A program made the translations under genes and the position numbers. The notes beneath the pieces were generated by a model. The model made no database searches. It was not told the DNA's origin and saw only the letters and a program-made list of their open reading frames with translations. Shown in pieces: positions 1 through 64,000 of a DNA stretch of 64,000 bases. How positions within the stretch are numbered: the stretch's first letter is position 1; each line of letters opens with the position of its first letter. This DNA comes from a virus, in the IMG/VR virus record IMGVR_UViG_3300009514_000515, positions 22,576 to 86,575 of that record; one strand, given 5' to 3'.

Positions 1-1638
1 ATCCTGGCCAGGGGGGATACCCGGCCAGTCACTTCGAGCGACACCGTCGGGCGGGTCCTGCCAGTCGTAGAGGACCAGACGGCCATCCCACATCATGTTC
101 TTGAAGTTACGGAACATCTCGGTCCGCTCGACCGGAGAGAACCGCTTGCTCTCAATCTTGCGGAGGCCCTTGCGCTCCAGGTGCTGGACCAGCGGGATGC
201 CGCCGACAGCCTGGTCAAGAAGTCCCTCAGAGATATAGAACCGACGGTGCAGCTTAAGGAACCAATCAGCGATGTGCTCCTCGAAGTCCAGGCGGTCGAC
301 ATCGACGTACTCCCCGATGCCGGCCCGAATCCACCCGAGGTAGTCCAAGACAATTCTCTGGTCCGGACTGATGTGGACCAGGGCAACGGCAGTGCCATCA
401 CCACCCTTGGTGACACCAACGTCGGCCCCCAGAAAATGAGGCCTCTTGGCCGGAGCCCTATGGGACGGCCTGAGCCTCGGGTCGATGCACTTCTCCAGGT
501 CTTCGGACTTCTCAATCCAGGTCAGCTTGCGGCTGTCGAACTGGGCGCCGTACTCAGAGAAGAATCCGGTCGGGTCGTCGACGTACTCGGACTCGAAGAA
601 GTTGCCGGATATGGTCGGGTTGACCTCCCAGGTCGGGGCCTGGATGCACAACACGTCGTCAGGAAGATACCAACCGTCTCGGAACTGCTTGTAGAACCAG
701 CCGCCCCGTCCGTTGGGGGAGCTGATGAGAATGACTTTGGCATCCGTCTGTCCGTCGACCAGGGGCCGATGGGGGTTATTCGGGTCCTTCGGCTCGAACA
801 TGGCACGTGAGGGGCCGACGGCTTTGTAGACCTCCGCGGCCGAGGATTGGCCCTTGTTCACGAAGTGGGCGACCTCGTCCAGAATGATGACGATGTTGCC
901 AGCACCGCGAAGACCCTTGGCCACACAGGAGTAGAACGTGACGAGGACGGTCGACAGCGTCGCATTGTTGTTTGGGTCGAAGCGCCCGTAGGTACCGATG
1001 TCGTACTGAGACTGGAAGCTGCTGTAGGTCTTCGTCATGTTCGCCTGGTAGGGGTCGAACCGCGAACACCCGAGGAAGTGACTCTTGACCTTCGAATAGA
1101 GGATGCCGGCCTGGTCCTTACCGGTGGCGACAGAACAGACCTTGATCTCCTCACCCTGGCCGATACCATAGTGGGCCTGGGGATTGGGAAGTCTCAGGAG
1201 ACGGTCGGTCTCATAGGCCCCAATCCACCCCGCAAGCTCGGTCTTGCCCGAGCGGCGGCCAATCGGGAGGACGAGCTTGCTCCGGACGACTCCTGGCTCG
1301 ACCTCGCGGATGTTGCAGCGCTCGTTGTCGTAGAGCCACCGAAGGTAGTCGGCCTCGGTGAACGACTTGAACTTCTTGCGCCGCCAGTCAGAGATGACAA
1401 CAGCATCCTTGTCCTTCTCGTCGAGGGCGATGCCGTAGAAGGCCTTGAGGATGACCCGCTGTACCGGGAAGGGACGAACACGGCCGGTGGTGTTGAGCCC
1501 CCAGGGCTTCTCGATGAAATCGACAATGTTGGGGCCCCTCGCGGCCACAGTAGAGGCGGTGGACGATGACGTACCGCCCCGGTAGACCCCGCGGGTGAGG
1601 TCCCCAAGACCAGTTCTGCCCCTACTCCTCTTCGCCAC
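1..1638 (-). CDS. terL: Phage terminase large subunit (3' end runs off the window; absent from the ORF track)
   Basis: Manual translation of the - strand gives Walker A LPIGRRSGKT, Walker B IVIILDEVAHF, coupling motif ILISSPNGRGGWFY and RNaseH-like HFLGADVGVTKGGDGTA. GTG start at 1638 follows an AGGAGG RBS. Confidence 0.9.
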   Translation of the reverse strand, partial: MAKRSRGRTGLGDLTRGVYRGGTSSSTASTVAARGPNIVDFIEKPWGLNTTGRVRPFPVQRVILKAFYGIALDEKDKDAVVISDWRRKKFKSFTEADYLRWLYDNERCNIREVEPGVVRSKLVLPIGRRSGKTELAGWIGAYETDRLLRLPNPQAHYGIGQGEEIKVCSVATGKDQAGILYSKVKSHFLGCSRFDPYQANMTKTYSSFQSQYDIGTYGRFDPNNNATLSTVLVTFYSCVAKGLRGAGNIVIILDEVAHFVNKGQSSAAEVYKAVGPSRAMFEPKDPNNPHRPLVDGQTDAKVILISSPNGRGGWFYKQFRDGWYLPDDVLCIQAPTWEVNPTISGNFFESEYVDDPTGFFSEYGAQFDSRKLTWIEKSEDLEKCIDPRLRPSHRAPAKRPHFLGADVGVTKGGDGTAVALVHISPDQRIVLDYLGWIRAGIGEYVDVDRLDFEEHIADWFLKLHRRFYISEGLLDQAVGGIPLVQHLERKGLRKIESKRFSPVERTEMFRNFKNMMWDGRLVLYDWQDPPDGVARSDWPGIPPGQD

Positions 1639-1649
1639 CGCCTACCTCC

Positions 1650-2405
1650 TCAATTCAGTGCAGGAGCAGCGTCGCCGCGCTGACCTTGGAGGGCCTTACT
1701 TCGCCACTCCTCGGTCTCGACCTCACTTGCAAATTCGGAGAGGACCAGGCTGATCATCTCGGCGTCCACACCAGACCTGACCATCGCGTCACGTAGGGTC
1801 TCGACGACGAGAACGAAGATGGCCCGGAAAGCAGAACTCTCCAGGTCGACTTCCTGGTTCTTGAGTTTCTGCTCGATGCGCTTGACCGAGGCGTCTCGGA
1901 GGGACGTCAGGATGATGGAGTGTCGACGAGCCAGTTGGCTGACCGGGGTCCCGAGGCGGACCGCCTCGCCGATCTCGAACTCGATGGACGCCGCCGACTC
2001 CGCCAGCTTCAACATGACCTGGCGAAGGACGTTGACGGACTCGAAGTCCCCCTCGATGGAGCGACGAAGGGGGTCGTTGGCCAGGAACTTCTGACGCTGT
2101 CTCCCCAGCTCCTCGACCATCGCATTAGCAGGCTTGATATCGACGTGGACCTTCTTCTGAGGGCGGCGGCCAGGTTCTCCTCTCTGAACGTTGGGTGTGC
2201 CGTCGCTCTTGAAAATGATGATGTCCTCGTCTCGCAGGTCAGCCAGAGGACGCCACTTGGTCTTGCCCTTCTCGTCAACAACGTTGATACGCTGCACTTC
2301 CTTGGACAGGCCAGCCAGAATCGTCCTCTTCTCCTCAAGAGACTGAGGCTTCTTCGGGATGGTGAGTCCGGCGTTCTTGCCTCCCTTCTTTCGTTTGCTT
2401 GCCAT
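1650..2405 (-). CDS. Hypothetical protein, candidate terminase small subunit
   Basis: Likely start MASKRKKGG at 2405. Basic N-terminus plus helical C-half, immediately upstream of terL. Function inferred from position only. Confidence 0.45.
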   Translation of the reverse strand: MASKRKKGGKNAGLTIPKKPQSLEEKRTILAGLSKEVQRINVVDEKGKTKWRPLADLRDEDIIIFKSDGTPNVQRGEPGRRPQKKVHVDIKPANAMVEELGRQRQKFLANDPLRRSIEGDFESVNVLRQVMLKLAESAASIEFEIGEAVRLGTPVSQLARRHSIILTSLRDASVKRIEQKLKNQEVDLESSAFRAIFVLVVETLRDAMVRSGVDAEMISLVLSEFASEVETEEWRSKALQGQRGDAAPALN

Positions 2406-2413
2406 GGTGTCCC

Positions 2414-3244
2414 TCAGCTGATGGCAGGGGGGCCCACGGAGGGACCACCAACAGCCAGCGAACCCCCGTCGGGGGACAGCGTGAAGTGAGTCACCGTACC
2501 CCCCTGGTCGGCCTCGAAGAGAACTTCGCCCGGACCAGCCGGACCGACGATAGTCACGTCGGCACCTACCGAGGACGCGCTGAACCCCGGGAGGTTGTCG
2601 ATGGCCGCGGCGAGAGCCGTGGCAGACGCCGTAGCGTCGCCGAGGGTGGTCTCCCACTGCAACCCGACCACCAGAGTGAAGTCGCCGAGGCGGATAGTCG
2701 TCTTACCCTGAGAGACACCTCCCAGAAGGGAATCCCCACTAAGGGCGATGTCAGTGGGGTTGTCCGTTGCCAGACTGACGTTGCCTGCCGTGCCGGTGGC
2801 CACAGCGACCAAACACACCGAAGGAGACTCGTCTGTCGCAGTGACATCGCCGGAGAAACTGTTGGCGCCGTCATTGATGGCGGCGACAATGTCGGCCACG
2901 ACACCAGCGAGGGTGCCTGAGGAGACACTGAAGTCGTCGGAACCTGGAGTCCTCGCCCCCGCCACTGCGGTCAGGGGGTTGCCGTTGATGGTGATGGTGT
3001 CGCCAGCCGTCGGGACCCCTATCAGAGTAATGACGGCAGTCGCCAGGACGTCCTGGAGGACGAAGTTGGCATCGTCGATGGTGATGGTCCCACCGGAGGC
3101 CGACGGAGCATCTGTCAACAGAGCGAGGCGAGCCTGGTTCTGGTCGTCCAGGACGATCTGCTGAGTGAACTTGCGGCGCGTCGTTCCGGGCGGCGGGGCG
3201 ACCAGAATCTCGAACGGGCCAGGAGCTGTGAACTTGCGGGCCAT
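2414..3244 (-). CDS. Putative virion structural protein (Gly/Ala/Thr-rich, sheath-insert/decoration-like domain)
   Basis: 276 aa, beta-rich. Shares a ~95 aa domain (GDTITIxGxPLxxVAGARTPGSDDFxV...DIVAAINDGANSF) with 58684..59697. Confidence 0.6.
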   Translation of the reverse strand: MARKFTAPGPFEILVAPPPGTTRRKFTQQIVLDDQNQARLALLTDAPSASGGTITIDDANFVLQDVLATAVITLIGVPTAGDTITINGNPLTAVAGARTPGSDDFSVSSGTLAGVVADIVAAINDGANSFSGDVTATDESPSVCLVAVATGTAGNVSLATDNPTDIALSGDSLLGGVSQGKTTIRLGDFTLVVGLQWETTLGDATASATALAAAIDNLPGFSASSVGADVTIVGPAGPGEVLFEADQGGTVTHFTLSPDGGSLAVGGPSVGPPAIS

Positions 3245-3247
3245 GGG

Positions 3248-5497
3248 TTACCTCCTCGGAGCGAATGTCCAGCCGGCCAGGCGAGGATGCTTGGGCAGCT
3301 CCTCTCGTCCTCGGGGCACTCCCGTAATACCGGGCTCGTCGGTCTCTACGACATACCGCGTTAGCGTCGAGAACTGACGACCACCGGGCATGCGCTTGAT
3401 GTCTTTCTTGGTCGGTGGAGGCCCTTTGGCGCGCTCCGCCGGGATGATGTTGGATAGAGCACCAGAGTCGTGGAACTGCTTGACCTCACGCCGCTCGGGA
3501 TTGTCGAAGAAGTAGCTCTCGGCGGTTAGGGGGTTGATAGGGTGCGAAGCGAACCAAAGGCGACGGAAGTCCTGAGCAGCCTTCTTGCCCTGTTCATCGA
3601 CCATCTTCTGGAGGGACTTCTCGATAACCTCCTCGTCGGGCTTGATGAGCTTGCGCGCCAGTTCGTCGAAGAACTCACCGAAATCGGCCTGGGCAGGAAC
3701 CTCGTCCCCAACCTCGGACTCTTCCTCCCCAGACTCGACCTCGGACTCCTCGGTGGAGAACAAAAGGCGCAAACCGGCTTTCTTGGGCTTCTCGCGCTTC
3801 TCCTTCTTGTGCCCCCTCTCGATCTCTTTGTCCTCGCGGGCTCGCTCGGACTCGACGACTTCCCGCTCGGCTTCTCCAGAGGGGCCCGCCTGGGCGTAGT
3901 CCTCAGTCAGACGAGATATTTCTTTGACGGAGTCTTGGAGGCTCTTGGTCAGTGTGCGGGAGCGGTTGTGGGCATCTGAAACATCCCGCCCACCTTCCTC
4001 GACCTTGTCCTTGAGCTTGCGCAGCTTGTCGTCTTCTGGGTCGAGCTTCTTCTCGGCCTCGGCCAGGTCCTTCTTGGCCTGCTCCAGGGCCTTGGTGGCT
4101 TCGTCCCAGTCCTTGTTCGCCTCGTTGAGCTGAGTCTGCTGGTCTTCCAGCTTGATCTTGGCCTGGTCGTGCTTCTTCGAGTACTCCTGGTACCGCTTGC
4201 GCTTCTCCATCGCCGTCTCGGTGCCCTCGGGCTTGCCGGCGAACTCCAGCATGCTGTCCAGGATGTGTTCGATGGCGAACGCCAGGAACGAAGACGGACG
4301 ACCCTTGGCCACCTCTGGCGGGAGGTTCTTGGCGAGGTTCTCGGCGAACTGGCGCTTGGTCTTCTCATCAGGGATAAGATCGCTAATCTCGGTCGACCCC
4401 TTGGCCTCGACCTCCTCCTGCATCTCCTCCTCGACCTTCGGGAACATCTTCTTCTTGAGGTCCTCGACCTGGCTGTCTAGCTCCTTATCGGTCATCTTAT
4501 CGACCTCAGAGAGCCACTTGACGACCTCACGATTCTTGAGTTTGTTGGCCAAACCGACGATGCGCTGACGAATGCTCGACTTGCTCTTGCCCAAGTACTC
4601 ATCGATGAGCGCCTGGTCGTGTTCTGAGACGTCCTCGGCCTTCCCTTTGGCCTTGTCCTGCTCAGCCTTGAGGTCCTCCGGGGACTCCTCGGGGCGAGCC
4701 TCCTCGGGTTTCTTCTTCTTCGGATGTGGCTTTTCGTCAGGCCCGTCCTTCGAGACCTCGGTCTCATCGAACTTCTGGCGGGTGTCCGGGCGGTCATCGA
4801 ACTTCTGGCGGGTGTCCGGGCGGTCAATCCCCTCTACCCAGTCCCCCCACTCCTTGCGGTTAAGGGCCTTCTCTCCCTTGTCTCTCTTGCGCTTGACGTA
4901 CGCCCGGTAGTCAGGGTCCTGCTCACGACGTTCGACCCCCTTGGCCTCCAAAGAGAACCAGGCGAGGCGGAGCCGGCTTGACGCGAGGCGGTCCATGTCC
5001 CGTCGAGCGATGCGCTGACGCAGGAGGTAGATGTGACTCTCGTGGTCGTTCGCCAGAGACATCAGGAAGTCGTCGAGGCCGAGGGTCAGTACATCCAGTC
5101 TTTTGAGGATGTCGTAGACACTCTTGAGGGCCTTCTGGAGGTCCTGTTCACTCCTCAGACTGCGACGGTGGGGACAAGTGTAGATGGACCAACTACGAAG
5201 CCACTCTGTAGCCTTGTCGACCTGACTCTCGTTGGAGAACGGGTAGATGCCCTCGGCCGGATCTCCCAGGAGGCCAACGACCTTCTCCGCTAGGGTGTCA
5301 ACCTCCTGGCCCAGGTTGTTGTAGAGCCTCTCGAACAACAGGTGGTCGCCGTAGTAGGCGTTACCATGCACCTGCCAGTGGCAGGTCTGGTAATTCCACC
5401 TCTGAGCACGCAGCAGTGCCAACACCTCCGTGAGATACCCACGGAGGGCCTGGCGTGCAGGGTCCGCCACGCGGTCTGTGGGGCGTCGTGTCTGCAT
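3248..5497 (-). CDS. Protein with N-terminal Dps/ferritin-like domain and long charged coiled coil
   Basis: Likely start MQTRRP at 5497. YQTCHWQVHGNAYYGDHLLFERLY...EVDTLAEK resembles the Dps ferroxidase signature. The rest is K/E-rich coiled coil. Confidence 0.65.
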   Translation of the reverse strand: MQTRRPTDRVADPARQALRGYLTEVLALLRAQRWNYQTCHWQVHGNAYYGDHLLFERLYNNLGQEVDTLAEKVVGLLGDPAEGIYPFSNESQVDKATEWLRSWSIYTCPHRRSLRSEQDLQKALKSVYDILKRLDVLTLGLDDFLMSLANDHESHIYLLRQRIARRDMDRLASSRLRLAWFSLEAKGVERREQDPDYRAYVKRKRDKGEKALNRKEWGDWVEGIDRPDTRQKFDDRPDTRQKFDETEVSKDGPDEKPHPKKKKPEEARPEESPEDLKAEQDKAKGKAEDVSEHDQALIDEYLGKSKSSIRQRIVGLANKLKNREVVKWLSEVDKMTDKELDSQVEDLKKKMFPKVEEEMQEEVEAKGSTEISDLIPDEKTKRQFAENLAKNLPPEVAKGRPSSFLAFAIEHILDSMLEFAGKPEGTETAMEKRKRYQEYSKKHDQAKIKLEDQQTQLNEANKDWDEATKALEQAKKDLAEAEKKLDPEDDKLRKLKDKVEEGGRDVSDAHNRSRTLTKSLQDSVKEISRLTEDYAQAGPSGEAEREVVESERAREDKEIERGHKKEKREKPKKAGLRLLFSTEESEVESGEEESEVGDEVPAQADFGEFFDELARKLIKPDEEVIEKSLQKMVDEQGKKAAQDFRRLWFASHPINPLTAESYFFDNPERREVKQFHDSGALSNIIPAERAKGPPPTKKDIKRMPGGRQFSTLTRYVVETDEPGITGVPRGREELPKHPRLAGWTFAPRR
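4764..4826. repeat. Exact 30-bp tandem duplication (in frame, DRPDTRQKFD x2)
   Basis: tcatcgaacttctggcgggtgtccgggcgg occurs at 4764-4793 and 4794-4823. Confidence 0.9.
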
Positions 5498-5502
5498 GTG
5501 CC

Positions 5503-7491
5503 TTAGAGGAGGATGAAGCCATCGCCAAACTGGATGTCGAACTCTTCCGTGTCGGGTGACTCCGAATAGAGACTGAAGTTGTTCAAGGTTCCGTTGACCA
5601 GACCGAACTCGGCCGCTGGGTCCACAACGGGCGCGTAGTTCGACGCGGTGCGTGTGGGCATGTTGTCGGCCGTGTACTCCATATTGGAGGCCGTGATGGT
5701 CTGAGCCTGGAAAGCCTGCTTCTCGTTCTCCGGGAAGCCTCCGGCGAGGGGTCGGTTGTACTTGGTGCAGGTGTTGTGCATGTTGCGGAATACACACCCC
5801 GAGCACTTGTCCATTGCGAGGACGTAGGGGGCGGAACTCTTCGAATGGTGCTGAGCACCTGTCTCACACCCCTGGATGCCGGACTCGCCGTAAGCTGCAG
5901 CCTCGATATAGAGGTGTCCGGCCAGTCCCTCGTGCTGAGTCCTCATCGCATGGGTGAGGTGGGTGGAGGCTGTCAGGATGTTGGTGCCAAACTCGGAACG
6001 CATCAGACCGTCGAGCCGATTGCCGGCCCACCCGTCATTGAGGTGCAGGCGGAGGCGCTGGAGCATATTGGTCACCTCGGCGACCTTGACCCCAGCTACG
6101 CCAGCCACCCTCTTCAGCTCCTGTTGCCAGGGGTCGAGCTGAGGAACGGACTGCTCTCCGGCATGTCCCCGGAACACGTCACCCTCGAACTGGCCTTTCT
6201 TGCTCTGCTGCTTGGAGATGTACAACGAAACCATATCCTGGATACCTGCCAGGTGGTGTCCACTCTGGCCCAGAGCGATGGCCTGCTCCTTAGTGAGGTA
6301 CCCCGCTCGGACACATTGGCCGAGGTAGGTGGCTACCTTGCGTGCCATCTGGTCACCCTCTCGGGCTCGCAGGGCAGTGACGGCAATGACAGCTTCGTCG
6401 GCTTTGGCCTCCCGCATCAACTCATCGATGCGGAAGTACTTGTGGCTGTGGTCGACAGGGAAGTCTCGCTCAGGGGTCTCGATGTGGCCCGGAGTCGCGA
6501 ACGCCTGGCGAAGGACCTCCTTAGGGTCTCCTTGCGTAGCGATCTTCACACCCAACGAAGCGAGCCTCGGGACGTAGTATAGATAAGCATGCTCCCAGGG
6601 CACCGAGGCCACCAGACGCCGCTGAAAAATCCCACAGGCGCTGTTCTGGTTGTAGACACACCCCACGCACTTGGAGCTGGCCACGACGTACTGGGCGGAC
6701 TGAGGAACCTGGTTGTTCCAGGTACCCTGCTCACAGCCGGGGTAGACAGACGCTCGGAGGAACACCTTGCCTGCAAGGCCGTGCTCCTCAATGATGGACT
6801 TCATCGCCGACGCAACCCGGTTGGAGTCCTCACCCAGGACCTGAGCCGTCTCGATAAGGATGTTCCGGATAGGGTCTCCCGCGGCAGAGCGACGGGCGGC
6901 TGCTTGAACAACCGCCTGAATCTGACGCATCGAGAACCGCTGCGGACGCGGAGCCTCTTTGTCGGGGTCGGTGAAGTAGCGGGCATGGTCGAGGTCGACG
7001 TTCGAACCTTCCAGCCTCATCTTGGAGCCTTCACTACGGATTCCGTGCGTACGACGGTCGATGCCCCAGGCCTGACTCAGCTCCTCGATACTGAGGTTCG
7101 AGGGGTCTCGGGGAAGGCGGTTCGGGTCCTGCTTCTCCAGGTCTGTCTGGAGTTCCAACCAATCGAGGTTGGGGAGTCGGCTCTCGTGGATGTCTGCGGC
7201 CAGGAACGAACGCAGGTCGAGGCCGTCCTCCTCGGAGAACCAGTTCGTGATACCGGGGTCCTCTTCGGCCCTGACAGTTCGAGGGCCGTAGGGGGCGTTG
7301 TCAAACTTGCCGTGCTCCGAGAGGTTGTTGCCAGGCAGACCGGAGAACCCTTGGGCGGACGGAAGACGTCCTCCCTGCATGACACCTTCGCCAGTGCCCT
7401 CGCCGTCGAAGAGGAACCCGTCGAGGTTCCAGTTCGAGCCAGAAGTCGAGGTGAAGACGCCCTCGGGCAGATTTGACTTGTTGTTCGCCAT
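5503..7491 (-). CDS. Hypothetical phage protein with duplicated four-Cys domain
   Basis: Two copies of GLAG-x-[LV][FY]...GCE.G...YV..(S/D)KC.GCV[YF]...C. Confidence 0.75.
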   Translation of the reverse strand: MANNKSNLPEGVFTSTSGSNWNLDGFLFDGEGTGEGVMQGGRLPSAQGFSGLPGNNLSEHGKFDNAPYGPRTVRAEEDPGITNWFSEEDGLDLRSFLAADIHESRLPNLDWLELQTDLEKQDPNRLPRDPSNLSIEELSQAWGIDRRTHGIRSEGSKMRLEGSNVDLDHARYFTDPDKEAPRPQRFSMRQIQAVVQAAARRSAAGDPIRNILIETAQVLGEDSNRVASAMKSIIEEHGLAGKVFLRASVYPGCEQGTWNNQVPQSAQYVVASSKCVGCVYNQNSACGIFQRRLVASVPWEHAYLYYVPRLASLGVKIATQGDPKEVLRQAFATPGHIETPERDFPVDHSHKYFRIDELMREAKADEAVIAVTALRAREGDQMARKVATYLGQCVRAGYLTKEQAIALGQSGHHLAGIQDMVSLYISKQQSKKGQFEGDVFRGHAGEQSVPQLDPWQQELKRVAGVAGVKVAEVTNMLQRLRLHLNDGWAGNRLDGLMRSEFGTNILTASTHLTHAMRTQHEGLAGHLYIEAAAYGESGIQGCETGAQHHSKSSAPYVLAMDKCSGCVFRNMHNTCTKYNRPLAGGFPENEKQAFQAQTITASNMEYTADNMPTRTASNYAPVVDPAAEFGLVNGTLNNFSLYSESPDTEEFDIQFGDGFILL

Positions 7492-7503
7492 CGTGTCTAC
7501 CTC

Positions 7504-8220
7504 TCAGGTGCGTTCCGACTGGTCCTGGCTGATTTCCTCGTCGGCCCACCCTTCCGGATTCTGCTTGATCTCGTCTGCGTGCTCGATGATGTCCTCGACC
7601 TGACGACTGGACGCGGACCAGTGCGAGGCATGGACTTCGTCATGTAGCGTGTCTGATAGGGCAGATAGTGCCTCGACGACGTTCATGTACGCGCGACGCA
7701 TCTCCGAGATACGCTGGATGTAGCCTCGACCTCCGAGCTTGCCGTCGGGGGAGACCATCCGAGACTTGATTTTGGCGAAGAGAGTGTAGCCGCTCATCGC
7801 GTGGCCAAGAGCGGCATTCGTCGCCCGCAGAGTCTTGGCCAGAGCCTTCACCTGCTTGGGGTCGTAGGTGTAGGCATCGGCGCGAGGCATGTCCCGTTCT
7901 GTCGGCGGAGTGGTGAATGCCCAGGAGGTAGCGTCGTTGGTGTTGTCCTTGACGTGGCGAACCTCTCCGGCCGTCCGAATCATGTAGGCCTGGGCAACCC
8001 TCTGGGCCACGTCGCGCTTGATGTGGGCTAGGACGGAGCGACGGACGTCCTTGAGAACGCCCAAAGGGACGTCCGCACTGGCCGTCCTGAAGCGAGGGTC
8101 CGCCTGTGTCCGCAGGGCCTGTGTCCACTGACGACAAGAGGAGGCCAACTGCTCCTTCGGGGTAGTTGGGGGGAGATGAAAAGACCCCACAACACATCGA
8201 GCGATGTCCCTGCGGTCCAT
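7504..8220 (-). CDS. Hypothetical phage protein
   Basis: 238 aa, tightly packed in the - strand operon. Carries VAQRVAQAY. Confidence 0.7.
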   Translation of the reverse strand: MDRRDIARCVVGSFHLPPTTPKEQLASSCRQWTQALRTQADPRFRTASADVPLGVLKDVRRSVLAHIKRDVAQRVAQAYMIRTAGEVRHVKDNTNDATSWAFTTPPTERDMPRADAYTYDPKQVKALAKTLRATNAALGHAMSGYTLFAKIKSRMVSPDGKLGGRGYIQRISEMRRAYMNVVEALSALSDTLHDEVHASHWSASSRQVEDIIEHADEIKQNPEGWADEEISQDQSERT

Positions 8221-8222
8221 GG

Positions 8223-8813
8223 TTATACTCCCTTGAGGGGAGACCCGTCCGAGTCGAACAGACGCTCGACGACGTATGTCTCGCCTTCCTTCCGATAGCT
8301 CCAGAGGTCCTGGGTCGATTTGTTCACCAGTTCGTTGTGGCCGTTGAGGAAGAAGCTAGTGAGGTCACCCAGGCTCGTTGCCGTCACCATGACAGAACTG
8401 GCCTGTCGAAGGAGCGGAGGAGCTGGCTTGAGGTGATGAGCAGCGACAGCCCTCAGAAGGCCGTCGTCCCACATCACGAACACTCGCCCATCGAGGGCTG
8501 TCACGTCGCCGGATGCCGTCCGAACCTTGACCACGGTGCCTTCGGCGTCGACCTGACCCCGCAGAGGGGTTGGGAAGTCCGAGTAGGCCAGCATGGCTTC
8601 GGCAGAAGAGACGAAGGACACCCGAGTGCCCGACAGAAGAGGAGCAGGCTCCGGAACGGGCAGCGGAGTGGGAGCTTTCCCAAACAGCACACCGAGGTCG
8701 TCGGTGCCGTCGGTACTGGTGATAGCCCGCCCAATTACGCTGTTGGCGAACCCGATGTCTCCAGAGGAGCCGATGTCGATGTTGCCTTCCAGAAGGTCTT
8801 CCCAGTATCCCAT
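8223..8813 (-). CDS. Hypothetical phage protein
   Basis: 196 aa, 2-bp gap to the next gene, GAGGTAGG upstream of ATG. Confidence 0.7.
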   Translation of the reverse strand: MGYWEDLLEGNIDIGSSGDIGFANSVIGRAITSTDGTDDLGVLFGKAPTPLPVPEPAPLLSGTRVSFVSSAEAMLAYSDFPTPLRGQVDAEGTVVKVRTASGDVTALDGRVFVMWDDGLLRAVAAHHLKPAPPLLRQASSVMVTATSLGDLTSFFLNGHNELVNKSTQDLWSYRKEGETYVVERLFDSDGSPLKGV

Positions 8814-8824
8814 GGCTACCTACC

Positions 8825-9260
8825 TCACAGTACCGGGACCAGCTCCTTTCGCCGGTCCACGCCGATTCTGTCCCAGTGAATGACAAACCCTTTGTCCTTC
8901 ACCCATGAAAGAACTTTCCTATAGAGAAGGTACAACAGCCGAGCCATGATGGTCGCCGGCAAGAGAGCGAAGGTCCCCAGGCCCGGGAACAAGGTCGCCA
9001 CCAGGAGGCCGATGCCGGATTCCGGCAAGGACCCCAATAGCTCGCCCATCGACAGCCCGCCCGTGAACCCCCTGATGAGACCTTCGACGTCCCACGAAAT
9101 CTCGGCCACATTGAGCCAGACCCAGATGAACGCCGCAGCCATCAGGGGGCGGGCCAAGGTCTTGGCCAGACCCAGATGAACGCCGCAGCCATCAGGGGGC
9201 GGGCCAAGGTCTTGACCACCCTGCTCTTCTCCAACACTCTGTCGATAGGTTGGATGACAA
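8825..9260 (-). pseudogene. C-terminal part of a phage membrane-like protein, separated from its N-terminus (14443..14713) by the defence-island insert
   Basis: Removing one copy of the 50-bp duplication gives ...IQPIDRVLEKSRVVKTLARPLMAAAFIWVWLNVAE...LVPVL*. No own start codon. Junction position is approximate. Confidence 0.6.
9115..9214. repeat. Exact 50-bp tandem duplication (frameshifting)
   Basis: gccagacccagatgaacgccgcagccatcagggggcgggccaaggtcttg at 9115-9164 and 9165-9214. Confidence 0.95.
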
Positions 9261-9430
9261 TGGGGGCGAAGCTTCTGATGGTAGTCGCGGACGAAGTCGT
9301 AGAACTTGTACTGGCGTACATGCTCCCGCTCCACGCTCCAAAACAGAAACGACCCGATGGGGTAGCCTTGCATCAGGCTGTCGAACAGCCGCGCGATCTG
9401 CTCCGGTCGCCTCCGGTTTCATATGACCAG
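9260..9430 (-). pseudogene. Fragment of a DUF262/GmrS-type protein
   Basis: RPEQIARLFDSLMQGYPIGSFLFW...YKFYDFVRDYHQ is a typical DUF262 N-terminal segment. The upstream QREFVW part is missing and the C-terminus is absent. Confidence 0.7.
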
Positions 9431-9487
9431 CTACGCCCCTGGCGCAGCAGCAGCGAGCCGTGACCAGAAGAACCCGGCACGCGCACA

Positions 9488-9938
9488 TCACGGCACCTCG
9501 ATGCGGTGCGGCTCGAGCAGGTTGAAGACCGCTTCGTGGGCGTACCACCCGTCCAACGCCGGGTTCTCGTCCCAGCCGACATAGGCCGGGCTCGTTGGCG
9601 GAATTCCCTCGACGAGGGAACGGTCTGCAGCGCGACCAACCACGATGCAGGCGTGCCGATGGCGTGTGAGCATGACGCAGAGCCGACCGGGATCGAGATG
9701 GAACTCATCGACGTCGACGAGGCCCGCAAACGGGTGCCACGCGATGACGATCTCGTACGTGAGCCCCTGGAGCTTGTTCGCGGTGTTGACGACGACGTCC
9801 GTCAGACCGGCGTCGTCGAGTGCCACCCTCAACAAGTTCTTCTGATCGTTGTGGCTTACGGCAACTGCAATTTCGTTCGCCTGAACGGGCTTCGCCCTCC
9901 GGTGCGTCTCGCACTGGGCAACGGGACCGCGATCGAGG
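9488..9938 (-). pseudogene. C-terminal fragment of a superfamily 1 (Upf1/DNA2-like) helicase
   Basis: IAVAVSHNDQ...VNTANKLQGLTYEIVI...RLCVMLTRHRHACIVVG match SF1 motifs V/VI. The N-terminal ATPase half is missing. Confidence 0.65.
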
Positions 9939-9939
9939 A

Positions 9940-12275
9940 GCCGAAGCAGTAGTGGTCGACGTGGAAGGAACGGGTCTCGCCCTCGTGGTCCGACGCCGTC
10001 TGGATCATCTCCGGGAGCGCGTGCACGATGTAGCAGTCATCCGGAGGGGACCCGGGCGGCTCGCGGACGAGTGCGACTCCTTCTCCCAGGCATCAAGCTG
10101 GTACAGCGCACGGAAGACTGCCGGGATGACGTGGTCGTAGAGCAAGTCGTTATGCCGACTGACCCACTCGACGATCTGGTCCAGGAGCTTCGGGGTTTGC
10201 TCGAACAGCTCTTCGATCGCGATGGGGCTCTTGTTGAGATAGCGTGCGACCTCCGCGACGACGGTGAGACGCGAGTGCTGGCGATCCTCCATGTCCACGA
10301 CCTCGGACCGGCTGGACACGTCTCGGCCGTCCCCCCGCAGGCCAGTCTGGATGGTGCGGAGCACCTTGTAGCGCTCAACGAGCTCTTCTGAGAACGACAG
10401 GTCGAGCGGCCTGGGGGAGGCGATGTCCTTTAGCTCCCACAGGTGCCGCTTGCGGCGGATCTCCAGATGAGGGACCGGACGAACCGGACGGACTTCGACC
10501 CGCTGCTTGGACTGTCCGTCCTTCTTGAGTTCGTCGACGGTGAGCTTGTAGTTCTCGTGAAGCTCCTGATCCAGCATCTCCTTGCACTGCGTCGAAAGGT
10601 AGACGCGGCCTGTGCGCGTCGGGGGCATGTCGATGGCGCGGAGGCAGCGCATCGACGCCTGAAGCACGAAGATCTTGGACGTGGGCTTCCGGTAGAGCAC
10701 GACACCGAAGAGCGACCGACAGTTCCAGCCCTCCTTGCCCTTGCCTACCAGGAGGATGAACTGCTTGTCCGAGTCGTGGGTGTCGAGGAGGTTGAACGAG
10801 CGGATGTCATCTGCCGTGGTGTGTTTGGAATCGCCCACGTTCACCAGGACCGATGTGCCTGAGATACCCGCGTCGCCCAGAACCTCGAGGAGCACGCGTC
10901 TCACGGGATCGATGTCTTTGATCTTGGGGACGAAGATCGCGAGCTTGGGAAGCATGCCCTCGTAGCGTCGGCCCCCGCCGTGGTGGCGAATGAAGTCGGC
11001 GACGGCATCCTTGACGAACTTCTTCTCGAGGACCTTTTTCTCGTCGACGTGCTGGACTTCGACCTCCTTGAGATAGCCAGCCTCGATCGCCTGCTTGAGC
11101 CCGTAGGCGTAGACCACCTCCGGGAAGACCTGTCCCTTGGCGTAGGGCGTGCCTGTGAAGTTGTAGCAGCCCACGACGCGCGTTCCGCGCTCCTTCAGGT
11201 CCTGCCCGAGGAGGTCGACTGTTCGCCGTAGGCTCGTAGCGCTCTCGGGGTCGAGGTCCTTGATGAGTGTGTTGCCGAAGGCGTGGTGGGCTTCGTCGAT
11301 GAAGACCCCGAGCTGCTCCATTCTGCGAAGGGTCTCGTACCGCTGGTTCGTGACGATCTCCGCCTCGTTCTCAATCTCCTCGGTGTCGAACAGGTTCCGA
11401 GCCCGCGCTTCGGCGGAGGTCGGCTCGAGCGTCCGGGGCGTCGCCGCAAACAACTTGGCGGTCGCAGACGGCGTCTTGCTCTGCCGCTTGAGAATGATCT
11501 TCTGCGCGTTGCTGACGATGATGTTGAAACGCTGGCGCAGGCCCGTGAGGGTGGCGCCGTCCTCCTCGAGAAACCGAGCTTCCGCCGCGTCGATCACGTG
11601 CATGTACTCGGGCGGGACGACCAGCAAACGGTCGAACTGTTCAATGTCGCGGCGCAGAGTGGCGAGGACGGTCTTGTCCGGGGCGAAGATCAGGGCATTG
11701 TGCGCGTACCGGACATCCTTGGGGTACGTGTTCGCCATCAGAAAGTCATAGAAGATGCACGTCGCCATGAGCAGCGTCTTGCCGGTGCCCATGGTCAACG
11801 CGAAGATGTAGTTCGCGTACTCGACGGCCCCGCCCAGCTTCTTCATCTTCTCGAAGGCAGCCTTGTAGGCTTCCTCTCCGAAGTCCGCGTCGAAGAGCGA
11901 CGCCTGCTCGTCGACCGATAGGCCGATGGCGTCTCGCGTCGCGAACGGCGTCTCCTTCCGGTACCACTTCTCGAAGATCTCGTGGACCGGCCAGGCGCGC
12001 ACGGCGCGGCCGCCCGCGGAGCGTTCGACCATGCGCTCCTTGAGGAAGATGTACATCTCGAGGGCCTGCGCTTGAGGCACGCGCAGGAAGCGAGGACGGG
12101 CGCGCCGCGCTTCCAGCACTTCGTCGTAGCCGAGGGGGGCGTTGTACTCGAGGAACCGTTGCGTCACGCCAGGGTAGTTGGCGCGGATCACGACGCGGTT
12201 CTTGCGGTACCAACCCCATAGCTCGTGGTGGAAGGCCTCGTCGAGCGTGACCACCTTGCGAACCGGCTTAGCCAT
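9940..12275 (-). pseudogene. res: Type III restriction (Res) helicase subunit, frameshifted near 10078 and truncated before the nuclease domain
   Basis: LTMGTGKT, FIDEAHH, FTGTP, KEGWN and LQASMRCLR motifs. The sequence continues in another frame (VALVREP...SFHVDHYCFGS) to ~9940, then joins the helicase fragment. No PD-(D/E)XK domain remains. Confidence 0.8.
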
Positions 12276-14199
12276 GGTTCACCTCGACGCTCGCTTCGAA
12301 GACGTCGGAAAGCACATCCGTGATCTTCACCCGGATGGTGCCGGCGCCATCGGGAATCTCGTACTCCCCGGCGACCATCTCACCGCGAGCCGGGATGTCT
12401 GTCACCGCCGGGCGCAACACAGCACCATCGAAGTTAAAGTCGATGAGCACGCTGTCGACGAACTCGCGCCAGTCGGAGACGGCCGCCTTCTCCATCGACA
12501 GCTTCTGGAGGAGGTTCATGGGGTAGAACCGCTCAATCCGCAGCCGCTGCCGCTTGACCGTGATCTTCGCCTCGCTGTCCCGCTTGAACTGGATGTGATC
12601 CTTGTCGCGAAGAATGTCGACGACCTCGATGTCGACTTTGCAGCCTGGGTCGTTGAGGCTGTTTCGGATCTCAGTGGTCAATTCCGCGGCGATGTCGGGT
12701 TCGTGTCCCATGCAGAGGAGCGTGATTCGCTCTACCGGCTTCTTGGGCGCGTCCACGCGACGACGCGCAAGCTCTCGGTAGTCAAGGTTCTGAACGATGG
12801 GGGCGAGATCGGCCTTGGTGGCGATACGGTTGACCGGCATTACGCGGACTTGTCGGGCCTCGGTGCCTTCTCCAAGCTCCCCATGCCAGAGCGCGCCCCC
12901 TGCGAGCGGGCGCACGCCGATGGCCTCAAGCAGCAGTTCTCGTGCCTCGAGTTCGTTCCGGAAGACCTCGTACTGGTTGACGACGAACACGTCGAAGCCG
13001 GGAAGCGAAGCGGCCTGCGACTGATCATCACGAGGCGTCGGCTTGCCCAGCGAAAGCTGGGATCGCAGGCGATGGATCGTTGTGGTTATCGCCCCTTGAT
13101 TGATGTCGCTCCCGACAAATCGACGGCCCAGCCGAGACGCACAGGCCAACGTCGTTCCAGACCCGGCAAAGCAATCCAGTACGAGCGCCCCTGGCTTGGT
13201 CAGGCCAAGAATGATGCGTTCGAGCAGCAGCTCGGGCTTCTGGGTTGGGTAGCCGATACGTTCTGACGACTTCGGATCAAGCCCCTTCATATCCCAGACC
13301 GAGTCGATGGGTTGCCCGAGGGCCTCGTACACAACGTCATCAGCACCCGGATCTCGGCCGTGTTGCTTCTTCCACTTGTTCAAATAGCGAACAAATCTCG
13401 AATCCTGCGTGGGCATGTTGCCCCCTAGAATCCGCCCGCTCTCGTCCATGTAGGACTTCCAGCGCTTTCCATCGATCGTGTCGGCCAACTGTGTGTCAAA
13501 GAGCTGGTTGTAAGTGAAAGACACGCCTTTCGTGTACCAAAGGAGGGTGTCGTGTTTGCGGGGAAAATAGCCGTGCGTCTGCCCCTGGAAGGTGCGGTAC
13601 CTCCAGACGATCTCGTTCTTGAATCCAGGCGCCCTTCCGTCTCCACCACCGTCGCCGAACACTTCGTCCATTAGGCACCGAAGGTGGTGCATCTTGTGCC
13701 AGTCGCAATGAAGAACGATGGATCCCGTTGAGCTCAGCAACTCGCGCAGCAGGTACAGCCTCTCATACATGAACTGCAGATACTCATCATTGGTCCACAG
13801 GTCCGAGTACTGTCGCTCCTCGAATGCCGTTCCGTCGGATGAGGCGACTCCGGCTCGCTGCACGACCTTCTTCTTGTAGTCGGCCTTCGAGTCGAACGGT
13901 GGGTCGATGTAGACGAAGTCAACTCGTCCTCGGAACTTCCGCAGCAAGTGCCCCATCACCTGCAGGTTGTCGCCCCAGTACAGCTGGTTGCGCCATCCAT
14001 GGACGGCGTCACCGTGGGACTCCTTGTGCTGCGCCGGGTAGTAGTGGACGCCGTTGAACGGCCGCTTCCCCTTCCACCACAGCTCCGGAAACCCGCGCTG
14101 GGGGTCTGGTCGGGAGGTCTCGACCTCGAAGAACTCGGTCTGCTCGGCCTCCGCCGGGACCAGGTCTTGCTGGCCGTCATTCTTCTTCTTCATCGTCAT
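12268..14199 (-). CDS. mod: Type III R-M modification methyltransferase (N6-adenine, beta class), apparently intact
   Basis: WGDNL, YIDPPF, YPTQKPE and LDCFAGSGTT motifs. 643 aa, overlaps the res start. Confidence 0.92.
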   Translation of the reverse strand: MTMKKKNDGQQDLVPAEAEQTEFFEVETSRPDPQRGFPELWWKGKRPFNGVHYYPAQHKESHGDAVHGWRNQLYWGDNLQVMGHLLRKFRGRVDFVYIDPPFDSKADYKKKVVQRAGVASSDGTAFEERQYSDLWTNDEYLQFMYERLYLLRELLSSTGSIVLHCDWHKMHHLRCLMDEVFGDGGGDGRAPGFKNEIVWRYRTFQGQTHGYFPRKHDTLLWYTKGVSFTYNQLFDTQLADTIDGKRWKSYMDESGRILGGNMPTQDSRFVRYLNKWKKQHGRDPGADDVVYEALGQPIDSVWDMKGLDPKSSERIGYPTQKPELLLERIILGLTKPGALVLDCFAGSGTTLACASRLGRRFVGSDINQGAITTTIHRLRSQLSLGKPTPRDDQSQAASLPGFDVFVVNQYEVFRNELEARELLLEAIGVRPLAGGALWHGELGEGTEARQVRVMPVNRIATKADLAPIVQNLDYRELARRRVDAPKKPVERITLLCMGHEPDIAAELTTEIRNSLNDPGCKVDIEVVDILRDKDHIQFKRDSEAKITVKRQRLRIERFYPMNLLQKLSMEKAAVSDWREFVDSVLIDFNFDGAVLRPAVTDIPARGEMVAGEYEIPDGAGTIRVKITDVLSDVFEASVEVNHG

Positions 14200-14442
14200 C
14201 CTCGCCGGTCGCAGTAGGCTTTCATGTCGCAGTTCTTGCAGAGCTGTTCGGGCCGTTCCTGAATGTCGAAGTCCTTCGACTCGATGCGCGCGACCACGTC
14301 ATCGAACCCTTGCATCGTGCGCTCGATACGCACGGGATCCATGTCGTATGAGATGCGGGGGTTCCCGTGGAGCGCTCCGGTATAGTGCAGGTGGAGCTTG
14401 GTCACTCGCTTGCCGTGGCGCTTCTCCACGAGTTGCCCGTAT
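14196..14442 (-). pseudogene. C-terminal fragment of a PD-(D/E)XK nuclease (UvrD/AddAB-type tail)
   Basis: YGQLVEKRHG...LHLHYTG...LCKNCDMKAYC. Fused out of frame to the phage gene at ~14442. Confidence 0.6.
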
Positions 14443-14713
14443 CCTTGATACGAGTCCAGACCTTAGGCGCCCTCTTGAAGAGCTTCAGGAGGCCATTGAG
14501 CTTGCGTCCCAGACCACCCAGGAGTGCCGTGCGTGTCTTCGCGTTGATGGCCGGGAGGGTGAACGCCTCCGCGAACCCAACGAGGACCTCGGGAGTCAGG
14601 TCGTGCAGGCTCGCAGAGCGTTGGTGGAACCCGACCGAGGCGTAGGCTTCGGCGGCCGCGACTCGGATGAAGTACCGGTCGGCGACCCGCTGTGCGATCT
14701 CGGCCTGGACCAT
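14443..14713 (-). pseudogene. N-terminal part of the interrupted phage gene (MVQAEIAQRVADRY...RIKD)
   Basis: ATG at 14713, 4 bp after the upstream gene's stop. The frame runs into insert sequence and stops at 14402. Confidence 0.6.
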
Positions 14714-14717
14714 CGAC

Positions 14718-15446
14718 TCACCACACGCTGTGCTGGTAGTCGTAGCCAATCTTCTCCTTGCTCAGCCAGTCGGTGAACCCCTCCCAAGACACACCCTTGA
14801 GGGCCTTAGGGTCCGCCTTCAGGATCTTGAACAGCTTACGTGCTGCCCCGGAGCTTTTCTCCTTAATCTTGGTGTAATAGGGGTCCTGTAACTGGAAGTC
14901 AGAGCTGGGGGAGTAGGCACTGAACTCTGTCCACTCCGAGGTCACGGCGAAGTCCTTGGCCTCGGCAGTGATTGGCTGGACGTCGAGAGGAACCACCTTG
15001 AGGTAGAACACCTGCTTCTCGGAGACGCGCACGCCATCGTCCTTGTCGAGGCCCTTCTTCTCGACAGCCTTACGAGCCTTGTCGACCGCCCCTTTGAGAG
15101 CCTTGAGGACCTTGTCGTAGTCCATGCTCTTCGAAAGCTTGGCGTCGTTGATGAGGTTGATACCGAGGAACTCGTCGAGGTGGAGAGTCTGCACCGCATA
15201 CCACATCGTGATTTCAGTGTATCCCATCTGCCTCTTGAACTTCTTGCCTGGGATTTCCTCTACCAGGATGTACGCGTTGTGGTAACTGACCCGGACGTCC
15301 TTGCCAATCCAGACCGCGTCCCAACGCCCACCTCCGCGAGCCCACTTGGCTCGGGCATCGTGGTTGAACACCAAGGGAACCAGTGTCTCCCGAAACTCGG
15401 GGCGTTGACTGGCCAAACGAATAACGGCCTCGCGAAGACCCATCAC
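14718..15446 (-). CDS. Hypothetical phage protein
   Basis: 242 aa. N-terminal LREAVIRLASQRPEFRETLVPLV resembles the N-terminus at 47875. Confidence 0.75.
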   Translation of the reverse strand: MMGLREAVIRLASQRPEFRETLVPLVFNHDARAKWARGGGRWDAVWIGKDVRVSYHNAYILVEEIPGKKFKRQMGYTEITMWYAVQTLHLDEFLGINLINDAKLSKSMDYDKVLKALKGAVDKARKAVEKKGLDKDDGVRVSEKQVFYLKVVPLDVQPITAEAKDFAVTSEWTEFSAYSPSSDFQLQDPYYTKIKEKSSGAARKLFKILKADPKALKGVSWEGFTDWLSKEKIGYDYQHSVW

Positions 15447-16648
15447 AACCTCCTGTGGACGGCATACTTGACCGTCGTCGTCTGAGCGCCTGAGAAGGAC
15501 GCGGTGAACCCAGAGGCCGTAGGACTGGTTGTCCCGAGGGCTTCGGTCAGTTCCGTCTCGTAGGTCACATGGTAATCATCGTCGGGGCCGTCCACCGCGA
15601 AGGAGACGGCCTCAGAAGACGATGCTGTAAAAGAAATCGTACCTCTCTGGAGGTCCTCGGCGATGGTACCGGCCCCTGCGATGGAGGTTCTCTTGCAACC
15701 CCGCATGACGAGAGGGGCAGAGTTGTTGACCACCACCGAATCGAGGTCGCTGTTCGCCGCCTCGAAAGTTCCGACCCCGTCTCCGTCAAGAGTGAGGCCA
15801 CCACCAGACCCAGACCTCATAACGCTGTCGATGGACAAGCTGCCCACGCCCGTCAGGGTCGACATGATGTTGCCGAGCAGCGCCATGCTGGCCAGGTGGT
15901 AAGACGAACTCACCAGGGAAGGAATGGGGTTGCCGGAGTCGTAGTCGAGCTGAAGGTGAACGGCCTGGTCGATGTCGCGAATCGAGCACCGGGCACATTG
16001 GGTGATGCGAGTCAGGGACGTCGAGTGACTTCCCGCCCAGGTGCCTCCTTGGATGCGGATGTTGTTGACAGTGGTCGCTCGGACCTGGAACGCCCCGGCG
16101 CCCGAGGCGACCAGGTCGCAGTCAACGATGCCGACCTCGGCAGAGCCGATAACGGACGTAGCTCCACCGATGATGTCGATGCAGGGGTCGCCTGCGAAAC
16201 TGTTGGCAATGCGCAGGTTCTGGATATGAAGCCAGTTCGGGTCTGTACCGACGGCCGACTGGACGATGATGGTCGCCCCTGCTGAGGGCGCCTCGATGGA
16301 GGCCCCTCCAGGACTCATGAGCCAGATGCCGTCCTTCTCGATGGTCACCTGCTCGGCGTACACCCCCGCAAGAATGTAGACGATGCTGGGGTCTGTCAGG
16401 CTGCTCGTCGCCAGGACGGCATCGACGGCGGCCTGGATGGTATTGTACTGAGCACCGCTGCCACTCTTGCCGACGACGAACACGTTGGCGATGGAACGCA
16501 GACCGGCCAAGTCGGCCACAGTGAGACCGGCCACCGTTGGGTCGGTGATGCGGATGGCACCAGTCGCGGGGTCTCGCTCAATGAGACGCGTCCCGGTCTC
16601 TCCGGGAGCAATCTGGATGGCGTCGACTTGGATGGGGTCCTGGGGCAT
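15443..16648 (-). CDS. Pectin-lyase-like beta-helix protein (tail spike/fibre-like)
   Basis: VFVVGKSGSGAQYNTIQAAVDA...IVYILAGVYAEQVTI is a typical beta-helix cap, followed by beta-rich repeats. Confidence 0.7.
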   Translation of the reverse strand: MPQDPIQVDAIQIAPGETGTRLIERDPATGAIRITDPTVAGLTVADLAGLRSIANVFVVGKSGSGAQYNTIQAAVDAVLATSSLTDPSIVYILAGVYAEQVTIEKDGIWLMSPGGASIEAPSAGATIIVQSAVGTDPNWLHIQNLRIANSFAGDPCIDIIGGATSVIGSAEVGIVDCDLVASGAGAFQVRATTVNNIRIQGGTWAGSHSTSLTRITQCARCSIRDIDQAVHLQLDYDSGNPIPSLVSSSYHLASMALLGNIMSTLTGVGSLSIDSVMRSGSGGGLTLDGDGVGTFEAANSDLDSVVVNNSAPLVMRGCKRTSIAGAGTIAEDLQRGTISFTASSSEAVSFAVDGPDDDYHVTYETELTEALGTTSPTASGFTASFSGAQTTTVKYAVHRRL

Positions 16649-16659
16649 CTCGAACTACC

Positions 16660-17088
16660 TCACACAAAGACGTCGAAGCCAACGGTTCCGGTGATGGGGG
16701 CGGAAAGCTCGATAGTGAACCCGGTGGTGGCCTTGTTGGTCACCCGCCAGTCCACGAACTCGGGCAGTTCGGGGTGAACCCGGTAATTCGTGTTCGAGAA
16801 CGCAATGCCGAACACGAAAGAAGCAGTGACGGCGTTGGTAAAGGTGAGCTGGCCGCCCACCGCGCTGGTCTGTGCCACGAGGTCCTCCACTTGTCCGATG
16901 GCCGTTTGGATGTCGTTGATGACCTCCTCGGGGAGTCCCGTGACGGAGTCCGTAACGCGTCCCGTGGGAGTGACGATATTGCGGACGGTGACGTTGCTCA
17001 GGGTGTCCTGAGCGACCTCGAAAGTGTAGAACACCCCGCCGCCGCCGGACCGAAACGTCAGTGCTGTCTCTTGACGGACTAGTACCAT
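16660..17088 (-). CDS. Putative virion structural protein
   Basis: 142 aa. The C-terminal beta domain (FxxxFSNTNYRV...KATTGFTI) resembles the C-terminus of 15443..16648. Confidence 0.6.
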   Translation of the reverse strand: MVLVRQETALTFRSGGGGVFYTFEVAQDTLSNVTVRNIVTPTGRVTDSVTGLPEEVINDIQTAIGQVEDLVAQTSAVGGQLTFTNAVTASFVFGIAFSNTNYRVHPELPEFVDWRVTNKATTGFTIELSAPITGTVGFDVFV

Positions 17089-17098
17089 CCCGACGTCC

Positions 17099-17416
17099 TC
17101 ACCAGATTCCAGAGGTCTCCATATCCCGGCCCTCAGCCCAGTCCCTCAACGTGACCAAAGCCTCATAATCCGAAGACCAGACCGACACAGAGTCAAATCC
17201 GGACTCCACTCCTAGATCAGGAATCGTCTTGACGTTGGCAATCTTCGTCTTGCCGTCCCTCATCGCCCGAAGCAGACCAGACATGTTGCGCGTGTAAGTC
17301 CCACTGGCGTAGATGGTCAGACGATACTCAGGCTTGGCTCGGCGTTCGAGCCAGCGTCGAGCGACCTTCTTCGCCATGACAACACGTGTCGCGGATGTCG
17401 CGGATTGCTTTGACAT
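17099..17416 (-). CDS. Hypothetical phage protein, first gene of the virion operon
   Basis: 105 aa. Carries MAKKVARRW. Confidence 0.7.
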   Translation of the reverse strand: MSKQSATSATRVVMAKKVARRWLERRAKPEYRLTIYASGTYTRNMSGLLRAMRDGKTKIANVKTIPDLGVESGFDSVSVWSSDYEALVTLRDWAEGRDMETSGIW

Positions 17417-17454
17417 GGGTCCCTACCAGGATGATGCCTCGGACTCCGAGACTC

Positions 17455-17475
17455 CTATGGAGAGAGACTCGATAG
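17455..17475 (-). promoter_or_regulatory. Putative late promoter, CTAT-N13-ATAG
   Basis: Intergenic. Similar to copies at 42947, 45016 and 55307. Confidence 0.4.
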
Positions 17476-17493
17476 GGACTTTAGTGGAGCCCC

Positions 17494-18096
17494 TCAAGCA
17501 ACCCTGTAGGTCACAGTCGCATCCTTGGACGAGCGACGGACCTCTCGGAGGATGTTGAGGTTGTTCTGGATGGCCTCGAAGAGTTGGACGTAACGGTCCA
17601 TGTCCTCGGCCTCCTTCATACGACGCAGAGAACGGATGAACCGATGACGTACCAGTCCCTGGCTCTCCCCCAGACGCTTGGCCACCGCACTCTGACACGT
17701 CGTCTCAAACATCAGGACCATGATGCGGACATCCTTGGGATCATCCAGGAACTCGCCCAGGACCTCCTCCAGCTCCGCCTCGGTGACGTCCGGTAGGTGG
17801 AGAAGGAACATGATACGGGCCGTCGCCCTCTGAAGGCGATAGCAGACCGTGGGCTGACTGACCCCATATAGCTCTGCGATGGCCGTCTGCTTCATGTGCC
17901 GGAAGTAGTAGAGCTTGACGAAGTCTGACTCCCTCGCTGGCAGGTTATCGAGGATGGCCTTGATGCGCTCCATCTTCTCCTGACTCTCCTCGGACGGTGC
18001 CGAGAAGACGGAGTCCATGTGAGCCATCGAATCCTGGACGCTGAATCGAGAAGATAGCTCGACCGGGTCGATTACCTGGTGTCCTGGCCACATCAT
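17494..18096 (-). CDS. Sigma-70 region 4-like protein with two HTH modules
   Basis: LDNLPARESDFVKLYYFRHMKQTAIAELYGVSQPTVCYRLQRA plus a second HTH CQSAVAKRLGESQGLVRHRF. Likely start at 18096. Confidence 0.75.
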   Translation of the reverse strand: MMWPGHQVIDPVELSSRFSVQDSMAHMDSVFSAPSEESQEKMERIKAILDNLPARESDFVKLYYFRHMKQTAIAELYGVSQPTVCYRLQRATARIMFLLHLPDVTEAELEEVLGEFLDDPKDVRIMVLMFETTCQSAVAKRLGESQGLVRHRFIRSLRRMKEAEDMDRYVQLFEAIQNNLNILREVRRSSKDATVTYRVA

Positions 18097-18137
18097 GTCC
18101 GCACTCCCTGTCGTCGCTGTTTGCACAGCACCAAGAC

Positions 18138-19187
18138 CTAGACGAGGACTGCCTCTCCCTCTTCGTCCTCTACTGCGAGGAACATCCGAGGAAAACACAG
18201 AGTGGCCCGAAGAGACTGAAGCCCCTCCGTTTCAACGATGACGAGGTCGTCCTCCAGGAAGCACAATACCTTGACCGTCAGGCCCTTGAGACGACCCTCA
18301 ACAACTCGGGCCCGGTCTCCAATGCCGAGATCGCGAACACACAGACCACGCAGACTGACCCGCATGGACTCAATCTCTGCGTCAGAAACACAGTGGAGGA
18401 CTCGGATGCCGTTGGTCCCCACCGAGGACATGACCTGGTTGACATAGTTGGTCCTGGTCTCCAGGCTGAAATACTTGACCTCGGACAGGCCAGAGGCTAC
18501 GAACACGTACCCCTGAATCAAGGTCTTGGTCACGACACGGTCAGGGCGGTGGTAGGTCACCGCGGGCACGAAAATCAGGTGGCCCTCGTCGATGTCCAGG
18601 TCACGGCGAAGGGTGCTCTCCAGGGTCCCTTCCTCAACCCGGACCTCCCCCGCATGTCCCAGCTCGATGACGACCCAGGTTTGTCGGTCCCTAGGATCAC
18701 CCTTAGCTGTCTGGGATAGTTGCTCGGCGGTGTCTTCGAGAAGCCTCCCCGGAGTCGCCTTCTCGGGGACGGACTCGGCGAACTCCTCTGGCTGTCCATA
18801 AAGGTACTGAGACCTCTCGACCCCGTCCTCCGTCAGACCCCAAAGACCTCGGCCCAGACTCAAACAGAAAGAGGAGCGGCGACCAGAATACCTGACCGCC
18901 CTACCACTCTTGTGAGAGACTCTATCTGGTCGTTGGTTGCGGTGAGCCCACCCAATGACCCGGTAGAGGCCCAGAGGCTTAGATCCCCTCAAAGGCCACG
19001 GGCTATTCCGTGGGTCGATACCCACCTCCCCCAGAACCTCGTCAAGCACCGTCTGGTATGGAACCCCGACGTAAGCTGAGAACCCTGTCAGGCGACCGAG
19101 GACCTTGACCAGGGGATCAAAGAACTCCTGCGCCGTCGGACGTGGCCTCGACTGCTCCTGGGGAGCCTTGTCCTGAATCTCTGTCAA
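18138..19187 (-). CDS. NusG-like (NGN+KOW) protein with N-terminal Mrr_N-like winged helix
   Basis: TWVVIEL...IFVP...LIQGYVFV (NGN) and IGDRARVVEGRLKGLTVKV (KOW). N-terminal PTAQEFFDPLVKVL...IGWA...RGLWGLTEDG. The TTG start at 19187 is inferred. Confidence 0.75.
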   Translation of the reverse strand: MTEIQDKAPQEQSRPRPTAQEFFDPLVKVLGRLTGFSAYVGVPYQTVLDEVLGEVGIDPRNSPWPLRGSKPLGLYRVIGWAHRNQRPDRVSHKSGRAVRYSGRRSSFCLSLGRGLWGLTEDGVERSQYLYGQPEEFAESVPEKATPGRLLEDTAEQLSQTAKGDPRDRQTWVVIELGHAGEVRVEEGTLESTLRRDLDIDEGHLIFVPAVTYHRPDRVVTKTLIQGYVFVASGLSEVKYFSLETRTNYVNQVMSSVGTNGIRVLHCVSDAEIESMRVSLRGLCVRDLGIGDRARVVEGRLKGLTVKVLCFLEDDLVIVETEGLQSLRATLCFPRMFLAVEDEEGEAVLV

Positions 19188-20682
19188 TCCCACCCTGCCC
19201 CACCGAACGCTGCATACCAAGCTCTAGAAGACGGCTGCGGAGCAGGGAACAGAACTCCCCTAATCCCATCTGGTCAGTCTCACCGGAGCCCGTCTGCTGA
19301 ACCTGAGGTGCTGGGGACGGGACCGGCTTGGAGACACTCGACTCTGCCTTGCCAACCGGACTCGCCCCGAAGCTATTTCGGTTCACCGCACGGGGATCAA
19401 CGTAGACTCCACCCTCGATGTACGTCTCGTCAGCCATACTGATGAGACGTGCAGAACCCTCTGACACCGTCACCGAATCTTCTCCGGAAACTTTCTCCGC
19501 AGAAGTTACATCCGGCTCCGAGTTTTCCAGAGAAGGGTGGGGTAGGTCAAGTCTTCTGTCAATAAGCACTGGAGAGGAATTCCTCGTTTCCAAAAGCGAG
19601 AAACAACCCCCCAAAAATTGGCGGTGTAGTAGGAACAGGTCACACTCCAACATCTCCCGAGTGGGTCGTCGGGGGCGGGAGGCGAGGGACTCACTTACAA
19701 GAAGGAGTCCGTCCCGATGTCTCTGTCCGATGCCGGTTAGTCTCTCGGAGTCCCAGTAGGTGGGGGCTTTCTCAACTGAGAGCGCCACCTTGAAGGCCAG
19801 GAGAGCCGCCTCGGACAGGCGCTTGTACAAAGTTGCTGGTGAAACTTTCTCCAGCAGAGTTTGGGTGGCCTGGAGGGACTTGGGGATGTCCGTCCCCAGG
19901 CCTTCGAGGATCTCAAGAACCAGTTCATTGAGGTCGTCCCCGAGGAGCTGACGGACGGACTCCAGGGTGATAGGACCTGGGAGTCGGGCGAGGCTCTCCA
20001 GGGATTTGATAGCGGCTCGAATGCCGCCCTCGGCCCCTTCAGCGATACGTAACAAGGCCTCGTCCTCGGCCTCGAATCCCTCCTGGTCACAGATGAAGCG
20101 CAGGCGCTCTGCAATCTTCTTCGGGGAGACGACACGGATGACGAACGTTGGCCCACAGCGGTTGGCCACCGTGTTCCGCATCTTCTCCGGCTCGGTGGTG
20201 CAGAAGATGCACGTCAGACGGCGACTCCCCGTCTCCTGGTCCGTGTCCTCCATGGGCTTCAGCAGAGCATCCATCGCGTCCTTGGAGAGCTGGTGTGCCT
20301 CGTCGAACAGGTAGAACCGCCGACGTCCTGAGAACGTGGCATACTCGATGTTGCTCAGGATGGAGCGAATGTTCTCCTTACCACTATTGGTGGCGGCATC
20401 GATTTCCGTGAAGGCATCCGAGACACCTCCCCGGAGAACCTCGACGCAAGAGCTGCACTGGTCGCAGGCCTCACCCCTGGCGGGAGACTCACAGAGAAGG
20501 GCCCTCGCCAGAATGCGACCAAGGGTCGTCTTGCCGGAACCGGACAGACCGGCGAAGAGATACGACTGGTGGCGGCCTTCCCCGCTCGCCACTATCTGGC
20601 GGAGCATCGTCTTGGTGTGCCCTTGACCAAGAACCTCGTCGTACCTCTTCGGCCGGTACTTGATGTCCAGCGGCTCCCCCAT
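19117..20682 (-). CDS. dnaX: DNA polymerase III gamma/tau clamp-loader subunit
   Basis: KYRPKRYDEVLGQ, GLSGSGKTT, Zn module CES..ACDQCSSC, EIDAA, LFDEAH and NRC. Confidence 0.92.
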   Translation of the reverse strand: MGEPLDIKYRPKRYDEVLGQGHTKTMLRQIVASGEGRHQSYLFAGLSGSGKTTLGRILARALLCESPARGEACDQCSSCVEVLRGGVSDAFTEIDAATNSGKENIRSILSNIEYATFSGRRRFYLFDEAHQLSKDAMDALLKPMEDTDQETGSRRLTCIFCTTEPEKMRNTVANRCGPTFVIRVVSPKKIAERLRFICDQEGFEAEDEALLRIAEGAEGGIRAAIKSLESLARLPGPITLESVRQLLGDDLNELVLEILEGLGTDIPKSLQATQTLLEKVSPATLYKRLSEAALLAFKVALSVEKAPTYWDSERLTGIGQRHRDGLLLVSESLASRPRRPTREMLECDLFLLHRQFLGGCFSLLETRNSSPVLIDRRLDLPHPSLENSEPDVTSAEKVSGEDSVTVSEGSARLISMADETYIEGGVYVDPRAVNRNSFGASPVGKAESSVSKPVPSPAPQVQQTGSGETDQMGLGEFCSLLRSRLLELGMQRSVGQGGIDRDSGQGSPGAVEATSDGAGVL

Positions 20683-21191
20683 TACTCCTCACTCCCCTCG
20701 TCTTCAGAGGCGGACTCTTCCTCCTCGGCGAACAACTCCTCGATGGCCGAGGCACTTTCTTCGGCGGTGTCGTCCTCCGTATCGTACTTCATCCAGAAGC
20801 CGAAGAGCTTGATGTTCTCGTAGAACACCGAGGCGTCAGGAGGCCGCACGAAGTACCTCTCCGTCCCGTCCTCCTTCTCTTCAACCCCGCAGCAGCACAG
20901 GAGATGGTGCAGGGCGGCCATCTTGGTCTCGTCGGAGAACGTCAGCCACTCGTCGTTCCCGATCTCCAGGAGGAACACCAGCTCCCCTCGCTCCTTGGTC
21001 AGGGCCTGGATGACCGCCGACGCCTTCTTCGACTTCCCGAAGATGACCTGACCCCCGGACTTCGTCGCCTTCTCCTTGAAGAGAATGGCGATCTTGTCAT
21101 CGACAGTTGCCAAGTGAGGCAGGTGTTCCTTGATGATGTACTCCATCAACTCCCGGGTGGCTCCGGTTGCTTCCCAAATTTTCGACGACAT
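20682..21191 (-). CDS. Putative phage metallopeptidase-like protein
   Basis: Start MSSKIWE at 21191. FLLEIGNDEW...AALHHLLCC resembles the phage metallopeptidase family with a degenerate HELxH motif. Acidic tail. Confidence 0.55.
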   Translation of the reverse strand: MSSKIWEATGATRELMEYIIKEHLPHLATVDDKIAILFKEKATKSGGQVIFGKSKKASAVIQALTKERGELVFLLEIGNDEWLTFSDETKMAALHHLLCCCGVEEKEDGTERYFVRPPDASVFYENIKLFGFWMKYDTEDDTAEESASAIEELFAEEEESASEDEGSEE

Positions 21192-21870
21192 TGCGCCCTC
21201 CAATAGCGTGAGCAAATGCTTCGAGGAGGACCTCTCGTCCTCCTCGCTCCCAAATTTCGCCGGGGTCCTTGCCTCCGATATAGGCAACCTCCCGACACCC
21301 GATAGGTACGTCAAGTAGGTCCTTGATGGCCCTACTTGACCCGGAACGGCCAGCCTCGTCGTTATCGTAGACGACGTAGACGAATCTGGAAAACCGGCGA
21401 AGGAACTGGAGGTGACTGAATCCGAGACGGGCTCTTCCAGTGGCCAGGACGACCTCGGAGTGGGGAACCACCCACTCCATCGCGAAGAGATCGAAAAGAC
21501 CCTCGACCAACCAGACAACTCCGTGGACCCAAATCTGTTCGACCCCCTTCGCCGCCCCCAGAAACACGGGGTTCCACCGAGATTCCGGAAGGCGGAACTC
21601 GGTCTTCCAGTCACCCCGACGACCGATGAGCCCCAGAACGCGACCCTGGGGACACAGAAGCGGCGCTACGAGACACCCGTCCAATTTCTGGCCCCGAGAC
21701 CCGTATCTCTTCCGGAACTCCTTAGAGGGCGCGTCGCTTGGTGCTGTATCCCATGTCGTGAGCTGCATCCTCTGAAAAGAGTCGAACCTGGCTCCCCGGG
21801 CCAAAAGCATCTCCTCATGGTCGGGAGACAGCTCGCACGAGCCCAGAACACCACTCAACCATTCCCTCAT
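21097..21870 (-). CDS. Toprim-domain DNA primase-like protein (no N-terminal Zn finger)
   Basis: VWLVEGLFD, VYDNDEAG and KDPGE. Start MREWL at 21870. Confidence 0.8.
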   Translation of the reverse strand: MREWLSGVLGSCELSPDHEEMLLARGARFDSFQRMQLTTWDTAPSDAPSKEFRKRYGSRGQKLDGCLVAPLLCPQGRVLGLIGRRGDWKTEFRLPESRWNPVFLGAAKGVEQIWVHGVVWLVEGLFDLFAMEWVVPHSEVVLATGRARLGFSHLQFLRRFSRFVYVVYDNDEAGRSGSSRAIKDLLDVPIGCREVAYIGGKDPGEIWERGGREVLLEAFAHAIGGRNVVENLGSNRSHPGVDGVHHQGTPASLGNCR

Positions 21871-22475
21871 GTCTCCTTGCCCTTCCTGCTCTTCTTCTTG
21901 AGTGAGCGGGGCGGTGTCTTGCGTGCCACCGAGATTCCTCGGACAGCGTTCTGGACAACGGCGAACATCCCCGAACTCCCGGCCAGGGTCACCATGCCCA
22001 CGAAGGATCTCTCCTTGGGCAGAGCAACGGCCGTGTACTCCGGAACCCACTCGGCGCCAACGACGGGGTAGTCACCGATGGTACCCCGCTTGAGATACCT
22101 CTTCCCCGAAAGGGGAGACACCAGAAGCTCGATGTCGCGAAGGCCAAAACTGGAGACGTAGTCTCCCGCCGCCTCCATCCCCTTGAGGGTGAACGGATGG
22201 GTGTTCCCGTACTCCAGCTCATGACCACGCTCAACGATGGCATCGATAACCAGGCAGAAAAAGGCCGCCAGGTCCTGGCCTGGCCTGACCCCTGCCCGTA
22301 CGGTCCCGTTCCCCAGGGGGCGTTCGTACCAATAGAGGGGGGTTTTTAGCGACACGTTGGTCGTCAGGATGGCATCGAGACGAGGGTCTACAGGAACGAC
22401 GACCGCGAGTGCTTGGGCACCCTCGCGGACGAACTTGGGGTCTCGGTACACAGACAGGAGCGGGTTGTCCATCAT
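21867..22475 (-). CDS. Hypothetical protein
   Basis: Overlapping start/stop with both neighbours. Confidence 0.65.
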   Translation of the reverse strand: MMDNPLLSVYRDPKFVREGAQALAVVVPVDPRLDAILTTNVSLKTPLYWYERPLGNGTVRAGVRPGQDLAAFFCLVIDAIVERGHELEYGNTHPFTLKGMEAAGDYVSSFGLRDIELLVSPLSGKRYLKRGTIGDYPVVGAEWVPEYTAVALPKERSFVGMVTLAGSSGMFAVVQNAVRGISVARKTPPRSLKKKSRKGKET

Positions 22476-23206
22476 TCCTCCGTCGCCTCTCGGCGCCAGA
22501 ACATGAACCAGACCAGCACGCGACGCCACCAAGGTAGGGCGTAGTGAGCCAAGGAGTAGTTCGTCTCCACGATGATCCCACTCTCTTGGGGGTCCCCTAC
22601 CTCTCCACCGCTAGAAGTAGAAGCCGATACAGAATCGGACTGGCCACCTTCAACACCCAGATCAGAAACTGGAACAACATCGTCTACCTCGTCTTCGGGG
22701 ACTTCTGACCCCTCGTCTTCGTCATCGTCCTCCCCGTCACCTTCGACCTCTCCGGGTTCCTTCGGGGAGGCCTCCTCGTCAACAGAGGCCACAGCCTCCG
22801 AGGCGACGGGACCATCGTACAAGACCCAAAGCAGAGAGCCGACGTCGGGGTACTCGGCCACCAAAGGACCCATCTCCCCGTCCCTGGCTCTATTTAGGAG
22901 GTCCTGCATATGGAGGACGAACTGGCCTTTTGCCTCATCCTTGGTCAATCGGGACTCCAAATGAGGACACCCCTTCGCTGTCGAGAGACACTCCGGCATA
23001 TCATCGTCGCAGACAACGACGGACCACTTCACTCCCTCCGGCGGAGTGAACCGACACACCCCGACCTCCTTTCCGGAGACCGAGGCGACCCTGTCGTTGT
23101 GCTTGCATCGGCAAGGAACACGACGGAAGTTATCCTTGAGGACCTTACTCTGGTGTCTCCAGATGACCTGCTGAAGCTTGCGTCGGACCTTGCCTTCGCT
23201 CTTCAT
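22472..23206 (-). CDS. Hypothetical protein (Cys-rich N-terminus, acidic middle, hydrophobic tail)
   Basis: 244 aa, coupled to its neighbours. Confidence 0.65.
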   Translation of the reverse strand: MKSEGKVRRKLQQVIWRHQSKVLKDNFRRVPCRCKHNDRVASVSGKEVGVCRFTPPEGVKWSVVVCDDDMPECLSTAKGCPHLESRLTKDEAKGQFVLHMQDLLNRARDGEMGPLVAEYPDVGSLLWVLYDGPVASEAVASVDEEASPKEPGEVEGDGEDDDEDEGSEVPEDEVDDVVPVSDLGVEGGQSDSVSASTSSGGEVGDPQESGIIVETNYSLAHYALPWWRRVLVWFMFWRREATEE

Positions 23207-23868
23207 CTCTGAACCTCGTTCTCCAGGGTGAACTTCGCCGTGTCCTTCCTGGCTTGACGAACCCGGTACGACCTGTGAGACGCGTCCACGAACGTCTGGT
23301 TGTGTGTGATAATGAGGATATCCAAACCCAAACGATCACACAAAGCCACCAGGAACCGGCCCATGTTTGTAGCGTAGCGAGGGTCGAACGCCGGCAAGGC
23401 CTCGTCGAGGAGAAGGAACCTCCTCATATCACGCTTCGCCAGGATAAGCACTCGCAAGAGTACCGACTCGACCGTGGTCACAGAGCCGCCGAACGCCTCG
23501 CGACTGATTCCCTTCTGGACAGCACCGTCCGAGAGGGTCTTAGTCGTCACCAAATCAACTGCGACCTTGCCGCGCTCGACGGCGACCCGCGTCTCAACAG
23601 ACAACTCCTGGTCGTCAAACACCGCCTTGAGGGCCTCGGATTGGAGCCCCTCAAGGGTGGTCACGGCATCCTTGATTTCGGCGTCGATGAGACTCCGGAA
23701 CAGGGCACTGACGTGCTCCAGGACGGACTCCTCGTCACGAAGCTCCTCGACCTCTTTGTCCACTCGGCGAAGACTGGCCCGGAGCGCAGAGCGGCGTCCC
23801 TGGGCCCTACTGAAGTGGGTCTTGAGGGAGTCCAGGTCCGGGAGTTCTGGTAGAAGGGACATCATCAT
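23203..23868 (-). CDS. SbcC/Rad50-like ATPase, C-terminal half
   Basis: Coiled coil, then signature-like FGGS, Walker B LLLDE plus D-loop PAFD and H-loop IITH. No Walker A. Confidence 0.8.
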   Translation of the reverse strand: MMMSLLPELPDLDSLKTHFSRAQGRRSALRASLRRVDKEVEELRDEESVLEHVSALFRSLIDAEIKDAVTTLEGLQSEALKAVFDDQELSVETRVAVERGKVAVDLVTTKTLSDGAVQKGISREAFGGSVTTVESVLLRVLILAKRDMRRFLLLDEALPAFDPRYATNMGRFLVALCDRLGLDILIITHNQTFVDASHRSYRVRQARKDTAKFTLENEVQR

Positions 23869-25019
23869 CCCGCCTTGGCCGATACCCAGGACAGGACGGT
23901 GAGCCGTTTGCTATCCCCGATCTCCTCGCAGAAGGAGACCCACCCTCCCTTGTTCTGGGAGGAGACACCCATGACCACCCTGTCGCCAGAATACTGGCTC
24001 ACGATCTTGGTGAGATACTCGTAGTTGAGGGTGAACCCCTTGTCTGGGAGGGTGCCTTCGGCGGTGTTCTCTTCCAGCTCCAGAAGAGGGACTGAAAGGG
24101 ACACCGTATCCCCGGTGGCCGACACCAGGCTCATCTCGATGAAGGACCCTTCGACGCGATAGGTCGACCTCCTCCAGTTGTCCTCGTAGTTGGCACTGCT
24201 CGACAGAATGTCCAGGGCGGTTAGCATCTCGGACTTGTCGAACGTCCACTTCTGGTGAGCGTTCGAGAAGGCTGACGCCACTCGACCCATCTTGGGGAAG
24301 TCCTTGCCCTGACGCTCACTGCCGAATAGACGGCCGTCGGGGGACCGGAGGAAAAAACCCCGACTGTGCTCGTAAATTTCGACTTCGCACCCGACCACGT
24401 CGAGAAATTTACAGGACTTACCGATCTCACGTCCGGGGACTCGGAGGCTGGACTCCTCCATGCCGGGAACGGTGACGCGGACGCAGGACGCCCCGTCGGT
24501 TGCGAGAAGCGCTCCGCCCCGGAACTGGCAGTTGCAGAGGTGGGGCTCCATCGTCTCGTTCTTCGAGACGAAGTGCTTGGCGTACCCAAGGGCGGCGGCC
24601 AGGTCGGATGACTGAATCTTGGCCGTCGTCTTGGCCTCCTCCAGGGTCTTGTCCCAGAAGGGGAAGGAGGTCGGGTCCTTCGATCGGAACTTGACCGACC
24701 CGCGAGGGCTCGTGGCCTTGACTACACCCCGGTGGTGTTCGAACACTAGGGCCGAGTCATCGACGGCCCCCACCCATCGACGCAGGCGCTTCGACTCAAT
24801 GGTGAACTGGTTATGCCGATTGTCGTCATCCAGGCCTTCGACACGACAAATCATCGGAGATCCCGAGAAGAAGCTCTCGTTGTAGCTCAGGACCTCGATC
24901 TCTCCGTCGACGTGACGAAAGATGAAGTCGGCGTTGATGTTGTCGCCGCTGGCCGCGACGGTGTTGCTTGTAATTGCGAGAGCTGACTCCAAGTCGCTCT
25001 TTGCCACTGTGACCTTCAT
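23865..25019 (-). CDS. dnaN: DNA polymerase III beta sliding clamp
   Basis: 384 aa, three-domain size. MKVTVAKSDLESAL, LLATDG, KDFP and LNYEYL resemble DnaN. Confidence 0.8.
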   Translation of the reverse strand: MKVTVAKSDLESALAITSNTVAASGDNINADFIFRHVDGEIEVLSYNESFFSGSPMICRVEGLDDDNRHNQFTIESKRLRRWVGAVDDSALVFEHHRGVVKATSPRGSVKFRSKDPTSFPFWDKTLEEAKTTAKIQSSDLAAALGYAKHFVSKNETMEPHLCNCQFRGGALLATDGASCVRVTVPGMEESSLRVPGREIGKSCKFLDVVGCEVEIYEHSRGFFLRSPDGRLFGSERQGKDFPKMGRVASAFSNAHQKWTFDKSEMLTALDILSSSANYEDNWRRSTYRVEGSFIEMSLVSATGDTVSLSVPLLELEENTAEGTLPDKGFTLNYEYLTKIVSQYSGDRVVMGVSSQNKGGWVSFCEEIGDSKRLTVLSWVSAKAG

Positions 25020-25303
25020 GTGTCTCCTTCGATGAAAGGGGCCAATTCGGCCTCCACTGCCTCAACCTCTGCGACGGCGGCCTCGACCTTCTCTCGGTAC
25101 GCCTTGTGAAGTTTAGCCAGGAACCCGTCGATGTTGTCGGGGTCGATGTTCTTCTCCCGGCACTTCTCGCGGAGCTGCTGCATGTTCTTGCGAGACTGCT
25201 CCAGAGCCCCAGTCTTGCGGTTCTTGATTGCCTGAAGCTCCTCGCGACGCTTGGCTGCCGCGTGAAGTCGGTCGTGTAAAGAACTATGTGCTGACGCTGC
25301 CAT
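25016..25303 (-). CDS. Small coiled-coil hypothetical protein
   Basis: 95 aa, AGAGGA upstream of ATG. Confidence 0.65.
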   Translation of the reverse strand: MAASAHSSLHDRLHAAAKRREELQAIKNRKTGALEQSRKNMQQLREKCREKNIDPDNIDGFLAKLHKAYREKVEAAVAEVEAVEAELAPFIEGDT

Positions 25304-25333
25304 TCCTCTACCTCATACTGTCGGTCGGCGGAC

Positions 25334-26335
25334 CTACTTGAACCCGATGGTCTTGAATTCCCCACCCTCGATGTCCAGGGCAGGGTCCACCTTCTTACTC
25401 TTCGGTCTCCTCTTACGTCGATTGATCTCTTTCTGGGCCTGACGTTGGGGACAATTGTCCTCCCAATCACAGAGCTTGCACATCGGAGGTGACGGTCTGG
25501 CCTCGAATTCCTGGCGGTCGATGCCGCGGCGGGCGTCGACCGCTCGCTGGGCCAGACCCCGGACATCTTTCTTGTCGTACTCGACCCACTCAACCCCTTG
25601 TTCGATCTCATCGGTGTCCGACCCTAGTCGCGTCCCGTAAGGGAACCGGTAGTAGACGAACCCCAGGCGGTCGGGAAGGACGCCATGGGACAGGTAGAGC
25701 AGAAGCGCGTACCAACGGAGCTGGTCAGGGCTGCTATAACGACCCTTGTACTTGCTGTTCTTGCCGTCGATGATAGTGATGCCCGTGGCGGGGCGTCCGG
25801 GCTTCTCGTCCCGACGAAGGATGACGTCCGCGACACCTCCCACCGGGGTCTTGTCATCGACAAACCCCAGAAGACGGAACTCAGCTCGGACCCATTCTCC
25901 TAAAAGGTGGTGGGCCCGCATGGTCTTGAGATAGCCCAGGACGCCCTTGACGCAGGTCTCCAGCAGGTCACCAGGAGCAGGAGACTTGCGCCAGTCGATG
26001 AACGTGTCCTCGTCCGAAGTCTCCCGGTCAAACACCTTATTGGTCATATCCTTGAGCGTATTGGCCAGGTCTCGGGCATTCATCTCCCCTCGCTTGATGG
26101 CCTTCCACATCTCATTGTTGTAGAAAGCCTCGATGACCTCCTGGATGACCGTCCCCATGATCATGTGGTGCTCTGAGCGCCGCTCTGGGAGGGGCTTTGG
26201 ACGTCCTACTCCACCTCCCTGATCGACCCCAGGGATGCCGTATTTGAAGGCAAACTTCTGGGGACAGTCCTCGTACATGCTGAGAGAGGACCAGTAGAGG
26301 GCTTTGATCTTCTTCTTCGGTCTGGCCATGGTCAC
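25334..26335 (-). CDS. PD-(D/E)XK exonuclease (RecB/AddB/Cas4-like, probable Fe-S)
   Basis: WSSLSMYEDCP, GTVIQE, GVADV, IIDGK, QLRWY and C-terminal CKLCDWEDNC. Confidence 0.85.
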   Translation of the reverse strand: MTMARPKKKIKALYWSSLSMYEDCPQKFAFKYGIPGVDQGGGVGRPKPLPERRSEHHMIMGTVIQEVIEAFYNNEMWKAIKRGEMNARDLANTLKDMTNKVFDRETSDEDTFIDWRKSPAPGDLLETCVKGVLGYLKTMRAHHLLGEWVRAEFRLLGFVDDKTPVGGVADVILRRDEKPGRPATGITIIDGKNSKYKGRYSSPDQLRWYALLLYLSHGVLPDRLGFVYYRFPYGTRLGSDTDEIEQGVEWVEYDKKDVRGLAQRAVDARRGIDRQEFEARPSPPMCKLCDWEDNCPQRQAQKEINRRKRRPKSKKVDPALDIEGGEFKTIGFK

Positions 26336-27306
26336 ACCGCCATCTCAAGGTAGCAGAGAGCCTTCTCCTTCACCGTCTGTGGAACTCCTGGCAACCCACG
26401 GACCTGGTCTTCAAGGGGGACCTTGACACTACCGTCCAGACCACTCTCCATCCGTCGGACAAAGTCCTCGATGACCACGGAGCGCGCTTCCTGGCGTACC
26501 CGTCCTGCGATGTCAAACACCTCGTCCGACGGTTCCACGTCCAGGTCAAATCGAACGTATCGAACGCGGTCCTCGTCGAATGTGAGGACCACCGCTGCGG
26601 GAGAGCGGTCTATATGGTCCTCCGAGATCGAACCCCGGGTGAGACTGCCCACGTTCACCACGAACTTGGTCTCTCCCTTCGAGGACACCAGTTCCGTGAC
26701 GCCCTGGTCCTTGTGCCAGTGCCCGAACATGAAAACATCAGCATCAAGGTCGGCCAGGTCACCGTGGCCGACGATGTCTTCTCCCTCGAACATGCTACCC
26801 CCGGCCTCGCTGGCCAGGACGTGGGCAACCACGACGAGGTAGTCCTCGTCGCCCTTGACGACTTTGAACCTCTCCATGTCGTAGGAGGTCCCGTGGTAGG
26901 GAACACCCACCACCCGGACCTTGACTCCGCCCTTCTCGAACACGGCCTCGTGTTCGTCGTAGAGACGACGGAACACCCCCGCCTCAAACAGGACGCCCAA
27001 GGGCTGTTGAGGGAGCTTGGTGTAGTCTCCGTAGACACAATCGTGATTGCCGACGCAGGCGTAGACGGGGCAGGGATAGCTCTCATGGGCCTCGATGACT
27101 CGACGGACGAGGTGGTGCGTATTACGGCTCGGGGACTTCACATGAAAGAAGTCCCCTCCGTCGAGGACGGCATCAGCCTGGACACGTCGAGCGATATTCT
27201 CGACCTGGCGTAGCTTGCCGAACACCGTCTCTGCCCAGTCGTCCAGACGGGACTGGGGCGCTCTGTCGGCCAGGTGAACGTCAGTCCTCCACACCAAATT
27301 TATCAT
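26332..27306 (-). CDS. SbcD/Mre11-like metallophosphoesterase
   Basis: TDVH, GGDFF, GNHD, AH and GHWH motifs. Start at 27306. Confidence 0.88.
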   Translation of the reverse strand: MINLVWRTDVHLADRAPQSRLDDWAETVFGKLRQVENIARRVQADAVLDGGDFFHVKSPSRNTHHLVRRVIEAHESYPCPVYACVGNHDCVYGDYTKLPQQPLGVLFEAGVFRRLYDEHEAVFEKGGVKVRVVGVPYHGTSYDMERFKVVKGDEDYLVVVAHVLASEAGGSMFEGEDIVGHGDLADLDADVFMFGHWHKDQGVTELVSSKGETKFVVNVGSLTRGSISEDHIDRSPAAVVLTFDEDRVRYVRFDLDVEPSDEVFDIAGRVRQEARSVVIEDFVRRMESGLDGSVKVPLEDQVRGLPGVPQTVKEKALCYLEMAV

Positions 27307-28553
27307 CCCAAAACCCTCGCTTCGTGCCGGGGAACGGACCCACACACGGGACACTCCTCCAACCCTTCCAGTTCGTTCCCGATGAACTCGGTCAACCCCT
27401 CAATCTTCTGGTCCAACCCTTCGATCTCAGACTCTAGGAAAATCACCTGGCCGGTGACCTTTATTAGTTCCTTGGCCAAACGAGCGACAACTTCGTGAGC
27501 CCTCTCGGCCTTGCGGGCTATCCTCTCATGATGGTCGTCACTGAGGTCGACCCCCTCGAATGCCTCCAAGGCCTCCTCATGGGAGAGAACCTCGTCTCGG
27601 AGGCTCTCAACCTCGGCGAAAATGGACTCCCCTTCCTGAACCTGTCCCCAGAGTGCAGTCGCTTCGGCGAGAGACGAGATGGAGAGATCCACCTCGTCGA
27701 CGCCGGACAATCTCTCGGCAACCCCCTTCTCATGATCGAACTGAGACTTGAGACGCTCAACAGAGCGAATCTCGGCCGCAACGTCAAGGGCATCCTGTAT
27801 ATTGGCGTCGGAGGGCATAACGACCGCCTCAACGCCCGATAGGTCAGCAATGATTTCGGCCTCCCGGTCGAGCTGGACCTGGATGCGTTCCAGCTCAGAG
27901 ACACCACGGCGAATCCGTCTCGCCTTCTTGACCGTGGGACCCAGAGAGTCCATTCGAGTCTGAATGTCATCCAGAGCCTTGTAAGGCACCAACTCCTCAG
28001 CGAAGCGGGTTTGGTCCTTCAGCCGGACCTTCAGGGTGGAGTGGACCGATCTCAGGTCCTTCTCTGACGCCTTCAGGGCCTTGTTGATCCGGCCGACACG
28101 TTCGACGTCGGCAATGGCCTCAGCCAGGACGGACCCCGGCATATCTGGGGCCAGGAGGAACATGGTGTCCACGAACTGACGAGAGATTTGGGGCCACAAA
28201 GTGCGTGAGGCCGCCATGATAGGGTGAACCCCCAGGACGTCGACAACCTCCGGGGGGACTCCTTTGCCCACGTTCTCCATCCACTTGCCGCCGTTGACCT
28301 GATAGCGGTTGATCTTTTTGCCCTTCTCCCAGGTCACCGTCGAGTCGTCGTCGAAGCGCATCTCGACATGGGAGAACTCGGCTCCGTGGCGGACGAAGTC
28401 ATGTCCTGGAGCGTTGCAACACAATCCCCGAACGGCCCGGAAAAACGCCGACTTGCCGATATTGTTCCCTCCGGTGATAGAGGTCAGTCCGTCGACAACA
28501 AGGGTGGCGTCCTCGATGGACTGGAAGTTCTGAACGTGGATGGTGATGGGCAT
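27303..28553 (-). CDS. SbcC/Rad50-like ATPase, N-terminal half ending in the zinc hook
   Basis: IHVQNFQSI, Walker A GGNNIGKS, coiled coil, terminal CPVCG. Confidence 0.85.
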   Translation of the reverse strand: MPITIHVQNFQSIEDATLVVDGLTSITGGNNIGKSAFFRAVRGLCCNAPGHDFVRHGAEFSHVEMRFDDDSTVTWEKGKKINRYQVNGGKWMENVGKGVPPEVVDVLGVHPIMAASRTLWPQISRQFVDTMFLLAPDMPGSVLAEAIADVERVGRINKALKASEKDLRSVHSTLKVRLKDQTRFAEELVPYKALDDIQTRMDSLGPTVKKARRIRRGVSELERIQVQLDREAEIIADLSGVEAVVMPSDANIQDALDVAAEIRSVERLKSQFDHEKGVAERLSGVDEVDLSISSLAEATALWGQVQEGESIFAEVESLRDEVLSHEEALEAFEGVDLSDDHHERIARKAERAHEVVARLAKELIKVTGQVIFLESEIEGLDQKIEGLTEFIGNELEGLEECPVCGSVPRHEARVLG

Positions 28554-29866
28554 CAGTCGTCCTTGACCTGATTCTGGCCGTCGAGGATTTGAGCATCGAT
28601 GTCGGCTGCGGAGAGGGAGGGCCCCTTGTACGCCATCCCCTCAGCGAGGAACATGTCCGCCCCGTCTCCCGTGGACATAAGGCGACGAGCATGAGCCAAC
28701 ATCTCCTCGCGACCTCCGGGGAGGTCGTTGATACCTTCAAGGAACTTGCCCAAGCCTTGTTTCCTGAACTCCTCTCCGTTCTGGCGAATCCAGGTGTACC
28801 AACTCCCACCCTGCTTCACGACGCCGCGATTCTCCAAGACGGTCGAAGCCGCGAGCACGGGGTCGAACCCGATACCCCTGATTAGAGGGACCTCAACCTC
28901 TCGGTTCTGCTGCATCGACACTTTGGATTTGCGGATTTGGACCTTGACCTTGTGGCCGATGGGGGTGCTCACATTCTTGCCGAGGACGGGGTTGTAGACC
29001 GAGTTGTTGATGAGACCCCCCTTGAACACCCGCGACAGCTCGATACGCAGAGCCGCATAGAACTTCCAGGCGTTGCCTCCCTGGACGGTCTTCGACCCCA
29101 TGCCGCTTCGCGTCTGAGAGATACCGATGAGCGCGGTGTTGCCGTCCGACAAGTAGCCGCAAATCTTCGGTAGGTAGAAGCTCCAGGCCGCCGCGACAGC
29201 ACCTAGACGACCCCTCTCGCCGGCCTCGATCTCTTCGAGGGACTGGTCGGCAACAGTCTTGGGAACAGCCGCTCCCGCAGAGTCCAGAACAACAAGGTCC
29301 ACTCCGTTATCGGCAGCAGCGATGATAGCGGACACGCCCTCTTCCAGGGTCCGAGGTTGGAGAACCCCCCAGAGGTCCGGGTCGGTGACCGGAATGCCCA
29401 AGCTCTGGCAGTAGAGAAGGTCCAGGGCATGTTCGAAGTCCACGAAGAGGACACACCCACCCTGTTCAATCACGCCGGCAGCACAATGCAGCGCAAGGGT
29501 GGTCTTCCCCGAGCTGAAGTCCCCGTAGATGTTGGTTACCTTGCCCCTGGGAGGGCCAGGGCATTGGTTGAGTCCCTGGCGATTGTGTTCGCCGCCTATG
29601 ACGAACTCGAAAAGGATGTTGTTTGTGGGGACGTGAGGCTTGACTGTCCTCAAGGAACGTTCGTCACAGGGGACGAAATTTTCCGTACTGGCGTTCTTCA
29701 TTCCCCCCAGCAGCTTGCGAGTGCTCGCAAGGGCGGTGGTCTTTTTCTTGGGCTTGGGCTTCGACTTAGCCTTCGTCGCCTTCGTCGCCTTCGACTTGGT
29801 CGACTCTGTCTTCGTCGCCGCGGCTTTCGTGGCGGCCGCCTTCGTCTTCGCTTTCTTCGCTGCCAT
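28553..29866 (-). CDS. recA: RecA-like recombinase with Lys/Ala-rich N-terminal extension
   Basis: IYGDFSSGKTT, FVDFEHALD, VVLDS and GGNAWKFYAALRI. Start at 29866. Confidence 0.92.
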   Translation of the reverse strand: MAAKKAKTKAAATKAAATKTESTKSKATKATKAKSKPKPKKKTTALASTRKLLGGMKNASTENFVPCDERSLRTVKPHVPTNNILFEFVIGGEHNRQGLNQCPGPPRGKVTNIYGDFSSGKTTLALHCAAGVIEQGGCVLFVDFEHALDLLYCQSLGIPVTDPDLWGVLQPRTLEEGVSAIIAAADNGVDLVVLDSAGAAVPKTVADQSLEEIEAGERGRLGAVAAAWSFYLPKICGYLSDGNTALIGISQTRSGMGSKTVQGGNAWKFYAALRIELSRVFKGGLINNSVYNPVLGKNVSTPIGHKVKVQIRKSKVSMQQNREVEVPLIRGIGFDPVLAASTVLENRGVVKQGGSWYTWIRQNGEEFRKQGLGKFLEGINDLPGGREEMLAHARRLMSTGDGADMFLAEGMAYKGPSLSAADIDAQILDGQNQVKDD

Positions 29867-30518
29867 CTGTTGCTCCAAACTTCGACCACAGGAAGAACCT
29901 GTCGTCCTCTCTGTGGATGATGCCCGTCTTGATGACCTTCCCCTCAAACTTGCCCCTCACAGGGAGATGAATGGCGGTGAAGGTTTTGCGCTCGTATGGG
30001 GTCAGGTCCTCGATGCTCAGAGAGCCGTCGAACAACTCCCAGAATCGTCCGCCGAGAAGAGCGGCCATGTAGGCATCTGCCTCGTCCCCACTCCAGCGGG
30101 ACTTGGAGGTGTCTGTGTCGAGGGCCGCCGCCTCCCTCATGTCCTCCTTCTCCATCTTCCATCCCTGGGGGCGCTTCAGCATTCGAAAGCCGAGTGCCTT
30201 GGTCTGGTTGTTGGCGAAGAACACGACGTCCAGATGGGCGAGTAGGAGGGCCTCGCACGAGTAAAGGAAAAGACCGTAGAGGCCCTCCGACCAGAGATCG
30301 TTGAAGATGGGATACTCTATAGCCACTCGGTCAGGGCTGTACTCGGCCACCAACCCGAGGAGACACGTCCGCATGTAGATGTAGCGACTGAGGAACAGTT
30401 CGTCCGCTTTCGTACGAAATCGGCCTCGGGCAGGACATCTTGCCCGGCCCGAGGCTTCCGTATCATGCAGCGCCCACCCGAACGCAGTCAGGGATGGGTC
30501 CAGGCCGAGGACGAGCAC
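29766..30518 (-). CDS. ruvC: RuvC-like Holliday junction resolvase
   Basis: LGLDPSLTAFGWA, VAIE and DEADA. Confidence 0.8.
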   Translation of the reverse strand: MLVLGLDPSLTAFGWALHDTEASGRARCPARGRFRTKADELFLSRYIYMRTCLLGLVAEYSPDRVAIEYPIFNDLWSEGLYGLFLYSCEALLLAHLDVVFFANNQTKALGFRMLKRPQGWKMEKEDMREAAALDTDTSKSRWSGDEADAYMAALLGGRFWELFDGSLSIEDLTPYERKTFTAIHLPVRGKFEGKVIKTGIIHREDDRFFLWSKFGATDGSEESEDEGGRHESRGDEDRVDQVEGDEGDEG

Positions 30519-30519
30519 C

Positions 30520-31266
30520 TCACTCGTCCTCGGCGTCGTCCACCAGGTCGCCGAGCATGTTATCGAAGTCTTCCTCGTCCAGAGCGACCTCTCCGGGGCC
30601 GGAATCTCCCGTGAGCCCCTCAGACTCCATGCCGAGCTTCTCGCGGAGGCGGTCGAGGCTCATGTCCGAGCCGATGAGCCAGTGGAGCTGCTTCGCGCAG
30701 TCCTTGATCTCTTCGAGAGCCTCGGCGAAACGCTTCCTCCCCTTGCTGCCCATCAGTGTGCGAAGCATGTTCTTCTTCACAGGAGTAAGGGTGATCTTCT
30801 GGTACTGGGTGTCCGTACAGGTCACCTTCACGTCGCACTCGCCGAAGTGCCAGTCCAGGTGAAGATCCTTGAACTGGTTGAACTTCTTGTCTGAGAAGAC
30901 GTAGGGCTCGACTGACCACTTTCCTTCGCGGACTGCTGTCTGGTCGAGCTGACCATTGCGGTCGAGTGGCCAGACCACGATCACTGTCGCGAATCGTTGC
31001 TTCGGACTTTCCCCGGCCAGCTTTGTGTACTCTGGGCCCTTGTTGATGACGTGACCCACATCTTCTATGTAGTTGGTGGCGTTCATCTCGATGCTCGGGG
31101 AAGCCTCGTCGAACTTGAGGACCTCGCGGCCGTCTTCCTCGACGATGGGCCAGAGGGCAAAGCTGATGCGGTACTTCTTGCTCTCCTCGAACTTGAACTT
31201 CTTGCGCTTGCCTTTGCTGACCTTCTCGTCACCAACTCCGAACCCGATGGTTTCGAACGTGCTCAT
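30520..31266 (-). CDS. Putative single-stranded DNA-binding protein
   Basis: gp32-like size and composition, acidic tail (LDEEDFDNMLGDLVDDAEDE), located in the recombination cluster. Confidence 0.6.
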   Translation of the reverse strand: MSTFETIGFGVGDEKVSKGKRKKFKFEESKKYRISFALWPIVEEDGREVLKFDEASPSIEMNATNYIEDVGHVINKGPEYTKLAGESPKQRFATVIVVWPLDRNGQLDQTAVREGKWSVEPYVFSDKKFNQFKDLHLDWHFGECDVKVTCTDTQYQKITLTPVKKNMLRTLMGSKGRKRFAEALEEIKDCAKQLHWLIGSDMSLDRLREKLGMESEGLTGDSGPGEVALDEEDFDNMLGDLVDDAEDE

Positions 31267-31336
31267 GTCTTCTTTCCTTGGTCTTGGGGCTAGTCAGGGA
31301 CAGTAGGTTTGGTCTTGGACGCCCCGAAACTATCTT

Positions 31337-31363
31337 ATACGACACCAGGTCCGGAAATGGACC
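31337..31363 (-). promoter_or_regulatory. Putative phage promoter GGTCC-N14-TGTCGTAT
   Basis: One of four copies with identical spacing. Lies upstream of the SSB-like gene. Confidence 0.7.
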
Positions 31364-31366
31364 CAC

Positions 31367-32401
31367 TTAACTGAGAATACTTTCGTCCAGGGCGTCCCCA
31401 CCGCCGTCCGCGTCGAACAGGAGGTCGACATCGACATCGTCATCGTCGTCATCGATCTCCTTCGCCACGATGTCGGAGAAGTCGATATCGAGGAAGTCAT
31501 CGATCTCACCCTCGGAAGAGGTTCCAGCGAAAGCGACGTTCGGGTCCTGTTGGGACTCGGGCTGTGGCTTGGCAGACTCGATCTCCTGCGTGGCAGCGAC
31601 AGGTTCGGGCTGTGGCTTGGCGTCGGGCTGTGGCTTGGCGTCGGACTGTGGCTTGGCGGACTCGGGCTCCTGGGCAGCGACAGGTTCGGGCTCCGGTTGA
31701 GGGACCGAAGGTGTCGCCTGAAGATTCTCGCCGTCCTCGTCGTCCTGGACCCCAACCAACTCATCTCGGGGAGGAAGAGAGAGATCCACGCCGAGATCGT
31801 CCAACAGCTCGTCGACGCTGTCAACCGCCATTGCTGCGGCCACCAGGTCGGGTTTGGGGTTCGTGTCGATTTCCGAGGGGGGCTTCTGAGAACCCCACCG
31901 GGCATTCAGAGAGACCTCCGTCTGGCAGAGCTTGATTTGGTCCCGGATGCCCGTGATGGTGGCCCCGAGGTCGCGCTTCTTCGTCTTGATGGCCTCCAGG
32001 ACCATAATGACGTCCAGGACCGCAAGGTCCAGGGCGACCTTCTCGGCCAATTCATCCTGGAGCTTGTGATACGCCAAGGCCTCTCTCGCCTTCTGAGAGG
32101 AACCTGCCCTGACCAGGGGGTCTGTAGCCATGAGGCTCATCACTGCGACATCCAAGGAGGCTTCGGCAGCCCTCTGGGCGGCCTTCAGGTCATGAGCCAC
32201 ACGATGCACCCGGAGGAAGAACTCCTGAACCCGAGTCAGGTAGTTGCGGGCCTTCGCCATCTTCTCGTTGAGGCGCTTGGGTCCGTAGATCAGAGGATTT
32301 TCGTCGAGCTTGACCTCCATGACCAGCATCTCGTCGTAGATGAGCTGCATCGCCTCTGGCGTGATGCCCCTTATCGGCTTGGGCTGGTTCAACTCACTCA
32401 T
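31367..32401 (-). CDS. Hypothetical protein, coiled-coil N-terminus with AKPQP repeats and acidic tail
   Basis: ATG at 32401 overlaps the upstream gene end. 18-bp repeats at ~31560-31660. Confidence 0.7.
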   Translation of the reverse strand: MSELNQPKPIRGITPEAMQLIYDEMLVMEVKLDENPLIYGPKRLNEKMAKARNYLTRVQEFFLRVHRVAHDLKAAQRAAEASLDVAVMSLMATDPLVRAGSSQKAREALAYHKLQDELAEKVALDLAVLDVIMVLEAIKTKKRDLGATITGIRDQIKLCQTEVSLNARWGSQKPPSEIDTNPKPDLVAAAMAVDSVDELLDDLGVDLSLPPRDELVGVQDDEDGENLQATPSVPQPEPEPVAAQEPESAKPQSDAKPQPDAKPQPEPVAATQEIESAKPQPESQQDPNVAFAGTSSEGEIDDFLDIDFSDIVAKEIDDDDDDVDVDLLFDADGGGDALDESILS

Positions 32402-32717
32402 CCGTAGTGCCTCTGATGCTTGCGACATGGGCCATCGCCAACGCGCCGTAGTTGTTCCGGGCAGACCGGACCTGGTCATGATAGTGCTGGTCGCTGATAA
32501 GGCCGCTCGCCCTGGCGTGAGTCAGGACACCGATCTCGACCTCGACCTGGGCAAGAACAGCCGCCAGTCGAGCCTCGTCCAAGGTCATTCCACCTTCCAG
32601 GGAAACCTCATACTCCAGCTCGACGGAACCTGACTGGTCCATCCTCTTGACCTTCAGAGACGTGACCTTCGCTGACGCCCGAATCCGATCTCGTATTTCT
32701 CTATCTGACTCTGACAT
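32394..32717 (-). CDS. Hypothetical protein
   Basis: Packed between recD2 and 31367..32401. Confidence 0.65.
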   Translation of the reverse strand: MSESDREIRDRIRASAKVTSLKVKRMDQSGSVELEYEVSLEGGMTLDEARLAAVLAQVEVEIGVLTHARASGLISDQHYHDQVRSARNNYGALAMAHVASIRGTTDE

Positions 32718-32722
32718 GTGCC

Positions 32723-35137
32723 TCACGCTGGGGTAGGGACCGCAATCTCGCAGGCCGCCACATCGTCCTCAGAGAACGCCGCCACCAGTCTGTCCACGAA
32801 CAGGGTGTTGCGAGTGTCCTCCTTGTTGTTCTCCACCGCCTTGGCGAGAGCCTTTCGGCTACCCACCAAGATGACCCGCTGACGTGCTCGCGTGATGGCC
32901 GTGTACAGGAGGTTACGTTGGAGCTGGCGCCCAAACCCCATAACCAGAGGCATCACAACCGTGTCGACCTCCAAACCCTGATACTTGTGGACCGTACAGG
33001 CGTAAGCAAGCCTCAGATGAGACGAGGCCTGTACCAAATTGAACGAAATATGGCGAGGAGGAGAATCCAGGACCTCGACGATGACCAGCTTGTGCTTGCG
33101 ACTGATTCTTCGAATCTTACCCACATCCCCGTTGTACACACCAAGGTCGTAGTTGTTCTTGACCACCATCACGCGATCACCCTCTCGGGCACTCTCGACG
33201 CCGACCTTCAGCTCCTGGACACCCTTGGAACGGGGGTTGAGGCGGGCCCTGATGTGGTTGTTGAGGTTGGTCACCCCAACCGTGCCGCCATGGCGAGGAG
33301 AGAGCACCTGGAACGTCGGGCCAATGCCCTCACCCTTGTAGGCCTTCGCCTGCTTGTAGAGGCGCTCACAGACTTTCAGGATGGCGTTGAGCACCTTCTT
33401 GTCAGTCGACACGGGAGCCAAGGCGAAGTCGGTCCCGATGCTCGTAGCCGGGACCTCCCCTCGATAGATGGCATGAGCCGCATGGACAATGGCGCTGGTG
33501 TCCTCTTGGCGGAAAATCTTGGTTAAATTGACCGTCGGGAACGCCTCTGACTTGATAAGATCACGAAGGACGTTGCCTGGTCCTACTGAGGGAAGTTGGG
33601 CGGCATCTCCAATCATAACCAACCGGGTCGACAGCTTAGTGCCTGTCAGGATGCGCCACATCAGATGCTGGTCGACCATGCTGAACTCATCGACGATGAC
33701 AACGTCAGCGGGGTGGGGGTTGTCTGGGCCAAACTCCCAGATCTCTCCTCGGCCGCCGTGGCCCACCTTCTTCGTGGCCGAACCAACGATGCCCTTGTAG
33801 GTCGACTTGCGGCCGTCGTCCTCCTTGCTCCCCCGGGCCCCGAAAGCCCGGTGAATGGTCGATGCCGGATGCTTCGAGACTGTTGCGAGACGCTTGGCCG
33901 CGATGCCTGTGGGGGCAACCATGAGAAAGGGCACTTGAATCGACTGGAGCAGCCGCACCAGGACCTTCATAGAGGTCGACTTCCCCGTCCCAGGCAGACC
34001 CGTCAAGATGCTGACAGGCTCCATCAGTGCATTGTAGAGTCCCTGGGCCTGCTTATCAGAGAGCTGGAACCCGGAGGAGTCTGCACACTCGTTGAGGGCC
34101 GTGTACACGATGTCATCATCTGACGCGTCTGAGTCCTCCACCACCGCTCTCGTCACCGGACCCACTCGGGCCAGGAGATCGACATCGTCCCCGTCGACGA
34201 CCGCTTCCGCAATTCTCTGTCGGAGGAACAGGGAGGATTCCTCCTCTGTCCTGTGCATCCAGGGGTCGTAGATGGCCGTCATTCCCGTCCGAGTCTTGCG
34301 GTCCAGGACGATGTTCCCCCGTTGGTGTCCGTCCTTGATAGCCACTGCGATGGACTTGGGTCTCGTCCCTGGAAGGAGCTTGCCGACTTCAGTGAGAATC
34401 TGACCAGCTACGAGAAACATGTCCCCTTGTTGGCGGCCTCGACGTGTCGCGTGGACAACCGCAGCCACCCTCCGGTCGGAGTTATCCAGGTCGATGCCCA
34501 TCTGTTTGGCGACGTTGTCGAGGTCGGCCCAAGGAATACCGTCGATATCGACCAGAGCCCAAGGGTTCTTGGTCAGAAGCTCCTCCGTCTCGTCCCCGAA
34601 TGTCGCCCAAATCTCCCCCACCTTGTGGCGCGGGAGGTTCATGTTGTTAAGTGTCTCCAGGACCTTGAGGCGATTGATGACGGCCTTCCACCGGGTCACC
34701 AGAAACTCAGCTTCCAGAACACCGACACCCAGGCCCTTCTTGATCTCATCCGTATCCTGGAGTGCCTTGAACAGACCCTCTCCAAACACCTTTGTCAGAC
34801 GCCGAACGACCCGGTCGGGTAGTTGACCATCGGAGGTGAGCATCTCCGAGATCACCTCGGGGGCGATATGGTCTCGAATGACCGGCGCCTTGGTGACTGA
34901 AATCTGCAAACCGTACTTGGGGTCGTTGATCCACTTGCCCTGGAACCCGAACCAAACCCCAGGCTTAATCTCGACCCCTGGGACATACCCCTTGACCACA
35001 ACCTCCTTCCAGAGGAGAGCCTTCTCCTCATCCAGGTCGTCTGGAGGAGTCCCGTCGAGAGTCATCTTGACGATATTGAAACACTGGTCCTCGTTCTTGA
35101 AAAAGACCGCCAACACTCTGCCTGAAAAATAAGCCAT
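32723..35137 (-). CDS. recD2: RecD2-like ATP-dependent helicase
   Basis: GKWINDPKYGLQ, NPWAL, TGLPGTGKST, APTGIAAKRL, VDEFSM, GDAAQLPSVGPG, HKYQGLE and YTAITRA. Start at 35137. Confidence 0.92.
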   Translation of the reverse strand: MAYFSGRVLAVFFKNEDQCFNIVKMTLDGTPPDDLDEEKALLWKEVVVKGYVPGVEIKPGVWFGFQGKWINDPKYGLQISVTKAPVIRDHIAPEVISEMLTSDGQLPDRVVRRLTKVFGEGLFKALQDTDEIKKGLGVGVLEAEFLVTRWKAVINRLKVLETLNNMNLPRHKVGEIWATFGDETEELLTKNPWALVDIDGIPWADLDNVAKQMGIDLDNSDRRVAAVVHATRRGRQQGDMFLVAGQILTEVGKLLPGTRPKSIAVAIKDGHQRGNIVLDRKTRTGMTAIYDPWMHRTEEESSLFLRQRIAEAVVDGDDVDLLARVGPVTRAVVEDSDASDDDIVYTALNECADSSGFQLSDKQAQGLYNALMEPVSILTGLPGTGKSTSMKVLVRLLQSIQVPFLMVAPTGIAAKRLATVSKHPASTIHRAFGARGSKEDDGRKSTYKGIVGSATKKVGHGGRGEIWEFGPDNPHPADVVIVDEFSMVDQHLMWRILTGTKLSTRLVMIGDAAQLPSVGPGNVLRDLIKSEAFPTVNLTKIFRQEDTSAIVHAAHAIYRGEVPATSIGTDFALAPVSTDKKVLNAILKVCERLYKQAKAYKGEGIGPTFQVLSPRHGGTVGVTNLNNHIRARLNPRSKGVQELKVGVESAREGDRVMVVKNNYDLGVYNGDVGKIRRISRKHKLVIVEVLDSPPRHISFNLVQASSHLRLAYACTVHKYQGLEVDTVVMPLVMGFGRQLQRNLLYTAITRARQRVILVGSRKALAKAVENNKEDTRNTLFVDRLVAAFSEDDVAACEIAVPTPA

Positions 35138-35583
35138 CAGCTCTTGCCCCGGAGCTTCACTAGAAGATCGCGTAGAGCAGTCGCTCTTTGCTGCAACGCT
35201 TCCACCTTCCCCGTCCCACCCCGATCTCGGTCCCGGAGATGGGCCACCACTACCTGTGAGTGGTGACCCTCCAGGAAAAGTAGGGGTACTTCGACGTCTT
35301 GGATGAACCAACGCCGACCATCCCTGCTCAGAACTCCTATCTGAGTGAACAACAGAAGCTCCGCTGGCTCCTTATGGTGTCCCGCCGGACACTCTGAAGG
35401 CTCCCAAAGACATGACCCCTGACCCCAACGCTTCGTCTGAGGAGGGGCTGGAGGCTGATGACATACGTGGACCGCCACCCGACGGCCTTCATAGCCTGCC
35501 ATGAGTTCGGTCACGTTGACGTCAGTTCCGTCTTCCTGAATGAGGATGTTGCCCTCTTCGAGGAAGGCAACACCGCTCGCCAT
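35137..35583 (-). CDS. Hypothetical protein
   Basis: Coupled to recD2, downstream of a promoter motif. Confidence 0.6.
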   Translation of the reverse strand: MASGVAFLEEGNILIQEDGTDVNVTELMAGYEGRRVAVHVCHQPPAPPQTKRWGQGSCLWEPSECPAGHHKEPAELLLFTQIGVLSRDGRRWFIQDVEVPLLFLEGHHSQVVVAHLRDRDRGGTGKVEALQQRATALRDLLVKLRGKS

Positions 35584-35623
35584 CGACACTCTCGGCTCCA
35601 AGGGACACCTCCTCAACCCGTAT

Positions 35624-35650
35624 ATACGACATTGGAGAGGAAAGTGGACC
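35624..35650 (-). promoter_or_regulatory. Putative phage promoter GGTCC-N14-TGTCGTAT
   Basis: Same motif and spacing as 31337. Both are also preceded by TTAAG.G. Confidence 0.7.
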
Positions 35651-35838
35651 CCCTTAACCTAGAAGTGAAGAACCTTGAGGCCGTCGTAAAAAGCCTGGTG
35701 TGACGTACGAGCACTCGAATTCTGCCTCCGAGATCATTCGGTATCGCATCTCGCTCCTTCCTGCCACCTCTGCTCCTTCTCTGCCATGTTGAAAGAGCTG
35801 TCACGTCACAGGACCACGACGACTCAGTCGACCGGCCT

Positions 35839-37908
35839 TCACACTGCCAGAGCCGCTGTCGATCCGTTTCGTAGTTGCTCGAGACCGTGGAACACCGCCC
35901 GCTTCACGTTCAGTGAGAGTATCTTGAAGTGCGCCGAGAGATTCACCCTCTCCCTCCCTCGAACTCTCAGATTTCCACCGCCGTGCCGCCCCTTGAACTC
36001 ATGATTTGTGGCCTCGATCGAACTCCGCGCTCGGTACTCGTCTTTGAACGCCCCCGTCTGTTGCTCCACCTGTCGCACTGCAGTAGCGAGTTGATGCGGT
36101 CCGCGTCGGAGCGTCCGCCGTCCATCGCTGAGCTTTCGCGTCGGGCAGAGCCCTGCAAGTCCGCACTCAGCGCATGCCTCGGCCCCGAATGTGGCGGTCA
36201 GGCCCCGGCGATGTTGGGTCTGCTCCACTGGGCGGTGTCCTGTTGGGCAACTCTCTACCAGCTCGAATGTCGAGCTGAAGGCGAACTCTGCAAGTTCGAG
36301 GTCCTCATCAGTCCCATCACTATATTCTCTGCTTTCCGGTCGCATCGTGGTTTCGTCGAACGGGTCGCGGCGACTCTCACCCTTGTGCGGATCACGAACT
36401 GGCGCGACCAATCGCACTCCCCTCTTCGCGCTGTTCACGATATTGGCACCGCTTCCATACCCAGTGTCTGCGAGGATTTCAGTCGGCGACATCTGGTCCC
36501 GTTCCAGCTGGTTGAGCATCGGAATCAGCGCTTTCTGGTCCGACTCGTGCGCGCCGTTGAGCGCTACTCCCGTCACCAATTGATAGGGGTTGCCACCAGC
36601 ACAGGTCTCGCTGAGCTGAAGCTCATAGCCTTTGCCCTTGTGGCCATATGTCGCATCCAAATCGTGGGGGCTCTGCAGCGAAGTGCTTTGCACCGTCTCT
36701 GGGTCCCGAAGTTGGACTCGACGAGTTCGTCCACTCCGACGGCCGAGCTTGCGTCGATTCTTTGCCTTGCGCTTGGGCTTGCGGGACAGCGGGCTTGCCT
36801 CACTCCCGCCCAATCCGGCTGCGTCGGCCTCATCGGCCTCGTCGGCCTCGTCGGCTTCGTCGGCTTCGTCGGCCTCGTCGGCTTCGTCGGCTTCGTCGGC
36901 CTCGTCGGCTTCGTCGGCTTCGTCGGCCTCGTCGGCTTCGTCGGCCTCGTCGGCTTCGTCGGCCTCGTCGGCCTCGTCGGCCTTGTCGGCTTCGTCGGCC
37001 TTGTCGGCTTCGTCGGCCTCTTCGGCCTCGTCGGCCTCGTCGGTGAACTCACTCACCTTGGCCTCCGGCTCGGACCGGGAGCGGACTTTTACGGGGTCAA
37101 CCGTGCCCGCAGAGCCGGCGCAACCACCTTCATCGTACGGCTCATCGATGAGTTCGCACTGCTCCTCGAAGAGCCGAACCAGGAGCGAATAGGCTCCAAG
37201 CGTCGACACGAGCTCGTCGCCTCGGAACATCTCGATCAGCTCATAGAGGTCCTGCGCAACGATCCCGAGACGCCGCTTGGCTTGGCTGCGTTTGGCGTCA
37301 CAGAAGTAGCCCTCGCGGTCGAGATACCGCTTGAGAGTGATCGGCTCCAGGACCGAGAGTCGCCCAGGCGTCTCCTTGCGGACTTCGCGCAGGAATTTCG
37401 AGATGGTCTCGACGAAGAGCGTCAGTCGCGAGAGCACCGCGATGTTGGACATGATGTGAGTCGAGTCGAGCCGCTGGAGTGCCCAGGAGACGCCATCGGC
37501 CTCAGCGAGGGCGCGTGTCAGCTGGGCAAACATAGTCTCCACACGGTCGTTTTTGGCGGCACGGACGCGGAAGTTGTGCAGGCTCTTCTGGCAGCTGTGG
37601 GCGGACTCAGGCTCGACAGCCAGCGCGTAGTGCCACTGGAGATTGTACTCCAGCTGCTCCAGGACTTGCTCGTCGGTCAGGTCATTGAGCTCCTTGAGCA
37701 AGTGCAAACTCACCAGAAGACGGATAGACATATTGGGGCGGCCCGTCCCGTCACTGAACGCACTCCGGAAGACCAGCTCGTCGATGAGCGGAAGCACAGT
37801 GTGGCGGAAGACATGGGCCCAGGATTCCTTCAGGCGCTTGGTCTTCTTCGGCGAGAGAAGATACTGCGCTTCGAGAAGAGAGAGTTGGGGGTCGGTCTCA
37901 CGAAACAT
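35839..37908 (-). CDS. DDE transposase with a (DEA)n low-complexity insert
   Basis: GRPN...LTDEQ...[28 protein letters not shown] and [10 protein letters not shown] motifs. Confidence 0.9.
36820..37043. repeat. 9-bp tandem repeat (~24-25 units of gtcggcYtc) encoding DEA
   Basis: Directly visible, in frame within the transposase. Confidence 0.95.
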
Positions 37909-38005
37909 CGTTCACTCCAGCATCGGTCGGTCTCCTTCGAGGATCTCACAGTGAGCTCGTCGGGTCGATCCCTGATCAACCGGCTGGCGACTTTTTACGA
38001 GGGTC

Positions 38006-40192
38006 TCAACCTTGAGATGCCATCTCCCCCCCATAATCGCCAAACCGATCTGGTTCCGTAGGACAAATCCCGCTTTCGCAAGCAAGGTGATCAGGGTCAT
38101 ATGCCTCACGGTCGAACCGACGAATCGCAACCATGTAGGAGTCATAGACCTCTTTCGAAATCCTCTCCTCAGGCAAATACACGTAGGCCGAGGCATCTTC
38201 CTGAGGCATCACCGAACAAGCTCGTACCGTAGGCTGGTTGCGCAGAATTGACCCCATGTAGTCCTCGTAGGACACCTCCCTAGGGTCGTACTTCAGCGTA
38301 TAGGAGACGTTGTTCCCCTTGGGGCCAATCCAGTATTTCTCCAGAAGTCTGAGCCACTCGAAGTGCTGGTCAGGAGAGGGTTCGCCCGCGCAGACCACTT
38401 CGCTACCCATGAGATCAGCTATGGGCATGGAGGTGGGGAATCCCACGACGACCCGGCCCGAGTACTGACTGCTGATGTCTTTGACCGGATAACCCCGGAG
38501 TCGATGGTCTTGGACCTCTGGCGAGTCCGCGGAAAACTGAACCCACCGCATGTAGTGGGCGTAGGCCGGGAGGTGGGCACCTTCAGTGCAACTACACACC
38601 TTACTCACAGTCCCGCTCGGTTTGATGGTGGTCACTGTGTGTGGGACCGAGAGCCCTCGGGCCTTGCTGTATTGGCTGGCTTCGTCCTCAGCAAGAGTGC
38701 GCAACTCAGCGAGGAAGCCCCAGAAGGGCTGGGATTTGCTCTCATCAATGAGATCCCAGAAGGTGTAGCCGAAGTGTTTCCAGGCGAACTCATGGATGCC
38801 TGTGAGACCCACGCCGATACGGTTGGTGCGCTTCACCTCCGCGTCGTAGAAGAAGGTCATCGTGTTGGTGCGGATCAGGAACTGGGCCATCAGTCTGGCA
38901 GCGTCCCGAGCTTCGTCAAGATGCTGGACAAGGGCCAGGCAGATGTCACCGATTACACAGTAACCCCCCCACACGGCCAGGACGATCTCACCGCATGGAT
39001 TAACGAGGAATGGAAACATCTTGCGCTTGGCGTACTCCAGCACAGAGCCCATCATCTCATGGGTTCGTAGATGGAGGTTGAGAGGCTTGAGGGAATTTTC
39101 CTTCACCATCGTCTCTGGGGTGATGTTATCTACTCCCTCGTTGTTCCAAGCCATGCGAGAGACCACCAGAGCACCAGGCTCCCCCGTCTCATCGAAATAC
39201 CCGGCGGAACACATGGCCTCGAACACGCGTCGGGCATGACTCGGCGCAGGAGACCTTGCCCTCTCCCAGAACTCCTCGTCTGTGGAGACAGAGTTGTTGG
39301 CCGTGTAGAGCCACCCACCCCTCTTGAGATCGATGAAATCGATGATGTCGCGGTCGCGCCAGGTCTTGACAGCGATCCTTGCAGATCGACGGATGCCCCC
39401 GAGGGCCACACAGTCACTGAGGTAGTGGTCGATGAACATCGCCTGTTTCCAGGGGCGCATGCCGGCCCCTTTGATAGAGGCGACCTTCATGAGTGCCTCA
39501 ATGAGAGGCACCGGACCTGACGCGGGCCGTCCCTGCTGACCGAGTATCGGGGAGTCCCTCCTCCGTACAGGAGTGAAGTCGAAGATGAATAGCTTGTTCG
39601 CATGTTTGGCCTGCCAGGCAGCTGTCTCCAGGATCTCCACGACCTTGGCCCAGCCCTCAGCAGAATCTCCTACAGCAAACCAGCGAACATCCTCTGACTC
39701 GGAGTCATATTTGTGCTGCGCCGCCTGGAGGGTCTCGATCCAGGGCTCGTAGTCGGGGTGCCCACCGGTGTTCGTCTTAGGGTCAGGACCTTCCAAGACG
39801 AACCGCACATTAGGCATGTTGTCCCAGTTCACTCGACATAGGTCGCCGTCGTAGCATCGACCGACACCACTCCCCTTCAGGAGGAGCCAGAACTTGGTGA
39901 AGCTGAACATGGCCGTGGTACAATTGCAGTAGATCTCTCCGATCTTCTTCGACTGATTCCGGTCCCCGTGCTGAAGATGTCTGCCACTAAAGGGCATGAC
40001 ACCAGCCCGAGCCAGCCCCAGTGTACGACTGTAGTCCACCGTCGATGCTGTTTCGTCCAGGGAGAAATTACCCTCGACCACCTCGGCAACCCGCTCCCCC
40101 CAGCTCTGAAAAGAACCGTCCGCTTTTCGGCGGCTGTACTTATTCTCGAAAATGGACCGGGGCATACCTTCGGCGACCGAAAATGTCCGCAT
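38006..40192 (-). CDS. nrdJ: Ribonucleotide reductase, class II (B12-dependent) type
   Basis: [37 protein letters not shown] and C-terminal CESGIC. No beta subunit nearby. Likely start at 40192. Confidence 0.85.
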
Positions 40193-40321
40193 GGATTCCT
40201 CTGAAACAGAGCCGGATTGAAGCAAAAATAAACCCCCACTACCGGCACTCGCAGGGGAATCCACCCTTAGTTTTTGAACCACTAAGGACGAGGTATCGAA
40301 CGCCTATCATCCCCGCTACCA

Positions 40322-41305
40322 CTAGCGCGTACCGATCTCACGACAGGCCCTCAGGAGACCTGCACAGAATCTGAGCCAGGGAGACACGCTGCCCTTGAGG
40401 ACACCCCTCTCGGCCCGTCTCAGGGTTCCCATAAGCTCGAAAAGACGACGACGGCTCCACCGCTTCGCGACGGGCAGCAACTTGTTCTTGTGATACCAGG
40501 AGTTGAGGTTGAGATCGGAGGCTGCTTCCCCTGGTGACACCCCCTTCTCGTGTAGATCAGCAACGGCCAACCACTTGGTCAGCGAGGGATACATGAACCC
40601 GACGACTTTCATCGTCGGGTCTCCTGGGTGAGTACGCCCGACCCAGGAGAGCTGACGAGACACCCGGCGCACGTTCGCCGTACCGACGGCGTCAATAAGG
40701 GGCTGCACCCCTGAGGCCTCGACCTGGGAGACAACACCCCAGACGTGCTTCGTCGTGGCTTCCTCCTCTCCTCGGGCTTCCAGGAGGGTGCAGAGCTTGA
40801 ATACCTCCCAGTGCAGAATCCCGAGGTTGGGACCGACGACGCTCACCAGTATCTCGGCCGCCTCCACAGGAAGACTCTTGCCCCTCTCCTTGGTCTCCTC
40901 GACACACATGCGGACGGCATCGTCAGGCTGCTTGAAGAACGGTGGCAAAGCGAACCGCTGATGGAGACTCTTCGGAAGGACTGTCACCAACTTCGCGAAA
41001 GTCCCTGACTTCTTCGGGGCACCCTCATTGACCACAGCCAGGGTGACCCCCGGCTGTGGGTCGTGATAGTGGTCGAGGATAGTGTCCACGTCGGCCTTGT
41101 CCGGTTGACTGACCAGGACCAGCTCCTTGCTCTCGAACAGCACCGACCCGGAGATGGCGTTCACGAGGTCGAGGTGGTCGCCCCCCTCGACCCAGGTCAC
41201 CTGGTAGCCCTCTGACAGAAGGCCTCTCTCCAGAGAGAGGACGGCCTGGCGCCGGCGATACTCGTCCGTCCCCGAGAACAGAACCACAGGAAACTCACGA
41301 GCCAC
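40322..41305 (-). CDS. holA: DNA polymerase III delta-like subunit
   Basis: VVLFSGTDEYRR, SVLFESKELVLV, VGPNLGILHWEVFKL and AERGVLKG follow the HolA architecture. Confidence 0.75.
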   Translation of the reverse strand: MAREFPVVLFSGTDEYRRRQAVLSLERGLLSEGYQVTWVEGGDHLDLVNAISGSVLFESKELVLVSQPDKADVDTILDHYHDPQPGVTLAVVNEGAPKKSGTFAKLVTVLPKSLHQRFALPPFFKQPDDAVRMCVEETKERGKSLPVEAAEILVSVVGPNLGILHWEVFKLCTLLEARGEEEATTKHVWGVVSQVEASGVQPLIDAVGTANVRRVSRQLSWVGRTHPGDPTMKVVGFMYPSLTKWLAVADLHEKGVSPGEAASDLNLNSWYHKNKLLPVAKRWSRRRLFELMGTLRRAERGVLKGSVSPWLRFCAGLLRACREIGTR

Positions 41306-41927
41306 GGAACACCTCACAGGCGCTGAGGAGGGCGTGAGAGACGCCTATCTTGGAGGGGTTCGTGAAGGCCATCTCCGGCCGAAGACGTTCCCAAACCGCC
41401 AGGGCAGAGAGGTCTCCCTTCTGAAACCTCTCGGACACCTCACGAGCCACTCCGTCCCCGAGAGCCCTGAGGTCTTTCGAGTCCCTTACCAGGCGGGAGA
41501 TGAGGTTGAGATCGTTGGTGGTGACTGCGTCCACGAGCTGTACCGCCCTGACCTCCACCTCCTTATCGAGAACAGTCCTGTCCCCTCCTTTCCAGACACA
41601 GAGACAACGGTTCACGATGGTCTCACGAACCTCCGAGAGGTCGTTAGCCCAGAGGATGGGGAAGGTGCCCTCGGGGTCTATCTCCTCGATGGACTTCAGG
41701 AGGACGTCACAGGACTTGTCATTGGCCAGGTCCATAGGACCTAGCACCAGGACGCCGCGCCTCTCCCCGATAGTTCTCGTCGAGAGGATGCGAACGGCCT
41801 CTCGGGCTTGGGCAACGCGCAACCCATCCTCTCCCATCGGAGGTGCCATGGGGCGACCCTCCCGGGCTTTCTCCAGCGCACCACCCTGGGCGGCTGGACC
41901 ATGAAAGAGGTAACACGAACTCTCCAT
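41295..41927 (-). CDS. holB: DNA polymerase III delta-prime-like subunit (short)
   Basis: YLFHGP, DVLLKSIEE and TIVNRC. Confidence 0.65.
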   Translation of the reverse strand: MESSCYLFHGPAAQGGALEKAREGRPMAPPMGEDGLRVAQAREAVRILSTRTIGERRGVLVLGPMDLANDKSCDVLLKSIEEIDPEGTFPILWANDLSEVRETIVNRCLCVWKGGDRTVLDKEVEVRAVQLVDAVTTNDLNLISRLVRDSKDLRALGDGVAREVSERFQKGDLSALAVWERLRPEMAFTNPSKIGVSHALLSACEVFRGS

Positions 41928-41961
41928 CTTCCCTGATCGGTTGGCGGGCATCCTTGCTCTA

Positions 41962-41988
41962 GTACGACACCGAGGGCGTCAGAGGACC
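41962..41988 (-). promoter_or_regulatory. Putative phage promoter GGTCC-N14-TGTCGTAC
   Basis: Third copy, upstream of holB. Confidence 0.7.
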
Positions 41989-42194
41989 TAGTGTCTCACG
42001 GTGAAGGTCCGGTTGCAGGTCAGGCACCTGTAGCGGGCTCGTCGTCCGGAGTATCCGAACTCGCCAATCACGTCAACGTCATTCTCGACAACAACATACC
42101 GCCCCTCACAGTCCTTGGCGGCCTTGCAAGGGAACAGGAGCTTCTTCGAGGAGTCGACGGGGCGTTGCCGAACCTTGTCGCTTTCGATGGTCAT
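41988..42194 (-). CDS. Small Zn-ribbon protein
   Basis: CKAAKDC...RYRCLTC. Confidence 0.6.
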   Translation of the reverse strand: MTIESDKVRQRPVDSSKKLLFPCKAAKDCEGRYVVVENDVDVIGEFGYSGRRARYRCLTCNRTFTVRH

Positions 42195-42754
42195 GGAACG
42201 TAACTCTCTGGGAGGAACCCGGCGTCGACGAACGAACGGCGCAGAGCGGACTCGATGCCTCGAATATACTCGGGGAACCTGCCCGGATTCAACATCGCCT
42301 GGTTGATGGGGAGACTGGCGTCGAACGCATCATCCTCCAACACCGGCACCACGCCGAACTTCCAAATCCTCCAACCCGACTGCACAGGGAAGATGTTCCG
42401 ATCTCCAGAACGAATGAGAGGGCGGTTCGTCTGATCAATCCGAACCACAGGAGATTGAGAACCTCGTCGCGTCTTCGGGAAGGTCGGAGTCGCCGACCCC
42501 ACCAGGATGTAGGCACACCCCAGAGCCAAGACCGAGAGCCCCAAAGCATCTCCCGTGAACGTCGGCAGGTCCTCCGGCTGTATGACCTGGTTGCCGTTGA
42601 CCCCCTCGACACCTCCCAGAAGAGCCTCGGGACCCATGGGCACCAGACCGATGCGTTCCTCTCCCGTTGGAGGAGGGGGGTTCTTCTTGAACCCCTGTTG
42701 ACTCGGGACCCGCCTGTTTGGATGACAGCTCTGCTGCTTGATGTTGAACGGCAC
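42191..42754 (-). CDS. Hypothetical protein
   Basis: 187 aa, GTG start, overlaps the next gene. Confidence 0.6.
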   Translation of the reverse strand: MPFNIKQQSCHPNRRVPSQQGFKKNPPPPTGEERIGLVPMGPEALLGGVEGVNGNQVIQPEDLPTFTGDALGLSVLALGCAYILVGSATPTFPKTRRGSQSPVVRIDQTNRPLIRSGDRNIFPVQSGWRIWKFGVVPVLEDDAFDASLPINQAMLNPGRFPEYIRGIESALRRSFVDAGFLPESYVP

Positions 42755-42865
42755 TTGTTTCTCCCCCCAATTTTCGGGGCAATTGTTTCAACTTTGTTCT
42801 AGTTTGCCCTAGTCCGCACCACCCCTAGAGTTCCCCGAGAGGGAAAGTTACGAAACTTTGTTTGC

Positions 42866-42913
42866 GAAAGTTTGAGAAAGTTTGAGAAAGTTTGAGAAAG
42901 TTTGAGAAAGTTT
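42866..42913. repeat. 10-bp tandem array (GAAAGTTTGA x ~5) in a non-coding region
   Basis: Directly visible, with degenerate and inverted copies just upstream (gaaagttacgaaactttg). Confidence 0.9.
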
Positions 42914-42946
42914 CACCACACCGAAGCTGAGAGGGCGCAGGTGCCC

Positions 42947-42966
42947 CTACCCCATGGCGTCGATAG
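42947..42966 (-). promoter_or_regulatory. Putative late promoter CTAT-N12-GTAG
   Basis: Matches the 45016-45035 copy in spacing. Confidence 0.45.
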
Positions 42967-43572
42967 CCTTTCTAGGCTTGCCAGGGGCTGCTCCCGATTA
43001 GGTTCCCGTAGAGGTCTAGGTTCTACCTGTTACTCGTAGGGTTGATACCATAAGGGAGAGTATCTGCCGTCTTATCGAGGACTGAGGTTGCGATTCCACC
43101 AGTTTGAGCGGTTTCAGTCGTGTTCGATGAAGGTGAAGCGTTGAGGTCGGTGTTGGTGGGTTGGGTAGCGACATCGGTAGTTTCACTACCTCTGTCCAAC
43201 CTATTAGAGGTTAGTAGAGATAGAGAACTCCGATGACGGCGGTTCTGGTCTTCCTGTGCTCTGCTCCTCGGCACTGACCAGGTACGCCCAAACCCTTCTC
43301 GCTCCTGTCGGGGCAACCTCTGGGGTTGAGCCTGTCGGGAGGAGGGTAGGGTCTCGTCTGAGTGCTTTCGGGAACCTCGATGGTCTCTGGTGGCTACTTC
43401 GGAAGTGTCTCTTTTCGCCTCGACCAACTACTCGCTCCCCAACCCCAGCATGCAGCCCGTAACATAGGCACTCGTCGTGCCCCCTCAGAGGTCCTGTTAG
43501 GCTCTCTGAAGGACGCCCTCAATAGAGGGAGGGGTTGAAGCCTCGGAGGGTAGTCCGAGGTCTCTCAGGCTG

Positions 43573-44979
43573 TCAAGGGAGGTTCTCAGGCGTCGACGTC
43601 AGGATGGGCGTCGACCATCTTCCGGAGCTTGGCGTAGTAGCGGTCGAGGTGCTTGATGACCTGGGCCGAGGTGCTTGATGACCTGGGCGGGAGCGCATCC
43701 AGTCTCGTCGGAGGCTGGCTTTCCAGTCGGAACCGACGGCGTCGGCATAGTCACGGATGGCTTGGAGTTGCTTTGCGTTGGGTTGCCTTCCTGCTCGGCG
43801 TCGACGCTGGAACGCGGCCCGGATACGCTGACGGCTGTAGGCCTCCTGCTTGTGCAGGAACGACTTCCAGGCCTGCTGGACGTCTCCCGGGGCCGAATCC
43901 ATGATGGTGTCGATGCCCTGGCTGGCGAGCCACTTGCGGACGGTCTGCATGCGAGAGTCGACGAATCGACGGTCGATGACCTCCTCTCCGGCCTCCAGGC
44001 GGTCGGCGATAGCCTGGCCTCGGGAACCGCTATTGCGCAGGATGCGCAGGACAATCGGAAGACGCTCGTTGACGATGCCCCTGGACCGGGCGGCAACCTG
44101 GTCGACAAACCCGCCCGAGGGACTTGGGTCCGTGGCTCGGGCGACCTCCAGGAACGCCTGCATGATGAGGCCGTTGATGAGGTTGCGCTCCTTCACCAGG
44201 CTGACGATGTAGCCGAGCATCGTCTCCGCGTCGTCTTTGACGTGCTTGCCGGGGAAGAGGATCATGTCGGCTGTGATCTCTTCCTTGGTGGCCGAAGGCA
44301 TCGCGGTGGACCACACGCTCTCGTCACTGTCGTCCATGACGAGGCCAGATACCTCCTCGGAGGCACGGGCTCGCTCCATCTCGCGGATGTACTTGCCGGC
44401 GGCCTGGATAGCCCAGCGACGCAGACGACCAATGAGGTTCTTGTTCTGGGGCGTCGAAGAGCCCTCCAGAATGGGGGCGACGGCCTTCTGGTCGTTGTTG
44501 CCTGCGTAGTGGAACAGGCTCGCCCATCCCATCTTCCTCTTGGCGCCCATGACCATCTGCTGGGCCACGTCGTCGTAGTCGGCGTAAGGGTGCTGGGCGA
44601 GCATGCCGCCTACCGGCTCCATCACGTAGGAGAAGAATCCGGTGTTGCGAGAACTCAGCCACCCCTTGTTGTCCGTCAGGGCGCCCATGTCGGCGAAGGG
44701 GTACTCGGCCTCGACGGCCTTGCCGGCTTGCTTCAGGCCCTGGCCAGGATGGCCTCGTCGAGACCACTCGTATGGGCGTCCGAGAACCCCCTCGATGTAC
44801 TGAAGGCGAGCCAGCATGTCGAGCTGGCTCTCCAGGACCGCCTTGACGTGACGAAAGGCCACGCGCCGAGCGACCTGTTTCTGGGGGCTTGCTTCCTTCT
44901 GGCGGAGGGATGCCTTGAGGCGGCGATACGTGCTGAACAACACCTGCATATGGGGATTCAGCGGAATCTGGCGGTCCAT
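43573..44979 (-). CDS. Hypothetical phage protein with a rearranged C-terminus
   Basis: Start MDRQIP at 44979. Carries VARRVAFRH. A 22-bp duplication lies near the 3' end. Confidence 0.7.
   Translation of the reverse strand: MDRQIPLNPHMQVLFSTYRRLKASLRQKEASPQKQVARRVAFRHVKAVLESQLDMLARLQYIEGVLGRPYEWSRRGHPGQGLKQAGKAVEAEYPFADMGALTDNKGWLSSRNTGFFSYVMEPVGGMLAQHPYADYDDVAQQMVMGAKRKMGWASLFHYAGNNDQKAVAPILEGSSTPQNKNLIGRLRRWAIQAAGKYIREMERARASEEVSGLVMDDSDESVWSTAMPSATKEEITADMILFPGKHVKDDAETMLGYIVSLVKERNLINGLIMQAFLEVARATDPSPSGGFVDQVAARSRGIVNERLPIVLRILRNSGSRGQAIADRLEAGEEVIDRRFVDSRMQTVRKWLASQGIDTIMDSAPGDVQQAWKSFLHKQEAYSRQRIRAAFQRRRRAGRQPNAKQLQAIRDYADAVGSDWKASLRRDWMRSRPGHQAPRPRSSSTSTATTPSSGRWSTPILTSTPENLP
43645..43688. 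repeat. Exact 22-bp tandem duplication
   Basis: cgaggtgcttgatgacctgggc x2. Confidence 0.9.
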
Positions 44980-45015
44980 GCTTTCCTCTCGGTCCAGGTA
45001 CTCCCGGTGAAACAA

Positions 45016-45035
45016 CTACAGGGCAGGTGATATAG
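45016..45035 (-). promoter_or_regulatory. Putative late promoter CTAT-N12-GTAG
   Basis: Intergenic, 36 bp upstream of the ATG at 44979. Confidence 0.5.
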
Positions 45036-45106
45036 TCAAACGAACGCGTCGAAAACCCCGGTGGAAACCAGGCCGAACTTCCCCCGAAACTTTTTCTAGA
45101 GCCGCC

Positions 45107-45136
45107 TTGACAGGGGGTTCTAGATCGAAGTAGCGT
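45107..45136 (+). promoter_or_regulatory. Host sigma70-type promoter TTGACA-N18-TAGCGT
   Basis: Perfect -35 and a TAnnnT -10, about 100 bp upstream of 45237. Confidence 0.5.
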
Positions 45137-45236
45137 CGTGGACAGGCTGCGGTCTTGACCGAAGACCGTCCGTTTCCGCAGCCTACCGTATCCGCTGAGG
45201 CTCTTTGAGCCCAAGTGACAAACGAGGTTATACGTC

Positions 45237-46664
45237 ATGGCCAAATTGAGCCAGAAGTGGTTTCGTGACCCTGTTGTTCTCGCGCTCGGCGAGCTGTGTG
45301 ACTTCGAGCCCGGTATAGGCATCCCAAGACGTGATGTCGTGGACCGTGTTCTGGAGAACACGGACATCGATGAGATGGCCGAGGGCTACTCCCCGAGTAA
45401 GAAGAGCAAGCCCCAGATCGCGCTCTGGATTGAACATGCCTTTCGGAACCAACGAGGAGGCAGGTACAACAAGAGGAACGCCAAAACCATCTCCATCGAC
45501 CCTGCCAACTGGCGGACACACGGTGGCCTCTGGGGGCTCACTGAGCTGGGTGTTCGCAGGGCTTTGGAATTGGCCGAAGCGAACCCCTCGTCGGGTAATG
45601 GCGGCGGAGGTAATGGCGGCGGAGGTAATGGCGGCGAAGGTAATGGCGGCGGAGGTAATGGCGGCGGAGGCTTGTCCGAGACCGTCGAGACCGTCGAGGA
45701 AGAGGTCCCGCTCCTCGTCGTCGAGCCCGATACTGAGGAGGACGGCCACCTATTCAAGGTCGAGGAGCCCGTCGTCGAAGATCCGGTCGAGGAGCCGGTC
45801 GTCGAAGAGCCGGTCGTCGAAGAGCCGGTCGGGGTCGAGACGATCTTTCCCGTAGTCGAGCCCGACATCACCGCCGAAGATATCGAGGTGGTCCCCGGCG
45901 TCGCCGAAGAGATTGCTCACGAACTGGCCCAAGACGAGGTGGTCTGTCAGACGGAAGAGACCATCCGCATCGTCGAGGAGGAGCCGGAGACACCGTCCAC
46001 GAACCTGACTGGACAGTACCTCGGGGACCACTGGGAGGAGTGCTGGAGCACCATGCTCGCGGCCGTGCGTAAACGCTGGAAGCGCTCTGACGATCTAGGC
46101 CTGGTCGAGGACCACGTCTCGATTTACGTCACCAACCTCATCAATCGGGACGGCCTGCGCAAACACATCCTGGACCCCGAGTTCAAACTGTCCTCTCGTC
46201 ACCTGGCTTTCTGGTGTGCTCAGGACTGCGTCAGCCAGCAACATCGGTGGGGCAGGGACCCGAGCGCCAGGACCCTGCGCAACGCCAAGACTCGATTCGA
46301 CCTGAACAACAAAATCGATGCCCGCATCGACCCGGACCTTTCCGGTCGGTTCGTCTGGAACACCGACCGAGGGATTCAATCCTTCGCCATCGTCGACAAC
46401 GCGCACGAGGCCATGCTCGACCATCTCTCGATGAAGGAAGCCATGGGGAAGATGGAGGATATCATCCACGACAATATGAAGTCCGGAGCGGCTGAGCGCT
46501 ATGTCTCTATCCTCCGAAGCATGGTCGAGGACGAGTGTTCCATCGTCGACGTCGCCGAACAGGAGCAGGTCACCCGCAATCGCGCCGCCAGCATCATAGG
46601 GACTCTGCGTTCCCTTCTCCGCGGTGCGCAGCGAGTCGGCTACCTTGAGGGCTACCTCAACTGA
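45237..46664 (+). CDS. Putative transcription regulator: Mrr_N-like winged helix, low-complexity linker, sigma-like C-terminal domain
   Basis: N-terminal WFRDPVVLAL...GGLWGLTELG, then (GNGGG)5 and EEPVV repeats, then C-terminal HTH SIVDVAEQEQVTRNRAASII. Confidence 0.65.
   Translation: MAKLSQKWFRDPVVLALGELCDFEPGIGIPRRDVVDRVLENTDIDEMAEGYSPSKKSKPQIALWIEHAFRNQRGGRYNKRNAKTISIDPANWRTHGGLWGLTELGVRRALELAEANPSSGNGGGGNGGGGNGGEGNGGGGNGGGGLSETVETVEEEVPLLVVEPDTEEDGHLFKVEEPVVEDPVEEPVVEEPVVEEPVGVETIFPVVEPDITAEDIEVVPGVAEEIAHELAQDEVVCQTEETIRIVEEEPETPSTNLTGQYLGDHWEECWSTMLAAVRKRWKRSDDLGLVEDHVSIYVTNLINRDGLRKHILDPEFKLSSRHLAFWCAQDCVSQQHRWGRDPSARTLRNAKTRFDLNNKIDARIDPDLSGRFVWNTDRGIQSFAIVDNAHEAMLDHLSMKEAMGKMEDIIHDNMKSGAAERYVSILRSMVEDECSIVDVAEQEQVTRNRAASIIGTLRSLLRGAQRVGYLEGYLN
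45594..45668. repeat. 15-bp tandem repeat x5 (GNGGG linker)
   Basis: ggtaatggcggcgRa units. Confidence 0.9.
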
Positions 46665-46764
46665 GCTGAGCCCTCAGCTTCCTCACCTCGGCCTTGAGGT
46701 CCGCGACCTGTTTCGACAGATCGCGGACCATGCCGTACACCTCAGCGGCATCGGCAACCCTTGG

Positions 46765-47178
46765 AGTTTGACGAGTACCGGGGAGTCAAGACCTCGGGTT
46801 GGAAGTAAACCCCGCTTACACGTCTCAGGAGTGCCCCTCCTGTGGCTACATCTCACGCCGGAACCGCTCCGGTACAAGATTCGTCTGCCGTTCGTGTGGG
46901 CGGAAATCTCACGCCGATTGGGTGGGAGCAAGTGGTGTCCTCAGACGTTCTGGGAATCAAGGCATCACTTGCAAAGACCACCATCGGAAAGTGAAGCGAT
47001 TGCTGAGAGAGCGATACCGTCTCAGGCGGGCCAGTTCCTCGGGAGTCGTCCAGCGGCTTGCGCCGCCTTACGCGCCCTCACCGTTGGGCCGGAAGTTTAC
47101 TACCAGGGTACCTCCGTTAGGAGGGACTGGCACAGCTTCAAATTCGATACCTAGCTTTGCCTAGGTTTTGAAGAACGG
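46765..47178 (+). mobile_element. tnpB: Internally deleted TnpB element (IS607/IS605-like remnant)
   Basis: EVNPAYTSQECPSCG...FVCRSCG...HADWVGA is the TnpB Zn-ribbon/RuvC-III tail. It ends CTAGGTTTTGAAGAACGG, like the element at 63799. The left boundary is approximate. Confidence 0.75.
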
Positions 47179-47221
47179 TTCGGACTCTCTTTCTGGTCGT
47201 TCATACTGGTCTCAGGCTTGA

Positions 47222-47581
47222 CTACCCCGCCCAGTCACTCTGGAGGTCGGTCTCGTTGAGGGCTCGCTCCACCTGGTCCGGCTCGGGGTTGTACTCGATG
47301 TCCTTGGGGAGGGTGATGGCTTGCGTCTCGGGCTCGCGCATCATCCCCACCAGGTCATAGTACCCCTCAGCCGGAGGTTGTTCACCAAGGTCAGCAAACC
47401 TTTTCGCGAAGCGACGCATGATGCCCGTGACCTCTGCGGCCGTGTAGTCCTCGTCGTCGATGAGGCGGGAGGCGAACTGGAGGGTGTTCGCCGCCGAAGC
47501 CTTCGACCACAGGAAGTGGCCCGAGAGAGTCGAAATGTACTGACCCCACTCCTCGGGGGTCCTCGGATTCGCGATGCTCAT
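47222..47581 (-). CDS. Hypothetical protein
   Basis: Start MSIANP at 47581 overlaps the upstream stop. Confidence 0.65.
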   Translation of the reverse strand: MSIANPRTPEEWGQYISTLSGHFLWSKASAANTLQFASRLIDDEDYTAAEVTGIMRRFAKRFADLGEQPPAEGYYDLVGMMREPETQAITLPKDIEYNPEPDQVERALNETDLQSDWAG

Positions 47582-47875
47582 AGCGTTCTCATCTCGGCGA
47601 TGACCAAGGGCACCACCTTGTCCACATCCCAGTACACATTGGGGTATTGGTCTTTGATCTCCCACTCGATTGACGCGGCCCCTGCTCGGGGGTCATCGTC
47701 ATACATTTCGAGAGTGGATTTCATCCCCAATATGGACCCAGTTTTCCTTTCGGTTCAGAATACGCAGAGACTGAGTCGAGGCGTGCTTCTCCAGGATGTC
47801 CAGAATAGCTTCCTTGAGTTGGGGGTTGTCGGTTGACGCCGCCAGGCGGATCATTTCCTCTCGTAGATTTCTCAT
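47578..47875 (-). pseudogene. Small phage protein with an apparent +1 frameshift in a G4 run (47725-47728)
   Basis: MRNLREEMIRLAAS...WVHIG and MKSTLEMY...AEMRTL* join into one ~98 aa ORF if one G is removed. Confidence 0.5.
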
Positions 47876-47883
47876 CGACTACC

Positions 47884-50800
47884 TCACATCATGATGGGCA
47901 GGCCGCCCAGCCAGGGAGACATGGCCATCTCGAAAGTGTCCTGGTCGAGCTTGAGGAAGCTCGCCATGCGCTTCTCCATCTCCTCAGTCCACTCCTTACC
48001 CAGCTCCGTCGTCTGTGCCTCTTTGACGATTTTGTCGAAGAGCTTGCCCGACAGGACCTGGAACAAGGCTCGAATCTCGTCCATCGTCCGGTCGAGGTCG
48101 TCCTTGGGCTGGTCGTACTTCATGTCGAGGATGATTTCGTGCACCGGCATGTCCTGGCCCTGTCGCCAGCTACGCGCCGTGCGCTGTTTCATCTCCTCGT
48201 TGTTCCAGGTGTCGCGGTCGAGATGGATGACCGTTCCGAAGGCCTGGAGGTTCTGTCCCGTGCTGTAGCTCTTGCCGTGCAGGGTGCAGGTGGCGACGTC
48301 GGAGTCCGGTTGGACAATCTGGTTGAGGACGAAGGAAGCCCAGTCGGCTTTGTTGTAGTGACGGTTCTCGACGGGGTCCGCGTCCAGCTCCAGGAAAAGC
48401 CGATAGGGCCGCGGAGTCCAGGGCAGCTTGTGTGCATGGTCTACGGACTGGCCCTTGACCTCGCCACGGACGGTGTACTGCTTGATTTCGGAACCGTCTC
48501 GGAAGAAGTGGCCCTTGCTCCCGAGCATGGCGACGTGGACCTTGCCCGGAATCTTCTCCGAAAGCCCCTTGGCGGTCTTGAGGACCATCTTCGGGTCGTC
48601 GGTGAAGAGGAGAGAGCGGCCGCCGTCGACGAGCTTGTCGCGGACGATGCGAGTCGACTCCTCAATCTTCGGGTTCTTCTTGAGGTCGACATGGGCCTCG
48701 GGATAGAGCGCCAGCTCCCACAGGAGCCGGATGACGGGCTTCATGTTCTTCGAGGCCCACTGCTCAATCTTCGGGTCGTGAGCCGCCGGAATCTTCCGGA
48801 TGCTCTTGATATCCCCAGTCGAGGGGTCGGAGAGACGCAGGACCGTTGTCGGCCTCGCACCCTGTTCCGTCGCCGGACCTTCCGTCACGACCTCTCGGAC
48901 GTAGCCGCCTTTCTCGTACTTCTCGACGAGGGCCCGGAGCTGGCCCACAATCTTCTTCGAAGCCTTGCGGTACTCCTTCTCGACCGTCTTCGGCATGACG
49001 ACCGTGCGGGTCTCCTGCTCTAATTCGGGCAGGGCGAACTCTTCGACGTCTTCCTTGTCGGCGTAGAAGATGTTGCGCTTCGACCAGGTGTGTAGGTCTC
49101 GCTTGGCCAGCTCCTCTTCCTCGGTGGCGCCGGGACGGGTCTTTTTCAGACCCACGATGCGGCCTCCGACCTCCTCACAGAACCGCTCCTTGAACAGGCG
49201 CATGTTGCGACGGAGACGACGACCCTCCTCGCCTTTCTGGGAGATGTCGATATTGTTGCAGACGGAAGTCAGGACGTAGGCGTCCATGGGCTCGTTCTCC
49301 ATCGGAGAGGCCGTCAGGCAAATCTTGCGCGGGTGGTTGAGGCTCAGAGCAGCCTGGGAGGTCTTGTTCCTGTAGTTGGACAGCTCCTGGGCCTCGTCGA
49401 AGTAGATGATGATGTACTTGCCCGGCTCCCAAGGGTCGTAGGTGAAGGTCTCCACCTTGGTTCCCATCTTGCGCTTGACCGTGACTTTGCCCCTCTTGCG
49501 GGCATTGCGGAACTGGGCGTAGCTCAGTACGTCGAGCCGGCCAATGAGGTCGGCGGCGGCCTCCCTGGTCAGGAAGTCGTAAACCTGGTCCTTGATATTG
49601 CCGACCAGGTTCTTCGGGGCGACGTAGAGGAACCGTCCGTTGGTTCCGCTGCCGGGCTCGGCCCACCCGTCGCGAAGCATCTTCTGCATCGAGGCGATAG
49701 AGGTGAGGGTGTTGTGGTTCATGAGCCCATTACCGACAAAGCAGTGGCTCGGGTCATCAACCTCGATGTCCATGACCACCGCCGAGCCCTCCTGGAGGTC
49801 CACGATGGGGTCGTAGAAGTAGTTGCGGTCGATGATGTTCTGAATCTCCCGGTAGGCGTTAGACTTGACCATGGTCAAGCTGTCGAACACGTCCAGGAGT
49901 TCCCGCAGGAACCGGTAGCTGGCATTTCGACGACCGAGGCGGATGTGATTCATCGTATTGTGCACCGACGAACCAAACCGGTCTCGGAACGAAGCGACGT
50001 TACCCCCCCAAATGGACAGGATGGCCGCGTGCATCTGCTGCACAAGGTGCGCCACATGAGGGACGATGTCGTGATTGGTATTGCCGGGCCTCTCCAGAAC
50101 CGGAACAAGAGCCTCGATCTTGCGTTGAGACACCAGGCCAATATTCTGCATGAACAGACGGGCACTCTCACCGAAGATGTGCGTCACCCAGTAGGTGTGG
50201 TCGTACCCCTTGACCTTCTTGGGGCGGCGTCTCGCAACGACGCCAAACCGCAGGAGCATTATCTGAATAGTCCTGGACAGCTCCTTCGAAGCCGAGGACA
50301 ACTCGATACCTTGGGTGGGGCTAATGCTACATTCGGCGTCGATATATCCTCTCAGGAACTGACGCATCGACTCTCGGGTCGAACGTAGAACCGCAGGAGG
50401 CACGACTTTGTCTTTGGACAACCGCCCCATGACCTTCAATTCGTCTGAGCCGAGGAAGGCGCAGAGATACTTACTGGACACCTGAATGTCCTCACCTTGG
50501 TAGGCACCGCTGGACCACCCGAACTGAGACCGAAGGAGGCTCTCTATGTCCGCTCTCACCTCGGGGTTGATGTCCCCGTCTTGCGACAGGGAAAACTTGT
50601 CGCTTCCGTTCGTCCACCCCTCTCCGATGAGGTATCCGAGAAAACGAGACAGTTCGGGGTTCATCCGGTCGGGAACCTCGTAGACGTTCCCAAGATTGTG
50701 GCGAAACACCTCGTCCGGGTGCGGCCAGTACAACTCCGGCTCCTCCGTCGGAAAGCACCCCTCACTACGGTCTACGCAGAGGTAGTCGCCCACGACCAGG

Positions 50801-52923
50801 TCAGGGGTCTTGACCCACTCCAAAGAACCTCCCGGTATCCGCACCAGAAGAGGGTGGATAAGGCTCCCCTCCAATTCAAACTCGTACCGGGTAGTTGCCC
50901 TGATGGTAGGTTTCTCGCCCCCATAGTAGAAGTTCTTTAGGGGCAACATACGACCCCCCACCACCACGGACACACCTTCGACCGGGGCCGTCGTATCAGG
51001 CGTTGTGAGACCCGGGTTCAGCTCATGAAGCTGTAGTAGACCCCGGTCAGTTGCACAGAAAGTATTGTATTTCGCGCACTTCCCAACTCCGGTATCTAGG
51101 GCGACAACGCCCTTATCTTCGTTGGCCTCCAGCCAAGCCAGGGCCTGCTTCTGCTTCGTGAGGAGTTTGAGCGTACGGGCCGGTTTACCCGGCTTCTTGA
51201 CCGCCTTGCGGAACCCGCCGAGCTGCTCGGCTTCGTAGAACTTGAGATTCTCCTTCTCCGTCGCCTGCTCCGCACGAGCCAGGTCGGCGAAGTAGGAGTC
51301 CAACATCTTCATCGAAGACCGAGACAAAGACATGCCTCCGATCTCCTGGCGAACCAGGGCGAAGTTCTCTGGACTGACGTAGTAGGAGGCCTTGTACTGA
51401 GTCTTGCCCCTGTAGCTCTTCGTTTTTGTCTTGCCGGCTAGGATGATTCCTGGAGGACCCACTCGCTTGGAGAGTTTCTCCATGATCTCCTTGACGACAG
51501 TGTCAACATGTTTGCCGCCGCCACGAGGACCAATCTTGCCCGGAAGGGACAGGAACATGTGTCCGGGATGTTCCTCTGAGGTGGTGGCGTACGGTTCGAG
51601 GTCTGATGGGTCGATGCGCTTCTTGACTCGGCTGCCTCGTCGAGTGCCGGGCTGATAGATGTACCCGGTACCTTCGATGAGGCGTCCTTGTTCGTTGACT
51701 AGGTCGTCAACAAAACACCCCTTATAGCGACCAGACACGACGACCTTGCGTTCCAGGTAAGTCTCTGGATCAGTCATCTCCTGGACCGCGTAGACCTTCG
51801 TGGTCGCCTGATGTTTCACAGCATCGTCGGTCAGAGCCACGTAGCTCTTGGGCGTGTCGAGGCTACCCAAAGTCGCGTCGTCGACCTTCCGAAGGGCCGC
51901 AATCTGCTCTTCGGGGAGAAGCTTCTTCTTGGCTTTGGACCTTCTCTCTCGGTCCTGGAGAACCCACTCCTTGTACTGGTCGACGCTCATCACGTCGCCG
52001 CCCAAGGTGTAAACCGTCGTGGAGTTCTGGCGCAACTCGGCCATCCGGGTGGTCCAAGTATCCCAGGCAGCCTTCTGGGCTGACCATCGGTCGGTAGGTT
52101 CCTCTCCCTTCTTGAGGCGGCGAGGTTTCGTAGGCTTCTGGGCCTCGTGCTGGCGAAGTTCGTCCATCCAGATGGGGTCGACACCGACCTTCACCCGGTG
52201 ACGCATGACGGTCAGAGTCTCGGAGACGAACCCCTCAGCTTCGATGTCACTCTCGATGCGGGACTCAATCTGACCTCGGGTCAGACGAGAGAGCATCACG
52301 GCCTCGTAGGCCTGCGGGTCCTCGTCCTTGAGACGCTCGGTGGTCTCTTCCTTCGGCCGCATCTTGCGGAACACCTGCCACCGCTGAGGACCAACTCGGC
52401 GGCCCTTCATGAACACGCCCTTGTCACGGCTGATGCGGACGATATCCTGGGAGTAGTTCTCGACAATACGACGCCAGGTCGGGTCTCCTATGAGACCGCC
52501 ACGCTCGATTCTTTTGAGCCACCCCCTCATCTTCGGCATGCGATCGATGAGATCGTTGATGATGGGTGGCGAAATCTTGCGGCCGTCGTATGGACTCTTG
52601 ATTCGAGTCAGGAGACGGACGGACTTGACATACTGGTCCGACAAGTCCTCGGGCGGCGACTCACCCAGACTGATGCGCTTCAGCGTGACATAGAGCAGGA
52701 AGAACGGCAGCGCCTTGGGAGAGAGATGTCGGCGGACCATGTTGCGCAGAGTCTGCGACAACATCTTGCCAGCTTGGGCCAGTTCCTTCTCCAGGTCCTC
52801 CTGGACCTTGGGGAGGACAGCCGGCGGAGCATCCGCTTGGCGCTGGTCGAAGTCGTCGTCCTCAAAGAGGTACTGGGCCGCGACGTTGGCAGCGATTTCG
52901 CGGAGGTCAGATTGAAGTCTCAT
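47884..52923 (-). CDS. SNF2-family helicase with intein
   Basis: LDTGVGK|TLT Walker A split by the intein, then YFDEAQ, LTASPMEN, TGQNLQ and QRTARSWRQGQ. Likely start MRLQSD at 52923. Confidence 0.9.
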   Translation of the reverse strand: MRLQSDLREIAANVAAQYLFEDDDFDQRQADAPPAVLPKVQEDLEKELAQAGKMLSQTLRNMVRRHLSPKALPFFLLYVTLKRISLGESPPEDLSDQYVKSVRLLTRIKSPYDGRKISPPIINDLIDRMPKMRGWLKRIERGGLIGDPTWRRIVENYSQDIVRISRDKGVFMKGRRVGPQRWQVFRKMRPKEETTERLKDEDPQAYEAVMLSRLTRGQIESRIESDIEAEGFVSETLTVMRHRVKVGVDPIWMDELRQHEAQKPTKPRRLKKGEEPTDRWSAQKAAWDTWTTRMAELRQNSTTVYTLGGDVMSVDQYKEWVLQDRERRSKAKKKLLPEEQIAALRKVDDATLGSLDTPKSYVALTDDAVKHQATTKVYAVQEMTDPETYLERKVVVSGRYKGCFVDDLVNEQGRLIEGTGYIYQPGTRRGSRVKKRIDPSDLEPYATTSEEHPGHMFLSLPGKIGPRGGGKHVDTVVKEIMEKLSKRVGPPGIILAGKTKTKSYRGKTQYKASYYVSPENFALVRQEIGGMSLSRSSMKMLDSYFADLARAEQATEKENLKFYEAEQLGGFRKAVKKPGKPARTLKLLTKQKQALAWLEANEDKGVVALDTGVGKCAKYNTFCATDRGLLQLHELNPGLTTPDTTAPVEGVSVVVGGRMLPLKNFYYGGEKPTIRATTRYEFELEGSLIHPLLVRIPGGSLEWVKTPDLVVGDYLCVDRSEGCFPTEEPELYWPHPDEVFRHNLGNVYEVPDRMNPELSRFLGYLIGEGWTNGSDKFSLSQDGDINPEVRADIESLLRSQFGWSSGAYQGEDIQVSSKYLCAFLGSDELKVMGRLSKDKVVPPAVLRSTRESMRQFLRGYIDAECSISPTQGIELSSASKELSRTIQIMLLRFGVVARRRPKKVKGYDHTYWVTHIFGESARLFMQNIGLVSQRKIEALVPVLERPGNTNHDIVPHVAHLVQQMHAAILSIWGGNVASFRDRFGSSVHNTMNHIRLGRRNASYRFLRELLDVFDSLTMVKSNAYREIQNIIDRNYFYDPIVDLQEGSAVVMDIEVDDPSHCFVGNGLMNHNTLTSIASMQKMLRDGWAEPGSGTNGRFLYVAPKNLVGNIKDQVYDFLTREAAADLIGRLDVLSYAQFRNARKRGKVTVKRKMGTKVETFTYDPWEPGKYIIIYFDEAQELSNYRNKTSQAALSLNHPRKICLTASPMENEPMDAYVLTSVCNNIDISQKGEEGRRLRRNMRLFKERFCEEVGGRIVGLKKTRPGATEEEELAKRDLHTWSKRNIFYADKEDVEEFALPELEQETRTVVMPKTVEKEYRKASKKIVGQLRALVEKYEKGGYVREVVTEGPATEQGARPTTVLRLSDPSTGDIKSIRKIPAAHDPKIEQWASKNMKPVIRLLWELALYPEAHVDLKKNPKIEESTRIVRDKLVDGGRSLLFTDDPKMVLKTAKGLSEKIPGKVHVAMLGSKGHFFRDGSEIKQYTVRGEVKGQSVDHAHKLPWTPRPYRLFLELDADPVENRHYNKADWASFVLNQIVQPDSDVATCTLHGKSYSTGQNLQAFGTVIHLDRDTWNNEEMKQRTARSWRQGQDMPVHEIILDMKYDQPKDDLDRTMDEIRALFQVLSGKLFDKIVKEAQTTELGKEWTEEMEKRMASFLKLDQDTFEMAMSPWLGGLPIMM
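49711..51078 (-). mobile_element. Intein (456 aa) with LAGLIDADG homing endonuclease
   Basis: Starts CAKYNTF and ends GNGLMNHN followed by Thr. Endonuclease blocks FLGYLIGEG and FLRGYIDAEC. Confidence 0.92.
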
Positions 52924-52939
52924 GGTGTCCACCCGTTCC

Positions 52940-55294
52940 TTACAGCCAGACGAGCTGGCCCTTCTCTGTGCCGGAGAAGTCGGTCGAGGCCACCTTGTTA
53001 CCTTCGGCCTCGTGGTTCTGTACCCAGGTACTCCAGGAGCCGACGAAGAAGGCCTTGCGGCCAGTGTCATAGATGAGAGTCGTCGCCTCGGGGTCGCCCA
53101 TCTCGGCATACACCGCCGCGACCTTGCCATAGAAGTTGTCCCAGGCCCGGTCGTCCTTGATGGTGCCGACCGCGTGGGCGTCGAGGGCCAGAGAAGCCAG
53201 GTTCAGCACACGGCTGACCTGGCTCCCGGTCCTGGCATTCGTGATGCCCTCGGCGAGAGCTGAGGCTGCCTTGTCGTTGAGGGAGAAGGACTCCTTGAGG
53301 GTCTCTGGGGAGAGGGTCGCCGTCTTGGGCTTCTCGGACCTCCAGGAGAGGCGCTGACGCTCGCCGGCCTTCTTGTCCTTCTTGTCGCCGGGGCCTTTGC
53401 CCTTGTCGACCACGTCCTCGTGCTTGTCCGTGTTCTTCTTCCACTCCGGCCCTGCCTGCTCAGCCATCTCCTCTTGAGAGACCTCTTCGCCTTCGGCCCA
53501 CCGGCCCAGGCGCTGAGCCATTTCGGTGAGGGAGAGCATGGACGAGGCCTTCTTGCTGGTCCGGACGTATTCGTCCTTGACCTTCTTGAGGACTCCCTCG
53601 TCGACGAGCTTCTTCCAGACCTTTTTGACCTCCTCGGGGGAGGTCTTGTGGAACTTGGCGACTTCGTCGGCGTCGGCAGAAATGGCCTCTTCGACCTTCA
53701 TGCGACGGAGGATGCCTTCCATCTTCTTCGCACCGCCGCCCGAGGCCCTCTTGGGCTTCCCTTTCGGCTTGCTCTTGCTGATGACGAAATCGACCTCGGG
53801 ATCGTCTTTCTTGAAACGGGCAAGCCACTGGTGCTCCGTTTCGTCGGTCACGTTTCGTTCGTGAGTCCAATAGCCTGTGATTTTGTTGTATCTCCAGAGA
53901 GCTTTGCTTCTTGCAGCCTTCTTCTCTTTCTTGTCGCCAGGGCCCTTGTCTTTATCGACGACGTCTTCGTACTTGTCGTTCTGCGTCTTCCACTCAGGTC
54001 CGTGTGTCTTGACCATCTCCTCCATGGAGACCTCTTCGCCCTCTTCGTATCGGGCCTGGACGGTCAGATTCCGTCCCGGAACGAGACCTCCTACCTGGGC
54101 GTCCTGAAGGAGCTTGTCCTTGTCAGGGGAGCCCATCAACTTCACCTTGTGGGGGCCACGAAGGACATTCAGGACCCACATCTCCTTCTGACCTCGAATC
54201 GGACTCCGTCCCCTTTCGATGAGGTGTTGTTCGTTCGGGTCGAGGGACGGTCCTTTGAGGCCCCAGAAACCCGCCAGACGTCGCTGGAGAGCCTCGGCGG
54301 AGAACATGCCCGGGCGGGTGTACTCGGTTCGGAGAGTGCTGGCCCGTCGAGCGTCGGCAAGGCCATCGGCGAACTGCTGTACGGTCAGCTCTTTCATGGG
54401 GTTGCTCCTTTGGGAAGCCAGTCGGATACCGAACGTGTCGGCGACCTTGTCGAAGACGGGGAGAGCATCCTCGTCGCTCATGCTGCGGGCCATTGCATCC
54501 AGCAGCTCGTCAACGTCAATGTGACGAAGGAAGTCGTGGAGAAGGTTGAGCGCAGGAGCACCCGCCACCTCGATGGGGTAGTGGTGCTTCGTTGCGATGG
54601 CCCCAAAGACCTTGCGGCAGAGATCGTCCCCCATGGCCTTGGCAAGCTCCTGAGCCAGCTTCTCAGCATAGATGTGTCGGCGCAGGATGCGCAGAGGAAG
54701 AAAGCGGTCGGCCATGTTGGCGGTCTTCTTGTCCATGGTTCTCTCGCTCGCCATCACCTGTTTTCCGTCAGATGTGATCTCACGTGTGATGCGCATCGCC
54801 GGCCTCCGCACCATGTACTTCGGCCACTTCTCCGACCACTTTCCGTAGAACTCTCGGAAGGGTACTTCCCGGACCACCTGGGTTGGGTCCGGACAATTTG
54901 GGTCTGCGACATGAACTTTCACGTCGTCCACGTCGAAAATTACAGAGGCGTGACTCCAGGGGCGGCCCTCGGGATTCCAACCAATCATGGCGGGATCACC
55001 CTGGTCGGTCCAGTTCTTGACTAGACCAAGTGTCGCCGGGATGACCAACTCGATACGGCAGCCGTAGTGCTGAGCACAGGCGGCCGCATCTTCCCAGGTC
55101 GCTCCCCTCAGAGGATGACAGCCCATCACCTGGGCCACTTCATCCTCGTCACATTTGACGCCGAGAGCCTGGAGGCACATCGCCATTGATGCAGCCATAC
55201 AAGAAAATTGGCTTCTCTGACGTACGGGGGTCACTTTGGCTCTGGCCGTCTTCTCTATCATCTCGCGGCAGTCCACCCAGGAGGCATCTCGCAT
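52940..55294 (-). CDS. Multi-module protein with N-terminal C39-like cysteine peptidase
   Basis: QRSQFSCMAAS (Q/C), WSHASV (H) and VADPN (D). Duplicated EGEEVSxEEM...GPEWK...EDVVDKxKGPGDKK module. Confidence 0.75.
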   Translation of the reverse strand: MRDASWVDCREMIEKTARAKVTPVRQRSQFSCMAASMAMCLQALGVKCDEDEVAQVMGCHPLRGATWEDAAACAQHYGCRIELVIPATLGLVKNWTDQGDPAMIGWNPEGRPWSHASVIFDVDDVKVHVADPNCPDPTQVVREVPFREFYGKWSEKWPKYMVRRPAMRITREITSDGKQVMASERTMDKKTANMADRFLPLRILRRHIYAEKLAQELAKAMGDDLCRKVFGAIATKHHYPIEVAGAPALNLLHDFLRHIDVDELLDAMARSMSDEDALPVFDKVADTFGIRLASQRSNPMKELTVQQFADGLADARRASTLRTEYTRPGMFSAEALQRRLAGFWGLKGPSLDPNEQHLIERGRSPIRGQKEMWVLNVLRGPHKVKLMGSPDKDKLLQDAQVGGLVPGRNLTVQARYEEGEEVSMEEMVKTHGPEWKTQNDKYEDVVDKDKGPGDKKEKKAARSKALWRYNKITGYWTHERNVTDETEHQWLARFKKDDPEVDFVISKSKPKGKPKRASGGGAKKMEGILRRMKVEEAISADADEVAKFHKTSPEEVKKVWKKLVDEGVLKKVKDEYVRTSKKASSMLSLTEMAQRLGRWAEGEEVSQEEMAEQAGPEWKKNTDKHEDVVDKGKGPGDKKDKKAGERQRLSWRSEKPKTATLSPETLKESFSLNDKAASALAEGITNARTGSQVSRVLNLASLALDAHAVGTIKDDRAWDNFYGKVAAVYAEMGDPEATTLIYDTGRKAFFVGSWSTWVQNHEAEGNKVASTDFSGTEKGQLVWL

Positions 55295-55306
55295 TCTCTC
55301 GCGTCC

Positions 55307-55325
55307 CTACTCACTGACGGTATAA
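55307..55325 (-). promoter_or_regulatory. Putative late promoter TTAT-N11-GTAG
   Basis: Intergenic, just upstream of the ATG at 55294. Confidence 0.4.
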
Positions 55326-55369
55326 CCTAACCAACGCCAACGGAGAGAGACCTCCAGGAGAGGGCAAGG

Positions 55370-55711
55370 ATGAAATACCAGGAGCTGGTACAAACCATCG
55401 CAGAACAGACCAGGTGGCCCCAGGAAGCCGTCAAGGACATCCTGGATGCCCTCCCCGAGGTTCTCGTGAGCATGCGCTTTGGGGAGAAGACCTGGACCCC
55501 CTTCGGCTACTTTACAATGCGTCACCAGAAACCCCGGTCCGTGACTGTCAAGAGGAACAGCAGGGAGAACAAGGAGGGTCGGTTCGAGGCGGCCGTGCCC
55601 GAGAAGGCGGTCGTCCGCCTCAAGTCCAACCATCGACTGACCGTCCTACCGGGTGACGTCCAATGGAGGTTCGTTACGTCCCCTCCCCCGAAGAAGGGTC
55701 CTCCTCCGTAG
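55370..55711 (+). CDS. hup: HU/IHF-family DNA-binding protein
   Basis: MKYQELVQTIAEQT...PFGYF...KPR...VPEKAVVRLK. Confidence 0.8.
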   Translation: MKYQELVQTIAEQTRWPQEAVKDILDALPEVLVSMRFGEKTWTPFGYFTMRHQKPRSVTVKRNSRENKEGRFEAAVPEKAVVRLKSNHRLTVLPGDVQWRFVTSPPPKKGPPP

Positions 55712-56132
55712 ACAGGTTCGCCCCCATCATCGCCAGGACCTCGGCAGCGACCCCAGAGGCGACCTTGGAGACGTTGCGCAACATGATGCTGGCGAACTGG
55801 TTGGCCACCTCTGTCTCGACCTCCAGCCGACTCTCGTCGCCCCCCTGGACGTACCTCGCCATGAACTCCCGGTCCTCGGTGAGTCTGGCCAGAATGGAAA
55901 GGAAGGCCTCTCGCCGACACGCTTCGAGGAACAGGGAGAAGGAGGTTTGTTCCTCCCCCATGGTCCTCAGACTTTCGGCGAGCCTCTGGTCCGTCTGCGA
56001 CTGATATGTGTGGTGGCTGAACAGAGCCCCAGAGCTGTCCTGGCAGACGTGCACCTCGACCACGTAGGAGGTGTAGTCGTCGCTCTTCCCCTTACGCCAC
56101 GGGAACTCTGGCGGGTTGCGATGCTCAGGCAT
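55674..56132 (-). CDS. Hypothetical protein
   Basis: Start MPEHRN at 56132 overlaps the upstream gene end. Confidence 0.6.
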   Translation of the reverse strand: MPEHRNPPEFPWRKGKSDDYTSYVVEVHVCQDSSGALFSHHTYQSQTDQRLAESLRTMGEEQTSFSLFLEACRREAFLSILARLTEDREFMARYVQGGDESRLEVETEVANQFASIMLRNVSKVASGVAAEVLAMMGANLSTEEDPSSGEGT

Positions 56133-56526
56133 GTTCGTTCTCCGGGAACTCTTCTGGGTTCGACGCCTCCGAATTGATGCGACGCCACCGACCAATGACG
56201 TTGACACGAACCACCTCAATCTCGGCAAGAGAGACAGGACGTCCCTTCCAGGACATGACCAACACAGTCCTCTGGTCGGAGAGGACCAGACGGCAGTCGC
56301 GGTCATCCCCCGAGAGAAACCGGACAAGGAGGACGTCGTCGAGGGCGTTCCGGTGATCTAGCTCATCAGTGAGCCACAGGTCCAAAACCACCAGGGCTTT
56401 CTTGAGGGCGATGGCGGCGTGGGTTGCCACCTCCAGGTCGAACTTCCCGGCTTCGCGAAGAGCCTTGATGCCGCTGATGGTTTCTCGGACGAGCTTGAGC
56501 GCTGTTTCTGCCTGGACTGCTCTCAT
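56125..56526 (-). CDS. Hypothetical protein
   Basis: ATGA overlap with the groEL stop. Confidence 0.6.
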   Translation of the reverse strand: MRAVQAETALKLVRETISGIKALREAGKFDLEVATHAAIALKKALVVLDLWLTDELDHRNALDDVLLVRFLSGDDRDCRLVLSDQRTVLVMSWKGRPVSLAEIEVVRVNVIGRWRRINSEASNPEEFPENEHA

Positions 56527-58133
56527 CGTTTCCTCGCTATGACTGCGTTGGTCATCACCAGGGTAGATACTGCTGACACAGCATACCGCACGGCACCGGA
56601 CACGACCTTCGAAGCGTCTGCGACCATCGGGTCATCGTACAGCAGACGTACCTCGTCCCTCAGGGCATCCCAACCAACCCAAAGGTCGTCCTCAGCCGTC
56701 TCCTGAAGCCTCTGGACGCGCCGGGAAATGTCGGCCACCTCCCGGCCCGCATTGTGACAGAGGACTCTCAGGGGCGTCCTGAGGGCCTCTGAGAGAGCTT
56801 GCCAACCTCGACTCTGGTCCGGGTGTTCGATGAGATTCTCATGGTGGAGAAAGTCGAGCCAGTCCGCCGCATTGGCCAAGGCTGTGCCCCCTCCGGGGAC
56901 GATGCCGAATTCCAAAGCGGCCCGAAGAGATCCCAGGGTGTCTTCGATGCGTGCTCTCCTCTCTTTCGTCTCAGCCTCGGTGACTCCTCCGACGCGAAGG
57001 ACACAGAAACCCCCGTCAAGGCGGGCCATCCTCTCGCGAAGACGATCTTTCTCCCAGGTGCTGTTCGTGTTTTCCTGTTGAGTCTTGAGGCTTGCAAGAC
57101 GTTCGCGGACCCGAAGGTCAGTGTCCTCGTCGTCGTAGCCACAGAGCAAGGACCGATTGCGTTCGATGGTCGCCGTCTGGACGGACCCGAACCACTCGGG
57201 GTCCCACTCCGTGATGTCCATGCCCGCCTTGAAGTCGAACACGGTGGCCCCAGACAGAGCCGCCAGGTCGTCCAGCCACCCTCGTTTGCGAAACCCCGTG
57301 CCTGGGGTCTTGACGACGTGCAGGTCGAAGTGTCTGTGCCGGGAGTTCACAGCGTAGGTAGCCAAGGCCTCAGCCTCGAACGCGTGGGTCACGATGAGCA
57401 GAGGGTGAGGCCACTGGGAGGCCTCCTCAGCCACAGACCGAAATTCGCGATAGGAGGACATACCACAGTCGAACAGGGCAACCAGAGGCTGTTCGAGGGT
57501 GCCCCTCCCACTCTCGGGAAGGAACAGACGATGGATGTACCCCTCGTCAATCTCCATCCCGTCCCGGATGACGAGGTCGCAGTCTACGCCACGGCCGTCC
57601 TCGATGCTGACGCTGCCGTCCTTGCCGACAGCCATGACGGCCCTCGTGAGGAGGTTAGATATCTCCTCGTCGTGGTTCGACGCAACCATCGCCACCGCAT
57701 GAATATCCTCCTCCGTGGTCACCGGGGCGGAGGTGTCCTCCAAGAACTGCAACACCTCGTCCAGGGCCTTGTTGATGCCACGAACCAAGTCAACGGAGGC
57801 GAAGCCTCCGACCAGGAGTCTCTCGCAGGTCTTCAGAAGAGAGCCCGCGATGATGGCAGTGGTTGTCGTACCATCCCCGACAGCCTCGCTCATAGCCAGG
57901 CTCGGTTGCTTGATGACCTCGGCCCCCAGAGTCTCCAGGGCGTCCTCAAACCTCAGCTCTCGGACGACGGTCGCCCCGTCTTTGGTCGCAATGGTGCCCG
58001 CAGCGCGCTCCAAGAGCACCGTACGGCCGCAAGGACCGTAGGTGACCCCGGCGGCCTTGGACACTTTCAGAGCACCTCTGACGAGACCTGCGCGCGCTTC
58101 CCTGCCGAGTGTGATTCGAGTGGGTTTTCTCAT
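56523..58133 (-). CDS. groEL: Chaperonin GroEL-like protein (divergent)
   Basis: TYGPCGR, TKDGATV, GDGTTT, VGKDG, LRERMARLDGG and GIVPGGG. Lacks the GGM tail. Confidence 0.92.
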   Translation of the reverse strand: MRKPTRITLGREARAGLVRGALKVSKAAGVTYGPCGRTVLLERAAGTIATKDGATVVRELRFEDALETLGAEVIKQPSLAMSEAVGDGTTTTAIIAGSLLKTCERLLVGGFASVDLVRGINKALDEVLQFLEDTSAPVTTEEDIHAVAMVASNHDEEISNLLTRAVMAVGKDGSVSIEDGRGVDCDLVIRDGMEIDEGYIHRLFLPESGRGTLEQPLVALFDCGMSSYREFRSVAEEASQWPHPLLIVTHAFEAEALATYAVNSRHRHFDLHVVKTPGTGFRKRGWLDDLAALSGATVFDFKAGMDITEWDPEWFGSVQTATIERNRSLLCGYDDEDTDLRVRERLASLKTQQENTNSTWEKDRLRERMARLDGGFCVLRVGGVTEAETKERRARIEDTLGSLRAALEFGIVPGGGTALANAADWLDFLHHENLIEHPDQSRGWQALSEALRTPLRVLCHNAGREVADISRRVQRLQETAEDDLWVGWDALRDEVRLLYDDPMVADASKVVSGAVRYAVSAVSTLVMTNAVIARKR

Positions 58134-58162
58134 GGGGTCACCTTACCGGGTAGAGTACAACC

Positions 58163-58249
58163 ATGACCGCCTGGAAAGAACTCGCGACAGCACTTCCCTG
58201 GGGGAAACGGGTAGGACCCAGTGTCTACGTTCATCGAGAGGGTCTAGGT
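58163..58249 (+). pseudogene. N-terminal piece of a phosphorothioation-associated-type methyltransferase
   Basis: MTAWKELATALPWGKRVGPSVYVHREGL resembles the GKxLPxxxYxH segment of that family (recalled from memory). The frame then runs into antisense sequence. Confidence 0.45.
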
Positions 58250-58681
58250 GACGAAGTCCTCTGCGAACCCCTTCTGGAAAGTGCCGGACCGAGTCCGGAA
58301 CCCGTCTCCGGTGGTCTCCCAGTTGTTCCGAGCAAGTTCCTTCTGGCTACGGACGGCAACGAGAATAGCAGCCCCCGATAGGAGGTGCTGTTGCAGAGAG
58401 AGCAGACACCTCACCCTGTCGTCCGCGTCCTCGATGACATTCAGGACGTAGATGAGCAAGGCGGACTCAAAGGTCGCTAGAGCTGGCTTCTCGGGTCGGT
58501 AGAACGGGTCGTACCCGACCGCCCGAAATCCGAGAGACCGCAGCCACTCTGTGTCGGCCCCTCGGCCGCACCCCCAATCGAGGATAGAACTCCCCGACTG
58601 GAGGAACCCACCCAGAACAGCGTCCTGGGTGGGTCGGGAGGGAGTCTTGCGAACGATGGCCGTTCGGTGGGAGGGGTCCAC
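58244..58681 (-). CDS. SAM-dependent methyltransferase domain (phosphorothioation-associated family-like), probably truncated
   Basis: HRTAIVRKTPSRP, LDWGCGRGAD, GYDPFY, YVLNVIED and TFQK. Confidence 0.7.
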   Translation of the reverse strand: MDPSHRTAIVRKTPSRPTQDAVLGGFLQSGSSILDWGCGRGADTEWLRSLGFRAVGYDPFYRPEKPALATFESALLIYVLNVIEDADDRVRCLLSLQQHLLSGAAILVAVRSQKELARNNWETTGDGFRTRSGTFQKGFAEDFVT

Positions 58682-58683
58682 CC

Positions 58684-59697
58684 TTAGAACAGGGTGCCAT
58701 CGTCGTTGAGGACAACCACGGCCTCGCCCTGGGTGTCACCGACGCCGTCGACGGTGTAGCCCGAGTCGAGGAGCTTGCTCAGGTGCCCCTCATTGACGGA
58801 GAGCACCAGGTACATCCCTTCGACGATGCGACGGACAGGACCGAGAGACGGACCACCCGCGGCACCGACAGCCGGCGAAGCACCGAACACGCCCGAGGAG
58901 TCGATCTCAACACCCGCCGGGATGGTGAACTCGCGTCCGGCCAGCATGTCGAGAAGTTCGGTGAGCTGACCTGCCGAAATGGTGCCCGTCGTCAGGGCGC
59001 CGTTGACCGCAGCCAGGTCGACGTCACCGGCAGCCGTGGTCAGGTCGTCGAAGGCGATGAGAGCCAGGACGTCGTCGGCATTGGTCACGGCCTCCGAGGA
59101 GGTCAGAGCAGACTCGTCGCTACCGCCTTCCAGGGTCGAACCAGAGATGGCCAGCTCGACAGGATCGTTGGTCGCCAGGGTGACGGCATTGCCGAGAGCA
59201 CCCACAGGAACTGCTGTGATGGTCACAACGGCGCCTACGTTGGCTGCCGTGACAAGGGCGGCAAAGCTGTTGGCGCCGTCGTTGATAGCGGCGACAATGT
59301 CAGCGGCCGCAGTAGAGAGGCCAGCAGTGACGTCGAAGTCATCGGAGCCGGGGGTGCGAGCACCGGCAACACCCACAAGGGGTACGCCCCCGATGGTGAT
59401 AGTGTCTCCCGCCCCAGGAGCAGGCCCCACCGTGATGGTTGCCGTTGCCTGGATGGGCGTGTCGTTGCCCACATTGGCGAGGAACCAAGCCTCGATACCC
59501 GTGGCCTCGCGGAACAGGAACGTCGAACCGCCCTGAGTAGCGAGTTGAGGTGTGCTCCTCTGGACAGACTCCAAGTACTTGGTCTGCCACGCAGGGCGGT
59601 AGGAGAAATTGGCCAGGGACGTGTTCGGCTTCAGGTCAAGGACCTGGAGGCGACGACTGGCAGCAGCGTCTGTTCGTTTGACAATGATGTGTGGCAT
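58684..59697 (-). CDS. Putative virion structural protein, paralogous domain to 2414..3244
   Basis: GDTITIGGVPLVGVAGARTPGSDDFDV...DIVAAINDGANSF. AGGAGG RBS. Confidence 0.65.
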   Translation of the reverse strand: MPHIIVKRTDAAASRRLQVLDLKPNTSLANFSYRPAWQTKYLESVQRSTPQLATQGGSTFLFREATGIEAWFLANVGNDTPIQATATITVGPAPGAGDTITIGGVPLVGVAGARTPGSDDFDVTAGLSTAAADIVAAINDGANSFAALVTAANVGAVVTITAVPVGALGNAVTLATNDPVELAISGSTLEGGSDESALTSSEAVTNADDVLALIAFDDLTTAAGDVDLAAVNGALTTGTISAGQLTELLDMLAGREFTIPAGVEIDSSGVFGASPAVGAAGGPSLGPVRRIVEGMYLVLSVNEGHLSKLLDSGYTVDGVGDTQGEAVVVLNDDGTLF

Positions 59698-59748
59698 CGG
59701 GGTCCTCCTGTTGACGATGCGTCCAAACAGGGGAGGACCATAGGAGCC

Positions 59749-60114
59749 CTATTGAGGGGGTGGGAGAGCATCTAGAAGTGCCGTTCTTTTCCTCGTCAAG
59801 GACGTGGCGTAGTAGACCAGAGGAGGCAGGAGGCCCAGGAATAGGACCCCCAAGACCACATTGACGGCGTCGGGTCCCTCGTGTCCCGTCTCGTACACCA
59901 CCATGCCGATGGCCACCACGACCGTGAAAACCAAGAACCAGAGCAGAGAAATGACGGTGAGGAACACCCTCGACTTGCTCCGGACGAACTTCTCCAGTTT
60001 GTCTCGGGGCCACTTCTCCAGGTCAACGGCCCCAACAACCCCCAAGGTGCTGAGCACAACTAGGGACGCAGGTATCTCGATGATGCCGCCACAGATGCAG
60101 CTGATAAATTCCAT
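59749..60114 (-). CDS. Small membrane protein (2-3 TM segments)
   Basis: Long hydrophobic stretches, GGAGG RBS. Confidence 0.65.
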   Translation of the reverse strand: MEFISCICGGIIEIPASLVVLSTLGVVGAVDLEKWPRDKLEKFVRSKSRVFLTVISLLWFLVFTVVVAIGMVVYETGHEGPDAVNVVLGVLFLGLLPPLVYYATSLTRKRTALLDALPPPQ

Positions 60115-60127
60115 GCTCTTACCTCCA

Positions 60128-60200
60128 AGCTGACGGAGGGAATCGAACCCCCAATCTGCTGATTACAAATCAGCTGCTCTGCCAATTGAGCTACGCCAGC
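60128..60200 (-). tRNA. tRNA-Thr(TGT)
   Basis: GCTGGCGTAGCTCAATTGGCAGAGCAGCTGATTTGTAATCAGCAGATTGGGGGTTCGATTCCCTCCGTCAGCT folds as a full cloverleaf. No encoded CCA. Confidence 0.93.
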
Positions 60201-60201
60201 G

Positions 60202-60565
60202 CTAGCCGGGCGGCCAGTCGAACTTTCGTCCCCCAAGGACGTGGACATGTGGGTACGGAACCGTCCCCTCGTCCGTCCTGGTGTTTAGGACCATACGGTA
60301 CGATTCACATCCAAGCTCCTCTGCTTGTCGGGCACCAACCCGAAGCAGACGACCGACCACGACGATGTCGCAGATATCCTTGATAGTCTCCTTCTCCCCC
60401 CACGGGGTCCCCGTCCGAGTCGAGGTAGTCCGGGTCGGGTATCACCAACAAGTGGACGGGTGCTTGAGGATTGGCGTCCCGAATGACGAAACAGAAGGGC
60501 TCCCGATAGAGGACCTCCGCTTGGACATCGCCTCGGGCAATCTTATGGAACACGGTCTCGGCCAT
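60202..60565 (-). pseudogene. HIT (HinT-like) protein with an apparent +1 frameshift in a G6 run (60396-60401)
   Basis: MAETVFHKIARGD...RDANPQAPVHLLVIP and, in the next frame, YRMVLN...VPYPHVHVLGGRKFDWPPG*. Confidence 0.85.
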
Positions 60566-60590
60566 TGTCTCCTCCGGGTCTCCCCTTCGT

Positions 60591-60617
60591 ATACGACAAC
60601 GTACCACGGAGAGGACC
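60591..60617 (-). promoter_or_regulatory. Putative phage promoter GGTCC-N14-TGTCGTAT
   Basis: Fourth copy, upstream of the HIT gene and tRNA-Thr. Confidence 0.7.
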
Positions 60618-60793
60618 CACTAGAGGTCCGGCAGGTCAGGTCCGCCTTCATATCCTCAGTGAGGGGCCAGTACCGGAGACTCCCCAGGAATGTACAGAAT
60701 CGGACGCTGCTGTAGCGTCTCCATCCGTGGAGACACCAGACGGTCACCCACCCCCATTCGCCGTTCATCTGGGGCGACACCACCACAAAATCC

Positions 60794-61513
60794 TCACCCG
60801 AACTCGTCGATGTGGAAGGGAGCCCCCATCAACTTGAGGGCTTCGAGCACCAGCCCGTCCGAGCTGTAGGAGGAGATACGTCGACTGGGTTTGATGAGGT
60901 CGATGATCTTACGAGCCGGGTCGCTCAGGAAGGCCGTGTAGTAGACCCGCTCCTCAGACCCAAGCATCTCCACCCGGGCCAGGGTGTCGTCCTCCCTCAG
61001 GACGACCCGGAACGTGTCACGTCCGCTTACCCCCTCCACGAGAACGCGAGGGCGAAGCTCCACCCCCAACCACTCGAACATCCCCCGGATGGTCTGAGTC
61101 CCCCTGCCCGAAGTCCCTTTCGCCTTCGAGCGAGCGTCTTTGAGAGACGTCTTGGCTCGGGTCAGCTTCGTGGTCAGGGAGTCGACCTCCCGTTCCAACT
61201 CTTTGATCCTGGCTTTGGCTTTCTCATTCGTAGTGCGAAGACCAAGGGCCGTATTCTGGAGCTTCTTGTTGCGGGTCTTGAACTCCCTGGCCTGTTCAAC
61301 CAGAGAATTCATCCGTTCGAGAACGTCCCTAACCTCGGCCAGGTTCCTCTGGGATTCCCCAAGAAGCCTCCCCAACTCCTCGATGCGTTCCTGTCTCGAC
61401 TCGGCGTCGAGCTTCGCCTTCCAGTAGGAACTGAGAGGCTTTCCGTCGGGTCCAATTCCTCGGACTTGCTTTCTTCCGTTGGCGGTGGCGGGCAAACTAC
61501 CCTCCCAGGTCAA
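60794..61513 (-). CDS. Coiled-coil hypothetical protein
   Basis: 239 aa, heptad-rich N-half. Confidence 0.6.
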   Translation of the reverse strand: MTWEGSLPATANGRKQVRGIGPDGKPLSSYWKAKLDAESRQERIEELGRLLGESQRNLAEVRDVLERMNSLVEQAREFKTRNKKLQNTALGLRTTNEKAKARIKELEREVDSLTTKLTRAKTSLKDARSKAKGTSGRGTQTIRGMFEWLGVELRPRVLVEGVSGRDTFRVVLREDDTLARVEMLGSEERVYYTAFLSDPARKIIDLIKPSRRISSYSSDGLVLEALKLMGAPFHIDEFG

Positions 61514-62435
61514 GGCAGTACTTGCGATACTCTCGCTTCGTCTCTTCCCACACCCGAAGAGGGCGGGTCAAGGAGCGAATCGAGGAGAGCACCTTCTTCA
61601 TCTTACGCTTCTTGAACCCGGATTGACCACACATAACGTCCCGATGGTCGGTTCCAGTCTTGAGGTGTGCGTGCCACTCGTGGTGTACCTTCACGCCCGT
61701 GGCCAGTTCTTTCTCATGGCTCACATGAGCTTCTCGGAGGACGTAGGCGGCGACCCTCAGGTTGATGGCCGGGTCGAAGAGGCCGTCGTCACCGTGGATG
61801 GCCCGCCAGTATTTCTTGGTCTCGTACTGGAAGTTTCCTTTCCAGTCCAAGATGGGCTCACCGTCTTTGTCCTTCACCAGAACGGTGACCTCATACTGCT
61901 CGACCTCACCCTTGGCCATGCTGGCGCAGTCTCCCCTGGGCCACCCCTCCTTCTTGCAGTCTCGGCGAGCCTTGAAAACCCACCCCGGCTTGAGCTGGGC
62001 AATACCCTGTTCGCCTCCGGTCTTGTTCAGCGCGTCGGACTCGAAGTCGATGTGTTTGCAGTCACGCTGGACGGAGGTCAGAAAACTGAAGTCCTTGATC
62101 CTGTGGCTGTGTTCGGAGATGACGTACCCGGCCAAATCGTAGGGGTCGATGTCCATCTCTCGGGAGTGGTGCCAGATGAGGGTGGTGAACTCAGGGGGGA
62201 AGCACATCGCGGTGTACAGGTGTACCGCCGCAAAGGTGCCCATGGCCTCCGTCTGGACGAACTCCTTGGCTAGGGCCCCATACGCAGGCTGGGCCACGTC
62301 CTCCAGGAACCGGCCGTCTTTCTCGGATACGGTCGGGGTCGTTCTGGTGTCGGATAGGCGTCCCGCGGGCTCTCCGGCAAACACAGGAGAGCACAGGAGG
62401 ATAACGAGGAAGGTGAGGGTGAGGTTTCGGAACAT
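61497..62435 (-). CDS. Exported lytic transglycosylase (SLT-like)
   Basis: Signal peptide MFRNLTLTFLVILLCSPVFA. YVISEHS, GIAQL and LFDPAINLRVAAYVL resemble SLT motifs I-III. Confidence 0.65.
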   Translation of the reverse strand: MFRNLTLTFLVILLCSPVFAGEPAGRLSDTRTTPTVSEKDGRFLEDVAQPAYGALAKEFVQTEAMGTFAAVHLYTAMCFPPEFTTLIWHHSREMDIDPYDLAGYVISEHSHRIKDFSFLTSVQRDCKHIDFESDALNKTGGEQGIAQLKPGWVFKARRDCKKEGWPRGDCASMAKGEVEQYEVTVLVKDKDGEPILDWKGNFQYETKKYWRAIHGDDGLFDPAINLRVAAYVLREAHVSHEKELATGVKVHHEWHAHLKTGTDHRDVMCGQSGFKKRKMKKVLSSIRSLTRPLRVWEETKREYRKYCLDLGG

Positions 62436-62536
62436 GGTGACATCCCTGATGGTCGTCTGCGACCCGCAGACGGAGGCCCTGGATTCCTGCCAGGGTTATG
62501 CAAGGGCGCCAGTCCTACGAAAAAGGACCCCAAATG

Positions 62537-62764
62537 TCAACTCTCGTCGATCTCCACGGGGTGTCCGTAGAGGTCGATGGCCGTCCATCCTTCAGGAAGG
62601 CTCCCTTGCCGAGCCTTACGCACCTCGTCGAGGGCCCCCCTCGCATCCTCGTCGATCTTCTCCTCCAGTCTGGTGACCACCCAACCGTCCAACTTGAAGT
62701 CCTCGGGCTTGGTGTCCAACAGGTCCCTGTGGGCGATATGGCGGCGGATGAACTTCTCTTTCAT
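62537..62764 (-). CDS. Small hypothetical protein
   Basis: Part of a run of short, closely packed ORFs. Confidence 0.5.
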   Translation of the reverse strand: MKEKFIRRHIAHRDLLDTKPEDFKLDGWVVTRLEEKIDEDARGALDEVRKARQGSLPEGWTAIDLYGHPVEIDES

Positions 62765-62768
62765 GGCC

Positions 62769-63032
62769 TCAGAACCGACCACTTAGTTCGAGTTCCTTGA
62801 GAGCTACAAGGAGGTCCTTCAGCCGGCTGATCTCCTCTCCCGCCAGGGATGAGGACTCAGTGCTGCTCTCGGCCTCAACCAGAGCCAGGACGCGCTTCTG
62901 TTGTAGCTTGCAGACAGCCCGAAGCATGCCCTCTGCGTCGGTTTTGAGGGAGGTTCCGTTGTGGGTGTAGGTGTCGAAGTCGACGGTAAACTTCTGGGCG
63001 CCCGCTTGGCGGATTTCTATCGGTGATGCCAT
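62769..63032 (-). CDS. Small hypothetical protein
   Basis: AGGAG RBS, packed. Confidence 0.55.
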   Translation of the reverse strand: MASPIEIRQAGAQKFTVDFDTYTHNGTSLKTDAEGMLRAVCKLQQKRVLALVEAESSTESSSLAGEEISRLKDLLVALKELELSGRF

Positions 63033-63035
63033 CGA

Positions 63036-63284
63036 TTACTCCTGGGGTTCGGACAGGCTGTTTGCGAGGTAGGTCCGCCGGTGCCGCCAGCGGGAGGACT
63101 TCTGGCGCTTCTCCAGGGACCACACGTCGATGACGGTGTCGTACTTCCCTGGATGCTCCTTCTGGAGTTCCCTCCATCTTCCGAAGGCCTCGACAAGGTC
63201 CTCGGCGTCAACGACGAACTCAGCGTGCCCCTCACCAGGGACGGGCCAGTGGCGGAATAGGAAACGGGTAGGGTTCTCAGTCAC
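63036..63284 (-). CDS. Small hypothetical protein
   Basis: Packed between its neighbours. Confidence 0.5.
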   Translation of the reverse strand: MTENPTRFLFRHWPVPGEGHAEFVVDAEDLVEAFGRWRELQKEHPGKYDTVIDVWSLEKRQKSSRWRHRRTYLANSLSEPQE

Positions 63285-63288
63285 GGCC

Positions 63289-63564
63289 CTATCTCGTACT
63301 CACGACTTCGAGAACCGAGTCGTAGACCTCATCACACAGGTACTCCAACTCGGGTCTGTTTGCGCTCACGTGAATGTCGACAACGTCATCGACGGTCAGA
63401 ATGAGGTTCAGACGACCGTCACGGTCGACGCTGAAGGGGACTGTGCCCCGGCTGTAGTCGTTGACCACAAGTTCAATCTCGTCAGAGTGGACGAAGGCTT
63501 GGCAGGTGTAGCGATGCTGGACTGGGGTGGCTGGGAACGGTTCCATGACGACTCCTTCCATCAA
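63289..63564 (-). CDS. Small hypothetical protein
   Basis: Packed. Exact start uncertain. Confidence 0.5.
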   Translation of the reverse strand: MMEGVVMEPFPATPVQHRYTCQAFVHSDEIELVVNDYSRGTVPFSVDRDGRLNLILTVDDVVDIHVSANRPELEYLCDEVYDSVLEVVSTR

Positions 63565-63607
63565 TGGGGAGCCATCACCTTACCACGCCTACCTGGGATG
63601 TTGAGGA

Positions 63608-63680
63608 CGCCCTCGGCAGGATTCAAACCTGCGACACGACGGGCTAGAACCGCCTGCTCTTATCGCTGAGCTACTCGTGA
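63608..63680 (-). tRNA. Degenerate tRNA with CTA (amber) anticodon, acceptor stem broken
   Basis: D stem GCTC/GAGC, anticodon stem GGCGG/CCGTC with loop TTCTAGC, T stem GCAGG/CCTGC. The acceptor stem pairs at only 3 of 7 positions. Confidence 0.6.
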
Positions 63681-63690
63681 AAAGTCGACT

Positions 63691-63798
63691 CTAGGGCCGC
63701 TCCTCTTGCCAGATGTACTCCTGGGAGAGTTGCCTAGCCTGTTCTTTCTGCTCCTTGGAGAAGGAGTCGAAGAGGGCGCGGACCTGGTCGTAGGGCGA
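63691..63798 (-). pseudogene. 3' end of a gene interrupted by the TnpB element
   Basis: PYDQVRALFDSFSKEQKEQARQLSQEYIWQEERP* begins right at the element end with no start codon. Confidence 0.45.
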
Positions 63799-64000
63799 CC
63801 GTTCTCCGAAACTTATGAAAACCTAGGTGCTGGTGCATCTAGATCTCCTATTCGGTTCCTGCTTCATCGAGGTCGCCATCAGGTGAGCAAGCTCTCCTGG
63901 TGGTCTTACGTCCTCTCCACAGGCTGACACCGCCGAACTGGCGGCCAACTGCTTCAAATTGATTGCGGCGTTCAGGTCTCGATCTAGTTTGAGACCGCAC
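63799..64000 (-). mobile_element. tnpB: Right end of an IS607-like TnpB element (tnpB 3' end, stop at 63823; runs off the window)
   Basis: CGLKLDRDLNAAINLKQLAASSAVSACGE...SMKQE is a typical TnpB C-terminus. The element ends ...TAAGTTTCGGAGAACGG. Confidence 0.85.

Follow-up and report, generated by a model that had tools for sequence, protein, structure and literature searches.

The DNA analyzed here, a stretch of 64,000 nucleotides (hereafter designated the window; positions 22,576 to 86,575 of the IMG/VR virus record IMGVR_UViG_3300009514_000515), carries three genes, designated A, B, and C, whose features are collected in Table 1. The 86.6-kb record (86,575 bases) was estimated by CheckV to be 18% complete, and the window accordingly covers a small part of a huge phage genome, near-complete genomes of its relatives (n = 5) spanning 402–619 kb. 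A homologue of the RNA polymerase beta subunit (PF00562) was found in 0/5 of these huge genomes, whereas the same model matched 14/14 control genomes. Since the huge relatives gave no match to this subunit, the phage probably reprograms the host RNA polymerase, and it probably does so with the three proteins A, B, and C; divergent RNA polymerases of the phiKZ type might slip past PF00562.

Table 1 Features of genes A, B, and C, given in positions of the window.
Feature	Positions	Strand	Description
Gene A	18138..19220	-	Winged helix, linker, and NusG-like NGN-KOW; 360 aa from TTG 19220
Winged helix of A	18795..19142	-	Residues ~27-142; HMM match 27-143; BLASTP to C
NGN-KOW module of A	18141..18695	-	Residues ~176-359; Pfam, PHROG, and family profile
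Gene B	17494..18096	-	~200 aa; sigma region 4 domain and second HTH
Gene C	45237..46664	+	Winged helix, acidic linker, and predicted ECF-like sigma; 475 aa
Winged helix of C	45237..45590	+	Residues 1-118; AF2 and VIA-align
Linker of C	45591..45986	+	Residues 119-250; Gly/Asn-rich, then very acidic
Sigma-like region of C	45987..46661	+	Residues 251-475; sigma2-like 255-349, insert, sigma4-like 395-470
Candidate promoter elements	45007..45113	+	GTGAAA-18-TATAGT at 45007-45036; TTGACA at 45108-45113

Genes A and C have in common an N-terminal domain of about 115 aa, as had been recognized in the first-pass annotation. Its two copies, which were exactly the number detected by a six-frame search of the 86,575-base record, are identical at 42 of 122 positions (34%; BLASTP E 8e-12). 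The identification of this domain as a winged helix was likewise borne out by a fold search with the AF2 model of C, in which helices at residues 6–20, 31–42, 60–70, and 103–115, all near or above pLDDT 90, and a strand at 98–101 were predicted. The domain matched 1tbx_B (Z 8.9, rmsd 3.8, 88 aligned), 2mc3 (Z 8.2), and 2obp_B (Z 7.9) in VIA-align, for which Z scores of 7.6–8.9 are, according to the tool, in a range common for unrelated helical models. In the low-confidence AF2 model of A, the corresponding order of elements was H-H-H-hairpin-H. Judged from these models, A and C share a winged helix of generic type. It is basic in A (net +7, pI 10.1) and throughout the family (median net +5, median pI 9.7, 88% above pI 8; n = 139). 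Both window copies contain the helix-3 motif A-[HF]-RNQR; RNQR is not kept family-wide, the family consensus at those positions being x. The match of the predicted fold to winged helices that bind DNA, the charge, the tandem copies found in relatives (see below), and the shared helix-3 motif make DNA binding by the winged helix plausible.

The shared domain had further been called Mrr_N-like; its winged-helix fold stands, and the likeness to Mrr_N itself is remote and weak. With the Pfam Mrr_N model (PF14338), neither window copy was found in the record even at E ≤ 10, and both A and C lie below the cut-off of 29.5 bits. Among 100 family members, 11 gave weak matches at E ≤ 1 (best 9.3e-6), and the match of P0013 (6.5e-4, 20.2 bits) was also below that cut-off. 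The Atlas cluster ranked sixth (0.89) bears Mrr_N on 55% of its members, and no Mrr structure was present among the best 50 fold matches of the C model in VIA-align. The domain is similar to the Mrr_N of Mrr-type restriction nucleases in size and seems to resemble it in winged-helix topology and a G-x-W-x-L-T-x-x-G wing, but differs in its partners, which are transcription factors here and nucleases in Mrr.

The start of gene A is uncertain (TTG 19220, GTG 19193, or TTG 19187, the last being that of the ORF used in the first-pass annotation). By itself, A falls below the Pfam cut-offs (NusG, 13.9–15.8 bits against 22.2; KOW, 15.6 bits against 22.3) and matches phrog_6386, 'transcription antiterminator', at 4.8e-5. 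The NGN-KOW (NusG) module that had been assigned to it was recovered at the family level; the 49-sequence family profile A4 matched the solved NusG 8ehq_G in both domains (E 1.5e-5; for NGN, profile positions 19–160 aligned with chain residues 10–156), and Pfam NusG and KOW were found in 41/49 (best 6.9e-6) and 30/49 (best 3.5e-6) A-family members, respectively, at E ≤ 1. Moreover, the A-family profile matched the KOW of Spt5 (9eh1_Z) at 4.9e-9. The AF2 model of A was poor, with a mean pLDDT of 51 and values mostly below 50 in NGN; residues 300–350 were modelled as a run resembling a beta barrel (pLDDT 70–83). On this evidence, A is very probably a NusG-like elongation factor with an acquired winged helix.

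Specialized NusG paralogues act on particular operons, to which they are recruited, and render long operons resistant to termination; RfaH, for example, is recruited via its NGN domain on single-stranded ops DNA. Protein A has the NGN and KOW core in common with NusG, RfaH, LoaP, UpxY, and ActX/TaA, but differs from these in possessing a separate winged helix, which is N-terminal in A and C-terminal in two homologues (P0009 and P0010), in being phage-encoded, and in being always paired with B. In the available portion of a 2021 review on NusG (PMC7819879), the DII domain of the T. maritima protein is the sole extra domain mentioned, and the words 'fused', 'fusion', and 'helix-turn-helix' do not occur. 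In agreement with the earlier statement that no NusG with a winged-helix fusion was known, none was found in a literature search that included the available portions of PMC7819879 and PMC7824862, and the search likewise found no published description of a winged helix on both sigma and NusG.

In 70/70 related viral loci, the next gene downstream of the NusG-like gene is a homologue of B. Protein B matched the Pfam model Sigma70_r4 at 3.9e-11 (42.7 bits; cut-off, 24.1) in two stretches, and its family profile matched the sigma4 domain of SigF (8jzt_A) at 4.3e-8 and FliA at 2.4e-5; region 2 was not detected in B. The region 4 match in two stretches is in accord with the previous description of a separate sigma-4-like gene with a double HTH, whose start had been placed at 18198 and is instead most likely the ATG at 18096 behind GGGAG (200 aa). 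The first HTH of B is a clear region 4, as in the 'minimal' single-HTH phage sigmas and gp33 covered by a jumbo-phage survey (PMC7824862), whereas B differs from such factors in the two-stretch match, in having no detected region 2, and in its fixed position beside the NusG-like gene; the available portion of the survey mentions neither this layout nor a NusG-adjacent position. Complex prediction for NGN-KOW with B gave a score of 0.54 (best of 3 controls, 0.00), a value classed as 'weak', a class in which, according to the tool, wrong predictions outnumber correct ones except where the interaction is likely beforehand; the mark is reached by 58/80 solved complexes versus 2/110 mismatched pairs, and passing scores of ≤ 0.60 comprise only 7/80 solved complexes and both passing mismatches. 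The runs agreed in at least 66% of contacts, with a partner pLDDT of at least 68. The fixed gene order and this weak score suggest that B may bind the NusG-like protein.

The C-terminal region of C, which had been read as sigma-like behind a low-complexity linker, was confirmed in this reading by the AF2 fold and by Pfam matches across the family. Searches of Pfam and PHROG with C alone gave no match, and the profiles A2 and A3 detected no significant sigma factor among PDB sequences (best sigma match, RpoH, E 0.037). In the AF2 model of C (pLDDT 77.5 overall), values were > 90 across most of residues 250–475 and below 50–70 in the linker, whose 132 residues include 37 D/E versus 2 K/R (net -35). 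In VIA-align, with the same reading of Z scores as above, the sigma2-like part (255–349) matched 5uxx_C (Z 7.8, rmsd 3.2, 83 aligned), and the sigma4-like part matched 3vep_D (residues 391–468; Z 8.1, rmsd 4.0, 68 aligned) as well as 3mzy_A (Z 8.1) and 8jzt_A (Z 7.5, rmsd 1.5) (residues 391–472); residues 255–472 together matched 6dv9_F (Z 7.6). An insert of ~45 aa separates the two parts. The Foldseek comparison of this model, proposed in the first-pass annotation, returned lists dominated by sigma factors. The best PDB match was the ECF sigma factor SigL (6dv9_F; E 9.2e-3, prob 0.98), all listed rows among the PDB best 50 were entries containing a sigma factor, and 21 of the 27 named rows among the BFVD best 50 were phage sigma factors or RNA polymerase subunits; no match in PDB or BFVD reached E ≤ 0.001. 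Among 100 members of the C family, Pfam Sigma70_r4_2 was found in 49 (best 3.4e-6) and Sigma70_r4 in 27. The model and the family matches point to C as an ECF-like sigma factor composed of a putative sigma2 and a sigma4, an identity that we hold with high confidence. Like ECF (group 4) sigmas, such as M. tuberculosis SigL (6dv9_F) and E. coli sigmaE (1or7_A), C would consist of sigma2 and sigma4 without sigma1.1 or sigma3; it differs from them in the added N-terminal basic winged helix (1–3 copies in relatives), acidic linker, and insert, and in a sequence too diverged for Pfam detection. The phage sigmas in BFVD are 150–230 aa long and hence lack the extra domain of C.

Gene C had also been credited with a TTGACA promoter. 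The box is indeed present, but the hexamer 18 nt downstream (TAGCGT) agrees with TATAAT at 3/6 positions and is sub-threshold; a promoter scanner did not report the TTGACA site and gave GTGAAA-18-TATAGT as its only promoter-like site. With one sub-threshold TTGACA box as the promoter evidence, C might be an early gene driven by host sigma70, and the cascade proposed in the first-pass annotation to start from it would be a further conjecture.

The winged-helix/sigma family comprises 655 metagenomic representatives at E ≤ 1e-3. N-domains were present in 116 of the 151 representatives examined, with one copy in 92, two in 21, and three in 3. The fusion also occurs in 4/5 of the near-complete huge genomes, each of which has one sigma homologue; that of the fifth (G001) has a different N-terminus. 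As judged from this distribution of sequences, the winged-helix/sigma architecture is the ancestral, common, and normal form in the phage group. The NusG/winged-helix fusion was found in 0/70 related viral loci and is a rare, lineage-specific addition.

Presumably, the winged helix binds DNA, by which it would provide sigma C with an extra, built-in promoter-proximal contact and, in the lineage of the window, would recruit or hold the NusG-like A on the same phage DNA sites. With the shared winged helix placing A at those sites, initiation and elongation factors would be brought onto the same templates. Taken jointly, we give the protein identities and this DNA-tether mechanism an even chance of being correct.

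Alternatively, the winged helix may be a protein-docking module that binds a shared partner, for instance some RNA polymerase surface or a phage protein of the kind of B, and so brings its fusion partners there. In Gram-positive RNA polymerase, the delta subunit has an N-terminal winged helix that acts in this manner and is followed by a polyanionic tail, which the long acidic stretch behind the winged helix of C (net -35) resembles. The same winged helix is also found on a Cys-rich module and on another, uncharacterized ORF and is hence not specific to transcription factors; such unrelated partners, together with the lack of conservation of the putative base-contacting residues across the family, would suit docking. 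However, the domains are strongly basic and their tandem arrangement in 2–3 copies is more typical of DNA readers, the acidic linker is lineage-specific (family median linker, 13 aa), and HARE-HTH (PF05066) is absent from the 25 most frequent of the 124 Pfam families matched by 100 members. Docking is conceivable but rather unlikely. Within the DNA-tether reading, the winged helix could even serve as an address tag for a mark present only on phage DNA (base modification or a motif dispersed along it), so that sigma and, in the lineage of the window, the NusG-like A are loaded on phage templates only; the acidic linker of C would then mimic DNA and prevent the free sigma from binding to it. This combination is distinctly unlikely; if true, a single domain would tell the phage's own DNA from foreign DNA in initiation as well as in elongation.

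It is also conceivable that C, rather than being a genuine sigma factor, is a DNA-binding regulator built from HTHs without binding to core RNA polymerase, the system then consisting of an activator and an elongation factor. All structure and sequence matches to sigma are below standard significance, and region 2 is nearly invisible to Pfam (Sigma70_r2 in only 3/100 C-family members; best 1.2e-3). Nevertheless, sigma2 and sigma4 were matched separately, in the correct order and with ECF spacing, sigma factors dominate the Foldseek lists in two libraries, and D292, H293, R304, D305, R336, and R345 in the sigma2-like part are near-invariant. Moreover, four gene blocks are preceded by a bipartite element, GGTCC-N14-TGTCGTAY, whose geometry is that of ECF promoters. 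The chance that C is a mere regulator appears slight, and the sigma identity is retained.

Of similarly low probability is recent domain shuffling, by which the winged helix on A would share no function with that on C and would be, for example, an autoinhibitory or stabilizing appendage. Such an origin is suggested by the rarity of the fusion and by the identity of only 34% between the domains of A and C. On the other hand, the N-terminal fusion is maintained in six full-length homologues of only 48–83% identity, and a permuted order, with NGN-KOW first and the winged helix last, was found in P0009 and P0010; the two groups form separate clades, each with 100/99 support. Two further fused loci (L085 and L086) have the architecture of A with B adjacent, and the fused homologues keep the motifs of helix 3 and of the wing. 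As judged from the two domain orders in supported clades, NusG and the winged helix are not linked by an accident of one ORF. Finally, separate translation of the N-terminal domain and NGN-KOW, to which the database gene call of 241 aa at the locus (P0003), the absence of an ATG start, and the 71–104-nt overlap of the 5' end with the clamp-loader gene might be ascribed, is hardly tenable against a frame continuous in the window, the six homologues, L085, and L086, invariant residues throughout the N-domain (e.g., DP..SPWPL.G.KP.GLYR and W-G-L-T), and permuted forms in which one protein contains the two domains.

Bacterial RNA polymerase has two universal handles, sigma factors for initiation and NusG for elongation. 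In a large group of uncultured phages of 400–600 kb, an extra winged helix is routine on the sigma factor and occurs, in some lineages and in two orders, on NusG. This pairing suggests a recruitment principle undescribed for either the sigma or the NusG family. It also offers testable proteins, namely the isolated winged helix, C with core polymerase, and the A–B pair, and an entry point to how huge phages apparently without their own polymerase run a transcription program.

The first-pass annotation had described an N-terminal domain common to gene A, which encodes a NusG-like protein, and gene C, which encodes a sigma-like protein. BLASTP confirmed this domain (42/122 identities, E 8e-12), and the observation as a whole stands. 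When the entire record was searched in all six frames, the only copies were those of A and C. In the AF2 model of C, the domain forms a helix-helix-helix-hairpin-helix fold with pLDDT near 90 or above, and the top fold matches to it come from winged helices that bind DNA, with SSV1 F-93 at Z 8.9, the MUS81 winged helix at Z 8.2, 2obp at Z 7.9, and a large number of MarR-type proteins. Across 139 copies, the domain has a basic character, with a median net charge of +5, a median pI of 9.7, and a pI above 8 in 88%; the A copy carries a net charge of +7 and the C copy +2. In both window copies, helix 3 ends with A-[HF]-RNQR and the wing contains G-L-W-G-L-T-E; RNQR is not kept across the whole shared-domain family. 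The proposed likeness to Mrr_N proved to be only remote: at a cut-off of E ≤ 10, the Pfam Mrr_N model matched nothing in the record containing the window, and its weak matches came from relatives (11 family members out of 100, the best at 9.3e-6, and protein P0013 at 6.5e-4). An Atlas cluster in which 55% of members carry Mrr_N ranked sixth (0.89).

C alone matched nothing in Pfam or PHROG, and word-based searches with the whole protein and with residues 250–475 each returned C alone; the whole-protein search scored only the 8000 candidates with the largest number of words in common with C, and we suspect that words from the low-complexity linker filled this list. Relatives were reached through the matches of A, searches of genomes, and a search of representatives. 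Pfam analysis of 100 family members detected Sigma70_r4_2 in 49, Sigma70_r4 in 27, Sigma70_r2 in 3, and Sigma70_ECF in 2. The model of C, built from 149 sequences, had a mean pLDDT of 77.5 and exceeded 90 over most of residues 250–475. Foldseek found no match to it at E ≤ 0.001 in PDB or BFVD; among the top 50 PDB matches, every listed row came from an entry containing a sigma factor, the best being the ECF factor SigL (6dv9_F, E 9.2e-3, prob 0.98), and 21 of 27 named BFVD rows were phage sigma factors or RNA polymerase subunits of ~150–250 aa. Profiles A2 and A3 gave nothing significant against PDB sequences. VIA-align, in which Z values near 8 are common among helical models, placed sigma2 at residues 255–349 (5uxx_C, Z 7.8), sigma4 at residues 391–472 (3vep_D and 3mzy_A, Z 8.1), and a whole ECF sigma at residues 255–472 (6dv9_F, Z 7.6). 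Collectively, we conclude that C is an ECF-like sigma factor with an extra N-terminal domain, in which sigma region 4 is well supported and the predicted region 2 is assigned mainly from the fold. The linker of C is lineage-specific, with a net charge of −35 (the median linker of the family is 13 aa), and may mimic DNA or act as an autoinhibitory element.

Against 1.84 billion representatives, a profile search revealed 655 proteins at E ≤ 1e-3, 236 of them at E ≤ 1e-30. Among the 151 examined, that is, the best 150 plus P0011, the shared domain occurred once in 92, twice in 21, and three times in 3; it was not detectable in 35, some of which we suspect to be fragments. Two proteins among the matches of A, P0011 and P0013, contain three tandem shared domains and, after these, a C-terminal part with homology to C residues 256–352 (E 1e-9). 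Moreover, five near-complete huge genomes (402–619 kb) each have exactly one homologue of the C-terminal region of C, and the same ORF opens with the shared domain in four of them (E 1e-26, 2.3e-16, 3.5e-14, and 3.9e-4); in the fifth, the 485-kb phage G001, the N-terminus of the homologue differs, being without the winged helix and showing repeats of a motif like LDLLGGVDAINPL.

A second shared-domain protein, fused to a Cys-rich C-terminal part, was found in four of the five huge genomes. Read by eye, this part has the pattern C-X10-C-X2-C-X5-C in three of the four proteins and a longer first gap in the fourth, and a final C..C...H..C cluster comes after it; one protein gave a weak EndIII iron-sulfur match (0.09). 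An ORF of the metagenome contig L087 has the winged helix at its C-terminus, and its N-terminal part, cut by the contig end, matched neither the NGN-KOW nor the sigma HMMs. Because of these further carriers, the shared domain is a mobile module in these phages, with the sigma factor as its main carrier.

In A, the shared domain is followed by an NGN-KOW module. A alone remained below the Pfam cut-offs (NusG E 0.083, KOW E 0.015), matched PHROG 6386 'transcription antiterminator' at 4.8e-5, and gave a poor AF2 model from 7 sequences. The profile of A4, a 49-sequence alignment of the NGN-KOW part, matched Spt5 at 4.9e-9 and the solved NusG 8ehq_G at E 1.5e-5 (profile positions 19–160, chain residues 10–156), and Pfam NusG and KOW were matched by 41/49 and 30/49 of its members, respectively. 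With a sigma-like C and a NusG-like A, the overall interpretation proposed earlier is supported in part, its Mrr_N component being reduced to the remote likeness.

An IMG/VR scan with the A alignment yielded 70 loci, all matching the NGN-KOW part only, and a local HMM search detected no shared-domain copy within 10 kb on either side at any of the 70. The NusG-like ORF, measured stop to stop, spans 180–285 aa at 59 loci, 328 aa at one, and 604–667 aa at ten, and the three long ORFs scanned all carry a 5'-3' exonuclease after NGN-KOW (5_3_exonuc_N, FEN-type, at 1e-27 to 7e-31). The ten loci with these long ORFs, found among L062–L072, represent a more distant clade of these phages, and a homologue of gene B still comes next. 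The fusion of winged helix and NGN-KOW was present in the window, in the metagenomic proteins P0002 and P0004–P0008 (48–83% identical), and in the metagenome loci L085 (a 261-kb contig) and L086; in P0009 and P0010 the order is reversed, with NGN-KOW ahead of the winged helix. An ML tree built from 57 NGN-KOW sequences places the seven N-terminal fusions in one clade and the two C-terminal ones in a second, both with support of 100/99; the tree backbone is without resolution, and the two clades are possibly sisters. To account for both domain orders, a minimum of one further fusion, or else a permutation, is needed. The only phage-database match, LR745208.1, covered the NGN-KOW part and C residues 256–356, not the winged helix, and none of the 331 pattern matches obtained with alignment A1 in 185,579 species genomes was a relative.

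Gene B, directly downstream of A, matched Pfam Sigma70_r4 in two stretches (3.9e-11), and its family profile matched the SigF sigma4 domain at 4.3e-8. By phmmer, a B homologue was found just 3' of the NusG-like gene at 70/70 viral loci (E 1e-18 to 1e-78), and likewise in L085 and L086. Complex prediction for NGN-KOW and B gave weak support, with a score of 0.54 against 0.00 for the best of three controls, in a range (0.60 or under) that holds only 7 of 80 solved complexes plus both of the mismatches that passed; the mark itself was reached by 58/80 solved complexes and 2/110 mismatched pairs. Between runs, 66% or more of the contacts agreed, and the partner pLDDT was no lower than 68. Because the gene adjacency is invariant, it is plausible that NGN-KOW would bind B directly.

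The window covers bases 22576–86575 of an 86,575-b IMG/VR virus record, which CheckV estimated to be 18% complete. The window has a G+C content of ~60% and nearly all of its long ORFs on the minus strand, and Pfam identified replication and metabolism genes for a clamp loader, RecD2-type helicase, ribonucleotide reductase, N6/N4 DNA methylase, chaperonin, SNF2 helicase with a LAGLIDADG insertion, and DDE transposase. Since relatives of A, B, and C sit on viral contigs that reach 619 kb, the window is, judged from sequence, a piece of a huge phage. The suggested position of A and B at a virion-module boundary was not confirmed, because eight of the ten ORFs downstream of B had no PHROG match and the other two matched as listed in the Table. 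The stop codons of 41 long ORFs were TGA in 27, TAA in 9, and TAG in 5, despite the presence of a tRNA with anticodon CUA.

As for the promoter assigned to C, the TTGACA hexamer is present, and the hexamer 18 nt downstream is TAGCGT, which by our count agrees with TATAAT at 3/6 positions. The scanner reported a single promoter-like site upstream of C, GTGAAA-18-TATAGT (shuffle mean, 0.4 sites), and early expression of C driven by host sigma70 is a guess. The motif GGTCC-N14-TGTCGTAY has four exact copies, which by the ORF coordinates all lie a short way 5' of a minus-strand ORF or tRNA; allowing 2 mismatches at most gives 8 matches, compared with a shuffle mean of 3.0 and 0/100 shuffles reaching 8. 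No exact match occurred in 77 related loci. The geometry of the motif resembles that of ECF promoters, and the phage sigma C is a candidate for the factor that reads it.

Table. Coordinates of genes, sites, and related ORFs.
Feature	Sequence	Position	Strand	Remarks
Gene A	window	18138–19220	−	winged helix + NGN-KOW
Gene B	window	17494–18096	−	sigma region 4 + second HTH; start most likely ATG at 18096, behind GGGAG
Gene C	window	45237–46664	+	winged helix + acidic linker + ECF-like sigma
Linker of C	window	45591–45986	+	GNGGGG repeats, then acidic tract, 37 D/E : 2 K/R, with EEPVVE repeats
TTGACA	window	45108–45113		upstream of C
GTGAAA-18-TATAGT	window	45007–45036		upstream of C
GGTCC-N14-TGTCGTAY	window	31337–31363	−	exact
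GGTCC-N14-TGTCGTAY	window	35624–35650	−	exact
GGTCC-N14-TGTCGTAY	window	41962–41988	−	exact
GGTCC-N14-TGTCGTAY	window	60591–60617	−	exact
ORF downstream of B	window	8825–9373		PHROG family of unknown function
ORF downstream of B	window	3248–5806		PHROG DNA-binding family, 4.3e-9; tape-measure family weakly, 1e-5
tRNA, anticodon CUA	window	63609–63681	−	ARAGORN; labelled tRNA-Pyl; amber suppressor
ORF just 3' of C	window	46799–47164	+	by eye, resembles zinc-ribbon end of TnpB/IS605-type protein (CPSCG...CRSCG)
Full DDE transposase	window	35839–37908	−	DDE_Tnp_1_6, 2e-14
SNF2-family ORF, 1748 aa	window	47884–53130	−	LAGLIDADG_3 at residues 922–998, may be an intein or inserted homing endonuclease
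Winged helix + Cys-rich	L082	1039–1815	−	
Winged helix + Cys-rich	L083	1435–2379	+	
Winged helix + Cys-rich	L084	1438–2388	+	
Winged helix + Cys-rich	L081	1156–2259	+	
C-terminal winged helix	L087	2–757	+	
NGN-KOW + exonuclease	L062	9995–11797		
NGN-KOW + exonuclease	L069	9896–11896		
NGN-KOW + exonuclease	L072	9983–11782		
Sigma homologue of G001	L076	955–2133	+	

The RNA polymerase beta model PF00562 matched 0/5 huge relatives, in contrast to 14/14 control genomes. Because no beta homologue was detected in these five relatives, the RNA polymerase on which the phage sigma and NusG-like factors act is most likely that of the host. Full-text literature searches, supplements aside, found no paper combining the present features: the available portions of PMC7824862 deal with minimal and RpoD-like sigmas in group 2 jumbo phages and those of PMC7162821 mention phage sigma70 and AsiA, the word NusG being absent from both, and T. 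maritima DII is the only extra NusG domain mentioned in the available portion of PMC7819879. The sigma factor and NusG are known kinds of protein, here each with an added common winged helix and accompanied by the conserved pair of NusG-like gene and gene B. The main rival to a DNA-binding role is that the winged helix serves as a protein-docking module, as the delta-subunit winged helix does in Gram-positive bacteria; this would fit the range of its fusion partners and the acidic, lineage-specific linker of C, which could equally be a DNA mimic like region 1.1. Most economically, the basic winged helix would bind DNA and thereby give the sigma factor C an additional contact; in the lineage of the window, it would also bring the NusG-like factor to that same DNA.
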